In this document: piece after piece, positions 1-64,000 of the stretch | Numbering within the stretch: the first letter of the stretch is position 1 | How the letters are laid out: every line of letters starts with the position of its first letter | Source: a virus | Length of the DNA stretch: 64,000 nucleotides | Reading direction: 5' to 3' (one strand) | IMG/VR virus record: IMGVR_UViG_3300028920_000027 | Location: 32,001-96,000 of that record | Notes under the pieces: generated by a model | Database searches by the model: none | Seen by the model: the letters and a program-made list of their open reading frames with translations, nothing else | Told to the model about the DNA's origin: nothing | Program-made: the position numbers and the translations under genes

Positions 1-1390
1 CAGGCTTGTCAAGGTCACGTTGCAGCTCGTCGAGCTTCTTGCTCAACTCGGTTTCACCCTTCGCCAACTCCGCCTTAAGCTTCTTTTCAGCGTCTTTGGC
101 TTCCCTCAGCTTTTCCTGGGCTTCTTCGACCTTCTTGACTTTACCGTCGCTATAATCCTTAACAACCCTCTCGATGACCCCTACCTGGGTGCCCACCGCT
201 TCTGTGATGGGGTTGTTGGGAAGAAGACTCGCGAACTCTGAAACAATGCCCTTGAGGGAATCGTAGACAGCACCCAGGTTCTCGACGAACTTCTTGAAGT
301 CATCGCTCGTTGTGTCAACCAAATCCCCTTCCATGTCGGGAAGATCCGGAACTTCAGGAGACTGCTTGATCTTCTCGACTAAGTCCGCGAGGGCTTTACG
401 CTCATCGTCTTGACCCTTGTCTTCTTGACCCTTGTCTTCTTGACCCTTGTCTTCTTCCCCTAGCGTACCACCTTCATCTGGCTCATCTTCGTCTGACTCA
501 TCAGACTCACCCCCCTCATTGGGCTCATTGTCACTGACTTCATCGGGCTCGAGCTCACTCTTCTCAGTAGGCACGTTTCCGTCGGGATAGAAATCCTCAA
601 CCCACTCCTCGACGGTGTACCCAGTAGGGTCGTCTTCTGGTTCACTCCCCTCGGGCTTCTTGGAATCAAGAATCTCTCGCAACTCGTCAGGCGTGAAGTT
701 GCCGACTCCTGGGATCGTGACCTTACCGACCGTGTCTTCTTCCCCACCCTCATCGGGCTCGTAGGAATCCGCACGGTCGATGGCCGCCTCGATGGCTGCC
801 TCGATGTCGTTGGGGCCCATCTTGTCTTCGATGTCCTGACGAGTGTTCCAGTCGTCCCACGCCTGCCAGTTTTTCTCGGCTTCTTCGATCTCTTGCTCGA
901 CGTGGCGCCGCTGAGCATCGGACAATTCACCCTTGGGCTTCTCTTTCGAGCCGCCCTCTCCCTCCTTGGGCTCGTCCTGCGCGGGCTCGTTGGGAACTGA
1001 AGTTTCCTCTTCGTCCTCAATGGGCTCGTACTTACCCGATTCCTCTTCGAGGGTCTTGGGACTGATGGAAACCACCTTCCCAGTCTCCTTGCTCCGGGCT
1101 GGGATGCGCTCGCCACCGCGAGCCATGAGGTACCGGTAGGTCACCCGCGCCACCGTGCGAGCCTCGATGTAGCGTCGAGCCACCGCGCAGGCGCTGCCCC
1201 CGATTGTCTTGTAGTTCTTGGACAAGTCGGGGTCAGAATCCTTGTCCGGATCGGTATCCTTGTCGGGGTCCACCCGATTACGCCGCCGATCATGGCGCGG
1301 AGGCTTTTGCTTGGGCGCAGGACGCACCAGTCGCTCAGACTCCTCGTCCTCGCGTTCTGGCTTGGTCTTGGTGCTCCAAATGCGACGCAT
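1..1390 (-). CDS. Acidic, low-complexity putative virion/head protein, 3'-partial (>460 aa)
   Basis: Manual translation: open frame from ATG at 1390 (MRRIWSTKTKPERED...) runs off the window edge, so it is absent from the ORF track. E/D-rich, contains AVARRYIEARTVARVTYRY, and follows the portal gene. Confidence 0.7.
   Translation of the reverse strand, partial: MRRIWSTKTKPEREDEESERLVRPAPKQKPPRHDRRRNRVDPDKDTDPDKDSDPDLSKNYKTIGGSACAVARRYIEARTVARVTYRYLMARGGERIPARSKETGKVVSISPKTLEEESGKYEPIEDEEETSVPNEPAQDEPKEGEGGSKEKPKGELSDAQRRHVEQEIEEAEKNWQAWDDWNTRQDIEDKMGPNDIEAAIEAAIDRADSYEPDEGGEEDTVGKVTIPGVGNFTPDELREILDSKKPEGSEPEDDPTGYTVEEWVEDFYPDGNVPTEKSELEPDEVSDNEPNEGGESDESDEDEPDEGGTLGEEDKGQEDKGQEDKGQDDERKALADLVEKIKQSPEVPDLPDMEGDLVDTTSDDFKKFVENLGAVYDSLKGIVSEFASLLPNNPITEAVGTQVGVIERVVKDYSDGKVKKVEEAQEKLREAKDAEKKLKAELAKGETELSKKLDELQRDLDKP
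408..452. repeat. 15-bp tandem repeat x3 (encodes EDKGQ x3)
   Basis: tcttgacccttgtct repeated at 408, 423 and 438. Confidence 0.9.
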
Positions 1391-1418
1391 ACGCTAGAGC
1401 GAACGCATAAGCTCAGTT

Positions 1419-3251
1419 TCAGAAGCGGCCGCCACCTTCGTCGTCCGAAGTGGGAGCCATCTTCAATTTGAGGTACTCCGCGATCCTCTCGACCAAATCG
1501 GTCTTCTCGGCCAGTGTCCTGCCCACCTCACTGTAGACAGAACGCATCACCTCGTTGAAAGTCGCGTCGTTGACTGTGAACATGTCGGCTTCGAGCTTCC
1601 TGCGCGTGTCCTCTGGATCGATGTTCAACAGCTCCAGGAGCAAATCGATGCTGATCGAGCCCTTCTGGTACAAATTGAACAGCTGGTCATAAGTGTCCTG
1701 GCTGTCCCGCAGCGGAAGGCGCGTGAAGCTCAGACGAGGGAATAGCACGACCTCCTGGCCCCACTCATCCAGCTCGACGAAACCCATGCGGCGGGCTACC
1801 GGCTTGAACAACTGATCCTCAACGAACTCCTGGATGATCTCGCGAAGGTGAAGGTACCGTTGGTTGATCACCTCCAGCTTGAGTCGATCACCACTGTAGA
1901 GGGCCTCACCGCTCATCAATGATTCGGTGACCCCCAGGCCCGAGATCAATCGACGCTCGGTTTGCTCATACTCACCCTGAAGGTCGAGTAGTCGGTCCCG
2001 GGCACCCATCTCTTCCCAACGAATCTCGTAGTTGGCGACGATCGAGTAGTCAGGGTCGACCAGGGCTAGGTCCACCTGTTCGCGCAAGTCCTCGACGTCA
2101 GCATCAGACAAGCCCTCGGCCCACACGATGCGTTTGGGTGTCATAGCGCGCGAGGCAATCGACGTCTGCGCCTGCCGTAGTTTGTCACGGTAGATGAGGG
2201 TCCTCAGACAACGTTGAAGAATGCTGTGCCCAAGCGGGGAATCTGCACTCTTCCGACCTGAAACGATAGCAACGAACGAGCCCTCGTCGGGGTCGGTCCC
2301 CAGCGGAATGAAGCGACCACTTCGGATATGCTCACGAACTTCCTGAGGGATGTCCTCAACCATATCTTGAGCGTCCAAATCACCCATCTCGGCCTTCTGC
2401 ACGAGCGACCGATCCCGCTCACTCGGAATCAACTCGACCTTCACCCGATCACTGAAGTCGAAACTCGTGAGCTTGACGTGATCAATAGGCAAGACCACCA
2501 GACGAGACCACCCCTTGTAGTTCTTCTGGTAGTGCAGGAACTCCTGCTGTTCCTTGTCCGGCTGGGCCACGCGAACGCGGACGGGCCGCTCTACGGGGGT
2601 GCCGTCGTCAAGGATGACCGAAGCCGTCCGAACCTCGGTAGAATACCCCAGGTTCTCGGGGATCGGGACCTCACTATCCTCGGCGAACACCGCCACGGAG
2701 CCGTCCAACCAGTAGTGGTGGACGATCGTAATGAGCCGCTGGAACAGCTTGGTCTGCTTGCACATCCGCTCGAAGCGGTCGAGAATGTAGCGACCGTAGT
2801 CGTGGGGATCCTTGAACCCCTCCGGTGCCAGGCGCGGCTTGGGGGCGGCGAGGCGAGTTTTTGACAACGGCAACTCCGTGTGCAGGTCGATAGCCTGCCC
2901 CACCAGCTCGTCGTTGTTGTAGAAGTGCCGGAAGATCTCGCGCTGTTCACGCAAGCTCTGAGGCAGCTCCAGAAAGTCCTTCGAGAGCTGAACACTGAAG
3001 AAGTCCTGGGTTGCTGATCCAATGGTGTTGCTGCCGAAGGATCCCCCACCATAACCCATCCCGAGGCCAAGCCCCCCCTCGCCAAGGGTCGGGGAACACG
3101 CGGCCTCCCGCATCTGCTGGCGAGCAAGGCGCTCCTTGTATGTCAGATTCGAGTATGAGCCCTGCGAGACGTAGGGTCTCGTGGTCCGCACCATGACGTT
3201 ACTTGGCGGAGTCCACTGAGGGGAAACGTTGCTGTGCCGGCGCCTAGGCAT
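1419..3251 (-). CDS. Putative portal protein (610 aa)
   Basis: Size, position downstream of TerL in the head operon and a helical C-terminal half; no diagnostic catalytic motif. Confidence 0.6.
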   Translation of the reverse strand: MPRRRHSNVSPQWTPPSNVMVRTTRPYVSQGSYSNLTYKERLARQQMREAACSPTLGEGGLGLGMGYGGGSFGSNTIGSATQDFFSVQLSKDFLELPQSLREQREIFRHFYNNDELVGQAIDLHTELPLSKTRLAAPKPRLAPEGFKDPHDYGRYILDRFERMCKQTKLFQRLITIVHHYWLDGSVAVFAEDSEVPIPENLGYSTEVRTASVILDDGTPVERPVRVRVAQPDKEQQEFLHYQKNYKGWSRLVVLPIDHVKLTSFDFSDRVKVELIPSERDRSLVQKAEMGDLDAQDMVEDIPQEVREHIRSGRFIPLGTDPDEGSFVAIVSGRKSADSPLGHSILQRCLRTLIYRDKLRQAQTSIASRAMTPKRIVWAEGLSDADVEDLREQVDLALVDPDYSIVANYEIRWEEMGARDRLLDLQGEYEQTERRLISGLGVTESLMSGEALYSGDRLKLEVINQRYLHLREIIQEFVEDQLFKPVARRMGFVELDEWGQEVVLFPRLSFTRLPLRDSQDTYDQLFNLYQKGSISIDLLLELLNIDPEDTRRKLEADMFTVNDATFNEVMRSVYSEVGRTLAEKTDLVERIAEYLKLKMAPTSDDEGGGRF

Positions 3252-3711
3252 TCACCACCTCCCCGTACACTTCGTCAAAGTCATCACCCTCCGACCCTTG
3301 AAGGCTGAGTGTTGTCTGGGCCTTCCGCTCCATCTCACGCTGCTGAAGCTGTTGTCGAAGCTGCTCGTCCTGTTGCTCACGTTCGAGACGAGCTGCTTTG
3401 GAACTAATAAGCGCGCGGTCCGCAGCGGTCATGCGGCGGAAGCCGTTACCCAGAGCGCCCGCGAGACGTAGGTGTTGATTGGCAAATGCAACGAGAGCCT
3501 GCCCGTCCTCATCCCCGCGCAAGTTCCGCCGCACGTAGGCGCGAAGGGCATCACTCTTCTCGACCAGTTTGGCCAGGCCAGATTCCAACTCACCTCGAAG
3601 CTGCCTGATCTCTTCGATCATGGTGTTGGCAGCGGACGCACGTCGCCTGCGCAATTCGTCTTCGTGGCGCCGAACCGCCTCAATGTGTTGCAGCTCGTCC
3701 TGACCTGGCAT
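3244..3711 (-). CDS. Hypothetical coiled-coil protein (155 aa)
   Basis: Overlaps the portal start, co-oriented, heptad-like composition. Confidence 0.7.
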   Translation of the reverse strand: MPGQDELQHIEAVRRHEDELRRRRASAANTMIEEIRQLRGELESGLAKLVEKSDALRAYVRRNLRGDEDGQALVAFANQHLRLAGALGNGFRRMTAADRALISSKAARLEREQQDEQLRQQLQQREMERKAQTTLSLQGSEGDDFDEVYGEVVNA

Positions 3712-3714
3712 GGA

Positions 3715-4230
3715 TCACATCGCTGTCTGTATCCCGAGAAACAAGGAGTTTGTCGATTTCGGGACCTGGGCCACATAACCGGCCACCTGCGCAGGGGCCT
3801 CAGAATCGCCGCTGAGCGTCAGTTCGTCTTCAGGGGTCCACAGGCCCCGAAGACTCAAGAAAAGCTCCTGGTTGGGCGTGTAGACGAGCGGGACGAGAGG
3901 CCCAGCGAGACGTGAGGCATAGGTGTACTGCTCGTAGCTCGTGGTTCCCATAAGCGCGGCCCCAAACAACATCGTCGCGAACTGGTAATGGAGTTGATTC
4001 CGGGCCATCGCCGCGAAGTCGTCTCCTTCCTCATCGGAGCCCCACACCAGAAAACCAGCGTATCGACCCCGCGAGTAGCTGACGATGAACTCGTCGCTGC
4101 TCGATGCTACCCACTGGACTCCCTGACCACCGGGCCAACCCCCTGTCACCATCGCCTGGTCCACGACTACGGGGAACGAGTCGTCCTTGTACCAAACGAC
4201 GCAATCTCGGCTACGGAAGATCTCGGGCAT
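3715..4230 (-). CDS. Hypothetical beta-rich virion protein, paralog A (171 aa)
   Basis: MPEIFRSRDCVVW... aligns over its full length with the 4230-4748 product. Confidence 0.75.
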   Translation of the reverse strand: MPEIFRSRDCVVWYKDDSFPVVVDQAMVTGGWPGGQGVQWVASSSDEFIVSYSRGRYAGFLVWGSDEEGDDFAAMARNQLHYQFATMLFGAALMGTTSYEQYTYASRLAGPLVPLVYTPNQELFLSLRGLWTPEDELTLSGDSEAPAQVAGYVAQVPKSTNSLFLGIQTAM

Positions 4231-4748
4231 CAGAGCCTCGTTTGAACGGTCAAGAAGTTCTCAGTCAAGGCACTGGGAGCCTGCATAACGGTGCCAATAA
4301 TCTGCGAAGGGGCACGCCCGTCACCGCTCGCGGTCCACTCGTCCTCGTTGGTCCACAGCCCGTTGAGGCTGAAATAGAGAAGATCCCGCACGTTATAGGT
4401 GATCGGCACAAGGGGCCCGCTCTGCCGGCTCGCGTAGGTGTAGGTCTCGAACGTACGCGTGGAGAAAATCCAGCCCCCAAACCCCACAACCCCAAACCGG
4501 TAATGAGGCTGGTTGCGAGTGAGTGCCGTGTACTCATCACTGTCCTCGTCGGAGCCCCAAAGCATGAACCCGTTAGGGGTCCCGTCGGAGAAATCCACGG
4601 ACATCTCGTCGCGACCGTTGTCGAACCACCGCACACAACGACCCCCTACCCACCCTTGAGTTGCCATCCGCTCAGACACGGTAAAAGCGTTGGCATCCCC
4701 CTTCTTGAAGACCACCACGTCCCGAGTGCGGAAGATCTCAGACATCAA
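4230..4748 (-). CDS. Hypothetical beta-rich virion protein, paralog B (172 aa)
   Basis: MSEIFRTRDVVVF...; shares WGSDE, RNQ.HY.F, YTYASR..GPLVP..Y and LSL.GLWT.EDE with paralog A. Confidence 0.75.
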   Translation of the reverse strand: MMSEIFRTRDVVVFKKGDANAFTVSERMATQGWVGGRCVRWFDNGRDEMSVDFSDGTPNGFMLWGSDEDSDEYTALTRNQPHYRFGVVGFGGWIFSTRTFETYTYASRQSGPLVPITYNVRDLLYFSLNGLWTNEDEWTASGDGRAPSQIIGTVMQAPSALTENFLTVQTRL

Positions 4749-5010
4749 TGGGCTCTCCTTCCCCAGGCTTCGTCATCCGCCGGCCCTTCATGCGCTTCCC
4801 CCATGCTTTGACCAATCGAGATAGCAAAGAGACATGTCGAGGGTCCCCTGAGACCACCTTTTCCCAATGCCCTCCCAACCGACGGAAGACTCGCCGGATC
4901 ACGAGGTAGTCCCCCTTGAGCAGGGCACACTTCTCGCCGACGCTGTTGTCCACAAACTGTCGGATGGCACGGTTGGCGAACGCGAGGGGTTCGGGCCGAC
5001 GATCCATCAA
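4738..5010 (-). CDS. Hypothetical protein (90 aa)
   Basis: Fills the gap between TerL and paralog B with start/stop overlaps. Confidence 0.6.
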   Translation of the reverse strand: MMDRRPEPLAFANRAIRQFVDNSVGEKCALLKGDYLVIRRVFRRLGGHWEKVVSGDPRHVSLLSRLVKAWGKRMKGRRMTKPGEGEPIDV

Positions 5011-8000
5011 CGCACTCTCCTAAGTCGGCTGGTCACGCGAGAAACGCTGCGGTGTTGGATGGATCGCCGCGTCTGATAGGTCCTAGTGGAGGCACCCGTT
5101 GAAGCATGGGGACGGTAGACTCCGCCGGTCGAAGTGACGGTCTTCTGATTCAGCATGGCTTCGGTACTCAGCCATACCGCGCGCACGAAAGCATCCGCCA
5201 TGTCATCGTGGGCTCCGGCCTTCTGAGGGGCTTCGACCAAGACAATGTTCTTGCTCACTACCCGGCGCTGAAGACTCAAAAGTTCAGCAATGAAGGGGGA
5301 ATGCTTCACGGCGCCGTGCTCCGGAATCGGCCAGTCGTAGAGCACAAGACGCTCGTCGTACATCATCATCTTTGCGTTCTGATAGATCTTCGAGGTCATG
5401 TCGCGGGTGAAGAACTCGCTACGGAACTGCCTCAGCCCTCGCTTAACGAGCGATTGCTCCAAAGGGATGCCGTTCCAACGGTCGAACATCCCCGCGGTGG
5501 TGTGGAACCGTCGGCACAAGGCCACCACCCAATCGCTGATGGCATCGAAGTCGAGACGAGCCTCATCCTCCAACGTCTTGGCGTAGACGATCGGGTACTC
5601 TTCCCCCAAGTGGGGGTTGGTCTTACGCCAATTCTGCCCTGCGTACCAAGCTTCATGGTAGTCGAGCACGATGCGATCATTGTCGACGTGCGTGATGAAA
5701 ACCGACGTACCATCGCCCGCAAGACCGACGTCAATACCCATTTGGTGAGGCATCTTGGGGCGAGCCCGCATGACGGGGCGCCCCGCGGAGACAATGCACG
5801 CCTGGAGATCTTCAGCACGCTCCACCCACCCTTGAGCCTGATCGCTGAACTGGGCCCCATGTTCGGTGACAAACGTGGTCGGATCCGCGTGGTACTTCTG
5901 CTTGTAGTAGCTTGGGGGGACCGTCGGGTTGATTTCCCAAGTCGGCGCCTGAATGGCCAGGAGGTTCTCACTACCCTCACCCCCGTGCATCGCGAGGTCA
6001 AACAGCTCGAAAAACTTGCCACTGCGGCCCAGCGGGCTGGAGATGAGAATGATGCGTGATTCGACGGGGGCCCGCTCCCCTGTCACCTGGTCGACTATTG
6101 GAAGGCCGTTACGAGGGTCCTTGCGCGAGAACGCAGCCGTGGACGGAGTTACCGCGTCATAGATCTCCTTCGCCGAGCTAAGGCCCTTGTCCTTGAAGTG
6201 GGCCACTTCGTCGAGGATGACGACAACGTTACCCGAACCACGAAGGCCCTTGGCAATACATGACTTGAAGGTGACCCTCAACGTTGCCTTACCGTTGAGG
6301 GTCGTGAACTTGCCCGCGTCGGTCCGCAGCGTGGGCCCGAACTTGTCGATGTCGTAGGGCGTGCGGAAGTTGACGTGGCTCAAAGTATTGTTGCCAATGT
6401 AGGGTTGGAAGTAGTCACACTTGGCAACATGTGTCGTCACTTCATTGTAGAGCAAAGACGCCTGGTCCTTGTCGGTCGCGACGCTGATGATCTGGATGCG
6501 GTTGCCGTTCGGCAAACCGTAGTACTCCTGGGGGTTGTGCAAGTTGAGTAGGCGGTAGACTTCGTAGCTGGCGAAGATGCCAGAGAGTGTCGTGTTGTGG
6601 TTGGTGAGGCCGTTTGCCACGAACGATGCACCCTCAGGAACGGTCAAGTCATATACTTGGTGCTCTCCTACAGCCAACTCCGCGACGGGATCGTAGAAAT
6701 AGTCAAGCTCCAGAAGATGTTCGAAATGTGCTCGTTCCTTCGCCGCGACACCAAGCTCTGAAGCTACCGCCAGAGCCTTCTTGAGGCGTGGGTAGGACAG
6801 TTTCTCCTCAGACCCTGGCTTACAGGAGTTTCCAAACGCCTGTCTCAGACGACTACGCCCCCACCCTTTCTCACCACGTGCCGGATTACGCTTGGGCACA
6901 GCTTCCAAGAGATTCCTGACGTGCCTATACTGATGAGGTAGGCTTTCTGTGTCGGACTTGCCCTCCTGAGCCGTCTCCAGAGCCGCCAACAAGGGGGCTT
7001 GCTTCTTCTCTGAATCAAAGCCTATGTGCTTGGCAAACAACTGCCGGGACCGAACACCCTTCAGACTGAGGTTGGCGTAGTGCCGTCGGGTCTTCTTGCT
7101 CCACTTCTTCGCGACGTTGGAGACGATGCCTAGGTTGAGCAGCAAAGTTTGAACGTCAGAGGCCAAGTCGAAGCTCGCCGTTGAGAGCGTAATGTAACAC
7201 CCCCCACCCTCAGCAGAACCGTCTGTTTCGAAGAGGCCTCGAAGAAACGCGCAGACCACTCTCTTAGGGGACCTGAAGATTGCCCAAGGGACTCTCTTAC
7301 CGTAGCGCCCCAGATCGTGGGACCAGCCGAGGTCATGAAGGAACTGACGTGCTCCCACACCGGGGAACTCTAGTCGCCCTGTGTTCTGAGTGCGCTTGTC
7401 CATCTGGACGCGCCAAGACCCAAAAAGGCGCTCAAATAGGGCCTTCAGATAGGACCAGATCTCGTCGTGCTCGACAGTGACAGCAACGCCTTGGGTGTGC
7501 CCCCAAGATCCATCACCCACGAGATACCCCAATAGATTCCCCCAGGACTCGTCGAGGGTATCCGGAAATTGAACGTCTTTGCACCCACGGTCGTTATGGA
7601 AGGGCCGCACATCGAGCGGTTCTGAAGCCCACAAGTCGGTGCCCCGATGCACTGCTAGGAAGTCACCGAGCTGAAGCTCGTCCAGATAACGCCAGGCTAC
7701 GACCCCATCCGAAGTCATGACCTTCACTCGATGGTTGCCTGTACCCGTGATGGCGTACCCAGAAGCGGTCCGTGCCGTCACGGTTGGTTTCACGCCCCCA
7801 TTATAAAAATGAGATGAGCGTGCCTTGACGGTTCCTTCCTGGGCGACACCAACATCAAGTTCGCTGAATTCTTCCTCAGGAGCCCCCCCAAGAGCTTCGA
7901 TAGGGAAAAGACCCTTGTCCGTGAGGATCAGGGTGCCTCCTTCAACGCACTTTCCCGCACGCCTCCCAATGGGTAGAATCAGCTCGCGGCGCGGGTGGTC

Positions 8001-8351
8001 CTGCTCCCCAATATTGCACCGACCCTCATTGTACAAGTAGCGCAGGTACTCGACCTCGGTGAACTCGTAGAGGACCTTGGTGTTGAACATGTCCGTGACC
8101 CGGATGCGGCGATCCGGGTCTTCGGGCAGCTCGCCATCAAGCTCCAGGTAATAGTAGAGCTTGACGATGAACCGTTGCGCGGGGAATAGGCGCATCCCCA
8201 AGCCCCACGGGGACTCAATGTAGTCGAGAATGGTACAGGTCTGAGCGCGGCCATCTTCCTCGACTTGACCCGCTGCCTTCTGCTCTTCCTTGACCTGCTG
8301 ACCAGCTTTTCTGACCAGCTCAGAGAGGTCGGGCCCCCTGGATGCTGCCAA
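5007..8351 (-). CDS. terL: Terminase large subunit with intein
   Basis: Walker A GRRAGK|TT split by an intein, Walker B VVILDEVAH, RuvC-like nuclease GIDVG...D and HDDMADA. Confidence 0.92.
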   Translation of the reverse strand: MAASRGPDLSELVRKAGQQVKEEQKAAGQVEEDGRAQTCTILDYIESPWGLGMRLFPAQRFIVKLYYYLELDGELPEDPDRRIRVTDMFNTKVLYEFTEVEYLRYLYNEGRCNIGEQDHPRRELILPIGRRAGKCVEGGTLILTDKGLFPIEALGGAPEEEFSELDVGVAQEGTVKARSSHFYNGGVKPTVTARTASGYAITGTGNHRVKVMTSDGVVAWRYLDELQLGDFLAVHRGTDLWASEPLDVRPFHNDRGCKDVQFPDTLDESWGNLLGYLVGDGSWGHTQGVAVTVEHDEIWSYLKALFERLFGSWRVQMDKRTQNTGRLEFPGVGARQFLHDLGWSHDLGRYGKRVPWAIFRSPKRVVCAFLRGLFETDGSAEGGGCYITLSTASFDLASDVQTLLLNLGIVSNVAKKWSKKTRRHYANLSLKGVRSRQLFAKHIGFDSEKKQAPLLAALETAQEGKSDTESLPHQYRHVRNLLEAVPKRNPARGEKGWGRSRLRQAFGNSCKPGSEEKLSYPRLKKALAVASELGVAAKERAHFEHLLELDYFYDPVAELAVGEHQVYDLTVPEGASFVANGLTNHNTTLSGIFASYEVYRLLNLHNPQEYYGLPNGNRIQIISVATDKDQASLLYNEVTTHVAKCDYFQPYIGNNTLSHVNFRTPYDIDKFGPTLRTDAGKFTTLNGKATLRVTFKSCIAKGLRGSGNVVVILDEVAHFKDKGLSSAKEIYDAVTPSTAAFSRKDPRNGLPIVDQVTGERAPVESRIILISSPLGRSGKFFELFDLAMHGGEGSENLLAIQAPTWEINPTVPPSYYKQKYHADPTTFVTEHGAQFSDQAQGWVERAEDLQACIVSAGRPVMRARPKMPHQMGIDVGLAGDGTSVFITHVDNDRIVLDYHEAWYAGQNWRKTNPHLGEEYPIVYAKTLEDEARLDFDAISDWVVALCRRFHTTAGMFDRWNGIPLEQSLVKRGLRQFRSEFFTRDMTSKIYQNAKMMMYDERLVLYDWPIPEHGAVKHSPFIAELLSLQRRVVSKNIVLVEAPQKAGAHDDMADAFVRAVWLSTEAMLNQKTVTSTGGVYRPHASTGASTRTYQTRRSIQHRSVSRVTSRLRRVR
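6594..7949 (-). mobile_element. Intein with LAGLIDADG homing endonuclease in TerL (452 aa)
   Basis: Starts CVEGGTLILT, ends NGLTNHN followed by +1 Thr; LAGLIDADG helices LLGYLVGDGS and FLRGLFETDGS. Confidence 0.93.
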
Positions 8352-8354
8352 GGG

Positions 8355-8954
8355 TCACCTCAATTCGTTGGCAGCCTTCTCCTCCCAACCATTGGTGAGA
8401 GTAACCAGCTTGTTGAAGAACACGTCTGCCACCTCAGCCGGCAAAACTATGGCGGCCTCTTGCACCATCGCAATCCAGAGCGCGAAGATCTTCTGCATCT
8501 GCTCACTCTTGAGGTCGATGACACTGGAGGAAAGACGCTTCAGCTCCAGCTCCATATTAGCCACTTCTTTGAGAGCCGTGATGCGGGCCTTGGACACCGC
8601 GGAGGTATCCTTGCCGTACTTGCTCTGCTCGACCCGTTCGAACTCCAGGGCGGCGGCCTCGCGGGCAATCTCCGCTTGGATTCGACGCAAAACCTCGGCG
8701 GCGTCTTTGCGCTGATCCGTAGCGCGAACGACCTCATCATCCTCGACGTGGACGGCCTTCCGCTTGATGGTCTCTGCGTGGTATTCCAAGTCGCTCTTCG
8801 AGGGTTTCGGGTGAACCTTCTTGGGACGTCCTGGCGCGCGCTTGATGTCCGACTTCTCGACCGCGGCCGAGCCAGTCGCAGCATGCAGCGGTACCACGTT
8901 CGCTTGGCGCTCGGCCTTTGCAACACGGTCAACGCGGTCGTTGGAGTCACTCAT
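8355..8954 (-). CDS. Helical protein, possible terminase small subunit (199 aa)
   Basis: Immediately upstream of TerL, with a basic N-terminal patch (RAPGRPKK) and helical body; function inferred from position only. Confidence 0.5.
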   Translation of the reverse strand: MSDSNDRVDRVAKAERQANVVPLHAATGSAAVEKSDIKRAPGRPKKVHPKPSKSDLEYHAETIKRKAVHVEDDEVVRATDQRKDAAEVLRRIQAEIAREAAALEFERVEQSKYGKDTSAVSKARITALKEVANMELELKRLSSSVIDLKSEQMQKIFALWIAMVQEAAIVLPAEVADVFFNKLVTLTNGWEEKAANELR

Positions 8955-9379
8955 GGCTTTGATCCTTGTGGAGGGGTGTCACCACCCCCTTCGGTCCTGA
9001 TCAAATACTGGGACAGGTTTCTCACCGTGGCAAATCCCCTGTCATCTTTGATCCTGACGTCTACCTTCCCTGATTGGTTGTCCCGACCCGTCTCAGCGAA
9101 GTTGCGCACCCCTGCGTTCTCAGGGGTCAATTTGAATACATCCTGTGGTCGGATGTCTCGACGGTCAGCCTTAGCCCCATCTTCTTTTGGCGGTTGCTCC
9201 TTCCCCTCTTGCTTCTGAATCTTGGTCGGCACGTTGAGCAGACGGTTGACGGGAGTCACGTTCTCCCGGACCTTCCGCCGACTCCCAGGTGCCTGGCCCG
9301 CTGCACGGGCAACAAATCGAGCCGCAATATCTGCCCGATAGCGGGCAGCAACTCGAAAAGCGATCGAGCGGTCCGTCAC
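8951..9379 (-). CDS. Hypothetical protein with N-terminal RVAARY motif (142 aa)
   Basis: Operon-coupled (ATGA overlap); MTDRSIAFRVAARYRADIAARF. Confidence 0.7.
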   Translation of the reverse strand: MTDRSIAFRVAARYRADIAARFVARAAGQAPGSRRKVRENVTPVNRLLNVPTKIQKQEGKEQPPKEDGAKADRRDIRPQDVFKLTPENAGVRNFAETGRDNQSGKVDVRIKDDRGFATVRNLSQYLIRTEGGGDTPPQGSKP

Positions 9380-11316
9380 AGCTCGATACCTTCCTCCAGG
9401 GCTCCGGCGAACTCGACTGCCAAGGGCTCAACCTCGACCTCAGGGTCGAGCTCGATGTCGAAATCAGCTGTGTGCCGCTGTAGATCCATCTCGGCCATCA
9501 TACTGACCCCATTGTTAACGAGATTCGCGAAGTTGATTTCTGTCGATCTGCCGGATGCCAGAACCGCACGCTGGGCCTCGGCCTTACCCTCCGGGTACTC
9601 CACCTGCTCCACAACGGGCCTGCCAATCGCTCGACATATGCCCTGGTCGTTGCGAAACACACACGATGTGCAGGCGCTCCCGAGCTTCACAAACGGGACC
9701 CCCCGGCTCCGATGTAGGCGTGACGCCTCCTTGCAGCCCCGACCGTAATCGTCGTAAACCGTTGGATCTACATAGTAAATCCCCTGAAGTCCCTGCTCGG
9801 CTATGAACGGTTTGAGCTGGGCGACGGAAGCCATGAGGTCTCGCTTCTCGAAACGACTCTTGAGCGCGGCCATCAGCTCGGCCCCGTAGAGCCCCTCATT
9901 GAGGAAGCGGCGAGCTGTCTTGACGACTTCCCGCACTGTCAACCCGCCGGTCGAATGGGCATGCTCGCCCGCGATGTGGGCGCGCTCCACAAGGGCTCGA
10001 GAAGGGAGGCTTTGGACGGCGCCTGGGTGTCCCGAGGCAGCCTTGTGGATGGCTTGCAATGCCGCCTTAGGGGTCTCGCCCCACTCAACCTGAGAAGCCG
10101 TCCTGGGCAGCGTTCCGACGAGCCTGTGCTCCTCGATCACGGCATTGACTGTGGCGGCAGTTAACACCTCGTCAGGGCTCGCCACCAAGCGCTTGCCGTA
10201 CATCATGCACTGGCCCACCTGGGCGTAGATGCACGAGGCACATTTGGGCCCGGCCACGATTGCACGGGTTTTGCTCCCCCGCCGGGCCAAGAAATCAGCG
10301 CCCTCATGGCAAGAGTCGAACGACTCCTGAGTCGTGTAGACTGTGCCGTACACTCCCGCCTCGCGGAAGAGGGGCTCCCAGTGAGCTCGAGTCTCGTCGA
10401 GCAAATTGCCATCGAAGCTCAACTTCAGTGTCTTCAGGAGTCCCAGCTCGCTCCGGCCCTTGTGCATCTCACGGCGCAAAGTCGCCAAGATAGGGCGAGC
10501 CTTGAGCGCCACGGGGTCATGTACCTTCTTCTTGGTGAGACGGTCCGCGGGCACGACCGCAGCTGCCCGGTTGGGCTGGCCACTGAACTGCCGAGGCTCT
10601 GGGGAGGCATCGTCAAGGAAAGCCGCTCGAATGCGTGCCCGAGGGCCCCCTTCAGTCGCGGCCTTGCCTTGGGACCGCTCGATAGCCACCGCCAGCTCTG
10701 TCGTGTACGGCACCTCGACGACCAGCTCCTTGTTGAAGACGGCGCAGTGATTACCATTGGCGTGGCGGCACTCCTGGCAGGTATCCTTGGCCTTGAGGTA
10801 CGGGGCTTTGCCCGCGAACCGACGGACGAACTCCGCTGCCTCGGGACGCCCAGTGTTACAGGTCGGGAAATCAGCGGCGTCGATGTAGTAGCGCCCCAGG
10901 AGCCCCCGCTCGGCCAAAACCCCCGCCAACGCGCTCTTGACGCTAGCAAGCCGAGATCCGAAACGGGTCCGCAGGGACTCGGCGATCCGCCCCGCGTGGG
11001 TCGTGCGCATCATGGCGAGTCGAGCCCCCCGCAAAATATCGGCGGGTTCGGACCGAAGCGGCCCATGCAGCTGGCTCATGTCACCCATGGTGTGGGGCGC
11101 ACCCGCGTTGGGAATGAGGTAGTTCGTGCTCGGTTGCCCTTCGTGACTCCAAAGAGCCTTCAGGTCCGGCACGACGTCAAGGTTCTGCTTTGGTAGGGTG
11201 TCTTCCTTGCGGTAGACCGACTCGTCGACCATCATCCAGTCGAGGTTGGCAGGAGTCTCTCCGTCCGCAACGGTGGCGTCCTTCATAATGTAGCCGATAT
11301 CGCCAATCTCGCTCAT
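9376..11316 (-). CDS. Virion-module protein with three Cys4 repeat domains (646 aa)
   Basis: Three units, each G..Y.D....C-x(~22-33)-CxxC-x7/8-C. Confidence 0.75.
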   Translation of the reverse strand: MSEIGDIGYIMKDATVADGETPANLDWMMVDESVYRKEDTLPKQNLDVVPDLKALWSHEGQPSTNYLIPNAGAPHTMGDMSQLHGPLRSEPADILRGARLAMMRTTHAGRIAESLRTRFGSRLASVKSALAGVLAERGLLGRYYIDAADFPTCNTGRPEAAEFVRRFAGKAPYLKAKDTCQECRHANGNHCAVFNKELVVEVPYTTELAVAIERSQGKAATEGGPRARIRAAFLDDASPEPRQFSGQPNRAAAVVPADRLTKKKVHDPVALKARPILATLRREMHKGRSELGLLKTLKLSFDGNLLDETRAHWEPLFREAGVYGTVYTTQESFDSCHEGADFLARRGSKTRAIVAGPKCASCIYAQVGQCMMYGKRLVASPDEVLTAATVNAVIEEHRLVGTLPRTASQVEWGETPKAALQAIHKAASGHPGAVQSLPSRALVERAHIAGEHAHSTGGLTVREVVKTARRFLNEGLYGAELMAALKSRFEKRDLMASVAQLKPFIAEQGLQGIYYVDPTVYDDYGRGCKEASRLHRSRGVPFVKLGSACTSCVFRNDQGICRAIGRPVVEQVEYPEGKAEAQRAVLASGRSTEINFANLVNNGVSMMAEMDLQRHTADFDIELDPEVEVEPLAVEFAGALEEGIEL

Positions 11317-12629
11317 TGGTAAATGTCCTTCTGGGGATCATGGACGGGCCCTCGTCGATGCTGGGGCGTCGAGTAGTCGTAGCGCACGTAACCGGTTGCA
11401 GCGTCCTCACCAAGGGCGTGGGTGTCGTGCAGCTCCGTGACGTTGGTCTCCTGCCAAACTTGCTCTTCCCCTGGTAGCTCAGATGAAGCCAAGGGCGTAT
11501 TGACGAGACTGCCCCGGTCTCCCTCGAAGTAGTCACTGCGAGCCACAGGCTCCTCAAAGTCTCCCGGAAGCTCACTGGCACTTTGGCGGTTGATGTTCAG
11601 CTCCACCGCGGGCGTCGTGTCTTCGATGAAGAGCGAGGCGTCCTCCTTGGGAAGGCTCTCCTGGGGATTCTCTACACCCTGACCCTTGGCGCCAAAGCCA
11701 AGACCGAAGTCATACCCTTCGGTGGGAGTACCATCGGTGGGGAGCGCGCTGGCTGCCAGGGCGTCGATGGCTTCCCCCCGCCCCATCGCCAGCAAGTCGG
11801 CCATGGTAGGGAGCCGTGCGAACCGTCGGAGGTCACCCCCATCCGAAACCTCTCGCTTCTTGACGAGCTGAGGGTCCTCATCGTTATAGGAACCGTAGGG
11901 ACCCTCACCCGTCGCCGGACCACGTTCATCTACGCGAGGGCCGCCGCTATCGTCCACGGTCGTCGAGGGTACGCTCGCCACCTTTACCCCCAAGTCGTCT
12001 TGAGAAGGTGTGTCCTGGGGGTTTAGGCTGCCCCCATCAGGTAACTTGGACCCCCCACCCTCTCGAGGATCCCTCAACCCTCCAGGACCGTCGTTCTCTT
12101 CCTCGATGTCCTTGATGCGCTGCTCGGCCTCGGCCTCGGGCTGCTCCATCACCTCTGCTGACTCCTCGACGAAACGCTGGATGTCCTCGACGGTATTGGA
12201 GTCGAGCTGGGAAAGCTTGGGCTGCCAGTGAGGCGCCTGGATCTCGTCGTAGAGCGTGTCAGCGATGGCGCTCAAAGCCTCGCTCGCCTCCCAAAGCTTC
12301 TTGCGGGTGTCGGCGATGCTCATGACGTAGCCGCGTCCTCCAAGGAGACCATCAGGACTGATGGTTGTGCTCTTGATGCGACTCAAGTGTCGGTGTGCCG
12401 TGAGCGCGTGTCCAAGCGCCACACTACACGCGAACAATGCCTTGCTGAGCGGCTTGAGGGCCTTGGGGTCAAAACCGTGATCCTTGGGAATGTCGCGCTT
12501 CTGGCTGCCCGCGTTCTGGTCGAATTGAGGGGGCACCTGCCCCTTCATAGATGGGGGTGCGCCCGCAGCGGTCTTGGGGCGCTCGCCTCGTGCATACCGT
12601 GCTGCCACCTTTCGTGCCACATCGCCCAT
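11313..12629 (-). CDS. Acidic scaffold/core-like protein with N-terminal RKVAARY motif (438 aa)
   Basis: Helical N-terminal third and long acidic disordered C-terminus; in head operon. Confidence 0.65.
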   Translation of the reverse strand: MGDVARKVAARYARGERPKTAAGAPPSMKGQVPPQFDQNAGSQKRDIPKDHGFDPKALKPLSKALFACSVALGHALTAHRHLSRIKSTTISPDGLLGGRGYVMSIADTRKKLWEASEALSAIADTLYDEIQAPHWQPKLSQLDSNTVEDIQRFVEESAEVMEQPEAEAEQRIKDIEEENDGPGGLRDPREGGGSKLPDGGSLNPQDTPSQDDLGVKVASVPSTTVDDSGGPRVDERGPATGEGPYGSYNDEDPQLVKKREVSDGGDLRRFARLPTMADLLAMGRGEAIDALAASALPTDGTPTEGYDFGLGFGAKGQGVENPQESLPKEDASLFIEDTTPAVELNINRQSASELPGDFEEPVARSDYFEGDRGSLVNTPLASSELPGEEQVWQETNVTELHDTHALGEDAATGYVRYDYSTPQHRRGPVHDPQKDIYQ

Positions 12630-12634
12630 CGAAT

Positions 12635-12922
12635 TTAACCCTTCAGGGGGTCTCCCCCATCCTCGAACAGACGCTCGATATAATAGTTACCGCCGTCCTG
12701 TCGAAGGGCCCACAGGTCACGGGTGCTCTTGTTGACCAAGGTCTCAGCGCTCTGACGCTCAAACTCTTTTAGGTCCGCCAAGGACGCAACCTTGACACGG
12801 GCAGAAGCCGTCCGCGGGGGGGTCTGTCCCACGGGAGTGACCACCTCAGGTTCACGAGCGAAGAAGCCGTCCAGACCTCCGCCAGTGCTGATTTCCATTC
12901 CTTTGAACTCGAAGTCGTGCAT
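12635..12922 (-). CDS. Hypothetical head-module protein (95 aa)
   Basis: Co-oriented and closely spaced, with AGGA-type RBS. Confidence 0.7.
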   Translation of the reverse strand: MHDFEFKGMEISTGGGLDGFFAREPEVVTPVGQTPPRTASARVKVASLADLKEFERQSAETLVNKSTRDLWALRQDGGNYYIERLFEDGGDPLKG

Positions 12923-12929
12923 GGTTCTC

Positions 12930-13835
12930 TCACTGGGTGATAGTCAAGCGGATGGTGACCTCTTCATAGTTGGACTCACTGTAACCGCTGACCCTCAAGG
13001 TTTCCTCGTAGGTCCCCACAACCATGCCAGCATCAGGTGCAACGTTGACGGTGACCATATCGGACGCACCCGAATTCAAGGAACCCGCGACAGGACCGAA
13101 GGACTTGAGCCACTCAATCGAACACCCCACACGCTGAATCTGGTAGTTTAGAACGGAGCCCGCGGGCCCTGTGTTCTCGACCGAGAAGCTCTGGGTGGGG
13201 GTGAGGGGGAAATCCCCAGTGAGAGGCTTGGCGGCCGTAAAGTTGAGGATCAATGGGGTCAGCGTAATAGCCGACTTGGGTCGGATGACGATGGTAACCG
13301 GAACTGTCTGGGGAGAGTTGTCTGCGTTGGGATCACTGATGGTGATGACTTCCACCATAGGACTATCCACCGCCAGCAGGTTGGTGGAGTTGACTGTCGC
13401 CTCAAACGAGCCCGCCTGGTTGAAAGCGAGACCCACGAGCTGCACAGGGTCAGTCTTCACGTAGTCCGCGCTCGTCGCAAGAGCGGCGCTCAGCTGCGAT
13501 CCGTAGACGCCGCCGTTGGTGACCACCACCGTCTGCGGATCGCTGAACCCACGGCCCTCGTCGACCTCGAACGTGAGGGATGTTGGCGGGCCCACCAGGA
13601 TGCTCGCCGGGAAATTGGCGCGGATCTCGGAGATACTGGTCGCCATGGCCTCAATCACACCACCAGGGATCGGCACCGAGTCACGCAGGATGCCATAGGG
13701 ACCGACGACGTCGAGGATACGAAAAACCGCCACCGCACCCGAGATGTCGTACTGAGTGGTCCACTTCCACCGCCCAGTCTGCGTGTCGAGCTGGAACTCG
13801 TAGTTTTGGGACTGGAGATTCGAGGCTAGAGTCAT
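12930..13835 (-). CDS. Ig-like (BACON-type) two-domain structural protein
   Basis: Beta-strand patterns with V.N.G..GS.L, .G.Y.ETL.VS and SPQTVPVTIVI; start refined to ATG 13835. Confidence 0.65.
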   Translation of the reverse strand: MTLASNLQSQNYEFQLDTQTGRWKWTTQYDISGAVAVFRILDVVGPYGILRDSVPIPGGVIEAMATSISEIRANFPASILVGPPTSLTFEVDEGRGFSDPQTVVVTNGGVYGSQLSAALATSADYVKTDPVQLVGLAFNQAGSFEATVNSTNLLAVDSPMVEVITISDPNADNSPQTVPVTIVIRPKSAITLTPLILNFTAAKPLTGDFPLTPTQSFSVENTGPAGSVLNYQIQRVGCSIEWLKSFGPVAGSLNSGASDMVTVNVAPDAGMVVGTYEETLRVSGYSESNYEEVTIRLTITQ

Positions 13836-13959
13836 CCACCGGAGACGGGGCATAAAAGGAAACCCTAGTCTCATCGGGAACCTACGCCCAGTTCGACCCC
13901 AAACTCCTTGGCAACGGTCGCCCCTTCAAACCACGCCGACCGCAAAACCCCAAATTAAG

Positions 13960-14165
13960 AGGGGTAAAGGAGGGCCTATGACCCCCTTTGACCTAGCGAC
14001 CTTCGTCGCGCCCATCGTCATCCGCCTCAGGCGGTGGCGGGGCCTAAAGCGACGATAAGGTCGGACGGAAGGGGTTTACCCTCCCGTCGCCATTACCCGC
14101 CAAAACGCTGGCGATTGATGTGGGCAGAAGATGCCCACACACAGTTCGCGGGCCACCCCTCGCGG
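13960..14165. ncRNA. Non-coding multi-hairpin element (candidate ncRNA, origin or regulatory RNA)
   Basis: About six consecutive inverted repeats, e.g. gaccttcgtcgc (13998) with gcgacgataaggtc (14049) enclosing ccgcctcaggcgg; gacggaaggg/ccctcccgtc; gtgggca/tgcccac. Confidence 0.4.
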
Positions 14166-14202
14166 CGGCACTCCTCGCACTTGCCGCAGGAATAGTGCCC
14201 CC

Positions 14203-14550
14203 TCAAGCCACGCCGGGTGAACTTGAACTTCGGGTCAGGCTTATGAAGTCGCCTACCCACTCGGGGTGGATCTTGACACCGTGCCCGCCCCAGTCAGGAT
14301 AGTTGCTGCTCTTGAGGTTGAGGCAGCGGTCTTTCATAGCAAGCCAAACGTTGTGCTCGGGTGTGTGGCTCATACCGTGCTTGAAGTTGGTACGGTGCCC
14401 CCTGCGTACGGGGCGCAGATCGACACCCTGACCCCACTTGCTCTGGGCCCGTTGGTTGTTGTTCTGCTCGAGTACCGTTGCCCAGCGCACGTTTCCGGGC
14501 TCGTAGTTGCCGTTGACGTCCTTGCGGTCAAAAACACTCATCTCCCCCAC
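14203..14550 (-). pseudogene. HNH homing-endonuclease remnant with domain halves in reversed order
   Basis: DRKDVNGNYEPGNVRWATVLEQNNN (C-half motif) precedes HGMSHTPEHNVWLAMKDRC...W (N-half motif), then truncates. Confidence 0.65.
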
Positions 14551-15280
14551 GCCCGCTCCATTGGGGCAATTTCACCTCGCGAAGAATGTTAAAGCGCTTC
14601 ATCCGTATAGTACTGAAAATCTGTTCATACGGCTTGAGGGTCTCGTCGTCGGAGGCCATTTCGGTCAGCCTGTCCACAGCCTTGAAGAACCTGTGCCTAA
14701 CTCGGCCCTGGGTAAGGCACAAGCGCTTGGCGACCTCGCTCTGGCAAGTCGTCGCCCACATCCCGACAAGGATTTCAACGTCCACCTGTATGGTCCCAAC
14801 ACCCCGACAAATGGGACAGTCCTCACCCTTGCAGCCCTGGGGGCAGTGGACCTGGCTGGGGAACACCCTAGCCAGGTCCCGTCGCATCTCTTCCTCAGCC
14901 ACCTGAGGGATGCTCAAGAGGAACTTGATGCGCTTGATCCCACGGTCGAGCCGATAACTAATGGCCGCCTGTGTCACCCCGAAAATGGTGGCAATATCAG
15001 CCTGGCGCTTCCCGTGGACGAAATAGAGGTAGATAAGGTCGGCTTCTCGTTCAGGAATGCGTTCGAGCAACGGGGCGACCCGGGCCTCGTAGTCTTCGGT
15101 CGCCGAAAATAACTCTGCGATGTCTTCAGGGTCGACAGGATTACCTTCGTCGTCAAAGACATACTCTGGGTCCTCGTCGTCATTGGCAGCCTCTTCATCC
15201 CATGGGTGAACTACATCTATCGGATTGCTGAATCGTTGGGCCAATTCATGGGGGTCCACTGGAATGATGTATGCTGCCAT
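14528..15280 (-). CDS. Sigma-70 region-4-like transcription factor with second HTH and Cys insert
   Basis: LLERIPEREADLIYLYFVHGKRQADIATIFGVTQAAISYRL (sigma4 HTH), HCPQGCKGEDCPIC, and CQSEVAKRLCLTQGRVRHRF. Confidence 0.75.
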   Translation of the reverse strand: MAAYIIPVDPHELAQRFSNPIDVVHPWDEEAANDDEDPEYVFDDEGNPVDPEDIAELFSATEDYEARVAPLLERIPEREADLIYLYFVHGKRQADIATIFGVTQAAISYRLDRGIKRIKFLLSIPQVAEEEMRRDLARVFPSQVHCPQGCKGEDCPICRGVGTIQVDVEILVGMWATTCQSEVAKRLCLTQGRVRHRFFKAVDRLTEMASDDETLKPYEQIFSTIRMKRFNILREVKLPQWSGRGGDECF

Positions 15281-17117
15281 TCTCGATCCTCGGCCCCAAC
15301 AGGGCATCCAGAATGGGGTCGGGGTTGACCCCAATCTCCCGCAGTCGGGAGGCAATACGATCTACATCTTCATCTGGGTTTGTGAGAAAGACAGTAACGT
15401 TTTGAAGGGTCATCAACTCGACGTTGAGAGTCACCTGCGGCTTAGCAGTTTGAAGCTGCTCGTACTGCCGCCCGGAGAGCCCGGCCAACCCCGACTTGAA
15501 AACCCCCTCCACGGTCCCGTGTGTCCGGACAAGATCCCTGAGGACTTTCTTTGGTACTCTGGCAACTCCTGGGATCTCATCGGACGTATCTCCGCAAAGA
15601 GCCCTAAGCTGTACCATTGAACTTGGAAGTACCCCAAACAGTTTCTCAACATCGGCCGGAGAGGTGAACTCCAACTCCTTCCGACCCCCAACTGCTGGCT
15701 GCAAAACATGGGTCGTCAGGGTCACCAACTGAAGCAGGTCGTTGTCGGTGGAGAAGACGACGTTGACCTGACCCTTCAGATGATCGCGCGTCAGGGTTGC
15801 AATAACATCATCGGCCTCGGCCTCCGGATTGATGCCCTGATAGACCCCCAGAGCCGGAAGGATCTCCATCAAATAGTCGATCTGGTTGAAGCCCCTGTCA
15901 GAACTGGAAAATTTTGACATCCTCGATTGACGCTTTGCCTTATACCCCGGAAAAGCGTCCTTCCGGCTCTGGGACGACCCCGGAGCGTCCCAGGCGACAT
16001 ACAGCCGCGCGTTGGGGTACCGCTTGCGTAGAGAACCTAACCCTCGCAAAAAACCGAAGATCACGCCCGTCGGGCGTCCCAACTCATCGGTCAAGTCCTT
16101 CAAATTGGGTGCGTGTAGGCACCTGTAGGCCAAGTTCATCCCATCCACGATGACGTTCTGAGTCACATCGCCTCCATCCAGTTGTGCAACCTGCTGAGCC
16201 AGCCGATCGCAAGCGTCCACAAGCCGTTGGAATCTTTCCAGGACCCCCTGCATCCACGCCAACTCCACGATGACGTTCTCGATACCTGCCACCTTCCGAC
16301 CCAAGAAGTCTGTCTGATAGAAGGTTACAAACGACCACAATCTGCGACCCTTAACTACCCACTCTCCCAGCTGCTCGAACTCCGCCATGCTACTGTTGCA
16401 GTGCACAACGAGGGCGTCAGATGCGTTCGCGACTAGCGACCAAAGACGGCAACCCCGAAACTGCCAGTCAGCGAACCGCGAGTAATCCCCCCACGCCTCC
16501 TTCAACGGCAACAGGGGCTGGTCCTCCCAGGTCAGGTAGGGTCGCGCGTGCATCAGCCATTCGCGCAACCGCGAGACGTGGTGTGCCATGGGAGACCCAG
16601 GAGCACGCTCGATGACCTTCAGGAAGGTTCGCGGCAACGTAAGCAGACTTTGCTTACTCCGTAATTGAACGTAAACCTGAACCTTTCCCTGCTCAGGAAT
16701 GTCGGCGACGACTTGTGCCGGAATCGACTGATAGGGGCCTTTGACGATCTCCACAGTGTCGCCAATACAAATCCCCTGGTCGGCCTCGATGCGTACCTGA
16801 CGCTTCAGACGCTCGACATCTGCATCGGTCACGGTCGACAAGCGACGATCTTTCCCATTACCCTCCGCCAAAAGGCTCTGCACGTAACGGGAACCTTCGA
16901 GCTTGAGGTAGGCCGCGTCCTCGTGGTCGCGGCGCACGAAAGCGTACCCGTCCATCAAGTAGCGAACGACCCGGTCCTCCCCAATCTGGGTGATGCTCGC
17001 AGGAATGAATACCTCCCCCTCCCCCCCAATAACTCGTAGGATGGACTTCGAGATCTCGTCAGGATCCTCAGACTCCCCGCGCAGGCTAAGCTCCAGAACT
17101 ACCCAATCAGTTGGCAT
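15246..17117 (-). CDS. NusG/RfaH-like (NGN+KOW) domain fused to PolA-type 5'-3' exonuclease
   Basis: DWVVLEL...VFIP...LMDGYAFV (NGN) and IGDTVEIVKGPY (KOW); VIVDGMNLAYR, VAWD, EADDVIATL, STDNDL, GDTSDEIPGV (5'-3' exonuclease); start refined to ATG 17117. Confidence 0.8.
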   Translation of the reverse strand: MPTDWVVLELSLRGESEDPDEISKSILRVIGGEGEVFIPASITQIGEDRVVRYLMDGYAFVRRDHEDAAYLKLEGSRYVQSLLAEGNGKDRRLSTVTDADVERLKRQVRIEADQGICIGDTVEIVKGPYQSIPAQVVADIPEQGKVQVYVQLRSKQSLLTLPRTFLKVIERAPGSPMAHHVSRLREWLMHARPYLTWEDQPLLPLKEAWGDYSRFADWQFRGCRLWSLVANASDALVVHCNSSMAEFEQLGEWVVKGRRLWSFVTFYQTDFLGRKVAGIENVIVELAWMQGVLERFQRLVDACDRLAQQVAQLDGGDVTQNVIVDGMNLAYRCLHAPNLKDLTDELGRPTGVIFGFLRGLGSLRKRYPNARLYVAWDAPGSSQSRKDAFPGYKAKRQSRMSKFSSSDRGFNQIDYLMEILPALGVYQGINPEAEADDVIATLTRDHLKGQVNVVFSTDNDLLQLVTLTTHVLQPAVGGRKELEFTSPADVEKLFGVLPSSMVQLRALCGDTSDEIPGVARVPKKVLRDLVRTHGTVEGVFKSGLAGLSGRQYEQLQTAKPQVTLNVELMTLQNVTVFLTNPDEDVDRIASRLREIGVNPDPILDALLGPRIENGSIHHSSGPP

Positions 17118-19881
17118 CGCTCCTCGGGCTGGAAGTACGGACCAAGTACGCCTGGTGAGCGCGCCGCCACTCGGTGGGAGGGAGGAGTCGAAGCCCGCCG
17201 GGGACGCTCTGACGAGGAATCTCAACCTGGGGTGGCGGTTTCCGCTCATGACCCCGAGGTCGTTGGTGAGGCACTCCTTGCTCATCCAACGTCGTCAACG
17301 CCGCAAAGTCATTGCTCCCAAGTGAACCGATCCCATCTGGGCGACCGTGGGCCGGCATGGCAAGCGGCGGTGGAGGCTTGGGGGACTCCTGCTCTGGAGC
17401 CTCGCTCTCCACCTCCGCAGACGCCACAGGAGCAGAAATGGGGGCTGTGGCCTCCACTGGGGAAGGAGGTAATGCCAGAGGGGCTACAACTTGAAGGACC
17501 ATGGGCTGTGAGGGCACGACCGCTGTTTGAGGTATGCCACCACCCCCGGAAAGTGCAACGACGTCACACACCAACCCTGCCTTGGTCACGTGACGCACAC
17601 GCAAAAAGTACTCAGCCAGCTTCGTTACATTGTCCTTGAAAAGACTATACACCTGTTTGGCGAGACCCCGATCCATCAAACTGAAAGGCGCATGCATCTT
17701 GTAGGCGAGCCGATAGCTATTCATGGCCGCCTCGGCGAGGCCCGCGGCAACGTCGTCAGGGTCCAGAGTACCGCATAAATCGTCTACGATCCTGGCAGCC
17801 TCCCCAGGTTGACCCAGAGACAGGAGCACCTTGTAGTACTGAGTGACAGCATCGAGCCTGAGGTATGTTCGAGCCGACTCCAAGGATACAGGTCCAAGCT
17901 GGGCGATCATTTCGAGCTTGTTCAAGATGTCTCGAACATGGCCCTGCGAATGATCGATGACCACCAACAGGGCGTCATCCTCGTACTCAACCTTTTCAGC
18001 CTCCAAGATCTTCCTGAGCCTGACCTGGACATCATCGCGCGTGATGGGGCGCATAATGTGCTCCTCGCACCGTGACCGGATCGTGGAGCGGATCTTGTTG
18101 CCTTCGGTGGTGCAGAGGATGGCAACGAACCTCTTGTCTTCAATGGGCTTGAGCAGTACGTCCTGCGAGTCGCGGCTCATGCGGTGCATTTCGTCAAAAA
18201 CAATGACGCGCTTGGCGGCCCCCGGGACGTTAAACGCCAACTCATCGACGATGCGTCGAACGTTATCGATGGTGCCCGAGCTAGCGGCGTCCAACTCCTT
18301 GTAGGCCACCGAGGCTTCAGTCAACTGGGCTTGGCAGTTGTCGCAGCTGTTACAGGGCTCGCTCCCCCCTTGAAGGTCTTGGCAGAGCAGTGCCCGGGCC
18401 AGGATGCGAGCCAGGGTCGTGTTGTGGTTCATGAACCCCCCAGCTGCAAACATCTCTTGTCCAGGGACCGAAAGGTCAAACACTTCTGCCCGGCCCGGAG
18501 ATGTTTCGATTACCGGATCGAAGTAGTACCCTGTATCCAGCAAGTGCTTGAAGTGGGCATACCCAGGGCACCCTTTGAACTCGCTGACAATGCGCTGGAC
18601 CTGGCGATCCGTACACGACACACGCCCCCTCCGTGCCTGGAAGAAGTGGCTGGTGTCATGAGTCCGCAACTCAGAAGAAAGGCTCTCATAGAAGAAACGT
18701 AGGTGGGCCGCTTGGTAGGGCACCACTTCGTAAGTATTGGATAGTTGACGGCGACCCTTAGCGTGTCCACGAACGAGAGACCGTTGTAGCTGGCCCCGCT
18801 TTCGAGCCGAAAGAAAACCTACCTTGGACGCGAACACGTCGAGGGATGAGCGCCGAATACCGACCCTCCAGTAGACCCCGTACTCCGGATGGGGCTTGGG
18901 GCGCCGATAGGCCACCACCCCTAAATTCAACAACATCGCCTGCACCTGACGAGCGAGCTTAGGGCTCTTGGTGAGGGCCTCTACTCGGTACCCCGAGACG
19001 CTACCGTCACACTCAAAGTAACCTCGCAGAAACTCGCAAACGAGATGCTCAGGGGAGACCCTGATGGACCATGGCATTTCCTTCCCGCCAGCCTTCGCAT
19101 AGGAAACCCCGAGGAATGCCAGAAAATCCCTGAACTGAACACTGCTGCATCGAACCGCAACGAGACCTGGGCGCCGTTTGTCTGGTGAAATGAAACTCCC
19201 CCCGCCCAGGCGGTCTAAAAGACGCCTGGCATCATCCACGGTATCAGGCTCAGCTGTATGGACCGAGACACTTGTCCTACTCGTGCATGAACCGTCCCCT
19301 GCCAGATAGCCCAGCAACCGTGCCCACTCCAAGCTCAGGGTAGTCGGGGGGTTGAAGTCATGGCTGCTATGGTCATGGGGTCGTTTCGCGTAGGAGTAAC
19401 CCTCAATCAAAGGCCCTGTGCCAAAAAGTCCTGTCCCTCGCGAAAGGCACGCATAATCACCTTTGCGCACTTGACCTATCTCCCTCCACTCAATCTCACC
19501 CGATTTAGCCAGGATCTTGATGCGATGGTGGGGGGTCCCTTCGATGAAGAAGCCCAAACTAGTCTTGATGCGAACTGTGTCCCGGACCCCACCTCGATAC
19601 GAGAAAGCTGCCTCACCCACCCCCTGTTCTTGCCCAACGACAATATGCACAGGGTCGACGACATGGGGCCCACCCATAAGGTCTCCTATTTCGAGCAAAC
19701 CACGGTTCGTAGGGACCAAGGTCTCCTTAGACACACACTTCCCACGCCCGTGCCCGCCCGAGAAGATGTAGCTCGTGTCCAGGGCAGTCCCATTCTTCAA
19801 GCGCTGCTTGAGCACCTGGACAGGGCCCTCCTGCCCTAGCACGTCACCAAAAACGCGAGGTCGATACTTGATATCCCACAC
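17107..19881 (-). CDS. dnaX: DNA polymerase III gamma/tau clamp-loader subunit with intein
   Basis: KYRPRVFGDVLGQ, Walker A GRGK|TT, EPCNSCDNC Zn motif, FDEMHRM, LLKPIE, TIRSRC. Confidence 0.93.
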   Translation of the reverse strand: MWDIKYRPRVFGDVLGQEGPVQVLKQRLKNGTALDTSYIFSGGHGRGKCVSKETLVPTNRGLLEIGDLMGGPHVVDPVHIVVGQEQGVGEAAFSYRGGVRDTVRIKTSLGFFIEGTPHHRIKILAKSGEIEWREIGQVRKGDYACLSRGTGLFGTGPLIEGYSYAKRPHDHSSHDFNPPTTLSLEWARLLGYLAGDGSCTSRTSVSVHTAEPDTVDDARRLLDRLGGGSFISPDKRRPGLVAVRCSSVQFRDFLAFLGVSYAKAGGKEMPWSIRVSPEHLVCEFLRGYFECDGSVSGYRVEALTKSPKLARQVQAMLLNLGVVAYRRPKPHPEYGVYWRVGIRRSSLDVFASKVGFLSARKRGQLQRSLVRGHAKGRRQLSNTYEVVPYQAAHLRFFYESLSSELRTHDTSHFFQARRGRVSCTDRQVQRIVSEFKGCPGYAHFKHLLDTGYYFDPVIETSPGRAEVFDLSVPGQEMFAAGGFMNHNTTLARILARALLCQDLQGGSEPCNSCDNCQAQLTEASVAYKELDAASSGTIDNVRRIVDELAFNVPGAAKRVIVFDEMHRMSRDSQDVLLKPIEDKRFVAILCTTEGNKIRSTIRSRCEEHIMRPITRDDVQVRLRKILEAEKVEYEDDALLVVIDHSQGHVRDILNKLEMIAQLGPVSLESARTYLRLDAVTQYYKVLLSLGQPGEAARIVDDLCGTLDPDDVAAGLAEAAMNSYRLAYKMHAPFSLMDRGLAKQVYSLFKDNVTKLAEYFLRVRHVTKAGLVCDVVALSGGGGIPQTAVVPSQPMVLQVVAPLALPPSPVEATAPISAPVASAEVESEAPEQESPKPPPPLAMPAHGRPDGIGSLGSNDFAALTTLDEQGVPHQRPRGHERKPPPQVEIPRQSVPGGLRLLPPTEWRRAHQAYLVRTSSPRSDAN
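18421..19737 (-). mobile_element. Intein with LAGLIDADG endonuclease in DnaX (439 aa)
   Basis: Starts CVSKETLVPT, ends GGFMNHN followed by +1 Thr; LLGYLAGDGS and FLRGYFECDGS. Confidence 0.93.
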
Positions 19882-19895
19882 AGGCCGACCTCTGG

Positions 19896-20396
19896 TTACT
19901 CGGTCAAGGTTAAGAGATCATTGATCTTGACATCTTCAGCTGAGGTCTCTTCCTCGATGATCTCTTCTATTTGGATGGCCTTGGCTACATTGACGAACCC
20001 TTCGAGGCCCGGATGCCACGCACCATACCGTTCCAGAATCGTGGCGAACTCGCTAACGTCGGGTTCGCGAGTGCTCCACTTCATTTCCCCGGATTTCTCG
20101 TCTTCCTGACCACAGCACCGTTCCAATAAATGATCGACTAGTGCCGTCCGTTGGTCGGCGTCCAATTCGTTCCAGCTGTCAAGGCCAACTTCGATGATGA
20201 AGGTCTTATTCGTGAGCCAGGTCAAGAAGGGGCTGCACTTCTTGACCGTGCCCAGAATGGTCTTACCATTCCTGACGCTGGACTTGTCGACGAACACCCA
20301 CAGGATGGCCGCATCGGCCAACTCCGCGTGGTAGTTTGCAATCAGATTACTCGCGATCTGTCCCATCGCGTCACCGGGTTCATAGGTCTTCATCAA
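19896..20396 (-). CDS. Phage metallopeptidase-like fold with degenerate HExxH
   Basis: FIIEVGLDSWNELDADQRTALVDHLLERC...REPDVSEFATILERYGAW resembles the family pattern. Confidence 0.65.
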   Translation of the reverse strand: MMKTYEPGDAMGQIASNLIANYHAELADAAILWVFVDKSSVRNGKTILGTVKKCSPFLTWLTNKTFIIEVGLDSWNELDADQRTALVDHLLERCCGQEDEKSGEMKWSTREPDVSEFATILERYGAWHPGLEGFVNVAKAIQIEEIIEEETSAEDVKINDLLTLTE

Positions 20397-21104
20397 TCAC
20401 ACCACTAGGTTGGGGTCCAATCCTTCCATGAATACACCAAATCGCTCATCTCCCCAAGCTTCCCAAAGATCTCCCCAGTCCTTGGACAGCTTACTCTCTC
20501 CCTCAGGCGCAGCCATGGGTACGGCAGGGGGTAGGGCCACTTCGATACGCTCGAACTCGTCTTGGTGATCCCGACGGAAGGCGTAGGCTACCTTGCGACC
20601 CGTCTCGTCGTTGTCGTAGCCGATCCACACCTGATCGACCATTCGGTGCAAAATCCTGAGTAAATCAGGGGAAATCCCTGCCTTAAGCGTAGCCACCACC
20701 TCAGGGTAGGTCCGTTGGACCGGGCACAGGTCGAACACCCCCTCGACCAACCAGATCCGGTTGCTCTGCCAGATGTGTGGCATGGCCTGATGTAGCCCGA
20801 AGAGGACCGCCTCGTCCCCTTCAAGTAAGTAGTCCATGTAGCCCTTGCGGACGATGGGGCGGAACTGAATGCCCTTGACTTGCCCTACCGAGTTCGTCAA
20901 CGGGAAAACCCAGACCCGGTTCAGGCGGTGCTTCTCAGCCCACCTGGCAAACCCAGGCGGCAAGCCCTCAGGCATCTCGTCCAGGTAGCCAACGTGGTAA
21001 AAGTCAATCTGCTCATCGGTCATGCCCCGACGCCACAAGCGGAAACGAAGGTCCTCGTCGAGCTGTTGCTCGGCGTGCTGCACCAGGCCGTCAATCCAGG
21101 TCAT
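20397..21104 (-). CDS. dnaG: DnaG-type primase core (TOPRIM), no N-terminal zinc-binding domain
   Basis: WVFPLTNSVGQVKGIQFR, LFGLHQA, LVEGVFD and GYDND (DxD). Confidence 0.8.
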   Translation of the reverse strand: MTWIDGLVQHAEQQLDEDLRFRLWRRGMTDEQIDFYHVGYLDEMPEGLPPGFARWAEKHRLNRVWVFPLTNSVGQVKGIQFRPIVRKGYMDYLLEGDEAVLFGLHQAMPHIWQSNRIWLVEGVFDLCPVQRTYPEVVATLKAGISPDLLRILHRMVDQVWIGYDNDETGRKVAYAFRRDHQDEFERIEVALPPAVPMAAPEGESKLSKDWGDLWEAWGDERFGVFMEGLDPNLVV

Positions 21105-21705
21105 TGACCACCATCACCGCGCGGCCAATGCGAGTCACCATCAACCCCACGCGGTCATCAACCCGCGAATAAATCCCCGCCAAACCTGGTGCCGCCAAGA
21201 GTAGAATCACGCCAGGAGGGCCCGGTAACACTTGAAGCCCACCCTCGATCTCCGCCACACACCCCATCGTCAACACCAACTCATCAATGGACTTGCCGTC
21301 CAAACCTGGACAAATGGGGGCCATCCTGTCACGCGCCAAGACCAGGTACCGAGGCTGGTAACCTTGACTCGTCATTGCAGCCACCGCAGCCTTTAGAGTC
21401 ATCTGATACGCCCCGGGAAATGGCGACCTGGAAGGGCGCGAGGCTCCCTCTATGATCCGAGCTTGTAAACCAACCAGCAGCTTCGACTCATCCTCCAAGC
21501 TGCACTCGCTGAACGCGAACCGAACGCGGCCGTTCCGTATGCCAGGTTGGACAGCCATCCCCCTCATATTGGTGACCAGAATCGGAAGGTCTTCGGAAGT
21601 AACCCTTCGTTCCGATATCACAGGGGTGGCAAACCCGCCCCCGTGAGCAATGCTGGCAGCCTGTCGTCGGTTTCGCTCGACATGAAAAATGCGTTCAAGA
21701 GTCAT
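21091..21705 (-). CDS. Hypothetical protein (204 aa)
   Basis: Operon-coupled on both sides. Confidence 0.65.
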   Translation of the reverse strand: MTLERIFHVERNRRQAASIAHGGGFATPVISERRVTSEDLPILVTNMRGMAVQPGIRNGRVRFAFSECSLEDESKLLVGLQARIIEGASRPSRSPFPGAYQMTLKAAVAAMTSQGYQPRYLVLARDRMAPICPGLDGKSIDELVLTMGCVAEIEGGLQVLPGPPGVILLLAAPGLAGIYSRVDDRVGLMVTRIGRAVMVVNDLD

Positions 21706-22288
21706 GGGACCTCTCCGCGAGCTGTTTCAATTGATCAGCTCCGTACCCCTCCAGCAGCTTGATGGGGTCCTCCTGCACTTTCATCGGGGGGTGGATGTCA
21801 ACCTTGGCGAAGAACAAAAACCAAACTCTCTTCCACCAGGGCATCTGATCAACATAAGGAGCCACGATTTGACCCAAGACCCATAGCAACTCATGGACCT
21901 CGGGCAGATGCTTCTTCAGCCAATCAGCGTCGTTGACGTTCCGACGGAACTCAGCAAAAACCTCCTCCTTTTTGAGAGACTGGACCGGCTCGAACTTACC
22001 ACATCTCTGAGCGTCGACCGGTTCATCACAGAGGTCCCCTGGCCACGTCTCGCTGTCCTCGGACCCGTACATGCAAAGCCCTATCTCTTGAACGACTGGC
22101 AACCCCCCGGCCGCCGTGATGCGGTTATAGCTGGGGTTGGGGCCCCCCTCGACGGTCTTGCGGTAGTCGAGGGAATGACGCTGATTGAAGCGACAGTGCT
22201 GGGGTAGGCGTGGAATGGACAGCCGCCGCATCAGCTCGCTGAACAACAGCGCTCGAACTCGGTCCTCGATCTCCTTTAAATTTCGCAT
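21695..22288 (-). CDS. Hypothetical Cys-containing protein (197 aa)
   Basis: Operon-coupled; HC...C...C...C pattern. Confidence 0.65.
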   Translation of the reverse strand: MRNLKEIEDRVRALLFSELMRRLSIPRLPQHCRFNQRHSLDYRKTVEGGPNPSYNRITAAGGLPVVQEIGLCMYGSEDSETWPGDLCDEPVDAQRCGKFEPVQSLKKEEVFAEFRRNVNDADWLKKHLPEVHELLWVLGQIVAPYVDQMPWWKRVWFLFFAKVDIHPPMKVQEDPIKLLEGYGADQLKQLAERSHDS

Positions 22289-22290
22289 TA

Positions 22291-22965
22291 TCAGGCACCC
22301 CTCAGGGTCAGGTGCCGACGGCCACCCTCGACGACCTCGACACAGCGGTAAGCTCGGTTGGCGTGCGTGACGTAACCTTGCTTGTGAGTGACCAGCAGCA
22401 CGTCGATGCCGGTCTCCTTGGCGAGCTGGCGAAGAAAGTGCCCAGTACGCTCAACGTACTCTTCACTGACGGCGCCCAAGCTTTCGTCAAGAACCAGTAT
22501 GGGGATTCGCTTGAGCTTGACCATCGTCATCAAGCGAATGATAAGCGAAGCCACACTACAAGGCCCGCCCCCGAACGAATCCAGGGGCTTGCCTCGAATG
22601 CTCAAGGGGTTCTCGGGCTTACCCTCCCTGATGTAGAACTCGATCCAGACCTTGCCATGCTTAGGCACCAGCTCGGCCTCGAAGCTCAGGTCAAGATCAT
22701 GGAAAATAGCTTCCAAACCTTCTCCCACGATCTTGCGCAGTGCCTCAACCTGATCGTTGATGAGCAAGTCCATGAGCTTGCGGAGGCCCTGCCCCGTTTG
22801 ATCGAGCATCAAGCTTTGGTGGTCGAGGTGATCAATCTGCTTCCGGATCTGGGATCCTTGTGTACGAAGGCGGTCCCGTAACGTCACCAGACGCTCGGCC
22901 TTCAACTCCAACTGACGGAGTCGAGCGATCAATCCCGAGAGGGCATGAAGCGTGTCACTTGACAC
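22291..22965 (-). CDS. sbcC: Rad50/SbcC C-terminal half (ABC-ATPase signature lobe)
   Basis: Short coiled coil, then SFGGG signature, Walker B ILVLDES, H-loop LLVTH; no Walker A. Confidence 0.85.
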   Translation of the reverse strand: MSSDTLHALSGLIARLRQLELKAERLVTLRDRLRTQGSQIRKQIDHLDHQSLMLDQTGQGLRKLMDLLINDQVEALRKIVGEGLEAIFHDLDLSFEAELVPKHGKVWIEFYIREGKPENPLSIRGKPLDSFGGGPCSVASLIIRLMTMVKLKRIPILVLDESLGAVSEEYVERTGHFLRQLAKETGIDVLLVTHKQGYVTHANRAYRCVEVVEGGRRHLTLRGA

Positions 22966-24173
22966 AAGTGCGCCTTATTCTCATCGTCCTGTCCTATAAG
23001 GACCTGACCGTTGTCATCGAGCCAGAATTCGTCGATGGTGCGGAAGGTCGCAACCTTCTTCTTACCCTTGGGCGCCAAGATTGCAACTCGAAGCTCGATC
23101 TCATGAGCCTTGACGGGGTTCACCAGGTCGAGAAGGTGGTTGACGTTGGCATTGATGGCAAAGCCATCCTCCCCTTCGACAGGGTCAACCCCCACGGGCA
23201 CGACCCCCACGGGCACGCTGTTAGCCACATTGGTACCCCCATCGCTCGCCACAAAACGGAGACTGGATTCGGAACTCGTATAGATCACCCGAATCTTGTC
23301 GAGCTTGGGGTCCAACTCGGCACGAGCATACTTCAACGCCTTTACCAGGAAGGTGCGGGGGGCCCGCAAGATGTACTTGTCGGCCTTGAGTGGGTAATAG
23401 CTGAATTTCCCATGCTCCCTCTCATGCTTGGCGCACCCCAATATAGCCCCTTCAGAGTTGACGAAGTAGACCATATTCGGAGCCGTCAAAACCTTGACCA
23501 TTCCCGACGAGTGGGACAAAAACGACAGGATCTGGGGCAGATGTTGCACCCCGAGTCCAAGACCCTTGTCTTTGAACGCCTCGCAATAAAAGTAGAACGC
23601 GCAGACGCCCGTGGCAGCGAATAGGAAGCCATTACCCTTAGCCCACTCCTCCTTCGAGGAATCAAAGATCTGGAACGTCTGAAAGTGCTCGTTCTCGTCA
23701 CGAGCGGCACTGCTCTTGGCCAGGTATGGTTTAGCCAAGGTAAGAGCCTCCCTAAGGACGGCGATAGGGTACTCCCGCTCACCCTCAGCGTCGGACAAGT
23801 CACAGGGACTCATAAAGCGGGCCTCAAATGATGTCTTCTTGCTGGAGGCTCCGCCCTCGGTCTCGTAGGAGACCGAGCATTCCTCGGGATTCGACGAGAA
23901 CTCAATCCACCCGTCAAGGCACTGGAGCGCGCCAACCTGATTGGCAGGGTAGATGAAGCTCCCCTCCCCTCGCACGTCCTCGACTTCAAGGGCCGCTCGT
24001 GACGTGTGGAATTGATCACGAGAATGCACCTCACACTTACCGTCCTTGATGACAAACAAGTACCCCGCCCCTCCCTGGGGAGTCACCGAGGAGGGGGTTA
24101 CAATCCCAACCAACCTCAACACGGCATGGAGGTGTGTCGCCTGTGTGCGAAACGTGATGTTGCTCATACTCAT
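22929..24173 (-). CDS. dnaN: Sliding clamp (DNA Pol III beta-like)
   Basis: About 410 aa, three-domain length; ANVNHLLDLV..V....IELRV and terminal RFMPSR resemble DnaN motifs; co-occurs with DnaX/HolA/HolB. Confidence 0.75.
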   Translation of the reverse strand: MSMSNITFRTQATHLHAVLRLVGIVTPSSVTPQGGAGYLFVIKDGKCEVHSRDQFHTSRAALEVEDVRGEGSFIYPANQVGALQCLDGWIEFSSNPEECSVSYETEGGASSKKTSFEARFMSPCDLSDAEGEREYPIAVLREALTLAKPYLAKSSAARDENEHFQTFQIFDSSKEEWAKGNGFLFAATGVCAFYFYCEAFKDKGLGLGVQHLPQILSFLSHSSGMVKVLTAPNMVYFVNSEGAILGCAKHEREHGKFSYYPLKADKYILRAPRTFLVKALKYARAELDPKLDKIRVIYTSSESSLRFVASDGGTNVANSVPVGVVPVGVDPVEGEDGFAINANVNHLLDLVNPVKAHEIELRVAILAPKGKKKVATFRTIDEFWLDDNGQVLIGQDDENKAHLCQVTRFMPSRD

Positions 24174-24451
24174 CCCTGTCCTTCGTCGTAGGTGCTCAGT
24201 GCATCTTCAACATTTGTCAGATCCTTCTCGAACTGGTCCAGCAGCTCGACCAACCGCTTCTCTGCCTTGTCCCGTTCAGACTTGATGGTCTTGGGGTCGT
24301 AGCCCGCGGCCTTGATTTCCTGGCTGAGGTCAGCCAGCTCCCTCTTCTTGGCGCCCAACTCGCCCTTGAAACGCTCCTTCTTCCCTTTGGCGGCTTCATA
24401 CCGACGTGACAAGTCATCAAAACGCTTCCTGAGTTGCTCGAAGTCGGCCAT
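24170..24451 (-). CDS. Small coiled-coil protein (93 aa)
   Basis: MADFEQLRKRF...; AAGGAG RBS and GGTGTAAAGG motif upstream. Confidence 0.75.
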   Translation of the reverse strand: MADFEQLRKRFDDLSRRYEAAKGKKERFKGELGAKKRELADLSQEIKAAGYDPKTIKSERDKAEKRLVELLDQFEKDLTNVEDALSTYDEGQG

Positions 24452-24467
24452 TGATCTCCTTCTCCCT

Positions 24468-25367
24468 TTACACCGCGCCATGCGGCGCTGCACGGCGCCG
24501 CGCCTCCAATTTTTTGACAACGGCCGCTCCTCGAGGGCACAGGTCCTGAGTGGCGAACGTGCAAAAACGACAATTCTGCTGACTAGGCTTCGGTTTGAAG
24601 GTCTTTTTCACCTGCTCGATGCCCTGCCCATCAGTCTCTTCGAGCCAAGCTGCTGTCTGAGCGATGATGCCCATCACCTTGGCCTTGAAAGCGTCCAACT
24701 TACCCTCGTCGAAGTCCAACCACATGAGGGCGTCCTGAGGCGAAAACCTCCACAGGAAGTATCCCAACTTGTCAGGGGCTTTGCCGAAACGCTCTCGGTG
24801 CAGTACGCCGTACCACAACAGCTGGTCCCAATCGAGGTAGCGGACTGCACGCTTCTTGGAGCCCTTACCGTCCAAGATCACCTTATCGCACAGGGGCTTG
24901 GCCCGCCGAATCATGAAGTCGACGCGACCCCCCAACTTGTGCCCGTCTACCTCGGAATCGAGCTTGATCTCGGCCCGCGCCATGGGGCCCAGCAGTCGGT
25001 GAAACCGGATGGCACCGAGCGCCCGAGGGACCGTATCTCGAACGTCAGCCTCCAGCTCCTCTCGTGAAGCGTAGTTACTGCCCTCCCCATCGAACTCGAT
25101 GTAACGACCCTTCTTGTTTGACTCTTCGTCGATCACCCGCTGCACGGTCTCATCGACCAAGTCCATGACGAGCTTACGGGGCTTGGGATCTCGCGAGCGC
25201 CACAGCTCTCTCTCGTAGAAATCCTCGATGAGCGACGACACAATGGACCCATAGAGCGTGTTGACGGCGTTCTCCTCCTTCCCCAGATCTGGCTGGCCCA
25301 CATAGGCAAACCAGTAGCGAAGGGCACAGTCCCGGAGGTACTTGTAACCGGAGTAAGAGAGGTACAT
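24468..25367 (-). CDS. PD-(D/E)XK (RecB/Cas4-like) nuclease
   Basis: LSYSGYKYLRDC..RYW, GRVDF, ILDGKGS, QLLWY, C-terminal CRFC...C. Confidence 0.85.
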   Translation of the reverse strand: MYLSYSGYKYLRDCALRYWFAYVGQPDLGKEENAVNTLYGSIVSSLIEDFYERELWRSRDPKPRKLVMDLVDETVQRVIDEESNKKGRYIEFDGEGSNYASREELEADVRDTVPRALGAIRFHRLLGPMARAEIKLDSEVDGHKLGGRVDFMIRRAKPLCDKVILDGKGSKKRAVRYLDWDQLLWYGVLHRERFGKAPDKLGYFLWRFSPQDALMWLDFDEGKLDAFKAKVMGIIAQTAAWLEETDGQGIEQVKKTFKPKPSQQNCRFCTFATQDLCPRGAAVVKKLEARRRAAPHGAV

Positions 25368-27434
25368 CTACTTCTTCCTCGCGCGGGCACGCTCTAGATA
25401 CTCCAGAATCAAGCTGGAGACTTCCTGACTCACGTCCAGCGACCCGATGTTGTCCTCCAGGGACGCCGATGTGTCCAAATCCTGCTGCTGTCGCAGCGAC
25501 CGCGCAAACTCCTCGATGACCTCCTGACGCTGCTCCTGCCGATCTTTCTTCTCCAGGTCGAACACCTCACTGGCAGGGGGTACCCGCAGGGGGACCTCTT
25601 GGGCGCTGATCCCGCTGAAGTTCGTCTGGAGGATCGCAACCTTAGGGACCCGAGTCAGATTCTCCTTAACCAGAGCGCCACGACTGAGAGCGCCCAGGTT
25701 GACGAAGGTCTTCCCGCCAACCTTCACGATCCCCTGGTCGATGTGCCAATGCCCAAAGCAGTTGTGTACCAGCAAACCCCCAGCAACGTACTGCTCTGAA
25801 CTGGTTCGGAAGTTGTGGACGGGCCCCTTGTAGGCGACGTCGCATATTTCAGTGATCCTTGCATAATACAAGCCCTCATGGAAGAAGCCGGACACACGGG
25901 TTTTCTGACGCTCTGGGGGCCTAATCCCCATGCGAGAGGCTAACTCGCAACCAGAGTCCCCATAGAAGGCCACAATGTGGCAGGGGTGGTTCTGGTGCTG
26001 TTTAGGAGGACACACTTGGAAGCAGGGGCGCCAGCCCACAGACAGAGCCAGGAAGAACAATTGGAAAGCCAGTTTCCGAGAAGCTGTAGCCCCCGCAACC
26101 TCTACCTTGGTCGACCTGGCATGCCCATCCCCCAACAGCCAGCCAAGCAGAAGCTCCTTACGATCAATAGTCGGACGTTCCCATACCCAAGCAGAGACCT
26201 CTTTTTGGTCTGAATAGCGGCCGCCGTGCTCTTTGAAAAAGGCGGTGATGTTGAGACCGTAGGCGCACAGTTGGATGCAGTTGGGGTTATCTGGGTGCGC
26301 GTGCTCATGAACGGTCAAACCGAAGTGACGCTTCACAAGAGTCTTGACGTCGAGGTGTAAGGCATGTTCGAGAATATGAAAACTCCAGCCAACACCGGCT
26401 ACAGGGGCGCCCTTGCGATTGTTGATCAAGTGCCCCTCAGCAAGATAATAACCTAGTAGTCGAGACAGTCCTGCATACGAACGAGCCTCCGTGGGAACTG
26501 AAGGAACGGGCACCCCCAAGTAGTCACCCTTAACAAGGCTTCCTGCGGCGCACCAAGTGGGCTCCACGAAAGGCTTGTCAGTGCAACTACTACAGGGCGC
26601 TGATGAGGCCGTCTTATCTGGGTAACAACGGCGATTAACCTTGGCGGCCCAGAAGGGGTGTTCTGACGTAACACCTTCAACGAGCGGAGGTAGCCCCTCG
26701 ACCTCGAAATGGATCAGAGGCTCATTCACTTGCCTTGGGGGGTGGACAGCCTCCACCACGGTCGACTTTGAGCCCGCCATGTGCTGGCCGACCTGCACGT
26801 CCTCAATGGGGATAGGTCGGTATAAGGCGTCCAGTACAGGTGTCTGTGGGGGAAAGCACCAGGCATCAGGGCCCCCTTCATAGACGAGATCCCTGTATCG
26901 GAAAACTGGCTCCCCAAAAAACTCCTCAACGCGGGTAGGCGGATTCTCAGCAGCAAGCTGGTGGACGATGGCTACCAAGTGCTCCCCGTCCTTCTTGTGT
27001 GCCTGCCGCAGCTCGTCGAGGGTACGGTTGGGGGCGTAGGGAAACCCCACCACGCGTACGCATTCGGGCCCCTCCCCAAACGTCACGTCCCGCAACTTCT
27101 TGAACACCCCCGCCTCGTAGAGGACGCCGATGGGTTGCCTATCCACAGTGTCGAGGTTGTTATGGGCCATGTCGTGGTTGCCCTCGACATGGTACACCGG
27201 ACAAGGATAACCAGCGTGTAGAGACGCCGTACGCGCTACCAAGGCGTGTGAATTGCGAGTGGCCGCCTTGACGTGGAAGTAGTCACCCCCATCGAGCACC
27301 GCCTCGACCGCTTGCTCTTCCGCGATGTGACCCACCTGAGTCAGCAGGTCCCACACCTCTGCCTGGTAGTCGCCCTTCCAACTCAAGGGGGAGCGATCTG
27401 ATACATGGCAATCGGTGCGGAACAGCAGCTTCAT
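25368..27434 (-). CDS. sbcD: Mre11/SbcD-like metallophosphoesterase nuclease with intein
   Basis: TDCH, GGDYFH, GNHD, VHQ, GHWH motifs; intein sits just before GHWH. Confidence 0.88.
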   Translation of the reverse strand: MKLLFRTDCHVSDRSPLSWKGDYQAEVWDLLTQVGHIAEEQAVEAVLDGGDYFHVKAATRNSHALVARTASLHAGYPCPVYHVEGNHDMAHNNLDTVDRQPIGVLYEAGVFKKLRDVTFGEGPECVRVVGFPYAPNRTLDELRQAHKKDGEHLVAIVHQLAAENPPTRVEEFFGEPVFRYRDLVYEGGPDAWCFPPQTPVLDALYRPIPIEDVQVGQHMAGSKSTVVEAVHPPRQVNEPLIHFEVEGLPPLVEGVTSEHPFWAAKVNRRCYPDKTASSAPCSSCTDKPFVEPTWCAAGSLVKGDYLGVPVPSVPTEARSYAGLSRLLGYYLAEGHLINNRKGAPVAGVGWSFHILEHALHLDVKTLVKRHFGLTVHEHAHPDNPNCIQLCAYGLNITAFFKEHGGRYSDQKEVSAWVWERPTIDRKELLLGWLLGDGHARSTKVEVAGATASRKLAFQLFFLALSVGWRPCFQVCPPKQHQNHPCHIVAFYGDSGCELASRMGIRPPERQKTRVSGFFHEGLYYARITEICDVAYKGPVHNFRTSSEQYVAGGLLVHNCFGHWHIDQGIVKVGGKTFVNLGALSRGALVKENLTRVPKVAILQTNFSGISAQEVPLRVPPASEVFDLEKKDRQEQRQEVIEEFARSLRQQQDLDTSASLEDNIGSLDVSQEVSSLILEYLERARARKK
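25761..26858 (-). mobile_element. Intein with LAGLIDADG endonuclease in Mre11/SbcD (366 aa)
   Basis: Starts CFPPQTPV, ends GGLLVHN followed by +1 Cys; LLGYYLAEGH and LLLGWLLGDGH. Confidence 0.92.
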
Positions 27435-28783
27435 CAGTGAATACGATGTCCCGGTTCGAGCCGTTGCTCACAAGTTGGGCACGCGCCAAGTGCCTCGAAC
27501 TCGCTGATCAACTGGGTGACTTCATTCTCACACCGAACACAGCGAGCTTCTGCTTCTTCGACTTCAGCCGCCAGCTTGTCGTACCGAGTCGCAGTCTGGC
27601 AAAGCCAGACGAACTGCTGGTAACTTGCCTTCAAGGTTTTAGGGTCCAGCAGCTTGGGCTTGACCGCCTCGGTGAGCGTCAAAAACTTGACCTTGAGCCG
27701 CTTCAGGTAGTTGAGCCACTTGACCAAACGCTTCAGCTCTTCCCTCGCCTGATGGATGGGCTCGAGTTTCGGCAGCTCGACCAGGCAGGTTTGCTCCAGC
27801 GTCACAATCTGCGGCTCCAGAGGCGTCAGCCGATCGCTCCAACCGGTCAGCAAGGTAAACTCTTCCCGCTGCTCGGCAGGGGGTTTCATGAGAGCCGGCT
27901 TCGTAGCAGTCTCCAGGGCGTCCACATGGGCCACCAAAGCTTCGTAGTCATGCTCGAAGCGCCTCAGGTCCAGGATTCTGTGAAAGCTCTCCTGAAGGCT
28001 CTGAGGGACCGGTAACTCGGGCTTAACCGCCGTGCGCAAAGCTCGAATGGCCACCGCGTACTCTTCCAGCTTCGACAGAAACCCCAAGAGCCGATCTAGC
28101 TCGTCCCCCACAGCCTCGACCCGCTTTCGGTCGGCCTCAACTTCCCGGACCCGAGTGGTGGCCTCATCGAGGCCGTCGTAGGTCTTCAACTCGTCTTCCA
28201 GCTTGATGAGGTCCCCCACCCGAACCTTGCGTTCGGACACCGCCGCACGCCGGTCTTTCTCAACCAAGCGTAGGGCCTCGTTCAGGTCATCGAGCTTGGC
28301 CACGTCCCCAAGGACGTCCGCCGCTACTGAGCCCGACTCCCCGAGCAAGAAGATCGGCTTGAACTGGTCCCCCACCTGGACAACAACCTTGTCGTCCCCA
28401 ACTTTGAGTGGCTCGAACCCTTCCAAGAAGTGGAGGTTGCCACGTTCGACCTTAGTGTAGACCTGCTTCTTTCCCGCAGTATTCCACACGGTGTACTGAT
28501 TGACAGCATCACCCTTCTCCCACTTAAAGGTCATCTTGCCAACGATCTCGATACGCACCGTGCAATGACACTTGCACTTCTTGGCGTTGCGCCGAATACG
28601 GGCGCACGTTGCAGGGCTATGGCGCACAAAGTCTGACCCCTTGGCTCCGGTAAGAGCATACTTGACGGCTCGGATCAGGGCGCTCTTCCCAATGTTCGAC
28701 CTCCCGACCAAGGCGGTGAACCCGTCAACCTCGACCTCGACGTGCTCCAGGCTCTGAAAGTTGTCGACTGTGATCTTCAGCAT
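27434..28783 (-). CDS. sbcC: Rad50/SbcC N-terminal half ending at the zinc hook
   Basis: ITVDNFQSL, Walker A GRSNIGKS, Q-loop QVGDQ, long coil, terminal CPTC. Confidence 0.85.
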   Translation of the reverse strand: MLKITVDNFQSLEHVEVEVDGFTALVGRSNIGKSALIRAVKYALTGAKGSDFVRHSPATCARIRRNAKKCKCHCTVRIEIVGKMTFKWEKGDAVNQYTVWNTAGKKQVYTKVERGNLHFLEGFEPLKVGDDKVVVQVGDQFKPIFLLGESGSVAADVLGDVAKLDDLNEALRLVEKDRRAAVSERKVRVGDLIKLEDELKTYDGLDEATTRVREVEADRKRVEAVGDELDRLLGFLSKLEEYAVAIRALRTAVKPELPVPQSLQESFHRILDLRRFEHDYEALVAHVDALETATKPALMKPPAEQREEFTLLTGWSDRLTPLEPQIVTLEQTCLVELPKLEPIHQAREELKRLVKWLNYLKRLKVKFLTLTEAVKPKLLDPKTLKASYQQFVWLCQTATRYDKLAAEVEEAEARCVRCENEVTQLISEFEALGACPTCEQRLEPGHRIH

Positions 28784-30177
28784 CAGTCAGCCAGAGCTTC
28801 CTCCGCCTCCGCAACATCATCAGGCTCGTCCACGTCCCCCATGCCTTCCCCACTATCTTCCTCTTCGATATCTGAAGCCTCGAAGGCGTCTTCGTCGAAG
28901 TCCGAGGGGACGTCGTCGAGAACTGTATCTCCGGCGTCTCCCATGATGACGTTGAGGCCGTCGAGGCCCTCTTCAATCAAATCTTCCTGAGAGGGGTCCT
29001 CACCCAGGGCCGCCAAATCTTCCGAGCGAATGGCCTCCCCCACCAATCCCTTGACCTCTGTGAAAATGGATGGGTGCTCGCGGAAGAAGGTTCGCATTCC
29101 CTCTCTACCCTTGATCTTGTGCGGACCGTAGGTGTACACCGCACCATTGCGCTTGACGATACCGTGAGCACTTGCAGTATCGATGATACTGAACAGCTCG
29201 TCGATGCCCTGTCCATAGCGGATGAAGATCTCAGTCTCGTGACCTTGCTTACCATCAAGCTTGTTCTTGATGACACGGACGTTGGTCTTGTTGCCGTAGG
29301 GGAAGGACCGGGACTTGCGCGTGGCAGGGTCCTTGCGCTTGACATACTCATGTCCCTTGCTGGTCGTACGCAATCGAACGGCACAGTAGAACTTGAGGGC
29401 CTTACCGCCTGATGTGTTTTTGTTGGCGCCCTTGGCCTGCTGACCGTCGATGGCCGAGCGCTCCTGGTTGACCCAGATAAGGGAGGTACCCCTCCCAGGC
29501 GCGTCGTGGAGCCACTTCTGAATCAGGGGCAGGAAGCGACTCATCTGGCGAGCCTGAGCACCGATGGTCTCTGCCTGGTCGACCTTCTTGCCCAAGCTCG
29601 ATGCAGGGATCATGGCAGACACACTGTCCACCACGATCAGGTCGGCCCCCGCCATGATCGAGATGTAGATGTCCTTGACCCCATCCTCCAACGTGTTGGG
29701 TTGGTAGATGAGGAGATTACTCTGATCGAAGTTGACCCCTAGATTCTGGGCATACCCATGTTGGAGGGCATGCTCAAAGTCGAGAAACACCGCCACGCCG
29801 CCTTCCTGTTGGGCACTAGCGACGGCCTCCAACGACATGGTGGTCTTCCCGCTCGACTCTGGACCGTACAGCTCGACCATGTAGCGGCGGGGGTACCCCG
29901 GACAGACGAGAGTCTTCCCATCAGTTGCCAGAGTGCCACCGATCAAGGTATCCACCAAGAGACTACCTGACGGTACCACATCGAGCCCACTCAAGTTCTT
30001 TGAGACAGGATCAGCGCCCATGTTCTTCTTGATGTTGGCGCGGATAAGGCCAGCTACGTCCTTCTTGGACCCTGCCTTCTTCGTGACTGCCGCCTTCTTG
30101 ACGGGAGCCTTCTTCGCCGCCTTCTTGACGGGAGCCTTCTTCGCCGGGGTAGTGATGGTTTTCTTCGTAGCAGCCAT
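28783..30177 (-). CDS. recA: RecA recombinase with Lys/Ala-rich N-tail and acidic C-tail
   Basis: GPESSGKT, DFEHAL, VDSVSAM, QARQMS, SGGKALKFY, KNK. Confidence 0.95.
   Translation of the reverse strand: MAATKKTITTPAKKAPVKKAAKKAPVKKAAVTKKAGSKKDVAGLIRANIKKNMGADPVSKNLSGLDVVPSGSLLVDTLIGGTLATDGKTLVCPGYPRRYMVELYGPESSGKTTMSLEAVASAQQEGGVAVFLDFEHALQHGYAQNLGVNFDQSNLLIYQPNTLEDGVKDIYISIMAGADLIVVDSVSAMIPASSLGKKVDQAETIGAQARQMSRFLPLIQKWLHDAPGRGTSLIWVNQERSAIDGQQAKGANKNTSGGKALKFYCAVRLRTTSKGHEYVKRKDPATRKSRSFPYGNKTNVRVIKNKLDGKQGHETEIFIRYGQGIDELFSIIDTASAHGIVKRNGAVYTYGPHKIKGREGMRTFFREHPSIFTEVKGLVGEAIRSEDLAALGEDPSQEDLIEEGLDGLNVIMGDAGDTVLDDVPSDFDEDAFEASDIEEEDSGEGMGDVDEPDDVAEAEEALAD
30092..30145. repeat. 27-bp tandem repeat x2 (AKKAPVKKA)
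   Basis: gccttcttgacgggagccttcttcgcc at 30092 and 30119. Confidence 0.9.
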
Positions 30178-30179
30178 GT

Positions 30180-30842
30180 TCAGGTCTCCACATCCACATC
30201 CTCCGGAGCCAACTGACTGAACCGGAAGTATCGACTGTTCTCTTTGAAAGCGAGCCCCGCCCTCGTAGTCTTGCCCGCGTTGCGCCCGCGTGTGTAGGTG
30301 TGAATGCGCGCGTAAGAGTTGCGCTCCGAAGGGGTCAGCTCATCCTCACTAATCTTGCCGTTCACGAAATTCCAGAAGCGCGCGGCCTGGCGAGCAACGA
30401 TGAAGGCGTCAGCCTCGTTGTGATTCCAGCGCTGGATACCAGTATCCCCCCTGGCAGCGTCCACCATGTCAGCTTTCTCCATTCGACCACGCCGAACCTT
30501 GGGATCCATCCGCGCCAACGACTTGAGGCTCGTTGGGTCGAAGTAGACAACATCCTTACGGGACAAGTATGCTGCTTCGTTGACCTGGACAAACAGGCCA
30601 TACATCCCTTCGGAAAACTCTTCTCCATACAATGGGGACTCGACCCCCATGGCCTCGACAGGATACCGTTCCAGCAACTCACACGTCCTCTCACGCAAGT
30701 AGATGTAGCGCTTCACAAACACCCACTTGGAGGGGGTCGAGAAAACGCCCTTGGCCCGGACCCTAGCCTCACCGCCGACTGAGTTGTCATGGACACACCA
30801 GCCGAACCCCGTAAGACTAGGGTCGAGGCCGAGCGTGATCAC
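30180..30842 (-). CDS. ruvC: RuvC-like Holliday junction resolvase
   Basis: LGLDPSLTGFGW, GVESP, K..M, NEADA acidic residue spacing. Confidence 0.85.
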   Translation of the reverse strand: MITLGLDPSLTGFGWCVHDNSVGGEARVRAKGVFSTPSKWVFVKRYIYLRERTCELLERYPVEAMGVESPLYGEEFSEGMYGLFVQVNEAAYLSRKDVVYFDPTSLKSLARMDPKVRRGRMEKADMVDAARGDTGIQRWNHNEADAFIVARQAARFWNFVNGKISEDELTPSERNSYARIHTYTRGRNAGKTTRAGLAFKENSRYFRFSQLAPEDVDVET

Positions 30843-31720
30843 ACGTTGTCGATGACGTCGTTGTAATCGCCCGTATCGTCGTCCATGTCGCTGCCGCCAG
30901 CACCATCGTCGATCCCCAGCTTGATCTTGAGATCAGCCGTGGAAAGCGAACGGAACGGATCCAGCTTCTCGTAAAGCTTGACAGCCCTCTCCAAAACCAT
31001 GGCCCTGAACTTGTCATTCCGGCGCCACGTGGCGGGGCCGTTGGCGTTGACATCGAAGTTCTGGAACCCCGAGTTGGTGCAGTCGAGCTTCACGTCCTGA
31101 TGCGCGATGTCGGTACTGTTCTTCTTCAAACTCGCGTTGAGCTTGTGAACCGCCTCGTAGCTCTTTGACGACAGACGCCATGGCTTGAGTCGCCAGTGCT
31201 TAGCCAATCGATCTTTGTCGATAGTCAGCTCCCCGTCCTCTTCCACCGTCGGGTAGATGAGCAACAAGGTGCCGAAGTAATTGCGTATGTCGCCGAGCTG
31301 CTTCCACACAGCATCGGCATCCTCGCCATCTTTGCCCATTCTGGTATACACATAGCCAATACCTTCTTTGTAGTGGGCTTCCCACTTTTTGAACTTGGCG
31401 ACGTTGATGTCGAGCTTCTCCGCTTCCGTTAAAGCGTCAACATCCTTGCCCAGCTTCTCAGCAACCTTGGCCAAGGCTCGGTTTCCGACTTCGACCATCT
31501 GCTCTCGAGTAGCCGTCTGCCCTTCCTTGGCCAACTTCCTCTTGAGGGCCAAGGCCGCCGCGATGGCGATGGGGTGGAAGTAGACAAAAGCCACGAGATG
31601 ACTGCGGCCCTTCTCAGACTTGAACCAGTCCTGCCGGTTGCCGGTTGCGTGCTTCTTGTCCTCGGGTTCTACGCCAATGTCTTCCTCATAAGCGTCGAGG
31701 TCATCAAACGGATCACTCAT
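30839..31720 (-). CDS. Probable single-stranded DNA-binding protein (gp32-like)
   Basis: Aromatic-rich core, acidic C-terminal tail, located in the recombination operon. Confidence 0.55.
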   Translation of the reverse strand: MSDPFDDLDAYEEDIGVEPEDKKHATGNRQDWFKSEKGRSHLVAFVYFHPIAIAAALALKRKLAKEGQTATREQMVEVGNRALAKVAEKLGKDVDALTEAEKLDINVAKFKKWEAHYKEGIGYVYTRMGKDGEDADAVWKQLGDIRNYFGTLLLIYPTVEEDGELTIDKDRLAKHWRLKPWRLSSKSYEAVHKLNASLKKNSTDIAHQDVKLDCTNSGFQNFDVNANGPATWRRNDKFRAMVLERAVKLYEKLDPFRSLSTADLKIKLGIDDGAGGSDMDDDTGDYNDVIDNV

Positions 31721-31821
31721 GATTCAATCTCCTAACGGTCGCCTAGTGCCCACGGTGCGTTTTCTCTGGCTTGCTTGCGGGTGGACCCAGAACGAACAAC
31801 TGACTCTACACCACGGAATGG

Positions 31822-32802
31822 TCAGAGGTCCTCAAAAAGATCGGAATAGTCCTCTCCTTCTCCATCAAGGAATGCATCCACATCGTCATCCTCGGTGTCG
31901 CCCGTATTGTGGCCCTCACCCCCGCCCTCCCCATCATCCTGGGCTTCCTCTTCCTCGACAGGGCCTTCGCCTTCGCCCTCACCCCCGCCCTCCCCATCAT
32001 CCTGGGCTTCCTCTTCCTCGACAGGGCCTTCGCCTTCGCCCTCTCTCCCATCCTCTTCCTCAACAGGCTCTTCACCGGGGCCTTCACCCTCTCCCTCGTC
32101 GCCGGTCTCGTCGGACAACAGGCTATCAACATCGATACCATCATCCCTGGAAGACCCTTCAGCGAGCTCAGGCTCAGCGAGCTCGACCTTCTTGGCTGGC
32201 GGCGGTTTCTCCGGCTCTTCCGACTTGCCTTCACCCTCGACTCCTTTGAGGATATTCTCGTCGAAAATGACGGATAGCTCGTCCTCGTCGGGGACCCCGA
32301 CCTTCCCTCGACCCTCGCCCGTTTCGTCGCCGTACTGCCCCCCTGCCTCGACCTCGACTTGGAGGAGCGATCGTTGAAGACGAATGGCACTCATTGTCTC
32401 TTGAAGTTCCTGGTGCCGCATCTTGACGGCCTTTTCAACGAAGTCCACGTCAGCAATGGTATGCTTGATCTTCTCGATCTTCTGGTACTCATCCCTTTGG
32501 AGCATAGCGATCATGGCGCGGCGATCTTCGATCGCTGGAAGACGACTGACTCGGTTGTCACTAACCAGCAGGTTCTGGGCGCCAATGTCGTAAGCCGTTT
32601 GAAGCTCGCTCAACTGCATCGTCAACATGTGCTTTTGACGACTGAGCTTGGACCGCAGGACCCCCGCAGCGTTGAGAAAACCACGAGTCTTGCTGATTAT
32701 CCCCATCAGGTACTCAGTACCTCTGGCAGCGGGATTAGGATCAAGCTCAATGACGTAGGTGTCAATCTGGTCGTAGATCTTTTGGGCTTGCTCGGGGGTC
32801 AT
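31822..32802 (-). CDS. Coiled-coil protein with long acidic tail (326 aa)
   Basis: Helical N-half; E/D/G-rich C-half containing a repeat. Confidence 0.75.
   Translation of the reverse strand: MTPEQAQKIYDQIDTYVIELDPNPAARGTEYLMGIISKTRGFLNAAGVLRSKLSRQKHMLTMQLSELQTAYDIGAQNLLVSDNRVSRLPAIEDRRAMIAMLQRDEYQKIEKIKHTIADVDFVEKAVKMRHQELQETMSAIRLQRSLLQVEVEAGGQYGDETGEGRGKVGVPDEDELSVIFDENILKGVEGEGKSEEPEKPPPAKKVELAEPELAEGSSRDDGIDVDSLLSDETGDEGEGEGPGEEPVEEEDGREGEGEGPVEEEEAQDDGEGGGEGEGEGPVEEEEAQDDGEGGGEGHNTGDTEDDDVDAFLDGEGEDYSDLFEDL
31912..32043. repeat. 63-bp tandem repeat x2 (GEGEGPVEEEEAQDDGEGGGE)
   Basis: Identical units start at 31912 and 31975. Confidence 0.9.
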
Positions 32803-33155
32803 GAGTCTGGATTCTCCTGCTTTTCCAACAGCTTCTTGATGCGAACGTCGTATCGCTCGCAGGCAGCCTTCAGCTCACCACTCGCCGTTTGCTTTGAGAC
32901 CATCCGCCGGACTACTGCATCCAAGTAGACCTGGGTCACGATCCTCTTGCTGACGAGGCACGCTACGACCTCAGCTTCCTCGGGAGCCCACCCCTCTCGG
33001 TTTTCCCGCTGAGCCGTAGCCGACACCATGCTCCACCGCTTCTGACCGTTGGCGTCTCGGTCCTCGATGGAGAAACCAATTGTCACTCGACCGAAGCGGA
33101 TCTCACTCTCCAGCTGATTGAGCCGCTCCTGTGGTGTCTGTGGTGTCTTTGGCAT
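32799..33155 (-). CDS. Hypothetical protein (118 aa)
   Basis: Operon-coupled; GGTGTAAAGA 6 nt upstream of ATG. Confidence 0.7.
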   Translation of the reverse strand: MPKTPQTPQERLNQLESEIRFGRVTIGFSIEDRDANGQKRWSMVSATAQRENREGWAPEEAEVVACLVSKRIVTQVYLDAVVRRMVSKQTASGELKAACERYDVRIKKLLEKQENPDS

Positions 33156-35373
33156 CACCCCTCTTTACACCAATGAGGGCATCCGTGACCGCTTTCCCGA
33201 GCACGGAATTGCGAGATCGGACCTTGTTGTTCTCAATGGCCCGCTGGATGGCACGTTCTTCACCCAGAAGCCAAACCTGGCGTCGGGCGCGCGTCACACC
33301 CGTGTAAAGCAGGTTGCGCTGGAGCATCCAGCCCTGGCTGTTCACAATCGGCATGATCACCACATCGAACTCCGACCCTTGACTTTTGTGCACGGTGATC
33401 GCGTAGGCCAGCTGGAGCTTGTCAGGGGCTTCGCTGAAGGGGAAGGAAACGACGGCATCCCCACCGTGCTCCCCTGCCCCGTGTACGCGCAGGATCAACT
33501 GCTCCTTCACATAGTCGATGCCGTGCAGTTTGGCCATGTCACCGTTGTAGACCTCCCGCTGATAGTCGTTGCGGATGACCATCACACGGTCGCCTACCCG
33601 AAAAAGCATCTCCTCCTTAGTACCGGGTTTGCGGTACCGCCACTCCAAAGGTCCCGGGGGGTTGAGCCGTTCACGAAGAGCTTCATTGAGACTGTTTACC
33701 CCCACAGCACCTTGGTACTTCGGACTCAGCACCTGGAAGTTGGCATCGCGCTCCTTGAGACGAGCAGCCATGTTCACAATGACGGCACGGACCTTCTCTT
33801 CGTCGGGGATCCTTACGAATTTCAGCTCGCTCTCACCCTTAGGTTCACCCAATTCCGGCATCTCACCTCGATTGATGGCGTGACTGCCTCGAACAATAGC
33901 GCTCCGATGACTCTGCCGGAAGATCTGAGTCAGCCGCACTCGGGGAATGGCCTCACAGCTCACCAACTCCTTGAGTACGTTGCCCGCCCCCACACTCGGC
34001 AGCTGGGCATCGTCCCCCACCAAAACGACCATGGTGTCGGGTTGAAGCGCCGACAGCAGACGGTAGAGCAGTTCCTGGTCCACCATGCTGACCTCGTCAA
34101 CGATCACGGCATCACACTCAGTCAAGCGGTTATCAGCATTGTGCCCCCACTCCGAACTGTTGTACCGAAGCTTGCGATGGATCGTGAAGGCATCGTGCCC
34201 CACCACAGCGCCTAAGCGCTTAGCTGCGATGCCTGTGGGAGCCAGCAGCTCGAACCTCAGGTGAAAGGACTCCAGGAGGCGGACCAGGGCGCGCACGACC
34301 GTGGTCTTCCCCGTTCCAGGAAGCCCTGTCAGAACGAGAACTCGCTTGTCGGCAAGTTGCGAAACAGCTTCTCGTTGACTCTCAGACAGCTCGATGCGGT
34401 TGGATCGCTCGTAGTCCTCGATGAAGGGTTCGAGGTCAACCGTGATCTCAGAGGGGAGGATCATGCGAGCCAAGATCTTCGCAGAATCACGCTCGTACCG
34501 GTACAAGGCCGGAGCGTAGATGCCCGTCCCGCGCTCCAAAATCACAGCCCTTCGGTCCACCAGATCCTGGACCACATCACTGAAGTCGTGGTTCTCGAAC
34601 GACCGGGTACGCTCACGGGTCGTTATGTCTACGATGTGCCCCGTCAGCTCCCCCCGCCTCAGGAACAAGTGACCTTGGGTCGTAGCCTGCCACAGCGCCC
34701 ACAGCACTGCGCCCTCTCGACGACGAGGGTCGTCGGTTCCGATGTTGAGTTTCTGCCCCAGCTTGTCGACGGCCTCGAAGGTGAAGCCCTGGACTTCCAG
34801 AAGTCGATAGGGGTTCTGCTGAATGACAACGGGCGCGTCAGACCCAAAGTGCCCGATCACGGCGTCCACCATGTCGGCTCGAAGCCCAGCTTGCTGCATC
34901 AACAGAGCCGTACCCTTGGCCGCCAACATCTGAAGCCAGCCGATGACCGCGGCTTCCACCTGCTCAGGGGAAAACCCTGGGACGGGAACCTGTCGAACTA
35001 AGTCAGGGTCGTTCAGGGCCTCGAACACGTCGCCGTCATGTACCTCGACCCACTTGCGGCAAAACACTGAATCATGGCAGCCCTGCACACAGACATGAAG
35101 AAAGTGGGCTTGGTCTGATGGTCCGGATGCCCAGGGAGCCCAGCTGGTCACCGCGAGCTGGGACCCGTACTTGGGGTGCTTCTTCCACTCCCCCACCAGC
35201 TCCAAAGAGAGATCGGGCTCCAACCGAGAGACACCGTGAAGATTCCCTCGAAAGGTGACGCGCCTGGGCACCGTCCCGGCATCATCGGTGCCCCTTGCAT
35301 CAACATCGATCTGCCCAATCACGAATGCGCCCTCCTGGTACCGAACATCGACGATCCGCCCTCTCAACTTCAT
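33103..35373 (-). CDS. recD2: RecD2-like SF1B helicase
   Basis: NPYRL, GLPGTGKTT, APTGIAA, TIHR, IVDEVSM, GDDAQLPSVG, LTQIFRQ, AYAITVHKSQGSE, YTGVTRAR. Confidence 0.93.
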   Translation of the reverse strand: MKLRGRIVDVRYQEGAFVIGQIDVDARGTDDAGTVPRRVTFRGNLHGVSRLEPDLSLELVGEWKKHPKYGSQLAVTSWAPWASGPSDQAHFLHVCVQGCHDSVFCRKWVEVHDGDVFEALNDPDLVRQVPVPGFSPEQVEAAVIGWLQMLAAKGTALLMQQAGLRADMVDAVIGHFGSDAPVVIQQNPYRLLEVQGFTFEAVDKLGQKLNIGTDDPRRREGAVLWALWQATTQGHLFLRRGELTGHIVDITTRERTRSFENHDFSDVVQDLVDRRAVILERGTGIYAPALYRYERDSAKILARMILPSEITVDLEPFIEDYERSNRIELSESQREAVSQLADKRVLVLTGLPGTGKTTVVRALVRLLESFHLRFELLAPTGIAAKRLGAVVGHDAFTIHRKLRYNSSEWGHNADNRLTECDAVIVDEVSMVDQELLYRLLSALQPDTMVVLVGDDAQLPSVGAGNVLKELVSCEAIPRVRLTQIFRQSHRSAIVRGSHAINRGEMPELGEPKGESELKFVRIPDEEKVRAVIVNMAARLKERDANFQVLSPKYQGAVGVNSLNEALRERLNPPGPLEWRYRKPGTKEEMLFRVGDRVMVIRNDYQREVYNGDMAKLHGIDYVKEQLILRVHGAGEHGGDAVVSFPFSEAPDKLQLAYAITVHKSQGSEFDVVIMPIVNSQGWMLQRNLLYTGVTRARRQVWLLGEERAIQRAIENNKVRSRNSVLGKAVTDALIGVKRGDAKDTTDTTGAAQSAGE

Positions 35374-35795
35374 TGCAAAGTCTCCAACAAAGGGTAGTGC
35401 TTGACTGTGATGGCCCGGACTGAACGCACGCGGGACCCGAGAACCGCAAACCACCCGTGTGGCCTCATCAACCAAAACTGCTCCCCCCATCGAGGATACT
35501 GAGAAGCCATGACATTCCAAAAGCCGAACCGAGGGTCATCCTCGAACAGGACCAGGGGCACAAGCGTCAAGTAGTCCTCCCCCCAGGCTGCAAACAAAGC
35601 GGACCCTTCGATCCGTCGCATGGGTGGGCTACCCATCTGCATGGCGGATTGGGCATTCCTGTACACTGGAACGTCGTAGTAGGGCCCGACGTTGACCAAG
35701 GGGCACCGCGCCCGCAGGTCATCCCGCAAGTCACGTAGCTGATGAGTCACCTGGCTTTCAACCACCAACCAACTCCAGGAACTCGCGCTCACCAA
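35370..35795 (-). CDS. Hypothetical protein (start uncertain)
   Basis: Fills the gap between ligA and recD2. Confidence 0.5.
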   Translation of the reverse strand: MVSASSWSWLVVESQVTHQLRDLRDDLRARCPLVNVGPYYDVPVYRNAQSAMQMGSPPMRRIEGSALFAAWGEDYLTLVPLVLFEDDPRFGFWNVMASQYPRWGEQFWLMRPHGWFAVLGSRVRSVRAITVKHYPLLETLQ

Positions 35796-37716
35796 TGCAC
35801 TTGGTACCGTAGGAACGGGCCTTCTTGGCCTTGCTTGTCATAGAGTTGGGGTTCGCCATCACGAGGTACGTCAGCCCCCTGGTCACCCCACTCTTGACAG
35901 AGGCACCCGCCTCGGATGCCAAATTCTCCAAGAGATCGCGCTTGTTCTCCATTGTGCCCGTGAAGCATACTGATTGCCCCGTCAGCGCGCCTTTGGGCCG
36001 GGGACGGATCCCAACCCCTGCCGCCAAAAGCCGCTCGATGAAACCACTGTGGCGCCGTAGCCAGCCGTACAGCGACTGAGCCCGAACGGGCCCTATTCCC
36101 GGAATGGCACTAAATTGGTCCAAGCCAGCCGCCTGCACCTTCTCCAGAGTGTCGTAGCCCGCGTTCACGACCAGCTCGATGGTGCTGACCGAGCACAGGG
36201 GGATGGCGAGGCATCCCAGCCACTTCTCCAGGGGAAGGGGCACGACAGCTCGCAAATTACCGTAGACCGTCTGGGCACTCTTTTCACCCATCCGGTCAAG
36301 GGCCGCCAAATCCGCCACGGAAAGGCCGTAAAGGGCGGGGACATCCCTAGCCAGGCCCTGCTGTACCAGCTTGTGAATGAGGGCCTCTCCGACCTCCAGG
36401 ATGTTGAGCTTCCCGATCCAGTTCCTCAAACGTCCCTCAGCTTGAGCAGGACATTCCCCGAGGTTCGGGCAGATCAGATGCTCCCCCTTGAACTCCAAAA
36501 GACCTCCGCACTCAGGGCACTTCTCGGGCACGGGGGCTGTGGTTCCGGTCCCACGCACCACAGCCGCGATGCGAGGAATCACATCGTTGGCGCGCACCAC
36601 GGCGACAACAGCCCCAACGTCAATACCCAGCCGTTGAATGTACTTCCAGTTGTAGAGGCTGGCTCGCTCAACACGGGTCCCTAGCAAACGCACCGGCTCC
36701 AGGATGGCAACGGGGGTAGCCAGCCCCTGTCCCCCGATTTGAACAATGATCTGCTTGAGCGAGGTATCTCGCCGCACGGGCGGGAACTTGAACGCCACCG
36801 CGCCCACGGGGTTGAGCCCATCAAATCCCAACTCTTCCTGATAGCCCAAGTCATCGAACTCGACCACCAACCCGTCAATGTCGTAGGGAAGCCCTTCCCG
36901 AATTGTCTGCTGGTAGTCGACCCAGATGTCATGAGGGCTCTTGATGCCCGGACGGAAAGCCGTGAGGTAGGCGCTGGGGGTCTCCATGCCTAGGACCTCC
37001 CGGATGTACAAGACCTGTCGGTACCGAGAAGAGTAGTCCCAGTCGGGGGTCTCCAGACCGTCGATCTGGTAAAATAGGACGGTCAGGTGCTTACACCCCT
37101 TCCCATCGTACCGACGGGCGATGCCAGACGCGCCATTGCGGGTGTTAGCGTAGTCGTCCTGGAAGTGCTCCCGGAAGTCGGCCTTCAAGATCACGATCTC
37201 GCCGCGTAAGGTGATCGTCATGGGGGTGTCCAACTCTTGCCGGACCCCCTTCATACGAGCCACGTTGGGCGTGATGTCCTCCCCTTCAAGTCCATCCCCT
37301 CGGGCCACCGCGCGCACCAGCTTCCCGTCCTCGTAGTCCACCGAGACGCTGATCCCGTCCAGCTTGTCGGTGACACAGAGCTTGTTGAGAGGCTCCTGGG
37401 GGTCCTGGGCAGGGTCCTGGGGGTCGGGGCGGGAGTGCTTGCGGATCCAAGCCGTCATCATCTCCTGCGACGACACCTTGCTCAAGGACCCCATGGGGAT
37501 GTGGTGCCGAACCTTAGGCCACTCGCTCATGGCGGGAGCCCCCACCGCGGCTAGCTGAGGGCTGTCGGAACGAATCTCAGACAGCTCGTCGACCATCCCG
37601 TCGTACTCCTCGTCCGACATGATGGCCACGCCATTGTAGTAAGCTTCCCGGGCTTCCTGGATGCGCTCTTCTAACTCGTCGGCACGAGCAGCCTGTACCT
37701 CGTCCAGGATGTCCAT
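35758..37716 (-). CDS. ligA: NAD+-dependent DNA ligase
   Basis: AYY..., MGSLSK, KLDG adenylation motif, RGDGLEGEDIT, LRGE, NTRNGA, AVAFKF, Zn finger, C-terminal BRCT. Confidence 0.95.
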   Translation of the reverse strand: MDILDEVQAARADELEERIQEAREAYYNGVAIMSDEEYDGMVDELSEIRSDSPQLAAVGAPAMSEWPKVRHHIPMGSLSKVSSQEMMTAWIRKHSRPDPQDPAQDPQEPLNKLCVTDKLDGISVSVDYEDGKLVRAVARGDGLEGEDITPNVARMKGVRQELDTPMTITLRGEIVILKADFREHFQDDYANTRNGASGIARRYDGKGCKHLTVLFYQIDGLETPDWDYSSRYRQVLYIREVLGMETPSAYLTAFRPGIKSPHDIWVDYQQTIREGLPYDIDGLVVEFDDLGYQEELGFDGLNPVGAVAFKFPPVRRDTSLKQIIVQIGGQGLATPVAILEPVRLLGTRVERASLYNWKYIQRLGIDVGAVVAVVRANDVIPRIAAVVRGTGTTAPVPEKCPECGGLLEFKGEHLICPNLGECPAQAEGRLRNWIGKLNILEVGEALIHKLVQQGLARDVPALYGLSVADLAALDRMGEKSAQTVYGNLRAVVPLPLEKWLGCLAIPLCSVSTIELVVNAGYDTLEKVQAAGLDQFSAIPGIGPVRAQSLYGWLRRHSGFIERLLAAGVGIRPRPKGALTGQSVCFTGTMENKRDLLENLASEAGASVKSGVTRGLTYLVMANPNSMTSKAKKARSYGTKCIGEREFLELVGG

Positions 37717-37759
37717 CGCCGGACTATACACCGACTAGGAGGCTGGGTCCCTTCCAGGA

Positions 37760-39703
37760 TCACCTGATGGGGCAAGCGCCGCCCTGGCACTCTTCGATCT
37801 CGATATCACCGCCTTTGACGAGAGGATGCCAATGCTCGATTCCATCGTACCGCTGCCAGTACTCTTCCTCAGAAATCGCTTCGTAAGGCGGCTGCTCATA
37901 GCCATGCGTTGAAGGCAAACAGGAAGTGCTCTTGAGTTGAGGAACATATTCCTTCAAGCAGGACGCCAGCTCTTCACGATCAGTCTTGGGGTTAAAATTT
38001 AGCGTGGCTGAGACCGCATTGTCGGCCCACCACCTCTGAATGGTGGCCTGGCGCTCGAACTGCCCACGGATAGTCTCGTTTTCCTTGGTAGTCTGCCCGT
38101 TGGGTGCGCGCATGGGGAACGAGAAGACCCAGGTGTGTCCGGTTTGGTCGTAGACATCCTCTTCATACGGAACGCCAGCTTCCATCATAGCACCCGCCAT
38201 GGGGTCGTTCTTGGCGATTCGCGTGCGACGAACATAGAACGGCGAATGGGGGGCGTGGATACCGGGGCTGGACCCATTCAAAAGGCTAATGGTTCCGCTA
38301 GGTTTGACTGTCGTCACCGTGATGGGCTTGTTCACTTGTAGCTCAGCGGCATACTCATCGGCTTCACGCCGACACGTGCCGTACCATTCAGCAAGCTGCT
38401 CGGGAGTCCACGAGAAGTCGCAGATGCCACCCAAACCAACGCCGACCCGCATATTGGTGCGACCCACAGCGTTGCTCTTGGGGTCGAGCAGGGGAGTCAC
38501 TCGTTGGCGCATCGTGTAGCGAGTCACCAGACGGAAGACCACAACGGGGTCGACTCCCTTTTCGAACTTCGCAGGGAAGACCTCCGCGAGGTTACAGCTC
38601 TCCCGGTCATGAAGGGCTTGCTCCCCACACGGGTTGACCCCCATTGCACTGGGGTCCGTCTGACGCACGAGTGGCAGATTGAGGAGCCCCGGCTCCCCGT
38701 ACTCAATGTTGTCGTTGACCAAGGACATCCAATCGAAGTCCTTGATCTCATCCCAGTCCTGGAATGAGATCGAGTTGTTGCTCGTGTGTCGATGGGAAGC
38801 GACGGCCGCGTAGTCCTTCTTCGCATCGCGGAACTCCTGGTCATCCGAACGCCCCAGCGTGATGAGTGCCGACCGTCGGACGTTGCCACTCTTGATGCAC
38901 AGTCCGATGTGGTTGGTGATGTCCAAGCATTCGACGCTGTTGAGCTGCCGACCCTGGGCACCCCTGACGATAGACCAGACGGCGCGCAAAAGGTTCGTAA
39001 GAGGGCCGGGGCCGCACGCAATGCCGCCGAACGTCTTGATCAGGGCCCCGCGGGGGCGGATGTTGCTGACATCGACCACGACGTCTTCCCCGTTGAAAGC
39101 GGCATTGAGGACTCGGCGCAGAGACTCTACCCAACCCGACCGTGAATCGGCAGCATGGTAGACGGGAGTCGAGCCGTTGAGGAACTCCGGACCCTCAGGC
39201 TTCACCTCACCAACGTTCTCGTGCTGATCGCTGCACCACACGGCCATGCGAGCCCCAGAAACCTTGGCCGTTGGCAAGCTTTCGATGCTGGTCAAACCCA
39301 CCCCCACTCCCCCTCCGAGCATGAGCTGGTTCGCGGTCCAGCACCAGTCCTCTAGCTCGTAGAGCGTCGAATACCAGCAGTTGAATCGAGCGTCGGCCGG
39401 GATACCCTCAACCCCTCCGACCCACAAGCTTCGTCCTGGTGGCAACGCCTGCATTGTCCAGAACAAGTGGAACAGCAGCTCAGCCTCGCTACGAGTCACC
39501 CCCAGCACGAGATTAACGTTACCCTCTACCACCCGCCGAATTGTGTCGGTCCAGGTCTCCCCTTCCCGACTGTACTTCGTCAGGTAGGTGGACCTCGCCA
39601 GCAAAGAGTCGAATGGGTCACGACGCTTGCGGTAAGGAGCAAGGAAATCCTCGCTGAAACGGAACTCGGTGGTGGTGGTAGTAGGCTGCTGTGTAATCAA
39701 CAT
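37760..39703 (-). CDS. nrdJ: Class II (adenosylcobalamin-dependent) ribonucleotide reductase
   Basis: PPGRSLW, FNC, GNVRRSA, NPCGE, CNLAE, TTVKPSGT, terminal CQGGACPIR; no beta subunit nearby. Confidence 0.9.
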   Translation of the reverse strand: MLITQQPTTTTTEFRFSEDFLAPYRKRRDPFDSLLARSTYLTKYSREGETWTDTIRRVVEGNVNLVLGVTRSEAELLFHLFWTMQALPPGRSLWVGGVEGIPADARFNCWYSTLYELEDWCWTANQLMLGGGVGVGLTSIESLPTAKVSGARMAVWCSDQHENVGEVKPEGPEFLNGSTPVYHAADSRSGWVESLRRVLNAAFNGEDVVVDVSNIRPRGALIKTFGGIACGPGPLTNLLRAVWSIVRGAQGRQLNSVECLDITNHIGLCIKSGNVRRSALITLGRSDDQEFRDAKKDYAAVASHRHTSNNSISFQDWDEIKDFDWMSLVNDNIEYGEPGLLNLPLVRQTDPSAMGVNPCGEQALHDRESCNLAEVFPAKFEKGVDPVVVFRLVTRYTMRQRVTPLLDPKSNAVGRTNMRVGVGLGGICDFSWTPEQLAEWYGTCRREADEYAAELQVNKPITVTTVKPSGTISLLNGSSPGIHAPHSPFYVRRTRIAKNDPMAGAMMEAGVPYEEDVYDQTGHTWVFSFPMRAPNGQTTKENETIRGQFERQATIQRWWADNAVSATLNFNPKTDREELASCLKEYVPQLKSTSCLPSTHGYEQPPYEAISEEEYWQRYDGIEHWHPLVKGGDIEIEECQGGACPIR

Positions 39704-39716
39704 CGACTGGGGTCCT

Positions 39717-40667
39717 TCAGGTGGCGATGGCGAGCACGGCAAGCTCAACCTGAGTTCGCTTGGAAGGGGCCGTGCTTTTGACCAGGGCGTCCAATCTACA
39801 TAGATGCTGCATCTGCCCCAGCATCGCTTGAAGCGAGTGCTTTTGGGCTTGGGGGATCAGAGTTTTCTCGCATCGGAAACGATGCATCTCAAGCCGGTCG
39901 GCGATAGCTTGTGACCCGTCCCCACGGTCCAGCATCTGCCTGACGATGACCAACTTGGAAAGTGTGCGCATGAGCGCTGTGGTGATAATCACGGAAGCGC
40001 CATCACCCTTGTCCCCATAGAGCATAGCAACCTTGTTCATCGCCCTTACAGGCTGCTTCGAGTAGGCGTCTTCGACGATCTCGTAGCCCTCGGCAGAGGG
40101 CTGGGAAGCCACCACCAACTTCAACTGCTTCTCGGTGGCCATGCCTCCCTCCGCCAAGAGGGCCAGCTTGGACAGCTCGTTGTGGATGCACCCAAGGTCA
40201 TAGCCAACGTGGCGGATCAACATGGCAGCCAACATCTTGTCGATCTTAACCCCCACATACTTGGCCTCACGCATGATCACTTCGACCTGCTTCTCGTCCT
40301 CCCATGGCTTCGGCTGCTGGTGCTCGTACACCCGCCCCTTGGCAGTGGCTTCCTGCCACACCTTCGGCACCGAATCGCGCCGAAGTATTGCCACCAATAC
40401 GACCGAATCGTCCGAAGGGTCACGCTCCTTGAGGTATTGCTTCAGGTATGGACCATCGACCTTATGGGCGTTGTCGAGGATGATGACCCGCTCCGTCATG
40501 TCAAACGACATTGTCTCGCACTCGTCGACCAGCTCAGCATCAGACACCTTCGTCCCATCGAGCTGACTGACTTGACGGTCTTTCCAACTACGTGCCGTCC
40601 GAATGACGCGATCGAGCAAGAACTCTTCAGTCCCGAAAGCAACGACGAAGGGCACCTTCTTCGCCAT
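39717..40667 (-). CDS. holA: DNA polymerase III delta subunit
   Basis: GTEEFLLDR, MSF...RVIIL, VGYDLGCIHNELSKL pattern. Confidence 0.85.
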   Translation of the reverse strand: MAKKVPFVVAFGTEEFLLDRVIRTARSWKDRQVSQLDGTKVSDAELVDECETMSFDMTERVIILDNAHKVDGPYLKQYLKERDPSDDSVVLVAILRRDSVPKVWQEATAKGRVYEHQQPKPWEDEKQVEVIMREAKYVGVKIDKMLAAMLIRHVGYDLGCIHNELSKLALLAEGGMATEKQLKLVVASQPSAEGYEIVEDAYSKQPVRAMNKVAMLYGDKGDGASVIITTALMRTLSKLVIVRQMLDRGDGSQAIADRLEMHRFRCEKTLIPQAQKHSLQAMLGQMQHLCRLDALVKSTAPSKRTQVELAVLAIAT

Positions 40668-40670
40668 GCA

Positions 40671-41627
40671 TCACCCCATCAAGGCGCTCGCAAGCGCCGC
40701 CTTGAAGTGAAAGGAAAGAAGCGCTGTCTTGGGCAACGTGCCCAAGGCGCGAAGATGGGCTCGAACCTTGACCAGCTTCTCCAAGCCAAGCTTGTGCCGA
40801 AGCTCCCGGATGTCGCTCATCAGATCGAGGTTGGTCAACGACGCAGGCTCATAATCAACCAGGAAGAGGTCCTTGATGATGTGGTCGAGGAAGGCCAACC
40901 CTTCAGGTAGGTCGTCTGACTTCTTCTTCGAGTCAGCTTGAAGGGCGTCCGTCGTGTGAAAAGCGGTGACCAGATCACGATTTGCCGCCGCCCGCAGGAT
41001 GGTCACCATGCGGTCGCGCACCTGAATTCGAGAAGAAGCCCACAATCTGAAGGCTCGCCCCAGAGACCCGTCGGACAAGCGCGCACAGACCAGAGCCGCG
41101 TCAGCATCACTCCCTCGCTCACACAGCTTGCTGACGATGAATGCCTCACTGAGCCGGTTGTAGCGCACCAGCCCACAACGAGAGCGAATGGGCGGGAGAA
41201 CATCAGCAAGGCGTTCCGCAAGCAAGAAGAACCGTGTTGCGGGCGGGGGCTCCTCCAGAGTCTTGAGTAGGGCGTTGTCAGCCCCAGCCGACATCTGATC
41301 AGCTCCGTCGATGATGATGTAACGGTCCCGGGAAAGAGTGGGGTACATCTTGGCCTGGGCCAGGACCTCCCGAACCTCCTTGACCTTGAGGTCCTTGCCA
41401 GGCTCGTCGGGTTCGAGCAGTGCCAGGTCAGGATGGGTGCCAAGGCCCCCACCAGCGCCGATCATCACGGCGCTGGGCCCGAACGATTGTTTAGCGGCTT
41501 GCAGAACAGAGAAGCGGCGGCCGACCCCCGAAGTGCCCACGAGTAGCAAGGGGTCCTTCACCTTCCCCTCGATCACGCATTGGAGGGTGCGTAGACCCTC
41601 TTCCTGCTCATGTACTTCGCTCAGCAC
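40671..41627 (-). CDS. holB: DNA polymerase III delta-prime subunit
   Basis: HPDL, VKEVREV, IDGADQM, NALLKTLEEPP, LPPIRSRC; degenerate Walker A. Confidence 0.9.
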   Translation of the reverse strand: MLSEVHEQEEGLRTLQCVIEGKVKDPLLLVGTSGVGRRFSVLQAAKQSFGPSAVMIGAGGGLGTHPDLALLEPDEPGKDLKVKEVREVLAQAKMYPTLSRDRYIIIDGADQMSAGADNALLKTLEEPPPATRFFLLAERLADVLPPIRSRCGLVRYNRLSEAFIVSKLCERGSDADAALVCARLSDGSLGRAFRLWASSRIQVRDRMVTILRAAANRDLVTAFHTTDALQADSKKKSDDLPEGLAFLDHIIKDLFLVDYEPASLTNLDLMSDIRELRHKLGLEKLVKVRAHLRALGTLPKTALLSFHFKAALASALMG

Positions 41628-41839
41628 TGCTCACCCAAAATAGGGGTCCTAGTGTCGGCTTCCACCGGCACCAACTGCATCACCACCAAGTAGTGTTGAC
41701 CACACCCCTGGCACACGACCCGGTGTGGCTCGCGCCCACTGCTCTGACAGACACTCTTACACCGAAGGCAGCGCATCAGGGAGGCTGAGTTGTCAGATTT
41801 CGTGGCGTCCATGTCAAAGCTGTCCGACGTACCGGGCAA
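41621..41839 (-). CDS. Small zinc-ribbon protein
   Basis: CLRC...CQGC. Confidence 0.55.
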   Translation of the reverse strand: MPGTSDSFDMDATKSDNSASLMRCLRCKSVCQSSGREPHRVVCQGCGQHYLVVMQLVPVEADTRTPILGEQC

Positions 41840-42661
41840 TCAGGATCGGGCTGCAAGAAGGACGTGCCGATAAAGGAACTCGTGGACCTGGGCGTACGGC
41901 TTTTCGTCTTGTAGCCCGTTGTCCGAAACGCGAACTACGACACCTTTCAAGGCGTTACGGATCGGGGCCGCGCGCCACGCCATGAGGAAGTAATTGGAGC
42001 CAGTGAACTGGCGCTCAAAATAGGCCAACGAGTCAGGAGAGGGCGGCCGACCTGACAGCCACATTCTCACCGCGATCGACATCGCATATCCGCGCTTTTC
42101 CCAGTGCACTCGTCCGGGAGCGGGCCAGGGCGCAACGAGCGCGAGCCCCCCGACGAGCACGAGAGTTTCCCAGCCCGTGAGCAAGAAGCTGGTGACGATT
42201 GTTGCAGCCAGAGCGCTGGTGATGATGGCGATGAACGCAGCCATTGACCTCTGTACAACCGCGCACCCCAACACGTAGCCCAGAATTGGCACGAGCATCA
42301 GCCACGAATGCCACCCCGCTAGCCATGCATACACCAGCAACGGTAAGGCCACGAGGATCTGAGGGAACATATAGGACACCTGAAACCACCCGGGGAACCG
42401 CCGACTGTCGTACAGATGGACATACTCGTGCGCCAATACCGTGAAGCTCGCTTCAGGATCCTTCGAATAGTACCCAAAGTTCGGAAACCAAATGGTCTTC
42501 CCCAGCGTCGTGACATATTGGTCCATGAAGCCGGGGTTGAAGGGCCACACCAGAAACCCAAGGGTCAGCATGAACCAAGATTCGTTTTTGAAACAGACCT
42601 TGAAGCCTGGCACCCATCTGTTGATGTCTGCCTCGAACTTCCGCAGTATATTGATGTCCAC
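41840..42661 (-). CDS. Membrane protein with HExxH metallopeptidase motif
   Basis: VLAHEYVH followed by several hydrophobic segments, then WEKRGY (possible third ligand Glu). Confidence 0.7.
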   Translation of the reverse strand: MDINILRKFEADINRWVPGFKVCFKNESWFMLTLGFLVWPFNPGFMDQYVTTLGKTIWFPNFGYYSKDPEASFTVLAHEYVHLYDSRRFPGWFQVSYMFPQILVALPLLVYAWLAGWHSWLMLVPILGYVLGCAVVQRSMAAFIAIITSALAATIVTSFLLTGWETLVLVGGLALVAPWPAPGRVHWEKRGYAMSIAVRMWLSGRPPSPDSLAYFERQFTGSNYFLMAWRAAPIRNALKGVVVRVSDNGLQDEKPYAQVHEFLYRHVLLAARS

Positions 42662-42669
42662 GTTTCACC

Positions 42670-42885
42670 CTACAAATTAACCGAGCCGCCTGTGTTGACT
42701 CCCCAAGAGTGGCCGCACTTGGTGCAGCGGTACAGTCGCTGACCCCCTGCATTTTGGAGATGTACCTCCTGCGCCGTGATCGAGTCACACTTGGGATTGC
42801 GACACTTGAGCTGAACTGGTACGGGCTCTTCTTTTGCGCGCTTGGATAGGCCGGGAGTTGTCCCCGCCGGATCTACTTCTGTCAT
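42670..42885 (-). CDS. Small zinc-ribbon protein
   Basis: CRNPKC...RLYRCTKCGHSW. Confidence 0.65.
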   Translation of the reverse strand: MTEVDPAGTTPGLSKRAKEEPVPVQLKCRNPKCDSITAQEVHLQNAGGQRLYRCTKCGHSWGVNTGGSVNL

Positions 42886-42929
42886 GATGTCCCTTCTGAC
42901 ATGGCTGGACCTCGACAAGTCGGGGCCAC

Positions 42930-43319
42930 TTACAATGACGACGTTGGGTAGTCGTCAGTGAACAGACTCTGCAAGATGCCAAGCACCCGAGCATAGAAGG
43001 TGCGGTCCCGGGCGTCGAGAGTCCCAGGGGCGAAATGCACCTCGGGGTCTCGAACGGTCGGGGTGGCGGCAGGGACAATTTGGGGATGGAACGTGTCTGT
43101 CTCCACGTAGGGTAGAATCTTCTCCCAATCCTCGTGGCGAATAACTACGTTCACCGTCAAACCATGTAGGCGCACGTAGCTGATCCCCCGACCTTGGTTC
43201 GCATCCACACGCACTTTTCCACGCGCATAGGCTACGATGGCCACGGCTACTTCGGGGAGGTCACTCTTTAGCAGTCGAACGGGTCGCCGCCCGGAGATGC
43301 GTAACAAAGTGCCGTCCAC
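42930..43319 (-). CDS. Hypothetical protein (129 aa)
   Basis: Co-oriented ORF downstream of groEL. Confidence 0.55.
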   Translation of the reverse strand: MDGTLLRISGRRPVRLLKSDLPEVAVAIVAYARGKVRVDANQGRGISYVRLHGLTVNVVIRHEDWEKILPYVETDTFHPQIVPAATPTVRDPEVHFAPGTLDARDRTFYARVLGILQSLFTDDYPTSSL

Positions 43320-43352
43320 ATCAGGGGCAAGGCCACAAGTGAATCCATCACA

Positions 43353-45352
<2,000 letters not shown>

Positions 45353-45386
45353 GACCTGGCAGCATACACCAAGTCAGCCCGTGGTG

Positions 45387-46934
45387 TTACCAGCCCTGAC
45401 GGCTCTTTGAAAGCGAAGGCTTCTCGGCGACGAGCTGTGGCGATGGGCTCTCCGCAGGCGCGGCCCACTGAACCCCGTCCCCGAAGCTCGGTGTCTCTGC
45501 CGAAGCATTGAGAGGAGACTGCTCAGGAACGTAGAGGATGCCGCTGCCGCTGCCGCTGCCGCTGCCGCTGCCGCTGCCATTCCCCACGAACGAAGAAACC
45601 GTTGCATCACGCGCCGCATTGCTGAGCTGCACGCTTCCCAAGTTCTGAAAGTCGGCCAGGGCCTGGAAATCAGCACAGACCAAACCCATGCCCCGAGAAG
45701 CAAAGTGCCGTGCTGAGTTCCGATAGCCCGCGCCCACACTGTAGGCCGCCCCCGACACATAGTTCTGCCTCAGGTTGGTTGCCATAGCAGCCAGACCATC
45801 GTGACCTGCTACCTGATCAGAGACTTCGCGCAGAAGCTCTGATGCCGTGTCGAAGTTACCTCGGGAGGCTTCCTCTTCAGCCTTGCCTTGCGCCCGCACG
45901 ATCTTGGCAAGCCCCACGATCTCTTGCAGGTCCGCGGGGATCTCCTTGGCCACCTCGTCAGGCTTAACGAACCGCACCTGGCACGTGGCCTCAACGTTGT
46001 GAGTGCTGGTTGTGCCGTGCTGATCCAGCATCGCGTAGGTTGTGACCACCTTAAAGGCGTTGACGTCACGAGGGAATGCCTGCTTCTGCTCTTTCAGCTC
46101 GATCTCCAGCACGAGATGACGGTTCTCCTCCGCCAACATCTCGGGGATCTTGAGAGTGACCTGTCCGATCTCATCCTCGACGTCGACATCGCTCAGCACG
46201 TCCCGAATGCGATGCCCATTCAAGGGCTCGATCGAGACCTCGATGCTCGTCGCGTAAGTCGAGAGGAGTCCACCCAACTCGGCGCCGAACGCTGCCAGCG
46301 CGGCGTCAGGCTCCTGAACGTAGGCATAGTTCCCTTTTCCCGTGCGTGCAAACTCGGTCAGGAAGTCTTGGTCACATCCGGTCCAGGCATCGTTGCCCGC
46401 ACCATAGCCAAACGCGCTCACCGTCACGTTGCCACGTTGCTCGGACAACATCCGGAGGATAGCAAGGCTATCCTTGACACCCACCGTCGGCTGCCCGTCA
46501 GTGAACATGATGACGCGAGACCGGTAGCTTGGTGGCAAGTCGAGCTGAGTCACCAACGCCAAGCTCCGAACCATACCTTCACAGAAGTTGGTGCCACCCA
46601 TTGGTGCCAACTGGTTGATGGCCTTGACCAGCTGATCCCGAATCTGGCTCAAAGGCCCGGGTTCGACCCGAACATGGACATTGTTCTCGAAGACAATGAG
46701 CCCGGACACATCGTCGTCTTTCAGGTGCTCGACGAGCTTGAGGGCACTCTTCTTGGCGTACTCCAGCTTAGCTCCCCGCATCGAACCAGACACGTCGATG
46801 ACGGGCAGAACTGCGAGAAGGGGGCGGGTCTCGACCCAATCGACCTCGGGAGCGCTGAGGGTAAGGACGAGGTGGTCTACATTGGACTGGGTATGATCAA
46901 AATTGGGGGATGCGCAACGCGCCTGAATCTGCAT
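45387..46934 (-). CDS. vWA-domain protein (YfbK/Ca-activated chloride channel-like family)
   Basis: MIDAS DVSGS, GGTNF, MFTDGQPT, GKGNY. Confidence 0.85.
   Translation of the reverse strand: MQIQARCASPNFDHTQSNVDHLVLTLSAPEVDWVETRPLLAVLPVIDVSGSMRGAKLEYAKKSALKLVEHLKDDDVSGLIVFENNVHVRVEPGPLSQIRDQLVKAINQLAPMGGTNFCEGMVRSLALVTQLDLPPSYRSRVIMFTDGQPTVGVKDSLAILRMLSEQRGNVTVSAFGYGAGNDAWTGCDQDFLTEFARTGKGNYAYVQEPDAALAAFGAELGGLLSTYATSIEVSIEPLNGHRIRDVLSDVDVEDEIGQVTLKIPEMLAEENRHLVLEIELKEQKQAFPRDVNAFKVVTTYAMLDQHGTTSTHNVEATCQVRFVKPDEVAKEIPADLQEIVGLAKIVRAQGKAEEEASRGNFDTASELLREVSDQVAGHDGLAAMATNLRQNYVSGAAYSVGAGYRNSARHFASRGMGLVCADFQALADFQNLGSVQLSNAARDATVSSFVGNGSGSGSGSGSGSGILYVPEQSPLNASAETPSFGDGVQWAAPAESPSPQLVAEKPSLSKSRQGW
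45540..45578. repeat. Hexamer microsatellite (GCCGCT)6 encoding (GS)n
   Basis: gccgct repeated six times plus gcc. Confidence 0.9.
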
Positions 46935-47165
46935 GATAAATCTCCGTGCAAACAATCGAGTGGTCGCCTTCGACGCGGGCTTGGACAGAGCCCCAGAATC
47001 TCTGGCAAAACAGTTCGAGTGTCCTTACGGCCACCCCAAAACCTTGCGGCGCGGGCAACCGCGACAGAGAGCCAATCCTTCAGGGACGCAATGCCCTCCG
47101 CGTTCCGTACTACACCAACTATCCGGCCAAAGCCACGAAATTCGTTCGATGCCCTGTCTCAAGTC

Positions 47166-47471
47166 ATGGGCACGCAACGTCGCCATTCATCGCAACGCCT
47201 GCGCATCCGCAGTTCAACACCACCGCCGAAACGCGACACGCTGATCCCCTGCCCAGCGTGCGGCTCCAAGGGGGAGCAAATCTACGAGGACCACCGCGGA
47301 AGGTACCGCCATCGCGAATGCCCCTGGTGCGACGGCAAAGGTTTCACCGACTTTCAGACCATCTCGATGTTCTGCCGTTGGCAGCGCATCCTCCAGCACA
47401 ACTGGGCAACGGGAAGGTGTGGCATCAAGAAGAGGACGCCTCTACCACGACCCCCACCGCCGAAGAAATGA
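47166..47471 (+). CDS. Small protein with DnaJ-type CxxCxGxG zinc motifs (101 aa)
   Basis: CPACGSKG and CPWCDGKG; corresponds to the 3' end of the long shadow ORF 45888-47471. Confidence 0.65.
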   Translation: MGTQRRHSSQRLRIRSSTPPPKRDTLIPCPACGSKGEQIYEDHRGRYRHRECPWCDGKGFTDFQTISMFCRWQRILQHNWATGRCGIKKRTPLPRPPPPKK

Positions 47472-47670
47472 CCGTGCATCGCGCGTGGACAACCCCACCG
47501 CCCCGGGTCAGGTTGAACTTGAACCCTGGTGTGAGTAAGTATGCTGGGCGTTGACTGAGCCATTCCACATAGCCCTCCACTTCCCCATTCGGATCTGGGT
47601 CACCCAGAAGCTCCCCCAGCATCGTCCAGTACTGGAACTCCTCAGGCAACAGGTCCCCCGTCGCCGGCAT
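47425..47670 (-). CDS. Hypothetical protein (81 aa)
   Basis: MPATGDLLPEEFQYW... has protein-like composition. Confidence 0.4.
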   Translation of the reverse strand: MPATGDLLPEEFQYWTMLGELLGDPDPNGEVEGYVEWLSQRPAYLLTPGFKFNLTRGGGVVHARCTVISSAVGVVVEASSS

Positions 47671-47788
47671 AGCTAACCGACGATTGGGGAAGTTGCAGGG
47701 GTTGAGGCGAGAGTGCTCGGTGACGAATCGGAAGCGGGCACGGGCGCGAGAGTCCATGCCCTTAACTTACACCACCACCAGCACTTAG

Positions 47789-48370
47789 CTACCCGGCTTG
47801 GAGGAAGGGTCTCCACTCGTCGGGTGCCTTTTCGAGATCGATGTGAGGCGAATGCATCGGCAAGATCGCAGGTCGGACCGGCACCCTCAGAAGCTCCATT
47901 CCCGCCTGTTCTGGCGTGCGATTGTCCTTGCGAGAGTTGCAGGGATAGCATGCCATCACGATGTTCTCCCACACGGTCTTCCCGCCTTGCGACCGAGGGA
48001 GTACGTGGTCGTAGTTAAGCTGACTCAAGGGTAACTTCTCACCGCAGTAGCAGCACCTGAAGCCATCCCGAAGAGCCACGTTAATCTTCGAGAACTTGAC
48101 CCCTGATTTGGTCATGCTCACCGGGCGTCGCAGAACAGCAACGGCGGGTGCCTTGATGGTCAAACTCTCGGTGTCCGTTCCAACAACTTGACGAAGGGCG
48201 CGTCGCAGCTCTGGAAAGCTCGATAGCGTCTGGCGCCCGATGACAGCCAACACCTCATCATACTGAGCCAGCACTTCGATGGACCCCTTGAACATGGCGG
48301 CAACAGCGTCCTGCCACGTGATGATGTCATGGGGCTTCCAGGCTTGGTTCAAAACGAGTGTACGGTACAT
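47789..48370 (-). CDS. HNH endonuclease (McrA-like)
   Basis: LVLN, RDGFRCCYCG, DHVLPRSQGG, WENIVMACYPCNSRK. Confidence 0.92.
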   Translation of the reverse strand: MYRTLVLNQAWKPHDIITWQDAVAAMFKGSIEVLAQYDEVLAVIGRQTLSSFPELRRALRQVVGTDTESLTIKAPAVAVLRRPVSMTKSGVKFSKINVALRDGFRCCYCGEKLPLSQLNYDHVLPRSQGGKTVWENIVMACYPCNSRKDNRTPEQAGMELLRVPVRPAILPMHSPHIDLEKAPDEWRPFLQAG

Positions 48371-48432
48371 GATGCTATTCTCCTATCTCTAACAGCTTGA
48401 CAGGGCAAATTCTTCTTGTGGTCCCGGGGGTT

Positions 48433-48794
48433 ATGCTTGAGGACTGGATTGCCGAAAACCTCGGAAAGGCCCTGCTGATAGGTATGGGAGCCACGATCCT
48501 GATAGCCATCCTGGCCTTCTACCTAGCACCATCATCACCATCGTAGGCGGGGGCCTGGCGCTGGCCCTCGGCATGGTTTTCTACCGAGCTTTGGCCATCA
48601 GCTGGGGAGTGGTCAAGGGCCATCACACACCGGTAGATAAGGGCCATCACACGGAAGAGGACCATCCAGGCGACGACTTTCTGACCGGCATCGATGCCTA
48701 CCTCAACGGGATACTGCTGACGCCAACCTCACCGAGGCAGAAGGCGCCCACACCTTTACACCACAGAACCCAGAAGCACACATCGTACACATGA
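48433..48794 (+). pseudogene. Frameshifted small membrane protein
   Basis: MLEDWIAENLGKALLIGMGATILIAILAFYLAP continues in the -1 frame as IITIVGGGLALALGMVFYR...; break at gcaccatc (48526-48533). Confidence 0.6.
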
Positions 48795-48892
48795 ACGTGG
48801 ACAAAAAGGGTACCGACTGGGAGGTCGAATCTCCGCGGCCGACCCACCAGTCATCGCCGACGAGCTGGGAGCGGCTACGCGAAGACGACTGA
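48791..48892 (+). CDS. Micro-ORF ending SWERLREDD (33 aa)
   Basis: ATGA overlap with the upstream stop; shares the WERL tail with other ORFs. Confidence 0.45.
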   Translation: MNVDKKGTDWEVESPRPTHQSSPTSWERLREDD

Positions 48893-48955
48893 AAGAGGTG
48901 GTAATTCTTGGGGTGTGGGCGTGAAACTACTTTTCGGCCTGCCTAGACGAGCCCC

Positions 48956-49867
48956 ATGAGAATCCTGATCGTCGAGGATAACCCCCAAGAGCGCGAACTG
49001 TTGCGCTATTTGCTGGAAGATCGCTTCCAGAATGAGGCGAAATTCCGAGAAGCCGCCAACTTGGAGCTTGCTCTCAAGTACCTGGCGTCGGACACCATCG
49101 ACGTTGTTGTGCTGGACCTCTCGCTACCCGACAGCGCCGGGCGCGAAACCTTCAACAAGCTGCATGAGGCACACCCCACCATCCCCATCGTGGTGATGAC
49201 AAACAACAAAGATCGCACACTCGCGATCGACATGATCCAGCACGGGGCAGCCGACTACATAGTCAAGAACTTCACCGACGAAGAGGAGCTGTTCCGGAGG
49301 ATCTTGTTTGCCGTCGAAAAGCACCAGACCACAATCCGAACTACCTCCAAGCGGGCAAACAGCATCCACGCCTTGGACCGGGCCCGCGCCAAAATGCAAC
49401 GAGCTCACCAAAGTGGTCAACACCAACTTGCTCTAGATGGGACCGTCGAGACCTCACAGGCGGTGGCAGCCCTTGCCCGTTCAATATTTGAGGGAATGCA
49501 GGATGTCACCCAGAGTGTCCAAAAGCTCTCATTGCAATCCGAGGCCATGGGCAAGACTGTCGACACCCTCGACCAGGAACTCCTCCGTGGATACTCGGGG
49601 CGCCCCTCGATGCGGTCCCAGGTCGACGTCATCGACACGCGGCTGACCAACCTCGAAGAGGAAGTTGGCGACGTCAAGAACTCAGTTGAAAACGACCGGC
49701 AGAGCGCCGTCGAGATCCAGCGGTTTCAGATTCAAGAAAAGCTGAGCGCACGGACCAAGGTCATCCTGGCCATCATCGGTGTAGTCGGCACCATCGCGAC
49801 AGGGGTAGTTACTTGGGCAGTGACAGTCGCTTCCGGGGGGACAGCCACAACAATTGAGGGGAAGTAG
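48956..49867 (+). CDS. Response regulator: REC domain, coiled coil, C-terminal TM helix
   Basis: ILIVEDN, VVLDLSLPD (phospho-Asp), VMT, DYIVK; tail VILAIIGVVGTIATGVVTWAVTV. Confidence 0.88.
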   Translation: MRILIVEDNPQERELLRYLLEDRFQNEAKFREAANLELALKYLASDTIDVVVLDLSLPDSAGRETFNKLHEAHPTIPIVVMTNNKDRTLAIDMIQHGAADYIVKNFTDEEELFRRILFAVEKHQTTIRTTSKRANSIHALDRARAKMQRAHQSGQHQLALDGTVETSQAVAALARSIFEGMQDVTQSVQKLSLQSEAMGKTVDTLDQELLRGYSGRPSMRSQVDVIDTRLTNLEEEVGDVKNSVENDRQSAVEIQRFQIQEKLSARTKVILAIIGVVGTIATGVVTWAVTVASGGTATTIEGK

Positions 49868-49876
49868 GACAATGAC

Positions 49877-50950
49877 ATGCACAAGCCTTGCTCGAGTACC
49901 ACTGCCTACTATCTCTGCCAGCCTGCCTTTCACAACTCTCCCATAGGCCAGGCCGTCCTCAACATCGATGGGTCCTTCGTCGAGGTCAACCAAGCATTCT
50001 GTACCCTCCTTAGGCGAACCCGAGAAAACGTCATCGCTCGAGGGCATGACGAGCTGCTGCACCCCGACGAGACCCTGACCCTCGGTAAGGTAGCTGACCG
50101 CATTCGGATGCGACGCTCCTGTCAGACCGAAGCGCGCTATGCCCGCGGTGATGCAAACATCATGCATGCGCTGCTCAGCGTATCGGGGATCTTCCAGGCC
50201 AACCTGCTTCAGCACATCGTCATCCAGCTGCAAGACATCACTGAGCTGAAGCGCCTTCAAGAAGACCTCCAGCAGAACGCCGCCGACCTGGAGCAGTTCG
50301 CGTACATTGCCTCCCACGACCTTCGCGAGCCCCTTGTCACCATGGCCGGGTTTGCCTCCCTCCTCCAGAAGAAGTGCAGTGGTGAACTCGAAGAGAAGGG
50401 TCGGCACTGGGTCGAAGAGATCCTCAACGGTACCAAGCAGATGGAACGGAAGATCGACGATCTGCTCGCCTTCAGCCGAGCCAGTCGAATCGATCCCCAA
50501 GGTGAGTTCCCCCTGGGCGCCGCCGTCGAGGAAGCACGGCGTGCACTGGTAGGAGCCATCACTCGAACCAACGCCAGCATCATCCTCGACCACCAGCTCC
50601 CCCTCGTGCAAGGTGACCGGTCGATGGTGGCCCAGGTGTTCCAAAATCTATTCTCGAATTCCATCAAGTACAAAAGCTCCAAGGAGCCAGTGATCCATGT
50701 GTCAGCCAAACGATGCAGCGAAGGCTGGGTCGTGTCGGTATCTGACAACGGCATTGGGTTCGACATGAGGCATGCCAACCGCATTTTCGGAGTCTTTCAG
50801 CGCCTCTACACAATCGACCAATACCCCGGGACAGGAATCGGTCTCGCCATCACCAAGAAGATCATCGAGCGCCATGGGGGTCGCATCTGGCCCGAAAGCG
50901 AACCTGACAAGGGAACCACCTTCCACTTCATCCTGCGAGCCTCACAATGA
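49877..50950 (+). CDS. Cytoplasmic PAS-HisKA-HATPase histidine kinase
   Basis: FHNSPIG...VNQAFC...HPDE (PAS), SHDLREPL (H box), NSIKY, DNGIGF, GTGIGL. Confidence 0.93.
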   Translation: MHKPCSSTTAYYLCQPAFHNSPIGQAVLNIDGSFVEVNQAFCTLLRRTRENVIARGHDELLHPDETLTLGKVADRIRMRRSCQTEARYARGDANIMHALLSVSGIFQANLLQHIVIQLQDITELKRLQEDLQQNAADLEQFAYIASHDLREPLVTMAGFASLLQKKCSGELEEKGRHWVEEILNGTKQMERKIDDLLAFSRASRIDPQGEFPLGAAVEEARRALVGAITRTNASIILDHQLPLVQGDRSMVAQVFQNLFSNSIKYKSSKEPVIHVSAKRCSEGWVVSVSDNGIGFDMRHANRIFGVFQRLYTIDQYPGTGIGLAITKKIIERHGGRIWPESEPDKGTTFHFILRASQ

Positions 50951-51396
50951 GTCGTTGCCTCAACATCCTGCTAGCCGAAGACAACAGGCACGATGCCGAA
51001 CTGATCACGGAGGCTTTCGCTGATAGCGAAATCTGCCACAACATCCAGGTTGTAGCCGACGGCGAGGCGGCTCTCATCCACCTCAGGAACCGAACCCCTG
51101 ACCTGCTGTTCCTTGACCTAAACCTCCCCAAGATGGGGGGTCTCGACGTTCTGCGCTCCGTGCGCAGAACCCCCAACCTTGAACACGTCCTGGTTCTCAT
51201 TCTCACGAACTCGACTTCTGACGATGATGTGTATGCCGCATATCGAGCAGGCGCCAACGCCTACATCCGCAAGCCTCTTGGCTTCGACAGCCTCCTGACC
51301 GTCGTCAAAAGCACGACCGCCTTCTGGTTCCGGGTCGCCGTCATCCCGGGAAGGCCGGCTCCTCGCATCGATTCTGGGCCGCCCTCGGCGGTCTAG
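50947..51396 (+). CDS. Single-domain response regulator (Rcp1-like)
   Basis: ILLAEDN, PDLLFLDLNLPKMGG, LTNS, GANAYIRKP. Confidence 0.93.
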   Translation: MSRCLNILLAEDNRHDAELITEAFADSEICHNIQVVADGEAALIHLRNRTPDLLFLDLNLPKMGGLDVLRSVRRTPNLEHVLVLILTNSTSDDDVYAAYRAGANAYIRKPLGFDSLLTVVKSTTAFWFRVAVIPGRPAPRIDSGPPSAV

Positions 51397-51471
51397 CCCC
51401 CTTGGTTCAGAAGACCCTGCCGCTATGCGAATCGCTAAGCCCTCATAATCCTTTTCTGTAACGGATTTGGC

Positions 51472-51807
51472 ATGGGCACCACCACCAAGAAAGTTGCCGC
51501 GCGTTTCAAGGAGCGCATGGCCAGTGCCTCAGGCGACCGTCTGATGCGCCCCCTTTCAGATGCCATCGACGATCTGGTGGAAGCCAAAAAGAAAGCCGAA
51601 AAGGCACTTCAAGCCCTGCGTCGCCACACAGAGAGTGTCGTCAAGAGCGAAGACTTCCAAGCTCGTGTCAAAGGGCTCGACCGGGAGGCCCCCCAGCAAA
51701 TGATCGGCTACATGAGGGAGCACCTGGAAACTGCCAAAAAAGGGATCGAGAGCTTGGCCTCCGAGTATGACGATGCCGCCATCCGCCTCAAGCGCATGGG
51801 AATCTGA
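51472..51807 (+). CDS. Helical protein with N-terminal KKVAARF motif (111 aa)
   Basis: ORF with late-type motif 13 nt upstream. Confidence 0.75.
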   Translation: MGTTTKKVAARFKERMASASGDRLMRPLSDAIDDLVEAKKKAEKALQALRRHTESVVKSEDFQARVKGLDREAPQQMIGYMREHLETAKKGIESLASEYDDAAIRLKRMGI

Positions 51808-52073
51808 TGGATCCAGTTGCTCGACGAGTTGCCAAACGCTTCCGAGACCAACGGGGCCCCAGCAAAGGCACGTTGATAGATCGCATCGTGGTATACGTGC
51901 GTGAGACCACCGGGCTCAGTCGGGGCATCGCAGAAGGCATCGCCAAAACTCTAGTTCGGAGCGGACGGAACATCGACCAACTCGCCGTGCAGAAGGGGTG
52001 GCCCCTTGATGGAGGCCAGCTCATGGGACCGCGGGGCGCCGTCACGTTGGACGAACTACGAGCCCTAGTCTGA
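51807..52073 (+). CDS. Small protein with N-terminal RRVAKRF motif (88 aa)
   Basis: TGATG stop/start overlap. Confidence 0.75.
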   Translation: MDPVARRVAKRFRDQRGPSKGTLIDRIVVYVRETTGLSRGIAEGIAKTLVRSGRNIDQLAVQKGWPLDGGQLMGPRGAVTLDELRALV

Positions 52074-52201
52074 TCTGGCCGGCTTTCTCTGTCACTGCTC
52101 TGGGGCCACTCTAGTACTGCACTACCCTGACCGCGCGACCACACCCATCACAGACAACTTTCACCTGGGTACCCGGGACAATGACCAACCAGCCCAGCGC
52201 G

Positions 52202-52882
52202 TCAGTGATAGTCGTACTTGACCTTCAAATTGTCCCAAACCTTACGCAGTTCGAGGATGCTCATCCCGTTGACCTTGGACAGGTTCTCCTGAAGCCATAT
52301 GTTGAACAACTTGGCACCCTTGGCCACTTCTCGCTTACCGCCAGCTGGTGTGTAAAGGGTGTCCTGAGTGAAGCTTCCTCCGTCAGGCCTCCCCATGATG
52401 GCCACGCTCTTGACGCCCCAATCCGTAGGTTTGGACTCGATGACCATGTAGTCCCCGTTGTCGTTGGGACGAGTCTTGAGGGTGATCTTGGTGAGCCCCC
52501 CTGGCTCGACATCGACCCCTCGCGCCTGTGAACGGTTGACCTCGATCTCGCCAGGATAGCTCGCAAGCAGGTCCCGGAAGAAAGCCATCACTTGGTCAAA
52601 GGTCCGGTAATGAACCAACGCCTGTGACGTGCTGTCAAACCACTGGTCCCAGTCACCCTTGTAGGCGTAACTCGGACTGACGGTGGCTTCATCGACCTTC
52701 TTGCCCCGCTTGCCCGCGTTCGTCAGGTCCGTGACCCGAAAGTGGTCTCGGTACCGATGAACACGAACGTTCCCCATCTCGACGGTGCGGCCCACGCCGA
52801 TGCCTGCAAGGGCTTCCTTGTAGCGACGGGCAACTCTGGTCGCCATGGACCTGTGGGCGGCAATACGGGCTTTGATGCTCAT
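52202..52882 (-). CDS. Hypothetical protein with N-terminal RVARRY motif
   Basis: Start refined to ATG 52882, 13 nt after CTTGTG. Confidence 0.75.
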   Translation of the reverse strand: MSIKARIAAHRSMATRVARRYKEALAGIGVGRTVEMGNVRVHRYRDHFRVTDLTNAGKRGKKVDEATVSPSYAYKGDWDQWFDSTSQALVHYRTFDQVMAFFRDLLASYPGEIEVNRSQARGVDVEPGGLTKITLKTRPNDNGDYMVIESKPTDWGVKSVAIMGRPDGGSFTQDTLYTPAGGKREVAKGAKLFNIWLQENLSKVNGMSILELRKVWDNLKVKYDYH

Positions 52883-52908
52883 GCGTAGGCTGGCCCACAA
52901 GTAGAACT

Positions 52909-53322
52909 TCAGGCCCCCATGACGTAGCGAAAGATCTCGGTACCGCTCATCACTTCTTCCGACTTGACTTCTAGTTCAGGCTCAATGACCTGGGGCTCAC
53001 TTGAGAAGATGAGGACCGGCTTAGGGAGCAAGACCTTGCCACTGCGAAGATCAAGGATGAGCTGGCGACGACCTTGGAAAGTAGCGAGCTGTCCCCGGAA
53101 GGCTCGCAAGGGAGCCTGGGAGCCCCTTGTAGCTGCCCGCACCAGCGCCCGAGGACACAACCACCTCCGCGTGGGACCCCTTGTATCAGCCTCTGTAAAG
53201 CCCAGTATCGCCCCATCCACACTATCCCGCGGGATGATCATCGCGCCCGGCTCCACCTTGGCATCTTGTACCGCCTTGAGCCAGGCATGTGGATCCTCGA
53301 AAGTGAGCACATTTCCAGGCAT
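52909..53322 (-). CDS. Hypothetical protein (137 aa)
   Basis: GGTGTAAAGT 9 nt upstream of ATG. Confidence 0.7.
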   Translation of the reverse strand: MPGNVLTFEDPHAWLKAVQDAKVEPGAMIIPRDSVDGAILGFTEADTRGPTRRWLCPRALVRAATRGSQAPLRAFRGQLATFQGRRQLILDLRSGKVLLPKPVLIFSSEPQVIEPELEVKSEEVMSGTEIFRYVMGA

Positions 53323-53356
53323 TCCAAGCTCACTTTACACCACGATCCAGGGCTCG

Positions 53357-53716
53357 TCAGGCCAACCGCTCCCAGAGCGTCGGGATCGAGGCCCGTTTCC
53401 GGTTCGCAGCTTCCTTGATCCGTTTCCGGTTCGCAGCTTCCTCGATCAGCCCCTCGATGAACTCGTTACGGGCCGCCTGACCCCGGAAGGTGTTCCGAAC
53501 GGTCACGTCACGGTGGTGGGCAAAAACCTCGATCTGGACCTTGATCGTGACCCGAGCCACATCACCACTGTTGTGGAAAATATAGGTGATCTCGCGACGA
53601 GAGATGTTGTCACTGGGGGTCATCTTTTCGTAGCCCAGCGAAATGGCAGCAATCATGGCCTCGGAGAACTCGTCGACCGACGTGGCCGTGAACTCCCTGT
53701 GAAGGGTTAGAGGCAT
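53357..53716 (-). CDS. Hypothetical protein with EAANRKR duplication and PTLWERLA tail
   Basis: Operon-coupled; 24-bp internal duplication. Confidence 0.65.
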   Translation of the reverse strand: MPLTLHREFTATSVDEFSEAMIAAISLGYEKMTPSDNISRREITYIFHNSGDVARVTIKVQIEVFAHHRDVTVRNTFRGQAARNEFIEGLIEEAANRKRIKEAANRKRASIPTLWERLA

Positions 53717-54078
53717 CGGAGGCGCTCCCACACGTTGGGTTGTTTTTCAGCCATCTCCCGACGGCGACGTTGAATGTCGTTGGCCTGAACCTGCAAGCTC
53801 TCCAGGAGACCTACACTCGAATGAATCCGCGCCGGGCTCCTAAGCAGAACTTCCATTGGAAGCAAAACGTGGAAGAAGTGGTTCGATCGCCTTGTGTCCC
53901 AAAGTGTGTACCGAATCGCCCGCAGACGTTGATCGTCAGAAGGTACCACCTGGTACCCCTCCAGAGCAAGAGCGAGAATCATGACGTCTCGAAAGTCAGC
54001 CATGCTGCCCGCCTTAAAGGTTTCATCACAGCAGGCCCGGAGCTTATACTCGTGCTTGAAGTCCTCTCGGGTCAGCAT
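53707..54078 (-). CDS. Hypothetical protein with PNVWERL tail
   Basis: GGTGTAGAGT 20 nt upstream of ATG 54078. Confidence 0.65.
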   Translation of the reverse strand: MLTREDFKHEYKLRACCDETFKAGSMADFRDVMILALALEGYQVVPSDDQRLRAIRYTLWDTRRSNHFFHVLLPMEVLLRSPARIHSSVGLLESLQVQANDIQRRRREMAEKQPNVWERLRCL

Positions 54079-54209
54079 GTCTGTTGGAGTCCCCCCGTAC
54101 TCTACACCAATCAACCAGTACAGTCGTAGAGAGCAGCCGGTGGTGGCCGCCGCATCTTGTGCATCGGCACCCTTGAACCTTGAACCCGGGCATCAGGGGA
54201 GAGCAGCCG

Positions 54210-54692
54210 CTACTCGATTTGGGAGGCCAGCCGCCGCAAGTGGGCGGCTAGATCCTGGCGCGAAGGTCGCTCGGGTCCTTGGCACGAAGCCAAAATATGG
54301 CCCAGCTCCTCCCGAAGCTCGTGGGGGTTCGTGATGCGAGCCGCCTTCGACCTCATGTACCGGTCCAGTTGTCGTTTCAGGCTCTTCTCAGCGCTCATCC
54401 GATCTCGGATGTTGGCCATCATCTCGGCGGAGGGCGGCCCCTCTTCACGACGTTGGTGGTCCGCGATGTTGGCGTGGAAGTGGAGCCAGTTCTTGGCGAG
54501 CATCAGCACTCCGTAGAGTCCAGGATCCCCCTCACGTTGCTTCTGATTCGCGATCTTCCCCATGGCCTCCTTGACGGCCATGATTGAGGTGAGGTCGGTC
54601 CCGATGGTGCGGGACATCTCTTCCAGAGCGATGTTGGCCCCCCGGCTGAGGGCCGTGCCCAGGAACTTTTCGGCTACCTGTACGGCGTTCAT
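54210..54692 (-). CDS. Helical protein with N-terminal QVAEKF motif (160 aa)
   Basis: CTTATG 13 nt upstream of ATG. Confidence 0.75.
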   Translation of the reverse strand: MNAVQVAEKFLGTALSRGANIALEEMSRTIGTDLTSIMAVKEAMGKIANQKQREGDPGLYGVLMLAKNWLHFHANIADHQRREEGPPSAEMMANIRDRMSAEKSLKRQLDRYMRSKAARITNPHELREELGHILASCQGPERPSRQDLAAHLRRLASQIE

Positions 54693-55043
54693 AGTCGAGG
54701 GTGCTCATAAGCAGATTCTGGTGAGCTGCGGTCTGATCGTGTACACTAAAGCCCTGTGCCCGTGAAGCCCCCAGCAGCCCCCGTGAAGACACCCAAGCCG
54801 GTGACGCCGGCAAGGAGGTCTTCGCGATGCATTACAAGCGCAGGCGCCGCCGTAGGGGCGGCATCAAGGGCTGCTGCCTCATATGCAGCTTGGCGACCAC
54901 GGACGGTCGCCGTAACGGCCGCAAGCTGACTCTGCAAGAGGAGCGTTCGCTCCAAGACATGGTGGAGCAGCTCGAAGGCGTCGAGGTCGTGTGTCAGCCT
55001 CGAACCTCATAGAGCGACTCATGTGAGCACTCTACGTCGGTTC

Positions 55044-55131
55044 TGGCGGAAGGTGGAGGAGTCGAACCCCTGCGCCTCTCGACACACCCCGGTGTTCGAG
55101 ACCGGTTGCCCACCACTGAGCGGCACCTTCC
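55044..55131 (-). tRNA. tRNA-Ser(CGA)
   Basis: Anticodon arm CCGGT-CTCGAAC-ACCGG, long variable arm, CCA. Confidence 0.9.
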
Positions 55132-55168
55132 AAGGGGAAAGACAGGACAGATTCTCTGGAGTGGAAAT

Positions 55169-55239
55169 TGGAGCCTCCGCGCGGAATCGAACCGCGACTA
55201 GCTGAGTACGAAACAGCCGTCTGACCATTCAGCAGAGGC
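55169..55239 (-). tRNA. tRNA-Thr(CGT)
   Basis: GCTGT-TTCGTAC-TCAGC, GCC acceptor start, CCA. Confidence 0.75.
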
Positions 55240-55241
55240 AA

Positions 55242-55317
55242 GGGTCCCCACCGGAGGAGTCGAACCTCGTCAACGGCCTTCGGAGGGCCGTGCTCGGAAT
55301 CCGCCGAGGCGGTGGGG
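55242..55317 (-). tRNA. tRNA-Arg(CCG), atypical D-arm
   Basis: CGGCC-CTCCGAA-GGCCG; 5-bp D-stem. Confidence 0.8.
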
Positions 55318-55377
55318 TTATAAACTGTCCTTCCAAAGAGGAGCTGGATACCCCGGGTAGAGGCAGCTGGAGCGGTG

Positions 55378-55452
55378 TGGTACCCCCGTGAGGATTCGAA
55401 CCCCTTGCACCGGACTAGAAAACCGGCTCCCCTTCCATCGGGTAACGGAGGC
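55378..55452 (-). tRNA. tRNA-Arg(TCT)
   Basis: CCGGT-TTTCTAG-TCCGG, CCA. Confidence 0.8.
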
Positions 55453-55455
55453 AAA

Positions 55456-55539
55456 CGGAGGAAGGTAGAGGACTCGAACCCCTGCGCTTTCACGCACCCC
55501 GGCTTTCAAAGCCAGTTCGCCGCCTTGGCGGTACCTTCC
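55456..55539 (-). tRNA. tRNA-Ser(TGA)
   Basis: CTGGC-TTTGAAA-GCCGG, long variable arm. Confidence 0.88.
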
Positions 55540-55543
55540 AGGT

Positions 55544-55630
55544 TGGCGGAAGACGGAGGAATCGAACCCCTCACCCTTGCGGGTGCAGCCGCTTTCCAGG
55601 CGGACCAGGCGCCTTGCCTGTTCATCTTCC
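55544..55630 (-). tRNA. tRNA-Ser(GGA)
   Basis: CCGC-CTGGAAA-GCGG, long variable arm, CCA. Confidence 0.9.
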
Positions 55631-55633
55631 AGA

Positions 55634-55710
55634 TGGTCTGGGTGAGAGGACTTGAACCTCCAACAACCGGCACCCAAAGCCGGTCCTCTACCAGGTTGAG
55701 GTACACCCAG
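55634..55710 (-). tRNA. tRNA-Pro(TGG)
   Basis: CCGGC-TTTGGGT-GCCGG, CCA. Confidence 0.92.
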
Positions 55711-55713
55711 ATG

Positions 55714-55790
55714 TGGCTCCCCAGGCAGGACTCGAACCTGCAACCAGTCGGTTAACAGCCGACCGCTCTGCCAAATTGAGCTACCGGGGA
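55714..55790 (-). tRNA. tRNA-Asn(GTT)
   Basis: GTCGG-CTGTTAA-CCGAC, CCA. Confidence 0.93.
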
Positions 55791-55796
55791 ATGAAT

Positions 55797-55941
55797 TGGC
55801 CTCCCGCCGGGACTTGAACCCGGTAACGGAGCCCGTTCGAGCTGACTCGGGGCCGCACCGTGGGCCCACGGTACAGCCTAACCCTTACCCTCTCGAATGG
55901 CGTCCCCGTCAGAGCCGGCTCTTGTGAGCTGCCATGGCAGG
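55797..55941 (-). ncRNA. About 145-nt tRNA-like structured RNA (T-arm + CCA, no canonical anticodon arm)
   Basis: 3' end CCGGG-TTCAAGT-CCCGG...GGCCA; internal long hairpins. Confidence 0.55.
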
Positions 55942-55945
55942 GTAG

Positions 55946-56019
55946 TAGGGGCCGGGGGAATCGAACCCACCCTTCGTCTGCTTGTAAAACAGCTGCCGTC
56001 ACCAGACAGCACGACCCCC
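55946..56019 (-). tRNA. tRNA-Val(TAC)
   Basis: CTGT-TTTACAA-GCAG; T1:T72 mismatch. Confidence 0.75.
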
Positions 56020-56024
56020 AGAGG

Positions 56025-56126
56025 CTAGTAGCCCCCGAAGTGCAGCCCGATCAACACGACCGTCACGATGAACGGGATGAGTGAGAAACCGGCAATGAAG
56101 CCTTGCAGCCTGAGGTGGTAGTCCAT
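56025..56126 (-). CDS. 33-aa single-TM micro-protein
   Basis: MDYHLRLQGFIAGFSLIPFIVTVVLIGLHFGGY with GAGG RBS. Confidence 0.5.
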   Translation of the reverse strand: MDYHLRLQGFIAGFSLIPFIVTVVLIGLHFGGY

Positions 56127-56173
56127 GCCTCAAGAGTAAAGGATTCGAGCGTCTGTGACAAGGGTGTGACAGG

Positions 56174-56644
56174 CTATTTACGGCTGGGTGTCAGTGACCG
56201 AACCGTCGATCCGCAAGCGCCGAGAAGTGTAGGGGAAACGTCGCCGATCTCGACAGTAGTGCGGTCGTTGTAGACCCGCTCGAAGGTGTCCTTGTCGGCC
56301 TCGGTCAAGAGTTCCAAGAGGTCCACGTTGGCGGAGCCCAACTCGCCCTCTTGTACAGCAAGGTCCGCATAAACCTTGACGTTGCCGTTGCCTACCTCGT
56401 ACCTGATGTCGGCTGTCCACCCCTTGGCCTCGATCTCGACTCGGGCAGGCCCGAGTCGCCCACTTCTCACGGGGCGGGCCTTGATGTTGAAGCGGCCCCA
56501 CCCGCCGCTGGCGCGTGACCAGTACTGCGCCGTCGCCTCAGCAACCTCGTCCAGCCACAGAGTCTGGGCCTGCGCCAGGTTCGGGAGCGACCCCGCCGTC
56601 TTCCGGATCTGGTACTGCTGGACAACGCGCTGCTCAGTGGTCAT
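56174..56644 (-). CDS. Hypothetical protein with N-terminal RVVQQY...RKTAG motif
   Basis: Start refined to ATG 56644, 13 nt after CTTGTG. Confidence 0.7.
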   Translation of the reverse strand: MTTEQRVVQQYQIRKTAGSLPNLAQAQTLWLDEVAEATAQYWSRASGGWGRFNIKARPVRSGRLGPARVEIEAKGWTADIRYEVGNGNVKVYADLAVQEGELGSANVDLLELLTEADKDTFERVYNDRTTVEIGDVSPTLLGACGSTVRSLTPSRK

Positions 56645-56660
56645 GTCATAGTCAGCGCAC

Positions 56661-56691
<31 letters not shown>

Positions 56692-56693
56692 GT

Positions 56694-56765
56694 CGGTGCT
56701 GGCGAGTGGACTCGAACCACAGCCGCAGGACATATGAAATCCCCGTACCGCCTTGGTACACCAGC
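56694..56765 (-). tRNA. tRNA-Met or Ile2 (CAT), elongator type
   Basis: GGGAT-TTCATAT-GTCCT; paired G1-C72. Confidence 0.75.
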
Positions 56766-56962
56766 AAAATGGTGACCTCACTTGGTGTGAGGTCCAGTGT
56801 GAATTACTGGGATCGTATCAACCACCCCATGGGCGCACTTGGCGACTACGGTACCGTCAATACCGAGAGTATGACCTCGCAGATCAATACCGACAGCAGA
56901 TTGAGTACTGGCAATCTGCGGGCACCCACTGGTACACTAGTTCGTTCTATTTGCCCGAAAAA

Positions 56963-57038
56963 TGGTGACCCTGGGGGGAGTTGAACCCACCTCTTCCCGG
57001 GTGAAAACCGGGGCGCCTAACCGTTAGCAGACAGGGCC
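56963..57038 (-). tRNA. tRNA-Glu(TTC)
   Basis: CCCGG-TTTTCAC-CCGGG, CCA. Confidence 0.88.
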
Positions 57039-57040
57039 GT

Positions 57041-57113
57041 TGGAGCCAGCGGGGGGAGTCGAACCCGCCGTCGTCACCCATACCAAGGGTGCGCCTCGCC
57101 GTGAGTCGCTGGC
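57041..57113 (-). tRNA. tRNA-Thr(GGT)
   Basis: CACCC-TTGGTAT-GGGTG, CCA. Confidence 0.85.
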
Positions 57114-57171
57114 AAACGGTGTACAAGGTTTGAAGATCCGAAGCTGCACCAAGGCTGGAACCCTGACATCC

Positions 57172-57247
57172 TAGTGACCCCACCGGGACTTGAACCCGGA
57201 TTTCCTGAGTGAGAGTCAGGTTGCCTCGCCAGTTAGCAGATGGGGCC
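57172..57247 (-). tRNA. tRNA-Glu(CTC)
   Basis: CCTGA-CTCTCAC-TCAGG. Confidence 0.9.
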
Positions 57248-57351
57248 AGTTTGCGACGCCCGAGCAAGCTCGGGGCCGCCCACACCCCCTGGTGATCAAG
57301 CAGGGGGCTTGTGTGACGCAGACCATTTGGTTTACTCCCGTCTGCGAGGGG

Positions 57352-57426
57352 TGGAGCGAGTGACGGGAATCGAACCCGCCAGGACTGCGTTGGCAACGCA
57401 GTTCTCCACCTTGGAGAATCACTCGC
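57352..57426 (-). tRNA. tRNA-Gly(GCC)
   Basis: CTGCG-TTGCCAA-CGCAG, CCA. Confidence 0.9.
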
Positions 57427-57482
57427 AGAAGTTCTCGGCAGCCGTTACTGCTACCACGGTCGCCTGTTCGAATTCTTTTAAA

Positions 57483-57689
57483 TCATGCTGTCGGGTCGGA
57501 GGGTAGACGAGCCGCTTCCGATTCCAAGCCCACCGCCAACAAGCTCAGCGCGTCGCGCAGGGCCCTATCCAGACGGTCGTCGTAGGTGATTTCCCAGGTG
57601 CCCTCTTGAGTCAAAATCTCGATGTGACTCATCGTGGACCGGTTCGACACGCGAAAGGTGTTGCCCCGAAAGGTGCAGTAGCCATACAT
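57483..57689 (-). CDS. Small hypothetical protein (68 aa), probably leaderless
   Basis: GGTGTATAGT 5 nt upstream of ATG 57689. Confidence 0.5.
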   Translation of the reverse strand: MYGYCTFRGNTFRVSNRSTMSHIEILTQEGTWEITYDDRLDRALRDALSLLAVGLESEAARLPSDPTA

Positions 57690-57706
57690 GAGAAACTATA
57701 CACCGT

Positions 57707-57776
57707 TGGGGTGTCGCGGGGAATCGAACCCCTCAACTCGGGTCACAGCCGAGTTCGCTCCCAGAGCTACGACACC
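57707..57776 (-). tRNA. tRNA-His(GTG)
   Basis: CTCGG-CTGTGAC-CCGAG, G-1:C73, short D-loop, CCA. Confidence 0.88.
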
Positions 57777-57822
57777 ATTCGCACCAGCCGGTAGACGTGT
57801 TCTCGACGAATCGAGAATCGCT

Positions 57823-57910
57823 CAGCGGAAGGCGAGGGAATCGAACCCCTTAGCCCTTACGGACTACACTGGGTAGCGACCAGCTCCAGCACCATGCTGG
57901 ATCACCTTCC
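57823..57910 (-). tRNA. tRNA-Ser(GCT), copy 1
   Basis: GCTGG-TCGCTAC-CCAGT, long variable arm. Confidence 0.82.
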
Positions 57911-57946
57911 AAGAGTCATTTGCTGTCTAACGGTGTAAAAAACTCC

Positions 57947-58219
57947 ATGGCACTCAGTAACAAGAGGCGACAACACGCCCTGCTGTCAGGCGAAGCATGG
58001 GCCAAGGGAATGCTCAAGATCTTCATCGAGGACCCGAGTTACTTCCCGAAAGGTGCCGAGTCACTCTACGACTTTGTACCCAGAGCGGCTCGATCACACC
58101 TAGCCATGAATTGCACCCACAAACCCAGTCAAGAAGAAGAAGACCTGGCTCAAAAAGGTGCAGCCGATCTGATCCGGCTGGCTCTCGACTTCGCCGAAAA
58201 GGTGCCGGAGAATCCTTGA
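57947..58219 (+). CDS. Hypothetical protein antisense to the tRNA array (90 aa)
   Basis: GGTGTAAAAA 5 nt upstream of ATG 57947. Confidence 0.65.
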   Translation: MALSNKRRQHALLSGEAWAKGMLKIFIEDPSYFPKGAESLYDFVPRAARSHLAMNCTHKPSQEEEDLAQKGAADLIRLALDFAEKVPENP

Positions 58220-58292
58220 GCAGAGAGCAGGGGTCTCGATCCCCAGGGCTTCTCGACCCCGAATCGCTTTCCAAGCGGACCCGGCACGATGA

Positions 58293-58308
58293 TGTCTCAC
58301 GTGAAATA
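58293..58308. promoter_or_regulatory. parS-like palindrome 1
   Basis: TGTCTCACGTGAAATA, 14/16 match to TGTTTCACGTGAAACA. Confidence 0.5.
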
Positions 58309-58309
58309 T

Positions 58310-58385
58310 CGGCCCCCACCGGAGGAGTCGAACCTCGTCAGCCGGTTTAGGAAACCAGCGCCCGGAATCCGCCGAGGCGGTGGGG
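58310..58385 (-). tRNA. tRNA-Arg(CCT), atypical D-arm
   Basis: CTGGT-TTCCTAA-ACCGG; body nearly identical to Arg(CCG). Confidence 0.8.
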
Positions 58386-58388
58386 GAG

Positions 58389-58474
58389 TTGCGGAAGGCG
58401 GAGGAATCGAACCCCATGGCCGTAAGACCACTTCGGGTAGCAGCCGAGCCCAGCACCTTGCTGGTTCGCCTTCC
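58389..58474 (-). tRNA. tRNA-Ser(GCT), copy 2
   Basis: CTCGG-CTGCTAC-CCGAA, long variable arm. Confidence 0.85.
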
Positions 58475-58530
58475 AAGGGTTTCGGACGGGCCCGAAACCA
58501 AGAATCTGCTTGTGCCCTCGCTGAGGCACC

Positions 58531-58863
58531 ATGTACTCCTACGATCGACGTACCGCCTCCCGTCACGGCCCCGTGGGGGAGATTCTGATGAAGCGCTGGA
58601 ACATTCTCCACGACCTCGACCGCGAGCTGCAAGACGCGAGTCAGGAGTATGACGTGGCGGCCTCCTACAAGGGCAAGCCGGGGGAGAAGGGCGCCGAAAA
58701 GGTGATGGAAGCCATCAAGAAGGTCCGTGAGGCCATCTCCAACCTCGCCGACAGTGGCAAGGACTTCGACAAACTCCTCGAAGCCGAGACCAAGTTCGTC
58801 AAACAGCATGGCTCACCTGGCGACTACGCTCAGGCCCAGCGCGACGCGATCTACCCGCTGTAG
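58531..58863 (+). CDS. Helical protein with N-terminal YDRRTAS motif (110 aa)
   Basis: ATCTGCTTGTG 16 nt upstream; GAGG RBS. Confidence 0.75.
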   Translation: MYSYDRRTASRHGPVGEILMKRWNILHDLDRELQDASQEYDVAASYKGKPGEKGAEKVMEAIKKVREAISNLADSGKDFDKLLEAETKFVKQHGSPGDYAQAQRDAIYPL

Positions 58864-58934
58864 TGGAATCGGGGGGACTCGAACCCCCATCTCTGGCTTG
58901 CGACACCAGCGTCTTCCCGTTGGACGACGACCCC
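58861..58934 (-). tRNA. tRNA-Ala(CGC), copy 1
   Basis: CTGGT-GTCGCAA-GCCAG; G3:U70. Confidence 0.85.
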
Positions 58935-58935
58935 T

Positions 58936-59010
58936 TAGAGCCGGCGAGCGGAATCGAACCGCAACCCTGAGGTTTACAAAACCCCCGCTCCTCCTTGGAG
59001 CTGCACCGGC
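58936..59010 (-). tRNA. tRNA-Thr(TGT)
   Basis: GGGGT-TTTGTAA-ACCTC. Confidence 0.88.
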
Positions 59011-59174
59011 ATTCTCCCGGACCACCCAGAGCCTGCAATGGGGACCGGGGCGACGTCTCGTGCCAGACGCCCTCCTGTATGCAGGAAGGAGGGTCCGAAA
59101 GGTCACGTACATGGTCGCACGCCTTGAAGTAATCAGGTCCCAGGCAGCTACCCCCGGGTTGATAGCTCATGGCG

Positions 59175-59251
59175 TGGTACGGGGCGTGGGGATCGAACCC
59201 ACCAGGAACCTGCTTGTCGAGCAGGTGTGTTCACCAGCTCACTCGCCCCGC
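59175..59251 (-). tRNA. tRNA-Val(GAC)
   Basis: CCTGC-TCGACAA-GCAGG, CCA. Confidence 0.82.
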
Positions 59252-59260
59252 ATCTAGACA

Positions 59261-59276
59261 CATTTCACGTGAAACG
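59261..59276. promoter_or_regulatory. parS-like palindrome 2
   Basis: CATTTCACGTGAAACG, 13/16 match with a perfect core TTTCACGTGAAA. Confidence 0.5.
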
Positions 59277-59323
59277 TTCAGTTGCGTGGTTCAGACAACC
59301 TACCGAAGGCCAACCTGAACCCG

Positions 59324-59395
59324 TGGTGGAACTGCCGGGTAACGCTCCCGGTTACCCTGGTTGCGACCCAGGGTCCCTGCCTTCAGGACAGCCCC
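59324..59395 (-). tRNA. tRNA-Ala(CGC), copy 2, non-canonical T-loop
   Basis: CCTGG-GTCGCAA-CCAGG; G3:U70; T-loop AGCGTTA; CCA. Confidence 0.7.
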
Positions 59396-59424
59396 GAAGA
59401 ACGCCTTCCCAAGGATGAGGGTTG

Positions 59425-59502
59425 TAGTCAGGATGGCCGGAATCGAACCGGCGGTCTCCGCACCCCCAGTGCGGCGCTCTAGCCAAACTGAGCCACACCC
59501 TG
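59425..59502 (-). tRNA. tRNA-Pro(GGG)
   Basis: CCGCA-CTGGGGG-TGCGG. Confidence 0.92.
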
Positions 59503-60088
59503 AATCTTGTGCCAAGCCTCCAAAGTTGAAGGCTTGAATGAAACGTACCTGCCGTTGCTGCCGATGTCCTCCCAGGTGAAGACGTGTACCTCGTCCAGCA
59601 ACAGGTCGTAGCCGACTAGTAGGTCAAAGTCGGAAGGCTCGTAGTGGCGGCGACCTTGGCGCTTACTGGATGGGGGGCCCCTGCCTATGACGGGCAGCCC
59701 ACTTTACCTGGAGCCTGACTACGCGCGCATCTTCTAGCTCGATGAGCCAGTCGCTGCGGCTCCCCTCGAACACTGAGCGTAAGGGAGTGTACCCTAAGAC
59801 CACCAGCCGAAACAACACCGCCGCCTCCGCGATGCGACCCTTGTGTTCGGAAGTCAACCCGCCCGCCATCAGGTAGTACTTGGAAGGGCTGATTACCCGG
59901 GACGGTTTTGGCTTGTTAGTTGCCTGTCGAGACCTCAACTCGCTAGCCGTCAGAGGGTACTCCTTGAGCCAGAGGGACAGCGAGCCTTTTGCGGCTCCTG
60001 TAAGGTCGTGAATCTCGCGCAAGGAGCGTCGCTCCTCGACTCTCAACCGCACACATTCAGCCCTCAACCCGTCGTTACGCTTTGTCAT
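59479..60088 (-). pseudogene. Frameshifted HTH + PD-(D/E)XK endonuclease (group I intron-like family)
   Basis: KGRIAEAAVLFRL...SDWL...RLQVKW, then +1 frame GLPVI...HYEPSDFDLLVGYDL...WHKI; break near 59700. Confidence 0.75.
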
Positions 60089-60121
60089 AGGTTCATTGAA
60101 CCATATCTGGGTTCGTAGAGC

Positions 60122-60196
60122 TGGTCGGAGACCCGGGGATCGAACCCGGCGAGTCTTGGTCCCGAACCAAGCGGCACACCCTGCGCCTTGTCTCCG
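60122..60196 (-). tRNA. tRNA-Pro(CGG)
   Basis: CTTGG-TTCGGGA-CCAAG, CCA. Confidence 0.85.
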
Positions 60197-60197
60197 T

Positions 60198-60274
60198 TGG
60201 ACCCCACCGGAGGAGTCGAACCTCGACAACGGGTTTCGTAGACCCGTGCCCGGTAATCCGCCGGGTCAGTGGGG
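60198..60274 (-). tRNA. tRNA-Arg(ACG), atypical D-arm
   Basis: CGGGT-CTACGAA-ACCCG; 5-bp D-stem; CCA. Confidence 0.82.
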
Positions 60275-60291
60275 ATGGACTTCAGTTGGAG

Positions 60292-60375
60292 TTGTAGGCC
60301 GCGTGAGAATCGAACTCCAAGCCAAAACGCTCATAAGACGCCCGGATGCGACCAGCACCCTGAAGGACGCGGCCC
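60292..60375 (-). tRNA. tRNA-Ile(TAT) with extra 8-nt insertion before the D-arm
   Basis: GGCGT-CTTATGA-GCGTT; insert CCTTCAGG; weak T-stem. Confidence 0.6.
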
Positions 60376-60379
60376 AGAT

Positions 60380-60455
60380 CAGTACTCGGGAGAGGAGTCG
60401 AACCTCCACTGGTCGGCTTCTAAAACCGATGTCTCTGCCGTTGGACTACCCGAGC
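60380..60455 (-). tRNA. tRNA-Leu(TAG), short variable loop
   Basis: TCGGT-TTTAGAA-GCCGA; 5-nt variable loop. Confidence 0.85.
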
Positions 60456-60456
60456 G

Positions 60457-60532
60457 TGGTAGGGGCGGAGGGAGTCGAACCCTCACTGGCCGCGTTTTAA
60501 GGGCGGTGTCTCTGCCGTTGGACTACACCCCC
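60457..60532 (-). tRNA. tRNA-Leu(TAA), short variable loop
   Basis: CCGCC-CTTAAAA-CGCGG; 5-nt variable loop; CCA. Confidence 0.82.
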
Positions 60533-60533
60533 G

Positions 60534-60605
60534 CACCCCAAGAAGGAATCGAACCCTCATCCTCGGTTCCGAAGACCGATGCTCTATCCGTTGAGCTACT
60601 GGGGC
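60534..60605 (-). tRNA. tRNA-Arg(TCG)
   Basis: TCGGT-CTTCGGA-ACCGA; canonical D-arm. Confidence 0.9.
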
Positions 60606-60612
60606 AAGGTTT

Positions 60613-60700
60613 TGGTGCTCGCAGCAGGACTTGAACCTGCACGTCCACAAGGAACACTGGAGTTTGAAACCAGGATGTCTGCCAATTCCATCATGCGAGC
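60613..60700 (-). tRNA. tRNA-Leu(CAA)
   Basis: CTGGT-TTCAAAC-TCCAG, long variable arm, CCA. Confidence 0.9.
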
Positions 60701-60701
60701 A

Positions 60702-60791
60702 TGGTGCCGAGGACAGGAGTCGAACCTGCACGCCCCTTCAAAGAGCACCTGGACCTGAACCAGGCGTGGCTGCCATTTACACCACCTCGGC
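60702..60791 (-). tRNA. tRNA-Leu(CAG)
   Basis: CCTGG-TTCAGGT-CCAGG, long variable arm, CCA. Confidence 0.92.
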
Positions 60792-60853
60792 AAGTAGCGT
60801 CACACTGTCCCTGGACGACTGCTGGACCATTCCAACGACACCGCCGCGTGACG

Positions 60854-60939
60854 CAGTGCTAGGAGCGGGACTTGAACCCGCACGCCCACAAGGAGCACAG
60901 CTTCTCAAGCTGCCGTGTATGCCATTCCACCACCCTAGC
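60854..60939 (-). tRNA. tRNA-Leu(GAG)
   Basis: CAGC-TTGAGAA-GCTG, long variable arm. Confidence 0.9.
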
Positions 60940-60942
60940 AAA

Positions 60943-61006
60943 GCTCAGTTGCAGGGAATCGAACCACCCGGGCACCGACGTCGCTTGCCATTACGCCAAA
61001 CTGAGC
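60943..61006 (-). ncRNA. tRNA-like element lacking an anticodon arm (64 nt)
   Basis: 8-bp acceptor GCTCAGTT/AACTGAGC, D-like GCGTAATGGCAAGC, T-loop TTCGATT; no anticodon stem-loop. Confidence 0.55.
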
Positions 61007-61079
61007 GGTGGAATCGGAGGGAATCGAACCCTCATTACAGGTCTGCCAGACCCGTGTCTTCCCGTTAGACGACGACCCC
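61006..61079 (-). tRNA. tRNA-Ala(GGC)
   Basis: CGGGT-CTGGCAG-ACCTG; G3:U70. Confidence 0.9.
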
Positions 61080-61141
61080 AAGTTGAAGGCGGCGCTACCC
61101 TCGCTCTTACATAACCACCGTACAGATGGCGTAGCCTTCAC

Positions 61142-61216
61142 CAGCTCCGGGCCTAGGGATCGAACCTAGCTCAATGGGGTCAAAGCCCACCGTCCTCACC
61201 AGAAGACCAACCCGGA
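61142..61216 (-). tRNA. tRNA-Gln(TTG)
   Basis: GTGGG-CTTTGAC-CCCAT; U1-A72, G73. Confidence 0.88.
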
Positions 61217-61318
61217 ATAGTACCCCCTGTACGGGGGTGTAATCTTGAATTTTCTCAGTGCATCCTCGTGTGATCCTTGGGACTCGACACAACATCCTGA
61301 GCACTACACCTTGGGAGC

Positions 61319-61570
61319 ATGTACATTCACAGAAAGACCCCCCTCGAACGCTTCATCACCTACGACGCGGCCCGCACCGGCTGCACCTACGACGCGGCCA
61401 GGCAGCGCCTTGAGCAAGCTGGGTTTGACCTCAACCGAAGAAGCTGGGAGATGGTCTTGAAGTACTATCTCCCCCTTCTCCAAGAAGACCCCTCGCTGCT
61501 GGAGGAGTTCGTCTACCGCCCGCCGACCTTCGCGCGGCTTCGAGAACTACGAGTCAGGCTGGCAGCATGA
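61319..61570 (+). CDS. Hypothetical protein (83 aa) with TYDAAR duplication
   Basis: GGGAG RBS; GGTGTAATCT upstream at 61236. Confidence 0.65.
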   Translation: MYIHRKTPLERFITYDAARTGCTYDAARQRLEQAGFDLNRRSWEMVLKYYLPLLQEDPSLLEEFVYRPPTFARLRELRVRLAA

Positions 61571-61636
61571 ACCGCGGGAGTGCCTCCGGTTGACTAGACC
61601 GTTGGCTGTGCCGGGCAGCCACCCCCAGCACCTCCC

Positions 61637-61712
61637 TGGTGCGAGCAGCGGGAATCGAACCCGCGTCTGCGGCTTGGGAAGCCGCCGTCCTGGCCAACTG
61701 AACGACGCTCGC
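61637..61712 (-). tRNA. tRNA-Gly(CCC)
   Basis: GCGGC-TTCCCAA-GCCGC, CCA. Confidence 0.92.
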
Positions 61713-61713
61713 G

Positions 61714-62355
61714 TCATCCTCGGTCCACCACTTGACGGGCCCGGCGAATCGCCGCCGGGACCGTACGCGTGGGGTCGAACTCGTCATCGGCAAAGTCGGC
61801 CACATCCTGACTCACCGATTCGTTGATGAGATTCAAGCCGTACCGGTGACGTCGAACGCCCTTATGCCGCATCGACCCCAGATGCTCGCCCACCCAGCCG
61901 TAGAGGAAGCCCCAGGAGGGCTCCCTGAGCTTGACCCAGGCACCCAATCGGAGCCGCCGCTTCTCGGGCTCTGGGGGCTCGTACAGCTCGGGAGCGGGCA
62001 CCGACTCCTCGACGAGGACAGGGACGTGGGTGAAGCCCAAGTCCTTGCTTGCATTGTATCGGTGGATTCCATCCACAATGTCGAACTTGCCGCCCTTGTC
62101 CACCACATCGAGGGGGTCAAGAGGAGTCCCACGCTCGATGTGGCGCCGTACCTCTTCGTAACGCCCCGGGTTCCAGACCGGCTTGGGAATGATGAGGCGG
62201 ATGGGCACCAGCAGAAGTCGTGCCTTGGTGTAGACGCCCAGCTCTCGAGCCTCATCGCGCTGGGTCTCAGGATCGTTCTTCGCGTCCAGACTCCGGCGAT
62301 CCACCTTGTAGTGGCTCCTCGCGCGGGCGATGCGGCGGTCATAGTGATACGCCAT
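61714..62355 (-). CDS. ParB/sulfiredoxin-like N-terminal-domain protein with YDRRIA leader
   Basis: PLDPLDV...FDIVDGIHRYNA...GFTHVPVLV (ParBc motif). Confidence 0.8.
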   Translation of the reverse strand: MAYHYDRRIARARSHYKVDRRSLDAKNDPETQRDEARELGVYTKARLLLVPIRLIIPKPVWNPGRYEEVRRHIERGTPLDPLDVVDKGGKFDIVDGIHRYNASKDLGFTHVPVLVEESVPAPELYEPPEPEKRRLRLGAWVKLREPSWGFLYGWVGEHLGSMRHKGVRRHRYGLNLINESVSQDVADFADDEFDPTRTVPAAIRRARQVVDRG

Positions 62356-62368
62356 GTTTCCAACAGGC

Positions 62369-62550
62369 TCAGTCTTGGTCAGCGTAGATGTTGGCTTGTT
62401 CCCAGATGTACGCCGCGATCTGCTGTGGCACATTTGCCTTCAGGCTCAACTTCGCTGGCCGAGAATCGTTGAGTAGGCCCTCCGAGCCTCTTCCACCATA
62501 TTGGAAAGAGTCTTGGCACCCGCTGCCATTCGATAGTCATAGTGCGTCAT
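62369..62550 (-). pseudogene. Frameshifted small protein with MTHYDYRMAAG leader
   Basis: Frame 1 stops after ILGQRS; another frame continues AKLSLKANVPQQIAAYIWEQANIYADQD; CTTGTG 13 nt upstream. Confidence 0.5.
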
Positions 62551-62578
62551 GCTACCGATCGATCACAAGAAGAATCTC

Positions 62579-62649
62579 TGGAGAGCCGAGTGGGGGTCGA
62601 ACCCACCCTCGAAGGGTTGCAATCTTCGTCGTCCCCGGGACGCCGGCTC
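62579..62649 (-). tRNA. tRNA-Cys(GCA), shrunken D-loop
   Basis: GAAGA-TTGCAAC-CCTTC; U73; CCA. Confidence 0.75.
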
Positions 62650-62652
62650 AAG

Positions 62653-62728
62653 TAGTGGGGCGCCAGGGAGTCGAACCCTGCGCAGGAAGTTTATCGGACT
62701 TCCCCGGTCATACCGGGCCGCACGCCCC
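62653..62728 (-). tRNA. tRNA-Ile(GAT), atypical D-arm
   Basis: GAAGT-CCGATAA-ACTTC; D-stem CCCGG/CCGGG. Confidence 0.8.
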
Positions 62729-62781
62729 AAGTAGTGCACTCCGAAGAGCGCGCTACCTGCCCCCGCTGTAGTGCAGGGGCT

Positions 62782-62858
62782 TTGTAGCGAGGGTGGGATT
62801 TGAACCCACGATCTCCGGGTTATGAGCCCGACGAGCTGCCAAACTGCTCCACCTCGCA
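62782..62858 (-). tRNA. Initiator tRNA-fMet(CAT)
   Basis: TCGGG-CTCATAA-CCCGG (three G-C pairs); unpaired 1:72. Confidence 0.92.
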
Positions 62859-62934
62859 GTGGGTCGTCGAGGAATCGAACCTCGTTCTCCCGCTCTTCAG
62901 GCGGGCGCTGAATCACCAGACTAGCTCACGACCC
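62858..62934 (-). tRNA. tRNA-Phe(GAA)
   Basis: CCCGC-CTGAAGA-GCGGG. Confidence 0.9.
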
Positions 62935-63290
62935 TTGTAGTCTTCTACAACCTTCAGAAGAAGCTTATCGCGCGAGCTATGCTCTATACGATGGCAGTTC
63001 GAGCACAGAAGCTCGCACTTGCTCAGCTCCTTCTAGATGACATCCCACGACCGGTTGGCAACGTTCCCGATCGTGAACTCCTTCTGACCTTCTCGGTGGT
63101 GAAACTCGAAGGCTGCGATCGACCCCTTCCAACCGCACCTCTGGCACCTACCTCCAAGGTGGGCAACGGCTGCCTTCTTGGCCCTCAACCTCCGAATCTT
63201 GGTGTTGCATGACCCGCACCGCTTGCGCCTCCCACTCGTCATCAGGCGAGAGCACAGAGGGCATGGGTAGGGGTCTTTCTTGGGCCGCAT
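62913..63290 (-). pseudogene. HNH endonuclease interrupted by an in-frame TAG
   Basis: GGRCQRCG...FEFHH...SWDVI, TAG (63033-63035), then KELSKCELLCSNCHRIEH. Confidence 0.8.
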
Positions 63291-63322
63291 ACAACTGGTG
63301 TGACATAAGATGTTTCACCATC

Positions 63323-63392
63323 TGGATCCAGGGGAGGGGATCGAACCCCCAAAAATCTCGGTTAGCAGTCGGGCACCGGAACTTCTGGGGGA
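63323..63392 (-). pseudogene. Degenerate tRNA (T-arm and CCA retained, GCT-type loop)
   Basis: GGGGG-TTCGATC-CCCTC...TCCA; acceptor and anticodon stems poorly paired. Confidence 0.45.
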
Positions 63393-63428
63393 TAAACTGC
63401 TCCCAAGGGCCGACGCCGCCCTTGTCTA

Positions 63429-64000
63429 CTACCCAACCAGAGCTTGTGCCTTCATGGCGGCCCTCTGGGCTGATCCTGAACTTCCCCAGCGGTGTCGTCG
63501 CGATGTACGACTGGTACGTGACGCCGCGCTGGGTGACCTCGACCATCCCACTTCCAGGGAGTGCCGAGCTTCTTGGACCCCTTCTGCTTGATGACGGGGC
63601 GAGCCCACTCGACGCCATCCCGACAGAGCTTGATGGCCTCCTTGACCGCAGGGCGAAGGGCTCGGTCTATCGACTGCCGACGCGCTCGACGAGCGCGGCA
63701 GCTGCATCAGTCGGGGAGCCTTCGAGTCCCGCAAGGTAGTCATCATTGTAGGGTGGAGAATGGTAAGGGCCTTGATGCCTTTCATGGCGGCTTCGGCGCG
63801 GCTCGCCCAGCCCTCGATGCCCGTGAAGAGGTCGTCGATCTGATTGTCGATCACGAAGAAGGCGTCATCGAGAGCTTGGGCAGACTTCTCGTTCGGGCTC
63901 CGTTGAACTTCTGCCAGAGCGGCCTCCAAGGACGAGACGTGACCATTGACTCGCTGCACCGTCGCGGCCACGCGATTCCCCACACCTTGGTTCATCTCCT
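63429..64000 (-). CDS. 5'-partial helical protein, probably frameshifted downstream
   Basis: Protein-like helical start (NRVAATVQRV...) degrades after about 63770, where other frames look coding. Confidence 0.4.
   Translation of the reverse strand, partial: EMNQGVGNRVAATVQRVNGHVSSLEAALAEVQRSPNEKSAQALDDAFFVIDNQIDDLFTGIEGWASRAEAAMKGIKALTILHPTMMTTLRDSKAPRLMQLPRSSSASAVDRPSPSPCGQGGHQALSGWRRVGSPRHQAEGVQEARHSLEVGWSRSPSAASRTSRTSRRHRWGSSGSAQRAAMKAQALVG

Follow-up and report, generated by a model that had tools for sequence, protein, structure and literature searches.

A conserved single-element motif, most often 13 nt before start codons, is a candidate promoter-type signal in a huge phage

A conserved block of 14–17 nt with the consensus ARA-WTCTNCTTRTG-nnC stands before start codons in a huge phage and in some of its relatives. 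The motif (hereafter class B) is asymmetric, about 17 bp long and pyrimidine-rich with no purine-rich core, and it keeps one orientation relative to transcription. Judging from its sequence and placement, we give about an even chance to the interpretation that it is a promoter-type transcription signal acting at the DNA level. The analysis centered on a window of 64,000 nt, the whole stretch of DNA under study, which lies within a 182-kb contig; all coordinates are those of the window, including those that fall outside it.

The shorter consensus WTCYNYTTRTG, proposed in a first-pass annotation, is enriched, with 8 matches in the window against 1.10 ± 1.18 expected from 100 dinucleotide shuffles, none of which reached 8, and 11 matches in the whole contig against ~2.9 from a composition estimate, but the true motif is longer. 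In a leave-one-out scan with a position weight matrix (PWM), the eight core sites of the 182-kb contig, six of them in the window, took ranks 4–13 of 364,000 positions. The top 9 PWM matches are all intergenic relative to called genes, and each of the 8 top matches with a nearby downstream gene is oriented toward that gene. Equal frequency on the antisense strand or inside CDSs, the pattern that was to speak against the motif, is thus not seen among the top matches; those scoring ~9–17 lie mostly within CDSs, on either strand. Among the core sites, flank identity falls to the random level past ~17 nt, and the motif is thus neither a repeat nor a mobile cassette. The sample behind the motif comprises ~9–11 sites, and those in and around the window are as follows.

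48407..48423, plus strand: class B site AAA-TTCTTCTTGTG-gtC (PWM score 25.6, leave-one-out rank 4), 12 nt before ATG 48433 of a 37-aa ORF (48433-48546)
52893..52909, minus strand: class B site AAG-TTCTACTTGTG-ggC, 13 nt before ATG 52882 of gene 52202-52882, which encodes a conserved 226-aa protein
54703..54719, minus strand: class B site AGA-ATCTGCTTATG-agC (leave-one-out rank 9), 13 nt before ATG 54692 of a 160-aa gene (54210-54692)
56655..56671, minus strand: class B site TTC-TTCTTCTTGTG-cgC, 13 nt before ATG 56644 of a 156-aa gene (56174-56644)
58501..58517, plus strand: class B site AGA-ATCTGCTTGTG-ccC, 16 nt before ATG 58531 of a gene for a 110-aa tagged protein (58531-58863)
62561..62577, minus strand: class B site AGA-TTCTTCTTGTG-atC, 13 nt before ATG 62550 of a 34-aa tagged ORF (62446-62550)
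13851..13861, minus strand: weak variant TTCCTTTTATG (leave-one-out rank 70), 15 nt before ATG 13835 of gene 12930-13835
21034..21044, minus strand: match TTCCGCTTGTG to the shorter consensus, missed by the first-pass annotation (rank 46, weak)
1406..1416, minus strand: CTGAGCTTATG from the first-pass annotation, off consensus (PWM rank 218 of ~364,000)
51448..51458, plus strand: ATCCTTTTCTG from the first-pass annotation, off the shorter consensus (PWM rank 532 of ~364,000), 13 nt before ATG 51472
81911, 83535 and 134071, all minus strand: strong members outside the window, by PWM

The surroundings of these sites are diverse. The site at 48407..48423 sits in a 64-nt divergent gap at a minus-to-plus strand switch, and 48420 and 81911 are both strand-switch sites; that at 52893..52909 starts 3 nt past the stop codon of the upstream gene, and the public protein record of gene 52202-52882 places its start at a TTG within the motif. 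The upstream edge of the site at 56655..56671 merges with a (CTT)n run that itself follows a tRNA-Met, and 4 nt before the site at 62561..62577 an uncalled tRNA-like element ends in CCA. Directly upstream of 58501..58517 is a 7-bp hairpin (58479-58498), and the gene downstream, 58531-58863, is the lone plus-strand gene within a minus-strand tRNA array. The match at 21034..21044 has no ARA flank and falls inside gene 20397-21104, or 10 nt before an alternative ATG at 21023. All nine strings quoted in the first-pass annotation are present at their coordinates and seven fit its consensus; the other two, at 1406 and 51448, do not, and their background-level PWM ranks rule them out as members. WTCCTTTT variants occur at the same 13-nt spacing in relatives of this phage.

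The spacing to the start codon is the second main regularity. The six strong window sites lie 12, 13, 13, 13, 13 and 16 nt from their ATGs (mode 13), which, together with the 15 nt at 13851, bears out the previously claimed near-fixed distance of 12–16 nt. Longer spacers occur among the top-scoring members, namely 22 nt at 81911, ~72 nt at 134071 and 49 nt at -25403, where the 11-mer TTCCTTTTATG recurs before an SD-led head gene. Distances from a loose core to ORF-start ATGs peak at 13 nt: this contig has 5 such sites, where the background is near 0.8. Related huge-phage contigs totalling 333 kb have 9 sites at 13 nt and another 6 one nucleotide farther out (14 nt), over a background of ~1.5, and a reversed-pattern control was flat. 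The orthologues of the protease gene in four related contigs (L020, L017, L009 and L019) carry TTCTTCTTTTC, TTCTACTTTTC, TTCCTTTTTTC and ATCCTCTTGTC, respectively, each exactly 13 nt before the ATG, and all four have a conserved GGTAGAAT, containing a -10-like TAGAAT, 4 nt upstream of the motif. Across phage lineages, each represented by a handful of sites, the last three motif bases vary, whereas neither the core, WTCYNYTT, nor the 13-nt spacing does. The RTG or TTG within the motif does not serve as the start codon, since it shares the ORF's reading frame in only 6 of 9 cases.

Translation signals behind the motif depend on the length of the spacer. A strict Shine-Dalgarno (SD) sequence is common before tightly coupled genes (53%) but rare before class A starts (8%; the leaderless-type class described below) and class B starts (11%, 1/9). 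No well-placed SD was found at the 7 sites with spacers of up to 15 nt, whereas 3 of the 4 sites with spacers of 16 nt or more have one (GAGG, GGAGGG and GAGGAG; p ~0.02, Fisher, our own estimate); the GAGG lies in the spacer of the site at 58501..58517. The start codon is ATG at 8 of the 9 class B starts, and the 13-nt spacer is GC-rich (65%).

By sequence, at least two further start-linked putative promoter classes are present in this phage. Class A has the form GGTGTAnnnT, 5–6 nt before the ATG, which fits leaderless mRNAs, and 18 of 76 GTGTAnnnT sites fall 5–6 nt from a start. It occurs together with the motif in the same genome and in the same relatives. In the window, it is represented by the following sites.

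57932..57949, plus strand: class A comparator, GGTGTA, 9 nt and ATG 57947 of a 90-aa ORF (57947-58219)
ATG 47757, ATG 57689 and ATG 37716, all minus strand: starts of further class A genes

The other class, TGAACGTT-N15-17-CGTAT (class C), looks from its sequence like an ECF-sigma promoter. Canonical sigma-70 promoters, defined by a TTGACA-like -35 and a TATAAT-like -10 element 16–18 bp apart, number 2 in 47500-63500 against 3.4 expected, with none at motif sites, and no TAnnnT occurs in the 20 nt flanking each core site upstream and downstream. TAnnnT ending 5–7 nt before the start, a hallmark of leaderless promoters, is a feature of class A and not of the motif, whereas the combination of an ATG start and no SD does describe class B starts. 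Sigma-54 promoters carry GG at -24 and GC at -12 (TGGCAC-N5-TTGCW); neither dinucleotide appears in this register of the motif consensus. The motif is a single element, as the first-pass annotation had it; it is asymmetric, orientation-specific and without a canonical -35/-10 partner, and its position is the one expected of a promoter for mRNAs with very short leaders or none.

The genes behind the strong sites encode small tagged proteins, the conserved 226-aa protein, a papain-like protease and a dual-specificity phosphatase, and are located in or near the tRNA region. There are roughly a dozen tagged genes, about 5 of which have either the motif or a weak variant. In an orthologue of the phosphatase gene (contig L008), the class B site of this phage is replaced by a class A GGTGTA at leaderless distance. 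Within the 182-kb contig, the motif was not found in the tightly coupled replication and structural operons, nor at ~80 tightly coupled internal genes. These placements do not sustain the label "late" that the motif had been given, because the strong sites precede non-virion genes and the one at the structural operon is weak. The related statement that the motif heads the structural operon comes down to this low-ranking site at 13851, which does precede the first gene (12930-13835) of a long minus-strand structural operon, after a gap of 367 nt.

Under the promoter-type interpretation, the motif would be a compact, single-element, phage-specific promoter or an obligatory activator site, distinct from the clade-wide GGTGTAnnnT class. 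Transcription would start somewhere in the 13 nt that separate the last G of the motif from the ATG, and most of the resulting mRNAs would have no leader, or one of at most ~13–16 nt, and be translated without an SD; where the start codon is farther off (16, 22 or 49 nt), the spacer contains an SD. The reader would most likely be the host's RNA polymerase, steered to the motif by a DNA-binding factor that the phage encodes, since the last three bases differ by lineage while the core and the spacing stay. Some features fit this scheme poorly: with no melting element between the motif and the ATG, and with a GC-rich spacer, a sigma-70-type open complex at the ATG would be awkward, and a translation signal, too, would be expected to keep its distance from the start codon constant. 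A more specific version, which we put forward tentatively and regard as doubtful, envisages an upstream-only element (~-27 to -11, no -10 hexamer), an RNA start by host polymerase at the start codon or a few bases before it, a co-evolving phage factor, possibly a clade-wide two-region-4 Cys4 protein, and a second, separately timed leaderless regulon beside the GGTGTA class.

That protein is the product of the sigma4-like gene previously suggested as the motif reader.

14528..15280, minus strand: candidate factor of 250 aa, with sigma region 4 at residues 68-119

The gene product matches Pfam Sigma70_r4 (1.3e-13), and its predicted model superimposes on region 4 of SigR and SigF at 0.9–1.1 Å over 52–57 residues. 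The model contains two HTH bundles, the second of which is also region-4-like; a Cys4 motif that lies between them is conserved in the alignment. Pfam found no region 2, and the model shows the two bundles, so the product cannot be a stand-alone sigma factor; the only region-2 match in the contig belongs to a different gene (74588-75883). With 55–75% identity across hundreds of huge-phage contigs, the protein is encoded by a core gene of this clade. LR745208.1 encodes a homologue with 39% identity but shows no 13-nt motif signal, which, together with the missing region 2, argues against the gene as the reader.

The strongest alternative, although we judge it unlikely, is an RNA-level element in a short 5' UTR that replaces the SD 13 nt from the AUG, either by recruiting the ribosome (for example, through S1 on the pyrimidine tract) or by binding a phage translational regulator. 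It would account for the tight spacing, which is counted from the start codon both here and in relatives, and for a pyrimidine-rich motif followed by SD-less genes, and there is a precedent in the 13-bp start-associated sequences of Cluster K mycobacteriophages, for which a translational role was proposed (PMC3203893). The TAGAAT in the four protease-gene relatives would place the motif in a 5' UTR, with a transcript that could begin inside it, but no such element lies upstream of this phage's sites. Moreover, a distance-dependent translation signal would be useless in the top members at 22, 49 and ~72 nt, the first two of which have a normal SD in between; the genes that would profit most from such a signal, the tightly coupled internal ones, do not have the motif; and the lineage-variable 3' triplet argues against pairing with conserved host rRNA.

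We consider it less probable still that the motif is a stoperator-like operator for a phage repressor or activator, lying over the weak, unrecognised promoters of a co-regulated gene set with many N-terminally tagged products, and setting the timing rather than the start site. An asymmetric ~17-bp site in one orientation, the encoded two-region-4 HTH protein, which could read ~1.5 turns of DNA, and the share of tagged genes with the motif or its weak form are all compatible with this reading, but nothing else promoter-like is conserved at motif sites, and in diverged phages a pure operator would not need to stay 13 nt from the ATG. If the bound protein were an obligatory activator, the operator and promoter-type readings would merge.

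By analogy with phiKZ and AR9, an unrecognised phage RNA polymerase might instead use the motif as its promoter and start at the terminal TRTG or next to it, a possibility that we rate as quite improbable. The contig covers only ~38% of the genome (CheckV), so that the polymerase gene could be in the missing part, and several large proteins have no family match. Yet no Rpb2 or T7-type match (PF00562, PF00940) was found in these 182 kb, nor any polymerase among 20 large proteins scanned against PHROGs, and the sigma-like genes and the sigma-type promoter classes A and C point to host polymerase. A start at the final G would also yield uniform 13-nt SD-less leaders, a length for which there is no known reason. 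Chance, compositional artefact or descent from duplicated 5' gene ends is largely refuted: the motif does overlap simple (CTT)n-like composition, with the 56658 site at the end of a microsatellite, and two previously listed sites are at background, but the shuffles, the unrelated flanks and the recurrence of orientation, intergenic placement and the 13-nt peak in independent metagenome contigs all stand against it.

Hardly any regulatory signals have been mapped in huge phages whose hosts are uncultured. If the motif is a promoter, it would form, together with the GGTGTA and ECF-like classes, a three-class regulatory map readable from sequence, one that corrects start-codon calls, as for gene 52202-52882, and sorts unknown genes into regulons, including those of the tagged small proteins, the papain-like protease and the phosphatase. 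A promoter without a -10 hexamer that fixes the start within ~13 nt would be mechanistically unusual; if the motif acts on RNA, an SD-independent initiation signal in a fixed 13-nt register would be likewise undescribed.

Several known systems share parts of this design. The late promoters of the phiKZ non-virion RNA polymerase read TATG with G as +1, and those of AR9 read AACA-N6-T-A/G with leaders of 26–491 nt (PMC5312081). Both are short motifs ending at the start site, which the TRTG and, in register, the ARAW-N6-T-R of our motif resemble, but the AR9 leaders contrast with the fixed short distance here, and these phages use a multisubunit phage polymerase, none of which was found in the ~38% of the genome covered by this contig. 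Promoters of leaderless genes with an adjacent -10 element are described for Deinococcus-Thermus and Actinobacteria (PMC12340547, PMC3160421). Like the motif, these and class A lack an SD and have one element whose distance from an ATG is fixed, and class A likewise occurs on both strands in intergenic gaps; however, class A has a true -10 hexamer (TAnnnT) 5–6 nt from the ATG, whereas the motif has none and ends 13 nt away. The Cluster K sequences are 13-bp asymmetric repeats with an AGGAG SD core, 3–7 bp from the start (PMC3203893). They share with the motif a short asymmetric form, a single orientation, linkage to starts, a preference for ATG, restriction to non-structural genes, and conservation across related phages before unrelated genes, but the motif is pyrimidine-rich, lies 13 nt away and has no SD core. 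T4 late promoters, served by gp55, are compact phage-specific elements to which host RNA polymerase is directed by a phage factor. In phiEco32, gp36, a phage sigma factor that acts with gp79 to redirect host RNA polymerase, is reported also to contact the -35 region (PMC12276001). In both, as in the role proposed for the motif, a compact element replaces the host -35/-10 pair; the phiEco32 and T4 elements lie over the melting -10 region, whereas the block described here would span ~-27 to -11 if the ATG is +1.

The motif WTCYNYTTRTG, proposed in the first-pass annotation as a late promoter lying a short, near-fixed distance before start codons, is real and conserved. All nine strings quoted there are present where they had been placed, and seven of them fit the consensus; those at 1406 and 51448 do not, and their PWM ranks (218 and 532 of ~364,000 positions) are background. 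The window holds 8 matches to the consensus compared with 1.10 ± 1.18 expected from dinucleotide shuffles, none of which reached 8, and the whole contig holds 11 compared with ~2.9 expected from a composition estimate. Alignment of the sites extends the element to ARA-WTCTNCTTRTG-nnC, and a PWM scan yields a tight top class of nine sites that stands apart from all other matches, with its eight seed sites ranking 4th to 13th genome-wide in leave-one-out scoring.

Sites of the motif (negative positions and those above 64,000 lie outside the window)
48420 (+), top class, in the window
52896 (-), top class, in the window
54706 (-), top class, in the window
56658 (-), top class, in the window
58514 (+), top class, in the window
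62564 (-), top class, in the window
81911 (-), top class, beyond the window
83535 (-), top class, beyond the window
134071 (-), top class, beyond the window
13851, TTCCTTTTATG site, marginal (leave-one-out rank 70), heads the structural operon
-25403, TTCCTTTTATG site, marginal (leave-one-out rank 26), before a head-region gene

By our own codon-usage gene caller, whose calls are approximate, all nine top matches lie between called genes, and all eight that have a nearby downstream gene are aimed at it, with spacers to the start codon of 12, 13, 13, 13, 13, 13 (a GTG start), 16 and 22 nt. The ninth, at 134071, has no ORF start nearby, and its downstream region showed no Rfam match as a non-coding RNA and a fold z-score of only -1.45. 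Beyond ~17 nt, the flanks of the sites share 25-29% identity, the level of random pairs, so the sites are unrelated outside the element. GANTC (GAATC or GATTC), the target of CcrM-type adenine methyltransferases, occurs in the 5' half of six of the nine strong sites (e.g., 54706, 58504, 62564, 81911 and 83535), and a DNA methyltransferase is encoded on the contig at 69732-71108 (-). On the minus strand, a (CTT)n microsatellite some eight units long (56669-56692) runs directly into an TTCTTCTTGTG motif, the junction sitting between tRNA-Met and the gene at 56174-56644.

The record derives from an uncultured huge phage and comprises 182,335 bp at 59% GC (~38% complete by CheckV; bases 32001-96000 are those of the window), and its portal shares 51% identity with that of LR745208.1, an uncultured phage of 485 kb, and 38% with that of Tunturiibacter phage Tunturi_5. 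A single long minus-strand gene run occupies 1-48 kb of the window and encodes the portal, an intein-bearing terminase, clamp loaders, exonucleases, a UvsX-like recombinase, NAD ligase, ribonucleotide reductase and GroEL. It is followed by a plus-strand two-component cassette at 48-52 kb and, at 55-63 kb, by 33 minus-strand tRNA genes with small ORFs between them. Rfam adds one tRNA at 55172-55239 (-). A tRNA-like element at 62579-62649 (-), missed by ARAGORN and Rfam, stops 4 nt short of the motif at 62564-62574; its acceptor stem is 7 bp long, its T-loop reads GGTTCGA, its anticodon may be GCA and its CCA is encoded. Other gaps in the array hold similar uncalled T-arm/acceptor ends.

Conservation was assessed in 80 related metagenome loci. 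Many huge-phage contigs encode homologues of the 226-aa protein whose gene follows the site at 52896, among them relatives at 54-62% identity, and in several of the 80 loci this gene is clustered with orthologues of two motif-bearing genes from outside the window, which encode a papain-family protease and a dual-specificity phosphatase. On four contigs, the protease-gene orthologues carry TTCTTCTTTTC, TTCTACTTTTC, TTCCTTTTTTC and ATCCTCTTGTC, in every case with a spacer of exactly 13 nt to the ATG. The distance from a looser core (WTYYNYTT followed by three unconstrained bases) to the first ATG of ORFs of at least 60 aa peaked at 13 nt in this contig (5 compared with a background near 0.8), and in 333 kb of relatives the counts were 9 for 13 nt and 6 for 14 nt over a background of ~1.5; the reversed-pattern control gave no peak. 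The last three bases are GTG/ATG in this phage, TTC/TTA in the related loci L009, L017 and L020, GGT/GGC in L028 and ATA/AAT in L008, which, the numbers being small, is only suggestive of a lineage-specific 3' triplet. LR745208.1 has 8 motif matches compared with 5 for the control and no 13-nt enrichment, and Tunturi_5 has 10 compared with 5, a marginal signal with no clear 13-nt enrichment. We found no cultured phage that could serve as a model for the motif. Scanning IMG/VR for TTCTTCTTGTG-nnC-N10-ATG returned single matches at about chance level, mostly antisense of Lys-rich coding sequence; protein searches there found no relative of the 301-aa protein and one distant relative of the 226-aa protein, and a near-identity search of window positions 48000-60000 against phage records gave nothing useful. 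The region of L001 orthologous to the head of the structural operon differs in gene content and is uninformative on the motif.

The strongest upstream hexamer in the genome is not this motif but GGTGTA, found before 25 genes compared with 2.5 expected and, across the whole contig, far more enriched. At 18 of its 76 sites, GTGTAnnnT lies 5-6 nt before an ATG, as would a -10 hexamer from which transcription begins at the A of the ATG to give a leaderless mRNA, so that the GGTGTA class is, as predicted from this spacing, a leaderless-type promoter class. It recurs in many related huge-phage contigs and is absent from Tunturi_5. A third class, TGAACGTT-N15-17-CGTAT(A/G)G, was found at six or more positions, most of them outside the window and upstream of small genes, and looks like an ECF-sigma promoter (GAAC...CGT). 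Canonical -35/-10 promoters showed no enrichment.

Examples of the other start-linked classes
47764-47773 (-), GGTGTAnnnT
57695-57704 (-), GGTGTAnnnT
57932-57941 (+), GGTGTAnnnT
37723-37732 (-), GGTGTAnnnT
75916 (-), 117418 (+), 119783 (+), 133407 (+), 134174 (+) and 134761 (+), TGAACGTT class, beyond the window end (loci L211-L214)

Structural genes could have a further regulatory signal in CCCTAGATGTAGATC-like strings, located in head-module intergenic gaps outside the window at -27624 (-), -5538 (-) and 98034 (-). The k-mers ACTAGG and CCTAGA are also enriched upstream of genes.

The genes behind the strong sites encode the protease, the phosphatase and the conserved 226-aa protein, as well as small proteins whose N-termini bear a VAxR[YF] or YDRR tag; none of these is a recognised virion gene, and the label "late" is accordingly unsupported. 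Nor did we find support for the sigma4-like gene at 14528-15280 (-) as the source of the motif's reader. Its product does match sigma region 4 (Pfam, 1.3e-13; SigF region 4 in PDB), with a second, weaker Pfam region-4 match and, in the alignment, a conserved Cys4 motif between the two. An AlphaFold model built from 40 homologues (mean pLDDT 78) consists of helical HTH bundles, the first of which superposes on region 4 of SigR and SigF at ~1 Å. However, the product lacks region 2, and LR745208.1 encodes a 39%-identical homologue while lacking the motif's 13-nt signal. The protein recurs at 55-75% identity across hundreds of huge-phage contigs, and this distribution, taken with its presence in LR745208.1, fits the GGTGTA class of the whole clade no less well than it fits the motif. 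An HNH endonuclease gene at 14203-14550 (-) (PHROG E-value 8e-25) overlaps its 3' end by 23 nt and lies ~370 nt upstream of the structural operon. For the ECF-like class, the natural candidate would be a 431-aa protein (74588-75883) that matches region 2 weakly and resembles an ECF sigma in its C-terminal half; an HTH protein comes after it (pair 73704-75883 (-)). No RNA polymerase subunit was found in the contig, from which ~60% of the genome is missing.

Shine-Dalgarno (SD) sequences precede one of nine genes behind the motif, 8% of GGTGTA-class genes and 53% of tightly coupled operon genes. Behind the motif they appear at spacers of 16, 22 and 49 nt (GAGG, GGAGGG and GAGGAG), and the seven sites closer to their start codons all lack a well-placed one, as expected if the motif, and not the ATG, fixes the RNA start. 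A leaderless start at the motif's own RTG/TTG was rejected: it is in frame at only six of nine sites and meets stops within 1-4 codons at 62564, so the start codon is the downstream ATG. At 52882-52900 (-), the protein on record has 232 aa, the length of the ORF starting at the TTG inside the motif; homologues and motif geometry favour ATG 52882, or an internal Met 12 codons further in, as the probable start. At 54706-54716 (-), the motif's ATG opens a 58-aa alternative frame overlapping a 160-aa ORF, and its MSTLDYERRT start resembles, perhaps by chance, the YDRR-type tag of neighbouring small proteins.

The reading we favour, with about even credence, is that the motif forms a second class of phage-specific promoters or activator sites, serving mRNAs that have a short leader or none. 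It stands at strand switches and before the lone plus-strand gene within the minus-strand tRNA array, is absent from ~80 tightly coupled genes and, at the phosphatase orthologue of L008, is replaced by a GGTGTA-class element at leaderless distance. Transcription would start at the ATG, at the motif's terminal G or between them; phiKZ TATG promoters start at the terminal G (PMC5312081). Taking the 5' half nARAWT for a degenerate -10, and R for the start position, fits 8 of 11 sites of this phage by eye but not those of the relatives.

The main rival, which we consider rather unlikely, is that the motif acts in RNA as a start signal. A translation signal would likewise keep a fixed register with the start codon, and four relatives have a conserved GGTAGAAT immediately before the motif, an arrangement in which the motif would belong to a 5' UTR. 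The spacer is moreover GC-rich, with no melting element between motif and ATG, which counts against a promoter. For the start-counted register itself, Cluster K mycobacteriophages offer the precedent with their start-associated sequences (PMC3203893).

What the first reader, a model, noticed from the sequence alone, without database searches (positions are those of the whole stretch)
15246..17117. NusG/RfaH-like elongation factor fused to a 5'-3' exonuclease
One uninterrupted frame contains NGN and KOW domains, a ~170-aa Trp-rich helical linker with an internal repeat (WQFRGCRLWSLV / WVVKGRRLWSFV), and a complete PolA/T5-type 5'-3' exonuclease. Established: NusG paralogs bind elongating RNAP, and 5'-3' exonucleases remove primers and flaps. 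I know of no such fusion. Inference: an RNAP-tethered nuclease, which could couple late transcription to DNA processing, resolve R-loops, or degrade host DNA. Caveat: GGAGG-N4-GTG directly precedes the nuclease domain (about 16165), with a TGA overlapping it in another frame. The nuclease may therefore also be made alone, or the fusion may be recent.
Basis: partly seen in the sequence, partly recalled or inferred. Interest (0 to 1): 0.72.

Follow-up and report, generated by a model that had tools for sequence, protein, structure and literature searches.

The report
Huge-phage NusG-like factor fused to flap nuclease
An uncultured huge phage joins a copy of NusG, the factor that rides on RNA polymerase, to its only DNA flap nuclease in one protein; many relatives do the same, so this points to an undescribed, testable physical link between phage transcription and DNA replication.

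Summary
Window 15246-17117 (minus strand) is one 623-aa frame with four parts: a NusG-type NGN domain, a KOW domain, a Trp-rich helical linker with a significant 35-aa internal repeat, and a catalytically intact Pol I/T5-type 5' flap nuclease (FEN).

It is not a recent or artefactual fusion. More than 150 full-length relatives at 40-50% identity carry it, on phage contigs of up to 549 kb.

- The order DnaX-like clamp loader, NusG-like, FEN, double sigma-region-4 protein is kept in every locus I fetched that reaches far enough to show it. In a more distant clade NusG-like and FEN are separate neighbouring genes without a linker.
- Inside the fused clade the gene has split again at least five times, always at the junction, with GGAG and a start codon in front of the nuclease. 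The fused genes keep that internal start (here GGAGG-N4-GTG), so free nuclease is probably made too.
- The nuclease ends in conserved short motifs that resemble sliding-clamp-binding motifs.

Related genomes have a family-A DNA polymerase but no other 5' nuclease, and I found no phage RNA polymerase in them.

RNA polymerase binding and the purpose of the tether are inferred, not shown. This scan found the same family earlier on at least ten other genomes. I found no paper that describes it.

The parts
15246..17117 (-). Whole gene: 623-aa NusG-like / helical linker / FEN protein (P0001), stop codon included
   Evidence: Uninterrupted frame. More than 120 full-length homologues at 97% coverage. 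AF2 pLDDT 89.8.
16782..17117 (-). NGN domain, aa 1-112, with the family's GY(A/V)FV strand at aa 57-61
   Evidence: VIA match to RfaH NGN on the elongation complex (8pen_P): Z 10.2, rmsd 2.9 A over 97 aa. HMM alignment to Thermotoga NusG. Coordinates.
16608..16778 (-). KOW domain, aa 114-170, predicted as a beta-barrel
   Evidence: VIA match to Thermotoga NusG KOW: Z 10.6, rmsd 1.2 A over 56 aa. I116, D120, G127 and Y129 are invariant in A2.
16167..16604 (-). Helical, Trp-rich linker, aa 172-317. Sequence is poorly conserved and length varies among relatives.
   Evidence: Helices 176-195, 202-230, 234-268 and 271-313. The linker HMM hits twice in L004, L005, L087 and L091, which indicates extra repeat units. 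Structure look-alikes are only generic helix bundles.
16431..16466 (-). Linker repeat copy 1 (WQFRGCRLWSLV, aa 218-229)
   Evidence: Self-alignment scores 50 against 23.8 +/- 3.6 in shuffles; 0 of 200 reach it.
16326..16361 (-). Linker repeat copy 2 (WVVKGRRLWSFV, aa 253-264), 35 aa after copy 1
   Evidence: The W...G..L(W/F) pattern recurs in homologues.
16164..16175 (-). Internal ribosome-binding site GGAGG (16175..16171), 4 nt, then GTG (16166..16164, codon 318); TGA in the +1 frame at 16165..16163
   Evidence: Sequence. Anti-SD duplex -9.3 kcal/mol, and the feature is enriched across fused loci. Split alleles use the same position, with GTGA or ATGA overlaps.
15249..16166 (-). Predicted free nuclease product from GTG318 (306 aa)
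   Evidence: Inferred from the conserved internal start and from stand-alone FEN genes of 289-310 aa in split relatives.
15393..16154 (-). FEN / 5'-3' exonuclease domain, aa 322-575. Acidic active-site residues and the arch motif YKAKR (aa 392-396) are intact.
   Evidence: Pfam. D325, R385, Y392 and D437 are invariant. D377, K393, R396, E433, E434, D436, D458, D460, D510 and D513 are kept in at least 90% of 71 sequences. Foldseek match to M. smegmatis FenA 6c33: E 2.4e-18, TM 0.75.
15297..15314 (-). C-terminal short motif ILDALL (aa 602-607). The family consensus is P..IL..FFG, which is PIP-box or clamp-binding-motif-like.
   Evidence: A hydrophobic-hydrophobic-x-x-FF motif lies in the last 45 aa of 92 of 157 fused proteins (127 of 157 with a relaxed pattern) and almost nowhere else in them. 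Unfused-clade FENs end in SLF (9 of 11). A binding role is inferred.
17107..19881 (-). Upstream neighbour: DnaX-like clamp-loader ATPase interrupted by an intein with a LAGLIDADG domain. Its stop overlaps the start of the NusG-FEN gene.
   Evidence: Pfam. A DnaX-like gene lies directly upstream in 31 of the 33 fetched loci that hold the NusG-like domain (34 with the window); in the other two (L092, L151) it lies within about 300 nt of the contig end.
14528..15280 (-). Downstream neighbour: 250-aa protein with two sigma-70 region-4 helix-turn-helix domains. Its start overlaps the last 35 nt of the NusG-FEN gene.
   Evidence: Pfam Sigma70_r4, 2 stretches. Present directly downstream in every locus with room for it. 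60-68% identical among fused-clade relatives.

Best explanation
The gene encodes a two-function protein of a huge phage that appears to transcribe with the host RNA polymerase.

The N-terminal NGN-KOW module is a divergent NusG paralogue. Like every studied member of that family, it most likely sits on the beta-prime clamp helices of the elongating polymerase. A helical-repeat spacer of about 145 aa then holds the phage's only 5' flap nuclease near that polymerase.

The same mRNA probably also yields free nuclease from the internal GGAGG-N4-GTG start. That free form would serve ordinary Okazaki-fragment and primer removal alongside the phage's family-A DNA polymerase, which has no 5' nuclease domain.

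The tethered form would act where transcription meets replicating DNA. The most likely targets are RNA-DNA hybrids, RNA primers and 5' flaps next to the polymerase.

The gene works within a conserved, translationally coupled block: clamp loader, NusG-like, FEN, double sigma-4 protein. This block lies at the border between the replication genes and the late genes.

Shown: the domain identities, an intact active site, conservation of the fusion, the gene order, the internal start signal and the natural split alleles. Inferred: RNA polymerase binding, production of two proteins, and the substrate of the tethered form.
For: Domains.

Conservation of the fusion:
- More than 120 full-length hits at 40-50% identity on contigs up to 549 kb.
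- 165 proteins that hold both the NusG-like and the FEN domain among those fetched, 157 of them at least 560 aa.
- 15 fused loci at DNA level.

Gene order:
- In a distant clade, NusG-like and FEN are adjacent separate genes.
- DnaX-like lies upstream and the double sigma-4 gene downstream in every locus that reaches far enough to show them.
- The window's three genes overlap by 11 and 35 nt.

Two products:
- The internal start is enriched: 8 of 15 loci have SD plus start against 12% expected, P about 1e-4.
- Verified split alleles start the FEN at that place, each behind GGAG.

Replication role of the nuclease:
- One PF02739 hit per genome, including a 529-kb record rated 100% complete.
- Family-A polymerase is present there.

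Host polymerase use:
- No Rpb2-type or T7-type RNA polymerase was found.
- Sigma-type genes sit next door.
- In another phage type the same NusG-like module is fused to, or overlaps, a sigma-70-like gene.

Established knowledge: NusG-family NGN domains bind the beta-prime clamp helices (abstract of PMC2995049 for NTD binding to beta-prime; the clamp-helix site is from my own knowledge).
Against: - No binding to RNA polymerase has been shown, and the host is unknown.
- Curated NusG models are matched only below their cut-offs.
- The gene split again at least five times in evolution, so a covalent tether is not essential.
- Divergent phage multisubunit RNA polymerases can escape Pfam, so 'uses host polymerase' is not proven.
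- The window's own record is only about 38% complete, so a second nuclease in this particular genome is not excluded.
- The internal-start statistic is not corrected for shared ancestry, and its threshold was chosen after seeing the data.
- Read support across the junction could not be checked.
Confidence: 0.5

Rival explanations
1. It is a replication-coupled activator of late transcription, analogous to T4 gp55/gp33/gp45 and Mu MuC. The nuclease end, with its clamp-binding-like tail, docks on nicks, flaps or a sliding clamp left on replicated DNA. The NGN end holds RNA polymerase at the site that sigma region 2 and gp55 use. The neighbouring double sigma-4 protein supplies the flap-tip and promoter contacts. 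Late genes would then fire only on replicating DNA.
For: - The block of clamp loader, NusG-like, FEN and double sigma-4 gene is kept in every locus that reaches far enough, and it lies between the replication and structural genes.
- Conserved C-terminal short motifs: SLF at the very end in 9 of 11 unfused FENs, matching the core of QL[SD]LF (consensus quoted in PMC12867686). A hydrophobic..FF motif occurs in 92-127 of 157 fused proteins.
- Precedents: the T4 clamp activates late transcription through gp33 on the beta flap and gp55 (PMC7892883; PMC2988020). Mu MuC needs the host clamp (PMC12867686).
- The sigma-4 protein is more conserved than NusG-FEN.
Against: - Pfam found no sliding-clamp gene in three related records.
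- The motifs are short, and the window's own copy is degenerate (ILDALL).
- Known NusG-family proteins act on elongation complexes, not in promoter opening.
- A clamp-binding tail is expected on any replicative FEN and need not concern transcription.
Confidence: 0.2
2. Two independent functions happen to share a frame. The NusG-like part is an antiterminator for the long late operons, and the FEN is the replication nuclease. They were neighbours in an operon and became joined without any need for physical coupling.
For: - In the distant clade they are separate neighbours.
- At least five independent re-splits are tolerated.
- A conserved internal start lets the nuclease be made alone.
- Phage modules often keep their gene order without the proteins touching.
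Against: - The fused state is kept in the large majority across lineages only 40-50% identical.
- A structured spacer of about 145 aa, with repeats and variable copy number, was built between the two parts. The NusG half keeps it even after splitting, which suggests the spacer does something.
Confidence: 0.2
3. It is a polymerase-riding attack nuclease: either a 5'-3' 'torpedo' that degrades nascent RNA to end transcription, or a device that degrades host DNA during transcription.
For: Only the architecture supports this. A 5'-3' nuclease is tethered next to the RNA exit channel and the upstream DNA of the polymerase.
Against: - The domain is a standard Pol I-type flap nuclease with the arch and acidic residues of replication FENs.
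- It is the only such nuclease in related genomes, and their polymerase has no such domain, so it is needed for replication.
- It sits in the replication module.
- Nothing targets it to host DNA.
Confidence: 0.05
4. The single frame is an assembly or sequencing artefact, and the phage really has two genes.
For: - Split alleles exist in nature, and the junction differs from them only by reading phase.
- Reads could not be inspected.
Against: - The window's frame aligns with fused relatives through the whole linker, up to the junction.
- Fused genes were assembled independently in more than 150 samples.
Confidence: 0.02

Closest known systems
Specialised NusG paralogues (RfaH, LoaP, UpxY, ActX/TaA) and housekeeping NusG/Spt5
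   Same: It has an NGN domain followed by a KOW beta-barrel. The NGN matches RfaH on the elongation complex at Z 10.2, and the KOW matches NusG at Z 10.6. Weak but consistent hits to NusG, LoaP and UpxY models. It is encoded by a mobile element next to the genes it may control, as specialised paralogues are.
   Different: - It carries a helical-repeat extension of about 145 aa and a complete nuclease after the KOW domain. I found no described paralogue that carries an enzyme.
- Scores are below every curated cut-off.
- The KOW is predicted as a beta-barrel, not the RfaH-type helical hairpin.
- The recruitment signal and the KOW partner are unknown.
Stand-alone bacterial and phage flap endonucleases (M. 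smegmatis FenA, T5 D15, E. coli ExoIX/Xni, T4 RNase H) and the 5' nuclease domain of DNA polymerase I
   Same: Same two Pfam domains, fold, acidic residues and arch motif. As in T5 and T4, it is encoded apart from a polymerase that has no such domain.
   Different: In Pol I this domain is joined to the DNA polymerase. Here it is joined to a factor that binds RNA polymerase. A conserved hydrophobic tail motif follows the domain.
T4 late-transcription complex (gp55, gp33, sliding clamp gp45) and Mu MuC with the host beta clamp
   Same: These are phage systems that make late transcription depend on replication proteins. The components bind the beta-prime clamp helices and the beta flap and carry short clamp-binding tails (PMC7892883, PMC2988020, PMC12867686). 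Here a clamp-helix binder by homology, a double sigma-4 protein, a clamp loader and clamp-motif-like tails are encoded together.
   Different: There is no sequence relation to gp55, gp33 or MuC. No clamp gene was found. A catalytic nuclease is part of the chain. The likeness is in logic only and is untested.

Membership tests
NusG/Spt5 family | NGN domain fold | tested here: met
   Model aa 2-111 against RfaH NGN (8pen_P): Z 10.2, rmsd 2.9 A over 97 aa. It also matches the NusG NGN of 6vz7 and 1nz8. The Foldseek top 12 are all NusG/RfaH/Spt5 chains, and so are nearly all of the rest of the list.
NusG/Spt5 family | KOW beta-barrel after the NGN | tested here: met
   Model aa 114-169 against Thermotoga NusG KOW: Z 10.6, rmsd 1.2 A over 56 aa. 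The KOW glycines are invariant.
NusG/Spt5 family | Score above the curated family cut-offs (Pfam PF02357, TIGR00922) | tested here: not met
   TIGR00922 gives 27.4 bits against a cut-off of 135.7. PF02357 gives 14.6 bits against 22.2. Homology is nonetheless significant: E 5.3e-9 with the family profile against the PDB. I therefore file it as a divergent NusG-family paralogue, not as an equivalog.
NusG/Spt5 family | Binds the RNA polymerase beta-prime clamp helices and modifies elongation | not testable with these tools
   This needs a pull-down, in vitro transcription or cryo-EM. The host polymerase is unknown.
RfaH-type specialised paralogue | C-terminal domain folds as an alpha-hairpin that masks the NGN until recruitment at an ops-like site | tested here: inconclusive
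   Both AF2 models give a beta-barrel KOW. A prediction cannot exclude fold switching. I did not search for an ops-like element.
Pol I / T5-type 5'-3' exonuclease (FEN; PF02739 + PF01367) | Both Pfam domains above their cut-offs | tested here: met
   102.3 bits against 34.3, and 44.5 bits against 40.
Pol I / T5-type 5'-3' exonuclease (FEN; PF02739 + PF01367) | Metal-binding carboxylates and the Tyr/Lys/Arg residues of the helical arch | tested here: met
   D325, D437, R385 and Y392 are invariant. D377, E433, E434, D436, D458, D460, D510, D513, K393 and R396 are kept in at least 90% of 71 sequences.
Pol I / T5-type 5'-3' exonuclease (FEN; PF02739 + PF01367) | FEN fold | tested here: met
   Foldseek match to M. 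smegmatis FenA 6c33: E 2.4e-18, TM 0.75. T5 D15, ExoIX and Taq Pol I also match.
Pol I / T5-type 5'-3' exonuclease (FEN; PF02739 + PF01367) | Structure-specific 5' nuclease activity | not testable with these tools
   This needs an enzyme assay.
DNA polymerase I | Polymerase (family A) domain in the same protein | tested here: not met
   NCBIfam PRK05755 matches only its positions 4-244 of 889, at 156.6 bits against a cut-off of 720. In relatives the family-A polymerase is a separate gene far away.
Clamp-coupled late transcription (T4 / Mu type) | Clamp-binding motif on a polymerase-bound factor | tested here: inconclusive
   Conserved tail motifs are present and resemble QL[SD]LF or a PIP box. 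Binding is untested, and the window's copy is degenerate.
Clamp-coupled late transcription (T4 / Mu type) | A sliding clamp available to the system | tested here: inconclusive
   No PF00712 or PF02768 hit in G000, G001 or G002. The host clamp or a divergent phage clamp is not excluded.

The most novel reading that the evidence does not exclude
The block of clamp loader, NusG-FEN and double sigma-4 protein is a new kind of replication-coupled late-transcription switch. The flap nuclease, or a clamp bound to its tail, marks freshly replicated, nicked DNA. The NusG-like end brings RNA polymerase to it, taking the place that sigma region 2 or T4 gp55 occupies. The double sigma-4 protein completes a split sigma-like factor.
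Probability: 0.2. Interest if true: 0.85.

Novelty: new variant of a known kind. Interest (0 to 1): 0.62.

Why it matters
NusG/Spt5 is the only transcription factor shared by all cellular life. Its known paralogues work by recruiting partners through the KOW domain, and I found none described that carries an enzyme.

Here a large, diverse group of huge phages hard-wires their sole replication flap nuclease to such a factor, and keeps it beside a clamp loader and a sigma-like protein.

If the N-terminus does ride on RNA polymerase, this would be a direct protein bridge between the transcription and replication machineries. It would be a handle on how genomes of about half a megabase handle R-loops, primers and collisions between the two machineries, or how they time late genes to replication.

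The family also offers a natural experiment. Fused, split and never-fused versions all sit in the same gene context.

Tried and rejected
- Complex prediction of the whole protein with the neighbouring double sigma-4 protein gave no verdict (score 0.10, mark 0.32). I do not use it either way.
- The search of GenBank phages (INPHARED, tblastn) found nuclease-only matches. No record covers 80% of the protein, so no cultured phage with the fusion is known from that set.
- IMG/VR gave only 5 full-length loci. Most of the DNA evidence came from the metagenome scan.
- Linker fold: the Atlas structure search gave only generic helix bundles (HepT-like, HisKA-like; TM about 0.5) and no feature hit. The VIA wide list was filled by NGN and KOW matches, so the linker remains effectively untested.
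- The sigma-70-type promoter and terminator scan of 13800-20500 found fewer sites than shuffles do. There is no sign of an internal promoter before the nuclease.
- The Pfam searches for a beta clamp (PF00712, PF02768), Pol III alpha, family-B polymerase, an Rpb2-type RNA polymerase subunit and a T7-type RNA polymerase found nothing in G000, G001 or G002. The T7-type model rang in no control genome either, so that blank says little.
- Five literature searches combining NusG with exonuclease, flap endonuclease, huge or jumbo phage, or fusion found no description.
- Assembly artefact and recent fusion were considered and rejected (see the rival explanations).
Full report
**What is there**

On the minus strand, 17117..15246 is one open frame of 623 codons. 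Its ATG follows GAGGAG and overlaps the stop of the upstream gene by 11 nt. The downstream gene starts 35 nt before its stop.

Pfam places the two domains of a Pol I/T5-type 5'-3' exonuclease at aa 322-494 and 497-573, both above their cut-offs.

The first 170 residues match NusG models weakly: TIGR00922 at E 2.5e-6, LoaP and UpxY more weakly still, and a PHROG 'transcription antiterminator' at 8e-6. All are below the curated cut-offs. Other evidence settles the homology:
- phmmer against the PDB finds Thermotoga NusG at 4.8e-6, and a profile of the family reaches 5.3e-9.
- The alignment covers the family's GY(V/A)FV strand and the KOW motif.
- An exhaustive search of 1.8 billion representatives with aa 1-321 gives 282 hits. 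Many are stand-alone proteins of 165-190 aa that themselves touch the Pfam NusG or KOW models.

**Structure**

AlphaFold2 with 71 relatives gives pLDDT 89.8 for the whole protein and 85.9 for aa 1-318.
- The nuclease part matches M. smegmatis FenA (E 2.4e-18, TM 0.75), T5 D15, ExoIX and Taq Pol I.
- The NGN part matches RfaH bound to the elongation complex (Z 10.2, rmsd 2.9 A over 97 aa). The KOW part matches the NusG KOW (Z 10.6, rmsd 1.2 A over 56 aa).
- Between them lie four long helices (aa 176-313).
Self-alignment of the linker scores 50, against 23.8 +/- 3.6 for shuffles, and none of 200 reaches it.
- Relatives have extra copies of this unit. Apart from the repeat pattern the linker sequence is poorly conserved. 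Structure look-alikes are only generic helix bundles.

In the nuclease, every acidic metal ligand and the arch residues Y392, K393 and R396 are invariant or nearly so across 71 sequences. It should be active.

**The element**

The window is part of an IMG/VR virus record of 182 kb rated 38% complete. It carries 33 tRNA genes and a replication and recombination module on the same strand: a Toprim protein, RecA, SbcCD-like genes, a PD-(D/E)XK nuclease, a RecD2-like helicase and an NAD ligase. It is a huge phage.

**Is the fusion real and old?**

Yes.
- The word-indexed search returned more than 120 proteins covering 97% of the query at 40-50% identity, on contigs up to 549 kb. One source names some of them '5'-3' exonuclease/transcription antitermination factor NusG'.
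- Of all the proteins I fetched, 165 hold both domains.
- At DNA level, 15 loci besides the window are fused.
- Among one genome each of 185,579 prokaryote species, only one contig carries the fusion, a 127-kb contig binned as a Lysinibacter MAG. All other hits are nuclease-only.
- No GenBank phage record has it.

**Split and never-fused relatives**

Some close relatives encode NusG-plus-linker and FEN as two genes in exactly the same context.
- I confirmed this for four of them: P0131, P0137, P0139 and P0171. P0139 lies on four contigs from different sources, one of 463 kb.
- Their junctions all differ: GTGA, ATGA, TAG-N3-TTG, and a TTG lying before a TAG. Each has GGAG 5-8 nt before the nuclease start.
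- On a tree of the NusG domain these split forms are scattered among fused ones. Well-supported branches force at least five changes, and fused forms sit at the base of the linker-bearing clade. That tree used a quick search, and some short proteins may be cut by contig ends.
- A more distant clade has a 170-aa NusG-like gene with no linker, directly before or overlapping a stand-alone FEN of about 300 aa.

The likely history is neighbours first, then a linker and fusion, then repeated re-splitting.

**Internal start**

In the window, GGAGG, 4 nt and GTG (codon 318) precede the first strand of the nuclease. The TGA that serves as the stop in split alleles is there too, but out of phase.
- Across 15 fused loci, 14 have ATG, GTG or TTG within nine codons before the nuclease, against 47% for random nine-codon windows in the same genes.
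- Eight of the 15 also have an anti-SD duplex of -4.5 kcal/mol or better, against 12% expected. Simulation gives P about 1e-4.
- The test ignores shared ancestry, and its threshold was set after looking at the data.

Together with the split alleles, this makes production of a free 306-aa nuclease likely.

**Conserved neighbours**

The order DnaX-like clamp loader, NusG-like, FEN, then a 200-290-aa protein with two sigma-70 region-4 domains holds in every locus with room for it, whether fused or not. The sigma-4 protein is 60-68% identical among fused-clade relatives, which is more conserved than NusG-FEN itself.

In another kind of phage contig the same NusG-like module is fused to the C-terminus of a sigma-70-like protein (P0181), or overlaps a sigma-like gene (P0175). 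This ties the module to transcription initiation factors a second time.

**Genome-wide context**

Three related records, one of 529 kb rated complete, each have a single 5'-nuclease hit, which is this gene. Two of them, including the complete one, also have a family-A DNA polymerase elsewhere. No Rpb2-type RNA polymerase subunit was found. The T7-type model found nothing either, but it also rang in no control genome. The nuclease is therefore the replication FEN, and the phage probably transcribes with the host polymerase plus its own sigma-like proteins.

**C-terminal motifs**

After the nuclease domain the family has a conserved P..IL..FFG motif. It occurs in the last 45 aa of 92 of 157 fused proteins, or 127 of 157 with a relaxed pattern, and virtually nowhere else in them. 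In the window it reads ILDALL. 21 of 157 also end in GFxK.

Nine of eleven FENs of the unfused clade end in SLF followed by zero to five residues. That is the core of the bacterial clamp-binding consensus QL[SD]LF, as quoted in PMC12867686. Clamp binding is my inference. Pfam found no clamp gene.

**Mechanism**

The best-supported reading is a NusG-family module that rides on RNA polymerase and carries the phage's flap nuclease, with free nuclease also made from the internal start. I put this at 0.5.

What the tether is for is open:
- My first choice is removal of RNA-DNA hybrids, primers or flaps where transcription and replication share a template.
- A rival that I rate 0.2 is a T4- or Mu-like switch that makes late transcription depend on replicated DNA (PMC7892883, PMC2988020, PMC12867686). 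It fits the clamp loader, the tail motifs and the sigma-4 partner.
- A neutral fusion of two operon neighbours is also rated 0.2. It fits the repeated splits, but not the long-maintained structured spacer, which the NusG half keeps even after splitting.
- A torpedo or host-DNA-degrading role is rated 0.05, and an artefact 0.02.

**Novelty**

Five literature searches found no description. This scan had already met the family on at least ten other genomes, with the same reading. I re-tested here its claims about the sole nuclease, the sigma-4 neighbour, the internal start and the fused-or-neighbouring pattern.

- the clamp loader as a fixed upstream neighbour;
- the count of independent splits and their different junctions;
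- the tail motifs;
- the sigma-to-NusG-like fusion in another phage type;
- the near absence of the fusion from cellular genomes.

Noticed in passing
window 17107-19881 (-) and 5007-8351 (-): Two large genes are each interrupted by an intein with a LAGLIDADG homing-endonuclease domain. One is the DnaX-like clamp loader. The other is a 1114-aa ORF whose host protein Pfam did not name; a first-stage note calls it TerL.
   Followed up: partly
window 55044-62934 (-): A cluster of 33 tRNA genes covering most amino acids, typical of huge phages.
   Followed up: no
L248:3612-5237 (P0181); L249:3425-5657: In a different phage type (contigs with Ku and a SNF2-like helicase), the same NusG-like module is fused to the C-terminus of a sigma-70 (r2 + r4) protein. 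In a sister contig it is a separate gene overlapping a sigma-like gene.
   Followed up: partly
window 14528-15280 (-), about aa 140-165 of the product: The double sigma-4 protein of the window, L083, L084 and L085 has a Cys-rich insert (C..C ... C..C, zinc-ribbon-like) between its two helix-turn-helix domains. Other relatives do not have it.
   Followed up: no
L168:3001-4782: The only full-length fused homologue among 185,579 species genomes lies on a 127-kb contig binned as 'MAG: Lysinibacter sp.'. It is probably a mis-binned huge-phage contig, or a hint at an actinobacterial host.
   Followed up: no
P0137, P0147, P0154 (split NusG + tail proteins): Some split alleles replaced the end of the linker with a Lys/Arg-rich tail of 60-70 aa. 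In the one whose context I fetched (P0137), the NusG-tail gene overlaps the nuclease gene by 44 nt instead of 4.
   Followed up: no
window 24468-37731 (-): A recombination and repair module lies upstream on the same strand: a PD-(D/E)XK nuclease, an SbcD-like phosphoesterase with an SbcC-like ATPase, RecA, a RecD2-like helicase and an NAD-dependent ligase.
   Followed up: no

Follow-up and report, generated by a model that had tools for sequence, protein, structure and literature searches.

Rad50, SbcC and gp46 are textbook examples of a single chain folded back on itself, in which an antiparallel coil joins the two ATPase lobes and a zinc hook sits at the fold. Can such a protein be cut at its hook into two genes and still work as one enzyme? 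This question is raised by a stretch of 64,000 nucleotides (hereafter the window; positions 32,001 to 96,000 of IMG/VR virus record IMGVR_UViG_3300028920_000027) from an uncultured huge phage, in which an initial annotation had proposed a Rad50/SbcC divided at the zinc hook into two genes 4.5 kb apart. ORF inspection of the window verified both halves as first described, on the minus strand like every feature given below, and confirmed the division, with the cut falling just after a CPTC motif. The N-half (449 aa, 27434..28783) and the C-half (224 aa, 22291..22965) belong to a tightly coupled operon ordered RecA, Rad50 N-half, Mre11, PD-(D/E)XK nuclease, a 93-aa gene hereafter called cc93, beta clamp and Rad50 C-half. 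The clean operon-type start/stop overlaps that had been claimed are borne out by the junctions, which read in order TGATG, TGATG, TAGATG, a 16-nt gap with GGAG, ATGA, a 37-nt overlap and a 2-nt gap, and the four genes said to lie between the halves are all present, with Pfam, PHROG or PDB-profile matches for the enzymes and the clamp. The module also lies near a clamp loader, in a phage replication-recombination setting with the clamp and a RecA/UvsX-type recombinase.

The N-half proved to carry the Walker A and Q-loop elements attributed to it. It matches Pfam AAA_23 (E 2e-8), as well as AAA_29 and SMC_N, and is covered over its full length by phrog_16465 (E 5e-19). In an alignment of 31 sequences, the Walker A motif GRSNIGKS (residues 27-34, 28682..28705) is invariant at G27, S29, N30, G32, K33 and S34, and two invariant glutamines, Q136 and Q140, are both candidates for the Q-loop. 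The N-lobe of the AF2 model resembles those of Rad50 and SMC proteins (Foldseek 3aux E 1e-3; VIA Z 9-10) and bears an additional H-x4-C-x9-C-x-C cluster. At the opposite end of the chain, C435, P436 and C438 of the CPTC motif (residues 435-438, 27470..27481) are invariant in the same alignment, and the stop codon follows 11 residues later. Indeed, all 69 N-half sequences compared have a terminal CxxC, in the form CPxC in 62, with a tail of 3-22 aa after the motif, and stand-alone N-half homologues of 365-466 aa number more than 240. This CPxC is predicted to be the zinc hook, at the distal tip of the arm. Not every protein of the wider split family has it: gene 155 of Microbacterium phage Magritte, a distant member, lacks any CxxC. 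Two intramolecular zinc sites were considered and dropped: a four-Cys knuckle (CVRC-x19-CPTC), because the CVRC located 20 residues ahead of CPTC is peculiar to the N-half of this window and not conserved, and a C2H2 site completed by the one or two His that follow CPxC in many members, because these are missing in distant ones.

The C-half supplies the complementary lobe. It had been described as a coil of about 90 aa followed by signature, Walker B and H-loop, and this description holds, with a single helix of 82 residues (6-87) and a variant signature. Its GTG start coincides with the N-termini of its homologues in the alignment, phrog_15167 spans it over its full length (E 1.5e-17), and its AF2 model (pLDDT 90.6) finds its best Foldseek matches among C-terminal fragment chains of SMC/Rad50 heads (5h66_B at 1e-8, 3qkr_B, 9a9j_B, 1f2t_B and 1ii8_B). 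Over 40 aligned sequences, D160, E161 and L163 are invariant in the Walker B ILVLDE (residues 156-161, 22483..22500) and the ensuing D-loop SLGAV, and T193 and H194 of the H-loop LVTHK (H194 at 22384..22386) are at least 90% conserved. The signature variant FGGGP (residues 131-135, 22561..22575) occupies the expected place ahead of Walker B, with G132 and G133 invariant and F131, G134 and P135 at least 90% conserved in the same sequences, and thus has a Gly where LSGG[EQ] has its Ser. In canonical Rad50 this serine contacts ATP across the dimer, and because it is a Gly here, head engagement driven by ATP may differ.

Is the split a stable arrangement or the trace of a broken gene? From the weak similarity of each half to Rad50, sequence profiles against the PDB giving only weak Rad50/SMC/RecN matches (E about 1e-3 to 1e-2), one could argue that a disrupted gene is decaying here in two pieces, or that the two are unrelated parts of SMC-like ATPases that do not cooperate. 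This explanation is nevertheless very improbable, given intact ORFs that share 26-63% identity across related loci with their catalytic residues invariant. Both halves were found together in all 54 related metagenome loci fetched, always with the cut 3-22 residues past the CxxC in the 69 N-half sequences, and the whole cassette (RecA, N-half, Mre11, PD-(D/E)XK, cc93, clamp and C-half) recurs in 50 of the 54, so that the survey of related phages suggested at the outset shows the split to be kept. Separate partners elsewhere in the genome, the outcome that would have spoken against a shared ATPase, were looked for in five complete or near-complete relatives, each of which encodes exactly one N-half and one C-half, with no unsplit SbcC and no alternative partner for either. 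Furthermore, PHROG families exist for each half, and a C-half profile search with a cutoff of E<=1e-3 retrieved at least 4,258 clusters; among the best 150 of these 4,258, lengths range from 98 to 324 aa, mostly 200-240 aa, and the match mostly covers the full length. No fused close relative of the N-half and C-half was found: run against longer proteins, the C-half profile retrieved only one distant SMC_N protein of 747 aa (E 4e-4), which is weak evidence.

Rad50, SMC and RecN heads are not told apart by the fold matches, and the sequence matches to the PDB are weak; the assignment to the Rad50 family rests on the fold together with the hook and the presence of Mre11 as partner. Filing under SMC would call for a hinge dimerisation domain, filing under RecN for a head-to-head coiled-coil dimer lacking CxxC, along with kleisin-type partners. 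Pfam and PHROG showed neither a hinge nor a kleisin family, the arm has CPxC at its end, and Mre11 is the partner. The naturally heteromeric Rad50 put forward initially is therefore supported by complementary motifs as well as by the constant pairing of the halves, and the two genes probably encode complementary parts of a single functional ABC ATPase of the Rad50/SbcC type, acting with the adjacent Mre11 in phage DNA-end processing and recombination. At the level of sequence comparison, a predicted two-protein Rad50/SbcC cut just after its hook is seen in this uncultured huge phage, as in thousands of relatives, and the open-access papers that we searched nowhere describe Rad50 as naturally split.

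The gene adjoining the N-half gives this ATPase a dedicated Mre11/SbcD partner (25368..27434; Metallophos E 3e-7, phrog_100 SbcD-like), translationally coupled to it via TGATG. Its product reaches 688 aa owing to a LAGLIDADG intein of 366 aa (25761..26858) that had been missed in the earlier description and that gives a weak LAGLIDADG_3 match. Its limits, set by intein-free orthologues and by the ...DAW|C...VHN|CFGHWH junctions, run from Cys193 to Asn558 with a +1 Cys, immediately ahead of the Mre11 GHWH motif; orthologues without intein measure 320-332 aa, and other relatives with one measure 698-717 aa. The PD-(D/E)XK (Cas4/RecB-like) nuclease that follows (299 aa, 24468..25367; PF12705, E 7e-17) keeps the same operon position across the huge-phage clade. 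The beta sliding clamp (DnaN-like, 414 aa, 22929..24173) matches beta clamps of the PDB by profile over the full length, 8dt6 giving E 3e-12 with query positions 3-360 on chain positions 1-344, and the 37-nt overlap of its 3' end with the C-half start is kept in relatives.

The same cut exists in a cultured virus, Bacillus phage 0305phi8-36, in which gp8 corresponds to the N-half, gp7 to cc93 and gp5 to the C-half. Here gp8 is an Mre11 fused to an N-half (Metallophos at 10-239, AAA_23 at 343-588) and ends in CPTC; its N-half is homologous to that of the window, which ends in the same motif but has an unfused Mre11. The C-half gp5, whose signature reads SRGGG, sits two genes downstream. In their study of Mre11-Rad50 fusions including gp8, Yoshida, Claverie and Ogata (2011) reported that one P-loop NTPase segment 'was not observed' (PMC3175470). 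This published absence can now be corrected, the segment being a separate gene, gp5. The intervening gp6, which has no Pfam family, was considered as a small clamp and rejected, since nothing in it resembles the clamp profile.

If the head is shared, what becomes of the arm? The initial annotation ascribed about 250 aa of coil to the N-half, and a long helical arm is indeed present (residues about 154 to 432), but it consists of six helices with Pro-rich linkers built of tandem repeats of about 41 residues, rather than of one continuous coiled coil. The first helix (residues 154-200) is highly conserved; the other five (205-253, 260-291, 304-332, 341-374 and 381-432 in the AF2 model) form the arm proper (residues about 205-432, 27488..28171), with VPD/KPxLP linkers. 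The phasing of the repeat is visible in relatives and in the repeat consensus, and a 41-column indel marks the N-half alignment. In the single-chain AF2 model (pTM 0.34), the arm helices are extended and not mutually folded back, and the only structures with which residues 151-436 align are long filamentous helices. Furthermore, N-halves fall into length classes of 354, 399-414, 445-464 and 487-494 aa while the lengths of their partners are constant: the arm varies by whole 41-residue repeats over a range of 140 aa, against 89-94 aa for cc93 and 211-241 aa for the C-half. About 280 helical residues in the N-half arm face the 82-residue helix of the C-half, the two lengths do not co-vary, and the matched strands joined intramolecularly on one chain that characterize Rad50/SbcC/gp46 are not found here.

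The 93-aa ORF had been proposed as the missing descending coil, a role that is not supported as stated. The protein cc93 (24170..24451) is a hairpin whose two helices, each about 40 residues long, flank an AGYDPK turn; we found no Pfam or PHROG family for it. Over a 38-sequence alignment its mean column identity is 54%, against 55% in the ATPase core, and its homologue gp7 in 0305phi8-36 is recognized by hhalign (83%, E 9e-6); gene 1 of phage Magritte was rejected as a further homologue, lacking the GYDPK motif and differing in composition. Helix 1 and the AGYDPK turn align weakly with the last N-half helix and the LGxCPTC hook (hhalign probability 39%, E 3e-4), and cc93 may descend from a hook hairpin. 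A three-piece Rad50, in which cc93 would be the detached hook-proximal returning coil and would rebuild the canonical antiparallel arm together with the N-half and the C-half, would agree with this alignment, with the constant location of cc93 between the halves as far as gp7 and with its core-like conservation. We consider it unlikely: cc93 is a two-helix hairpin and not a single strand, and its length added to the approximately 55 residues left free in the C-half helix is too short for an N-half arm of 230-340 residues. Nor can cc93 be a matching return strand, because the arm lengthens by repeat steps while cc93 and the C-half stay fixed. The cc93 profile also retrieved no fused form among longer proteins, which is weak evidence against this explanation. 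Since it is conserved at the level of the core and co-occurs with the split out to 0305phi8-36, cc93 is probably a third, accessory Rad50 subunit. The other candidate raised initially, a 326-aa ORF (31822-32802), has an N-terminal half that looks helical by eye and a long acidic low-complexity tail; it has no family match, and nothing was seen that links it to the Rad50 arm.

A different fate for the arm would be a compact intramolecular bundle with the hook as a local zinc cap, cc93 serving instead the clamp or the PD-(D/E)XK nuclease, between whose genes it directly lies. Single-helix repeats with Pro linkers could zigzag in this way, and the post-CPxC His of many members could complete a single-chain site. 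On the other hand, AF2 leaves the arm helices unpacked against one another, those His are not conserved in distant members, and a change from 3 to 4, 5 or 6 repeats would flip the chain direction, shifting the hook from one end of the bundle to the other. Moreover, gp7 stays with the split Rad50 in 0305phi8-36, where the flanking gp6 and gp8 match neither clamp nor PD-(D/E)XK nuclease. We regard this arrangement as improbable.

The arrangement that we tentatively favor combines a two-chain base with an arm made by the N-half only. As judged from solved Rad50 structures, the head would be rebuilt non-covalently from the N- and C-lobes, and the C-half helix would pair antiparallel with N-half helix 154-200 into a short coiled-coil base, on which the C-terminal helix-loop-helix of Mre11 would dock and which matches the laboratory two-chain Rad50 catalytic domain. 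Past this base, the arm would consist of 3-6 segments in a row, each a single-helix repeat of about 41 residues; in an Mre11(2)-Rad50(2) complex, two such arms would run side by side and in register, and their C-terminal CPxC motifs would share one zinc, stapling the tips and closing a rod or ring in which no strand returns, while the conserved 93-aa hairpin would pack on the arm or base as third subunit. The parallel pairing is deduced from length variation, and the repeats might instead form a zigzag bundle or serve to bind a different protein; we give this arm model, as a working proposal, less than even probability.

The split Rad50 shares with T4 gp46/gp47 and E. coli SbcC/SbcD a Walker A/Q-loop lobe and a signature/Walker B/H-loop lobe, a CPxC hook, an adjoining co-translated Mre11/SbcD phosphoesterase and a replication-recombination module. 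Unlike gp46 and SbcC, it consists of two polypeptides and its N chain stops 3-22 residues past the hook; in the window, all that is left of the returning coil is the free portion of a single 82-residue helix, facing an outgoing arm of variable 41-residue repeats, and the FGGGP signature, the H-x4-C-x9-C-x-C cluster of the N-lobe and the conserved hairpin gene are further differences. The catalytic domain of Pyrococcus furiosus Rad50 has been studied in the laboratory as co-expressed N- and C-terminal segments (PDB 1F2T/1F2U, 1II8, 3QKR), and the phage proteins are likewise separate N and C polypeptides, the C-half matching 1f2t_B, 1ii8_B, 3qkr_B and 9a9j_B and the N-lobe the A chains. However, those constructs are engineered truncations without arm and hook, whereas the phage split is a natural and conserved design whose N chain keeps both.

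How arm length, stiffness and the hook signal to the ATPase head is debated. The hook has been described as dimerising constitutively inside a single complex, and arms can run parallel as a rod (PMC6969161; bioRxiv 10.1101/2020.06.24.160820). The proposed side-by-side arms, with one zinc shared between their tips, resemble this rod form, in which each arm is a two-stranded antiparallel coil whereas past the base the arm proposed here is one strand each. That this represents a new type of SMC-like arm, a single-chain array of 41-residue repeats with parallel pairing, a C-terminal zinc staple and the cysteine-less cc93 as obligatory subunit, is possible but doubtful; if true, arm length would have been tuned in evolution by gain or loss of repeats on one gene only. 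As 0305phi8-36 is cultured, the split Rad50 formed by gp8, gp7 and gp5 is directly testable. A widespread natural design in which one chain ends at the hook and there is next to no returning strand would mean that the folded-back coil is not essential, and that head lobes, modular arm and small partner are separable parts. The split also accounts for thousands of phage genes labelled just 'ATPase', 'exonuclease' or 'hypothetical'.

The window derives from a 182-kb virus record of a huge uncultured phage, with an estimated completeness of ~38%, and ORF calls and family matches delineate at 22291-30177 a tightly packed operon of seven genes lying on the minus strand throughout. These encode RecA (28783-30177, 464 aa), a Rad50-like N-half (27434-28783, 449 aa), Mre11 (25368-27434, 688 aa), a PD-(D/E)XK nuclease (24468-25367, 299 aa), a small helical protein, cc93 (24170-24451, 93 aa), a beta clamp (22929-24173, 414 aa), and a Rad50-like C-half (22291-22965, 224 aa). 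From RecA to the C-half, the successive junctions are TGATG, TGATG, TAGATG, a 16-nt gap with GGAG, ATGA, and a 37-nt overlap. The assignment of the 414-aa product as a beta clamp is upheld by a full-length profile match to bacterial beta clamps (8dt6, E 3e-12). The clamp gene runs past the GTG start of the C-half (22929-22965, minus strand) by 34-40 nt in most relatives, and the retention of this overlap suggests translational coupling of the two genes.

The N-half displays a Walker A motif (GRSNIGKS), invariant Q136 and Q140, and an invariant hook (C435-P436-x-C438) followed 11 residues on by the stop codon. Its modeled lobe resembles the N-lobes of Rad50, SMC, and RecF (Foldseek 3aux, E 1e-3; VIA Z 9-10 over residues 1-128/150). 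The C-half model (pLDDT 90.6) consists of a single helix (6-87) followed by an ABC C-lobe with FGGGP, LVLDE, D-loop, and THK motifs, and its top solved matches are separately expressed C-terminal chains of SMC/Rad50 heads (5h66_B, 1e-8; 3qkr_B, 9a9j_B, 1f2t_B, and 1ii8_B). Whereas the canonical Rad50 signature has a Ser, FGGGP has a Gly at that position, which may alter ATP-driven head engagement. As modeled, the fold by itself does not distinguish Rad50 from SMC or RecN, and the assignment to Rad50/SbcC rests on the hook and on the Mre11 gene coupled to the N-half. The reading of the initial annotation, a Rad50/SbcC split at the zinc hook into two genes, holds, with both halves, complementary motifs, and the hook at the N-half end. 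In the N-halves of huge phages, the ABC N-lobe also bears an invariant H55-x4-C60-x9-C70-x-C72 cluster (FVRHxxxxCxRxxxxxKKCKC; residues 55-72, window 28568-28621, minus strand), absent from gp8 of the cultured Bacillus phage 0305phi8-36 and from Microbacterium phage Magritte; the cluster could form a structural zinc site foreign to canonical Rad50.

The split is kept among relatives, as both halves were detected in all 54 related metagenome loci fetched (52 from IMG/VR and 2 public assemblies), 50 of which contain the whole cassette of RecA, N-half, Mre11, PD-(D/E)XK nuclease, cc93, clamp, C-half, two unknown genes, and primase. Since the genome of the window is only ~38% covered, the one-to-one count rests on five relatives of 437-529 kb that are complete or nearly so and contain exactly one N-half and one C-half apiece; no unsplit SbcC was found in these five, and no separate partner for either half elsewhere in them. 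In PHROGs, each half has its own family with full-length matches (phrog_16465, 'exonuclease', for the N-half; phrog_15167, 'ATPase', for the C-half). Furthermore, a word-index search returned >240 N-halves that stand alone, 365-466 aa long and carried on contigs no larger than 466 kb. An exhaustive profile search yielded 4,258 C-half clusters at E<=1e-3, of which 2,567 also reach E<=1e-10; the top 150 of the 4,258 span 98-324 aa and are mostly stand-alone, full-length matches of 200-240 aa. In the distant members LR745208.1, L050, L052, and L057, the N-half still ends in CPxC, and farther along lie a coiled-coil gene (84-129 aa), another encoding 377-383 aa, and then the C-half. The halves are scattered in other jumbo phages, namely locus L061 and the cultured actinophage Magritte, where ~39 kb, counted across the genome ends, separates them: the N-half, gene 155 (L063:4983-6035, 350 aa, annotated hypothetical), is without the hook and has no CxxC anywhere, and the C-half is gene 2 (L003:284-934, annotated exonuclease). 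The annotation of this actinophage shows no Mre11 closer than 5 kb to the N-half or 8 kb to the C-half.

The two family-less genes downstream of the C-half (21695-22288, 197 aa; 21091-21705, 204 aa; minus strand) lie between it and a Toprim primase gene (20397-21104) in nearly all relatives and might belong to the same module. A 326-aa protein (31822-32802, minus strand), for which no family match was found, has a helical-looking N-terminal half and a Glu/Gly/Asp-rich low-complexity C-terminal half ending in DYSDLFEDL, an acidic tail that recalls single-strand-binding or mediator proteins. The length of Mre11 is explained by a 366-aa LAGLIDADG intein (25761-26858, minus strand) immediately 5' of the catalytic GHWH motif, present in some relatives (Mre11 of 698-717 aa in loci L009, L033, L040, and L056) and missing from most. 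The 924-aa clamp-loader gene product (17107-19881, minus strand; DNA_pol3_delta2, AAA) likewise holds an intein, with Intein_splicing and two LAGLIDADG_3 stretches, as does the RNR gene of the relative L005, and replication genes of the clade seem commonly to hold inteins.

The helical region of the N-half comprises, in the AF2 model, six helices (154-200, 205-253, 260-291, 304-332, 341-374, and 381-432), and its arm is built of tandem repeats of ~41 residues, each an amphipathic helix plus a Pro-containing linker (consensus VPDxxxLxxLxxKVxxLxxFxxxLxxRxxxVxxLxWVxxL). Across 44 loci, N-half lengths fall into classes of 354 aa (1 locus), 399-414 aa (28), 445-464 aa (11), and 487-494 aa (4), which correspond to three to six repeats, and an alignment of 31 N-half homologues contains a clean 41-column indel. 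Over these same loci, the standard deviation of length is 30 for the N-half, 5 for the C-half (211-241 aa), and 1.6 for cc93 (89-94 aa); as the arm varies and its candidate partners do not, neither supplies a matched returning strand. The single-chain model (pTM 0.34) shows extended arm helices that are not packed together, and modeled residues 151-436 align structurally to long filament helices only. In a zigzag arm, repeat counts of both parities would shift the hook from one end to the other. This arm is at odds with the textbook Rad50 arm and with the initial annotation, in which cc93, or else the 326-aa ORF, was suggested as a possible source of the missing descending coil.

The two halves are complementary and co-conserved, with a coupled Mre11, and we infer that they assemble into one complex, a heteromeric Rad50 as previously suggested. 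By analogy with solved Rad50 structures, the two lobes would re-form the head, and the C-half helix would run antiparallel to the strongly conserved N-half helix 154-200 in a short base, the putative docking site for the Mre11 C-terminal helix-loop-helix. Past this base, an Mre11(2)-Rad50(2) complex could have its two N-arms paired in register and closed by their terminal CPxC motifs around one zinc, an arrangement that we hold to be somewhat more doubtful than probable. Such pairing would explain repeat gain and loss on one gene alone, and it agrees with two features described for canonical Rad50, its rod form and a hook that acts constitutively inside one complex (PMC6969161; bioRxiv 10.1101/2020.06.24.160820).

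As to cc93, it is a hairpin of two ~40-residue helices around an invariant-like AGYDPK turn and hence cannot form a 90-residue strand. Its mean column identity (54%) equals that of the ATPase core (55%) for practical purposes and exceeds that of the clamp (34%). It accompanies the split into 0305phi8-36, where gp7 (92 aa) shares the GYDPK turn, while the clamp and PD-(D/E)XK nuclease are left behind; this co-occurrence makes cc93 probably a third subunit. Helix 1 and the turn of cc93 align weakly (probability 39%) with the final helix of the arm and its hook, which hints at descent from a hook hairpin after cysteine loss.

In 0305phi8-36, gp8 is an Mre11-N-half fusion with KCPTCNQ ~20 residues before the stop, and gp5 is the C-half. 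Yoshida et al. 2011 (PMC3175470) listed gp8 among Mre11-Rad50 fusions and, for the Bacillus phage, wrote of one P-loop NTPase segment that it 'was not observed'; the segment reported missing is gp5. SbcC is handled as a single protein in a jumbo-phage overview (PMC7824862), and searches of the open-access literature turned up no account of a naturally split Rad50. The split is widespread and apparently undescribed in print, and 0305phi8-36 opens a split Rad50 to direct test in a cultured phage.
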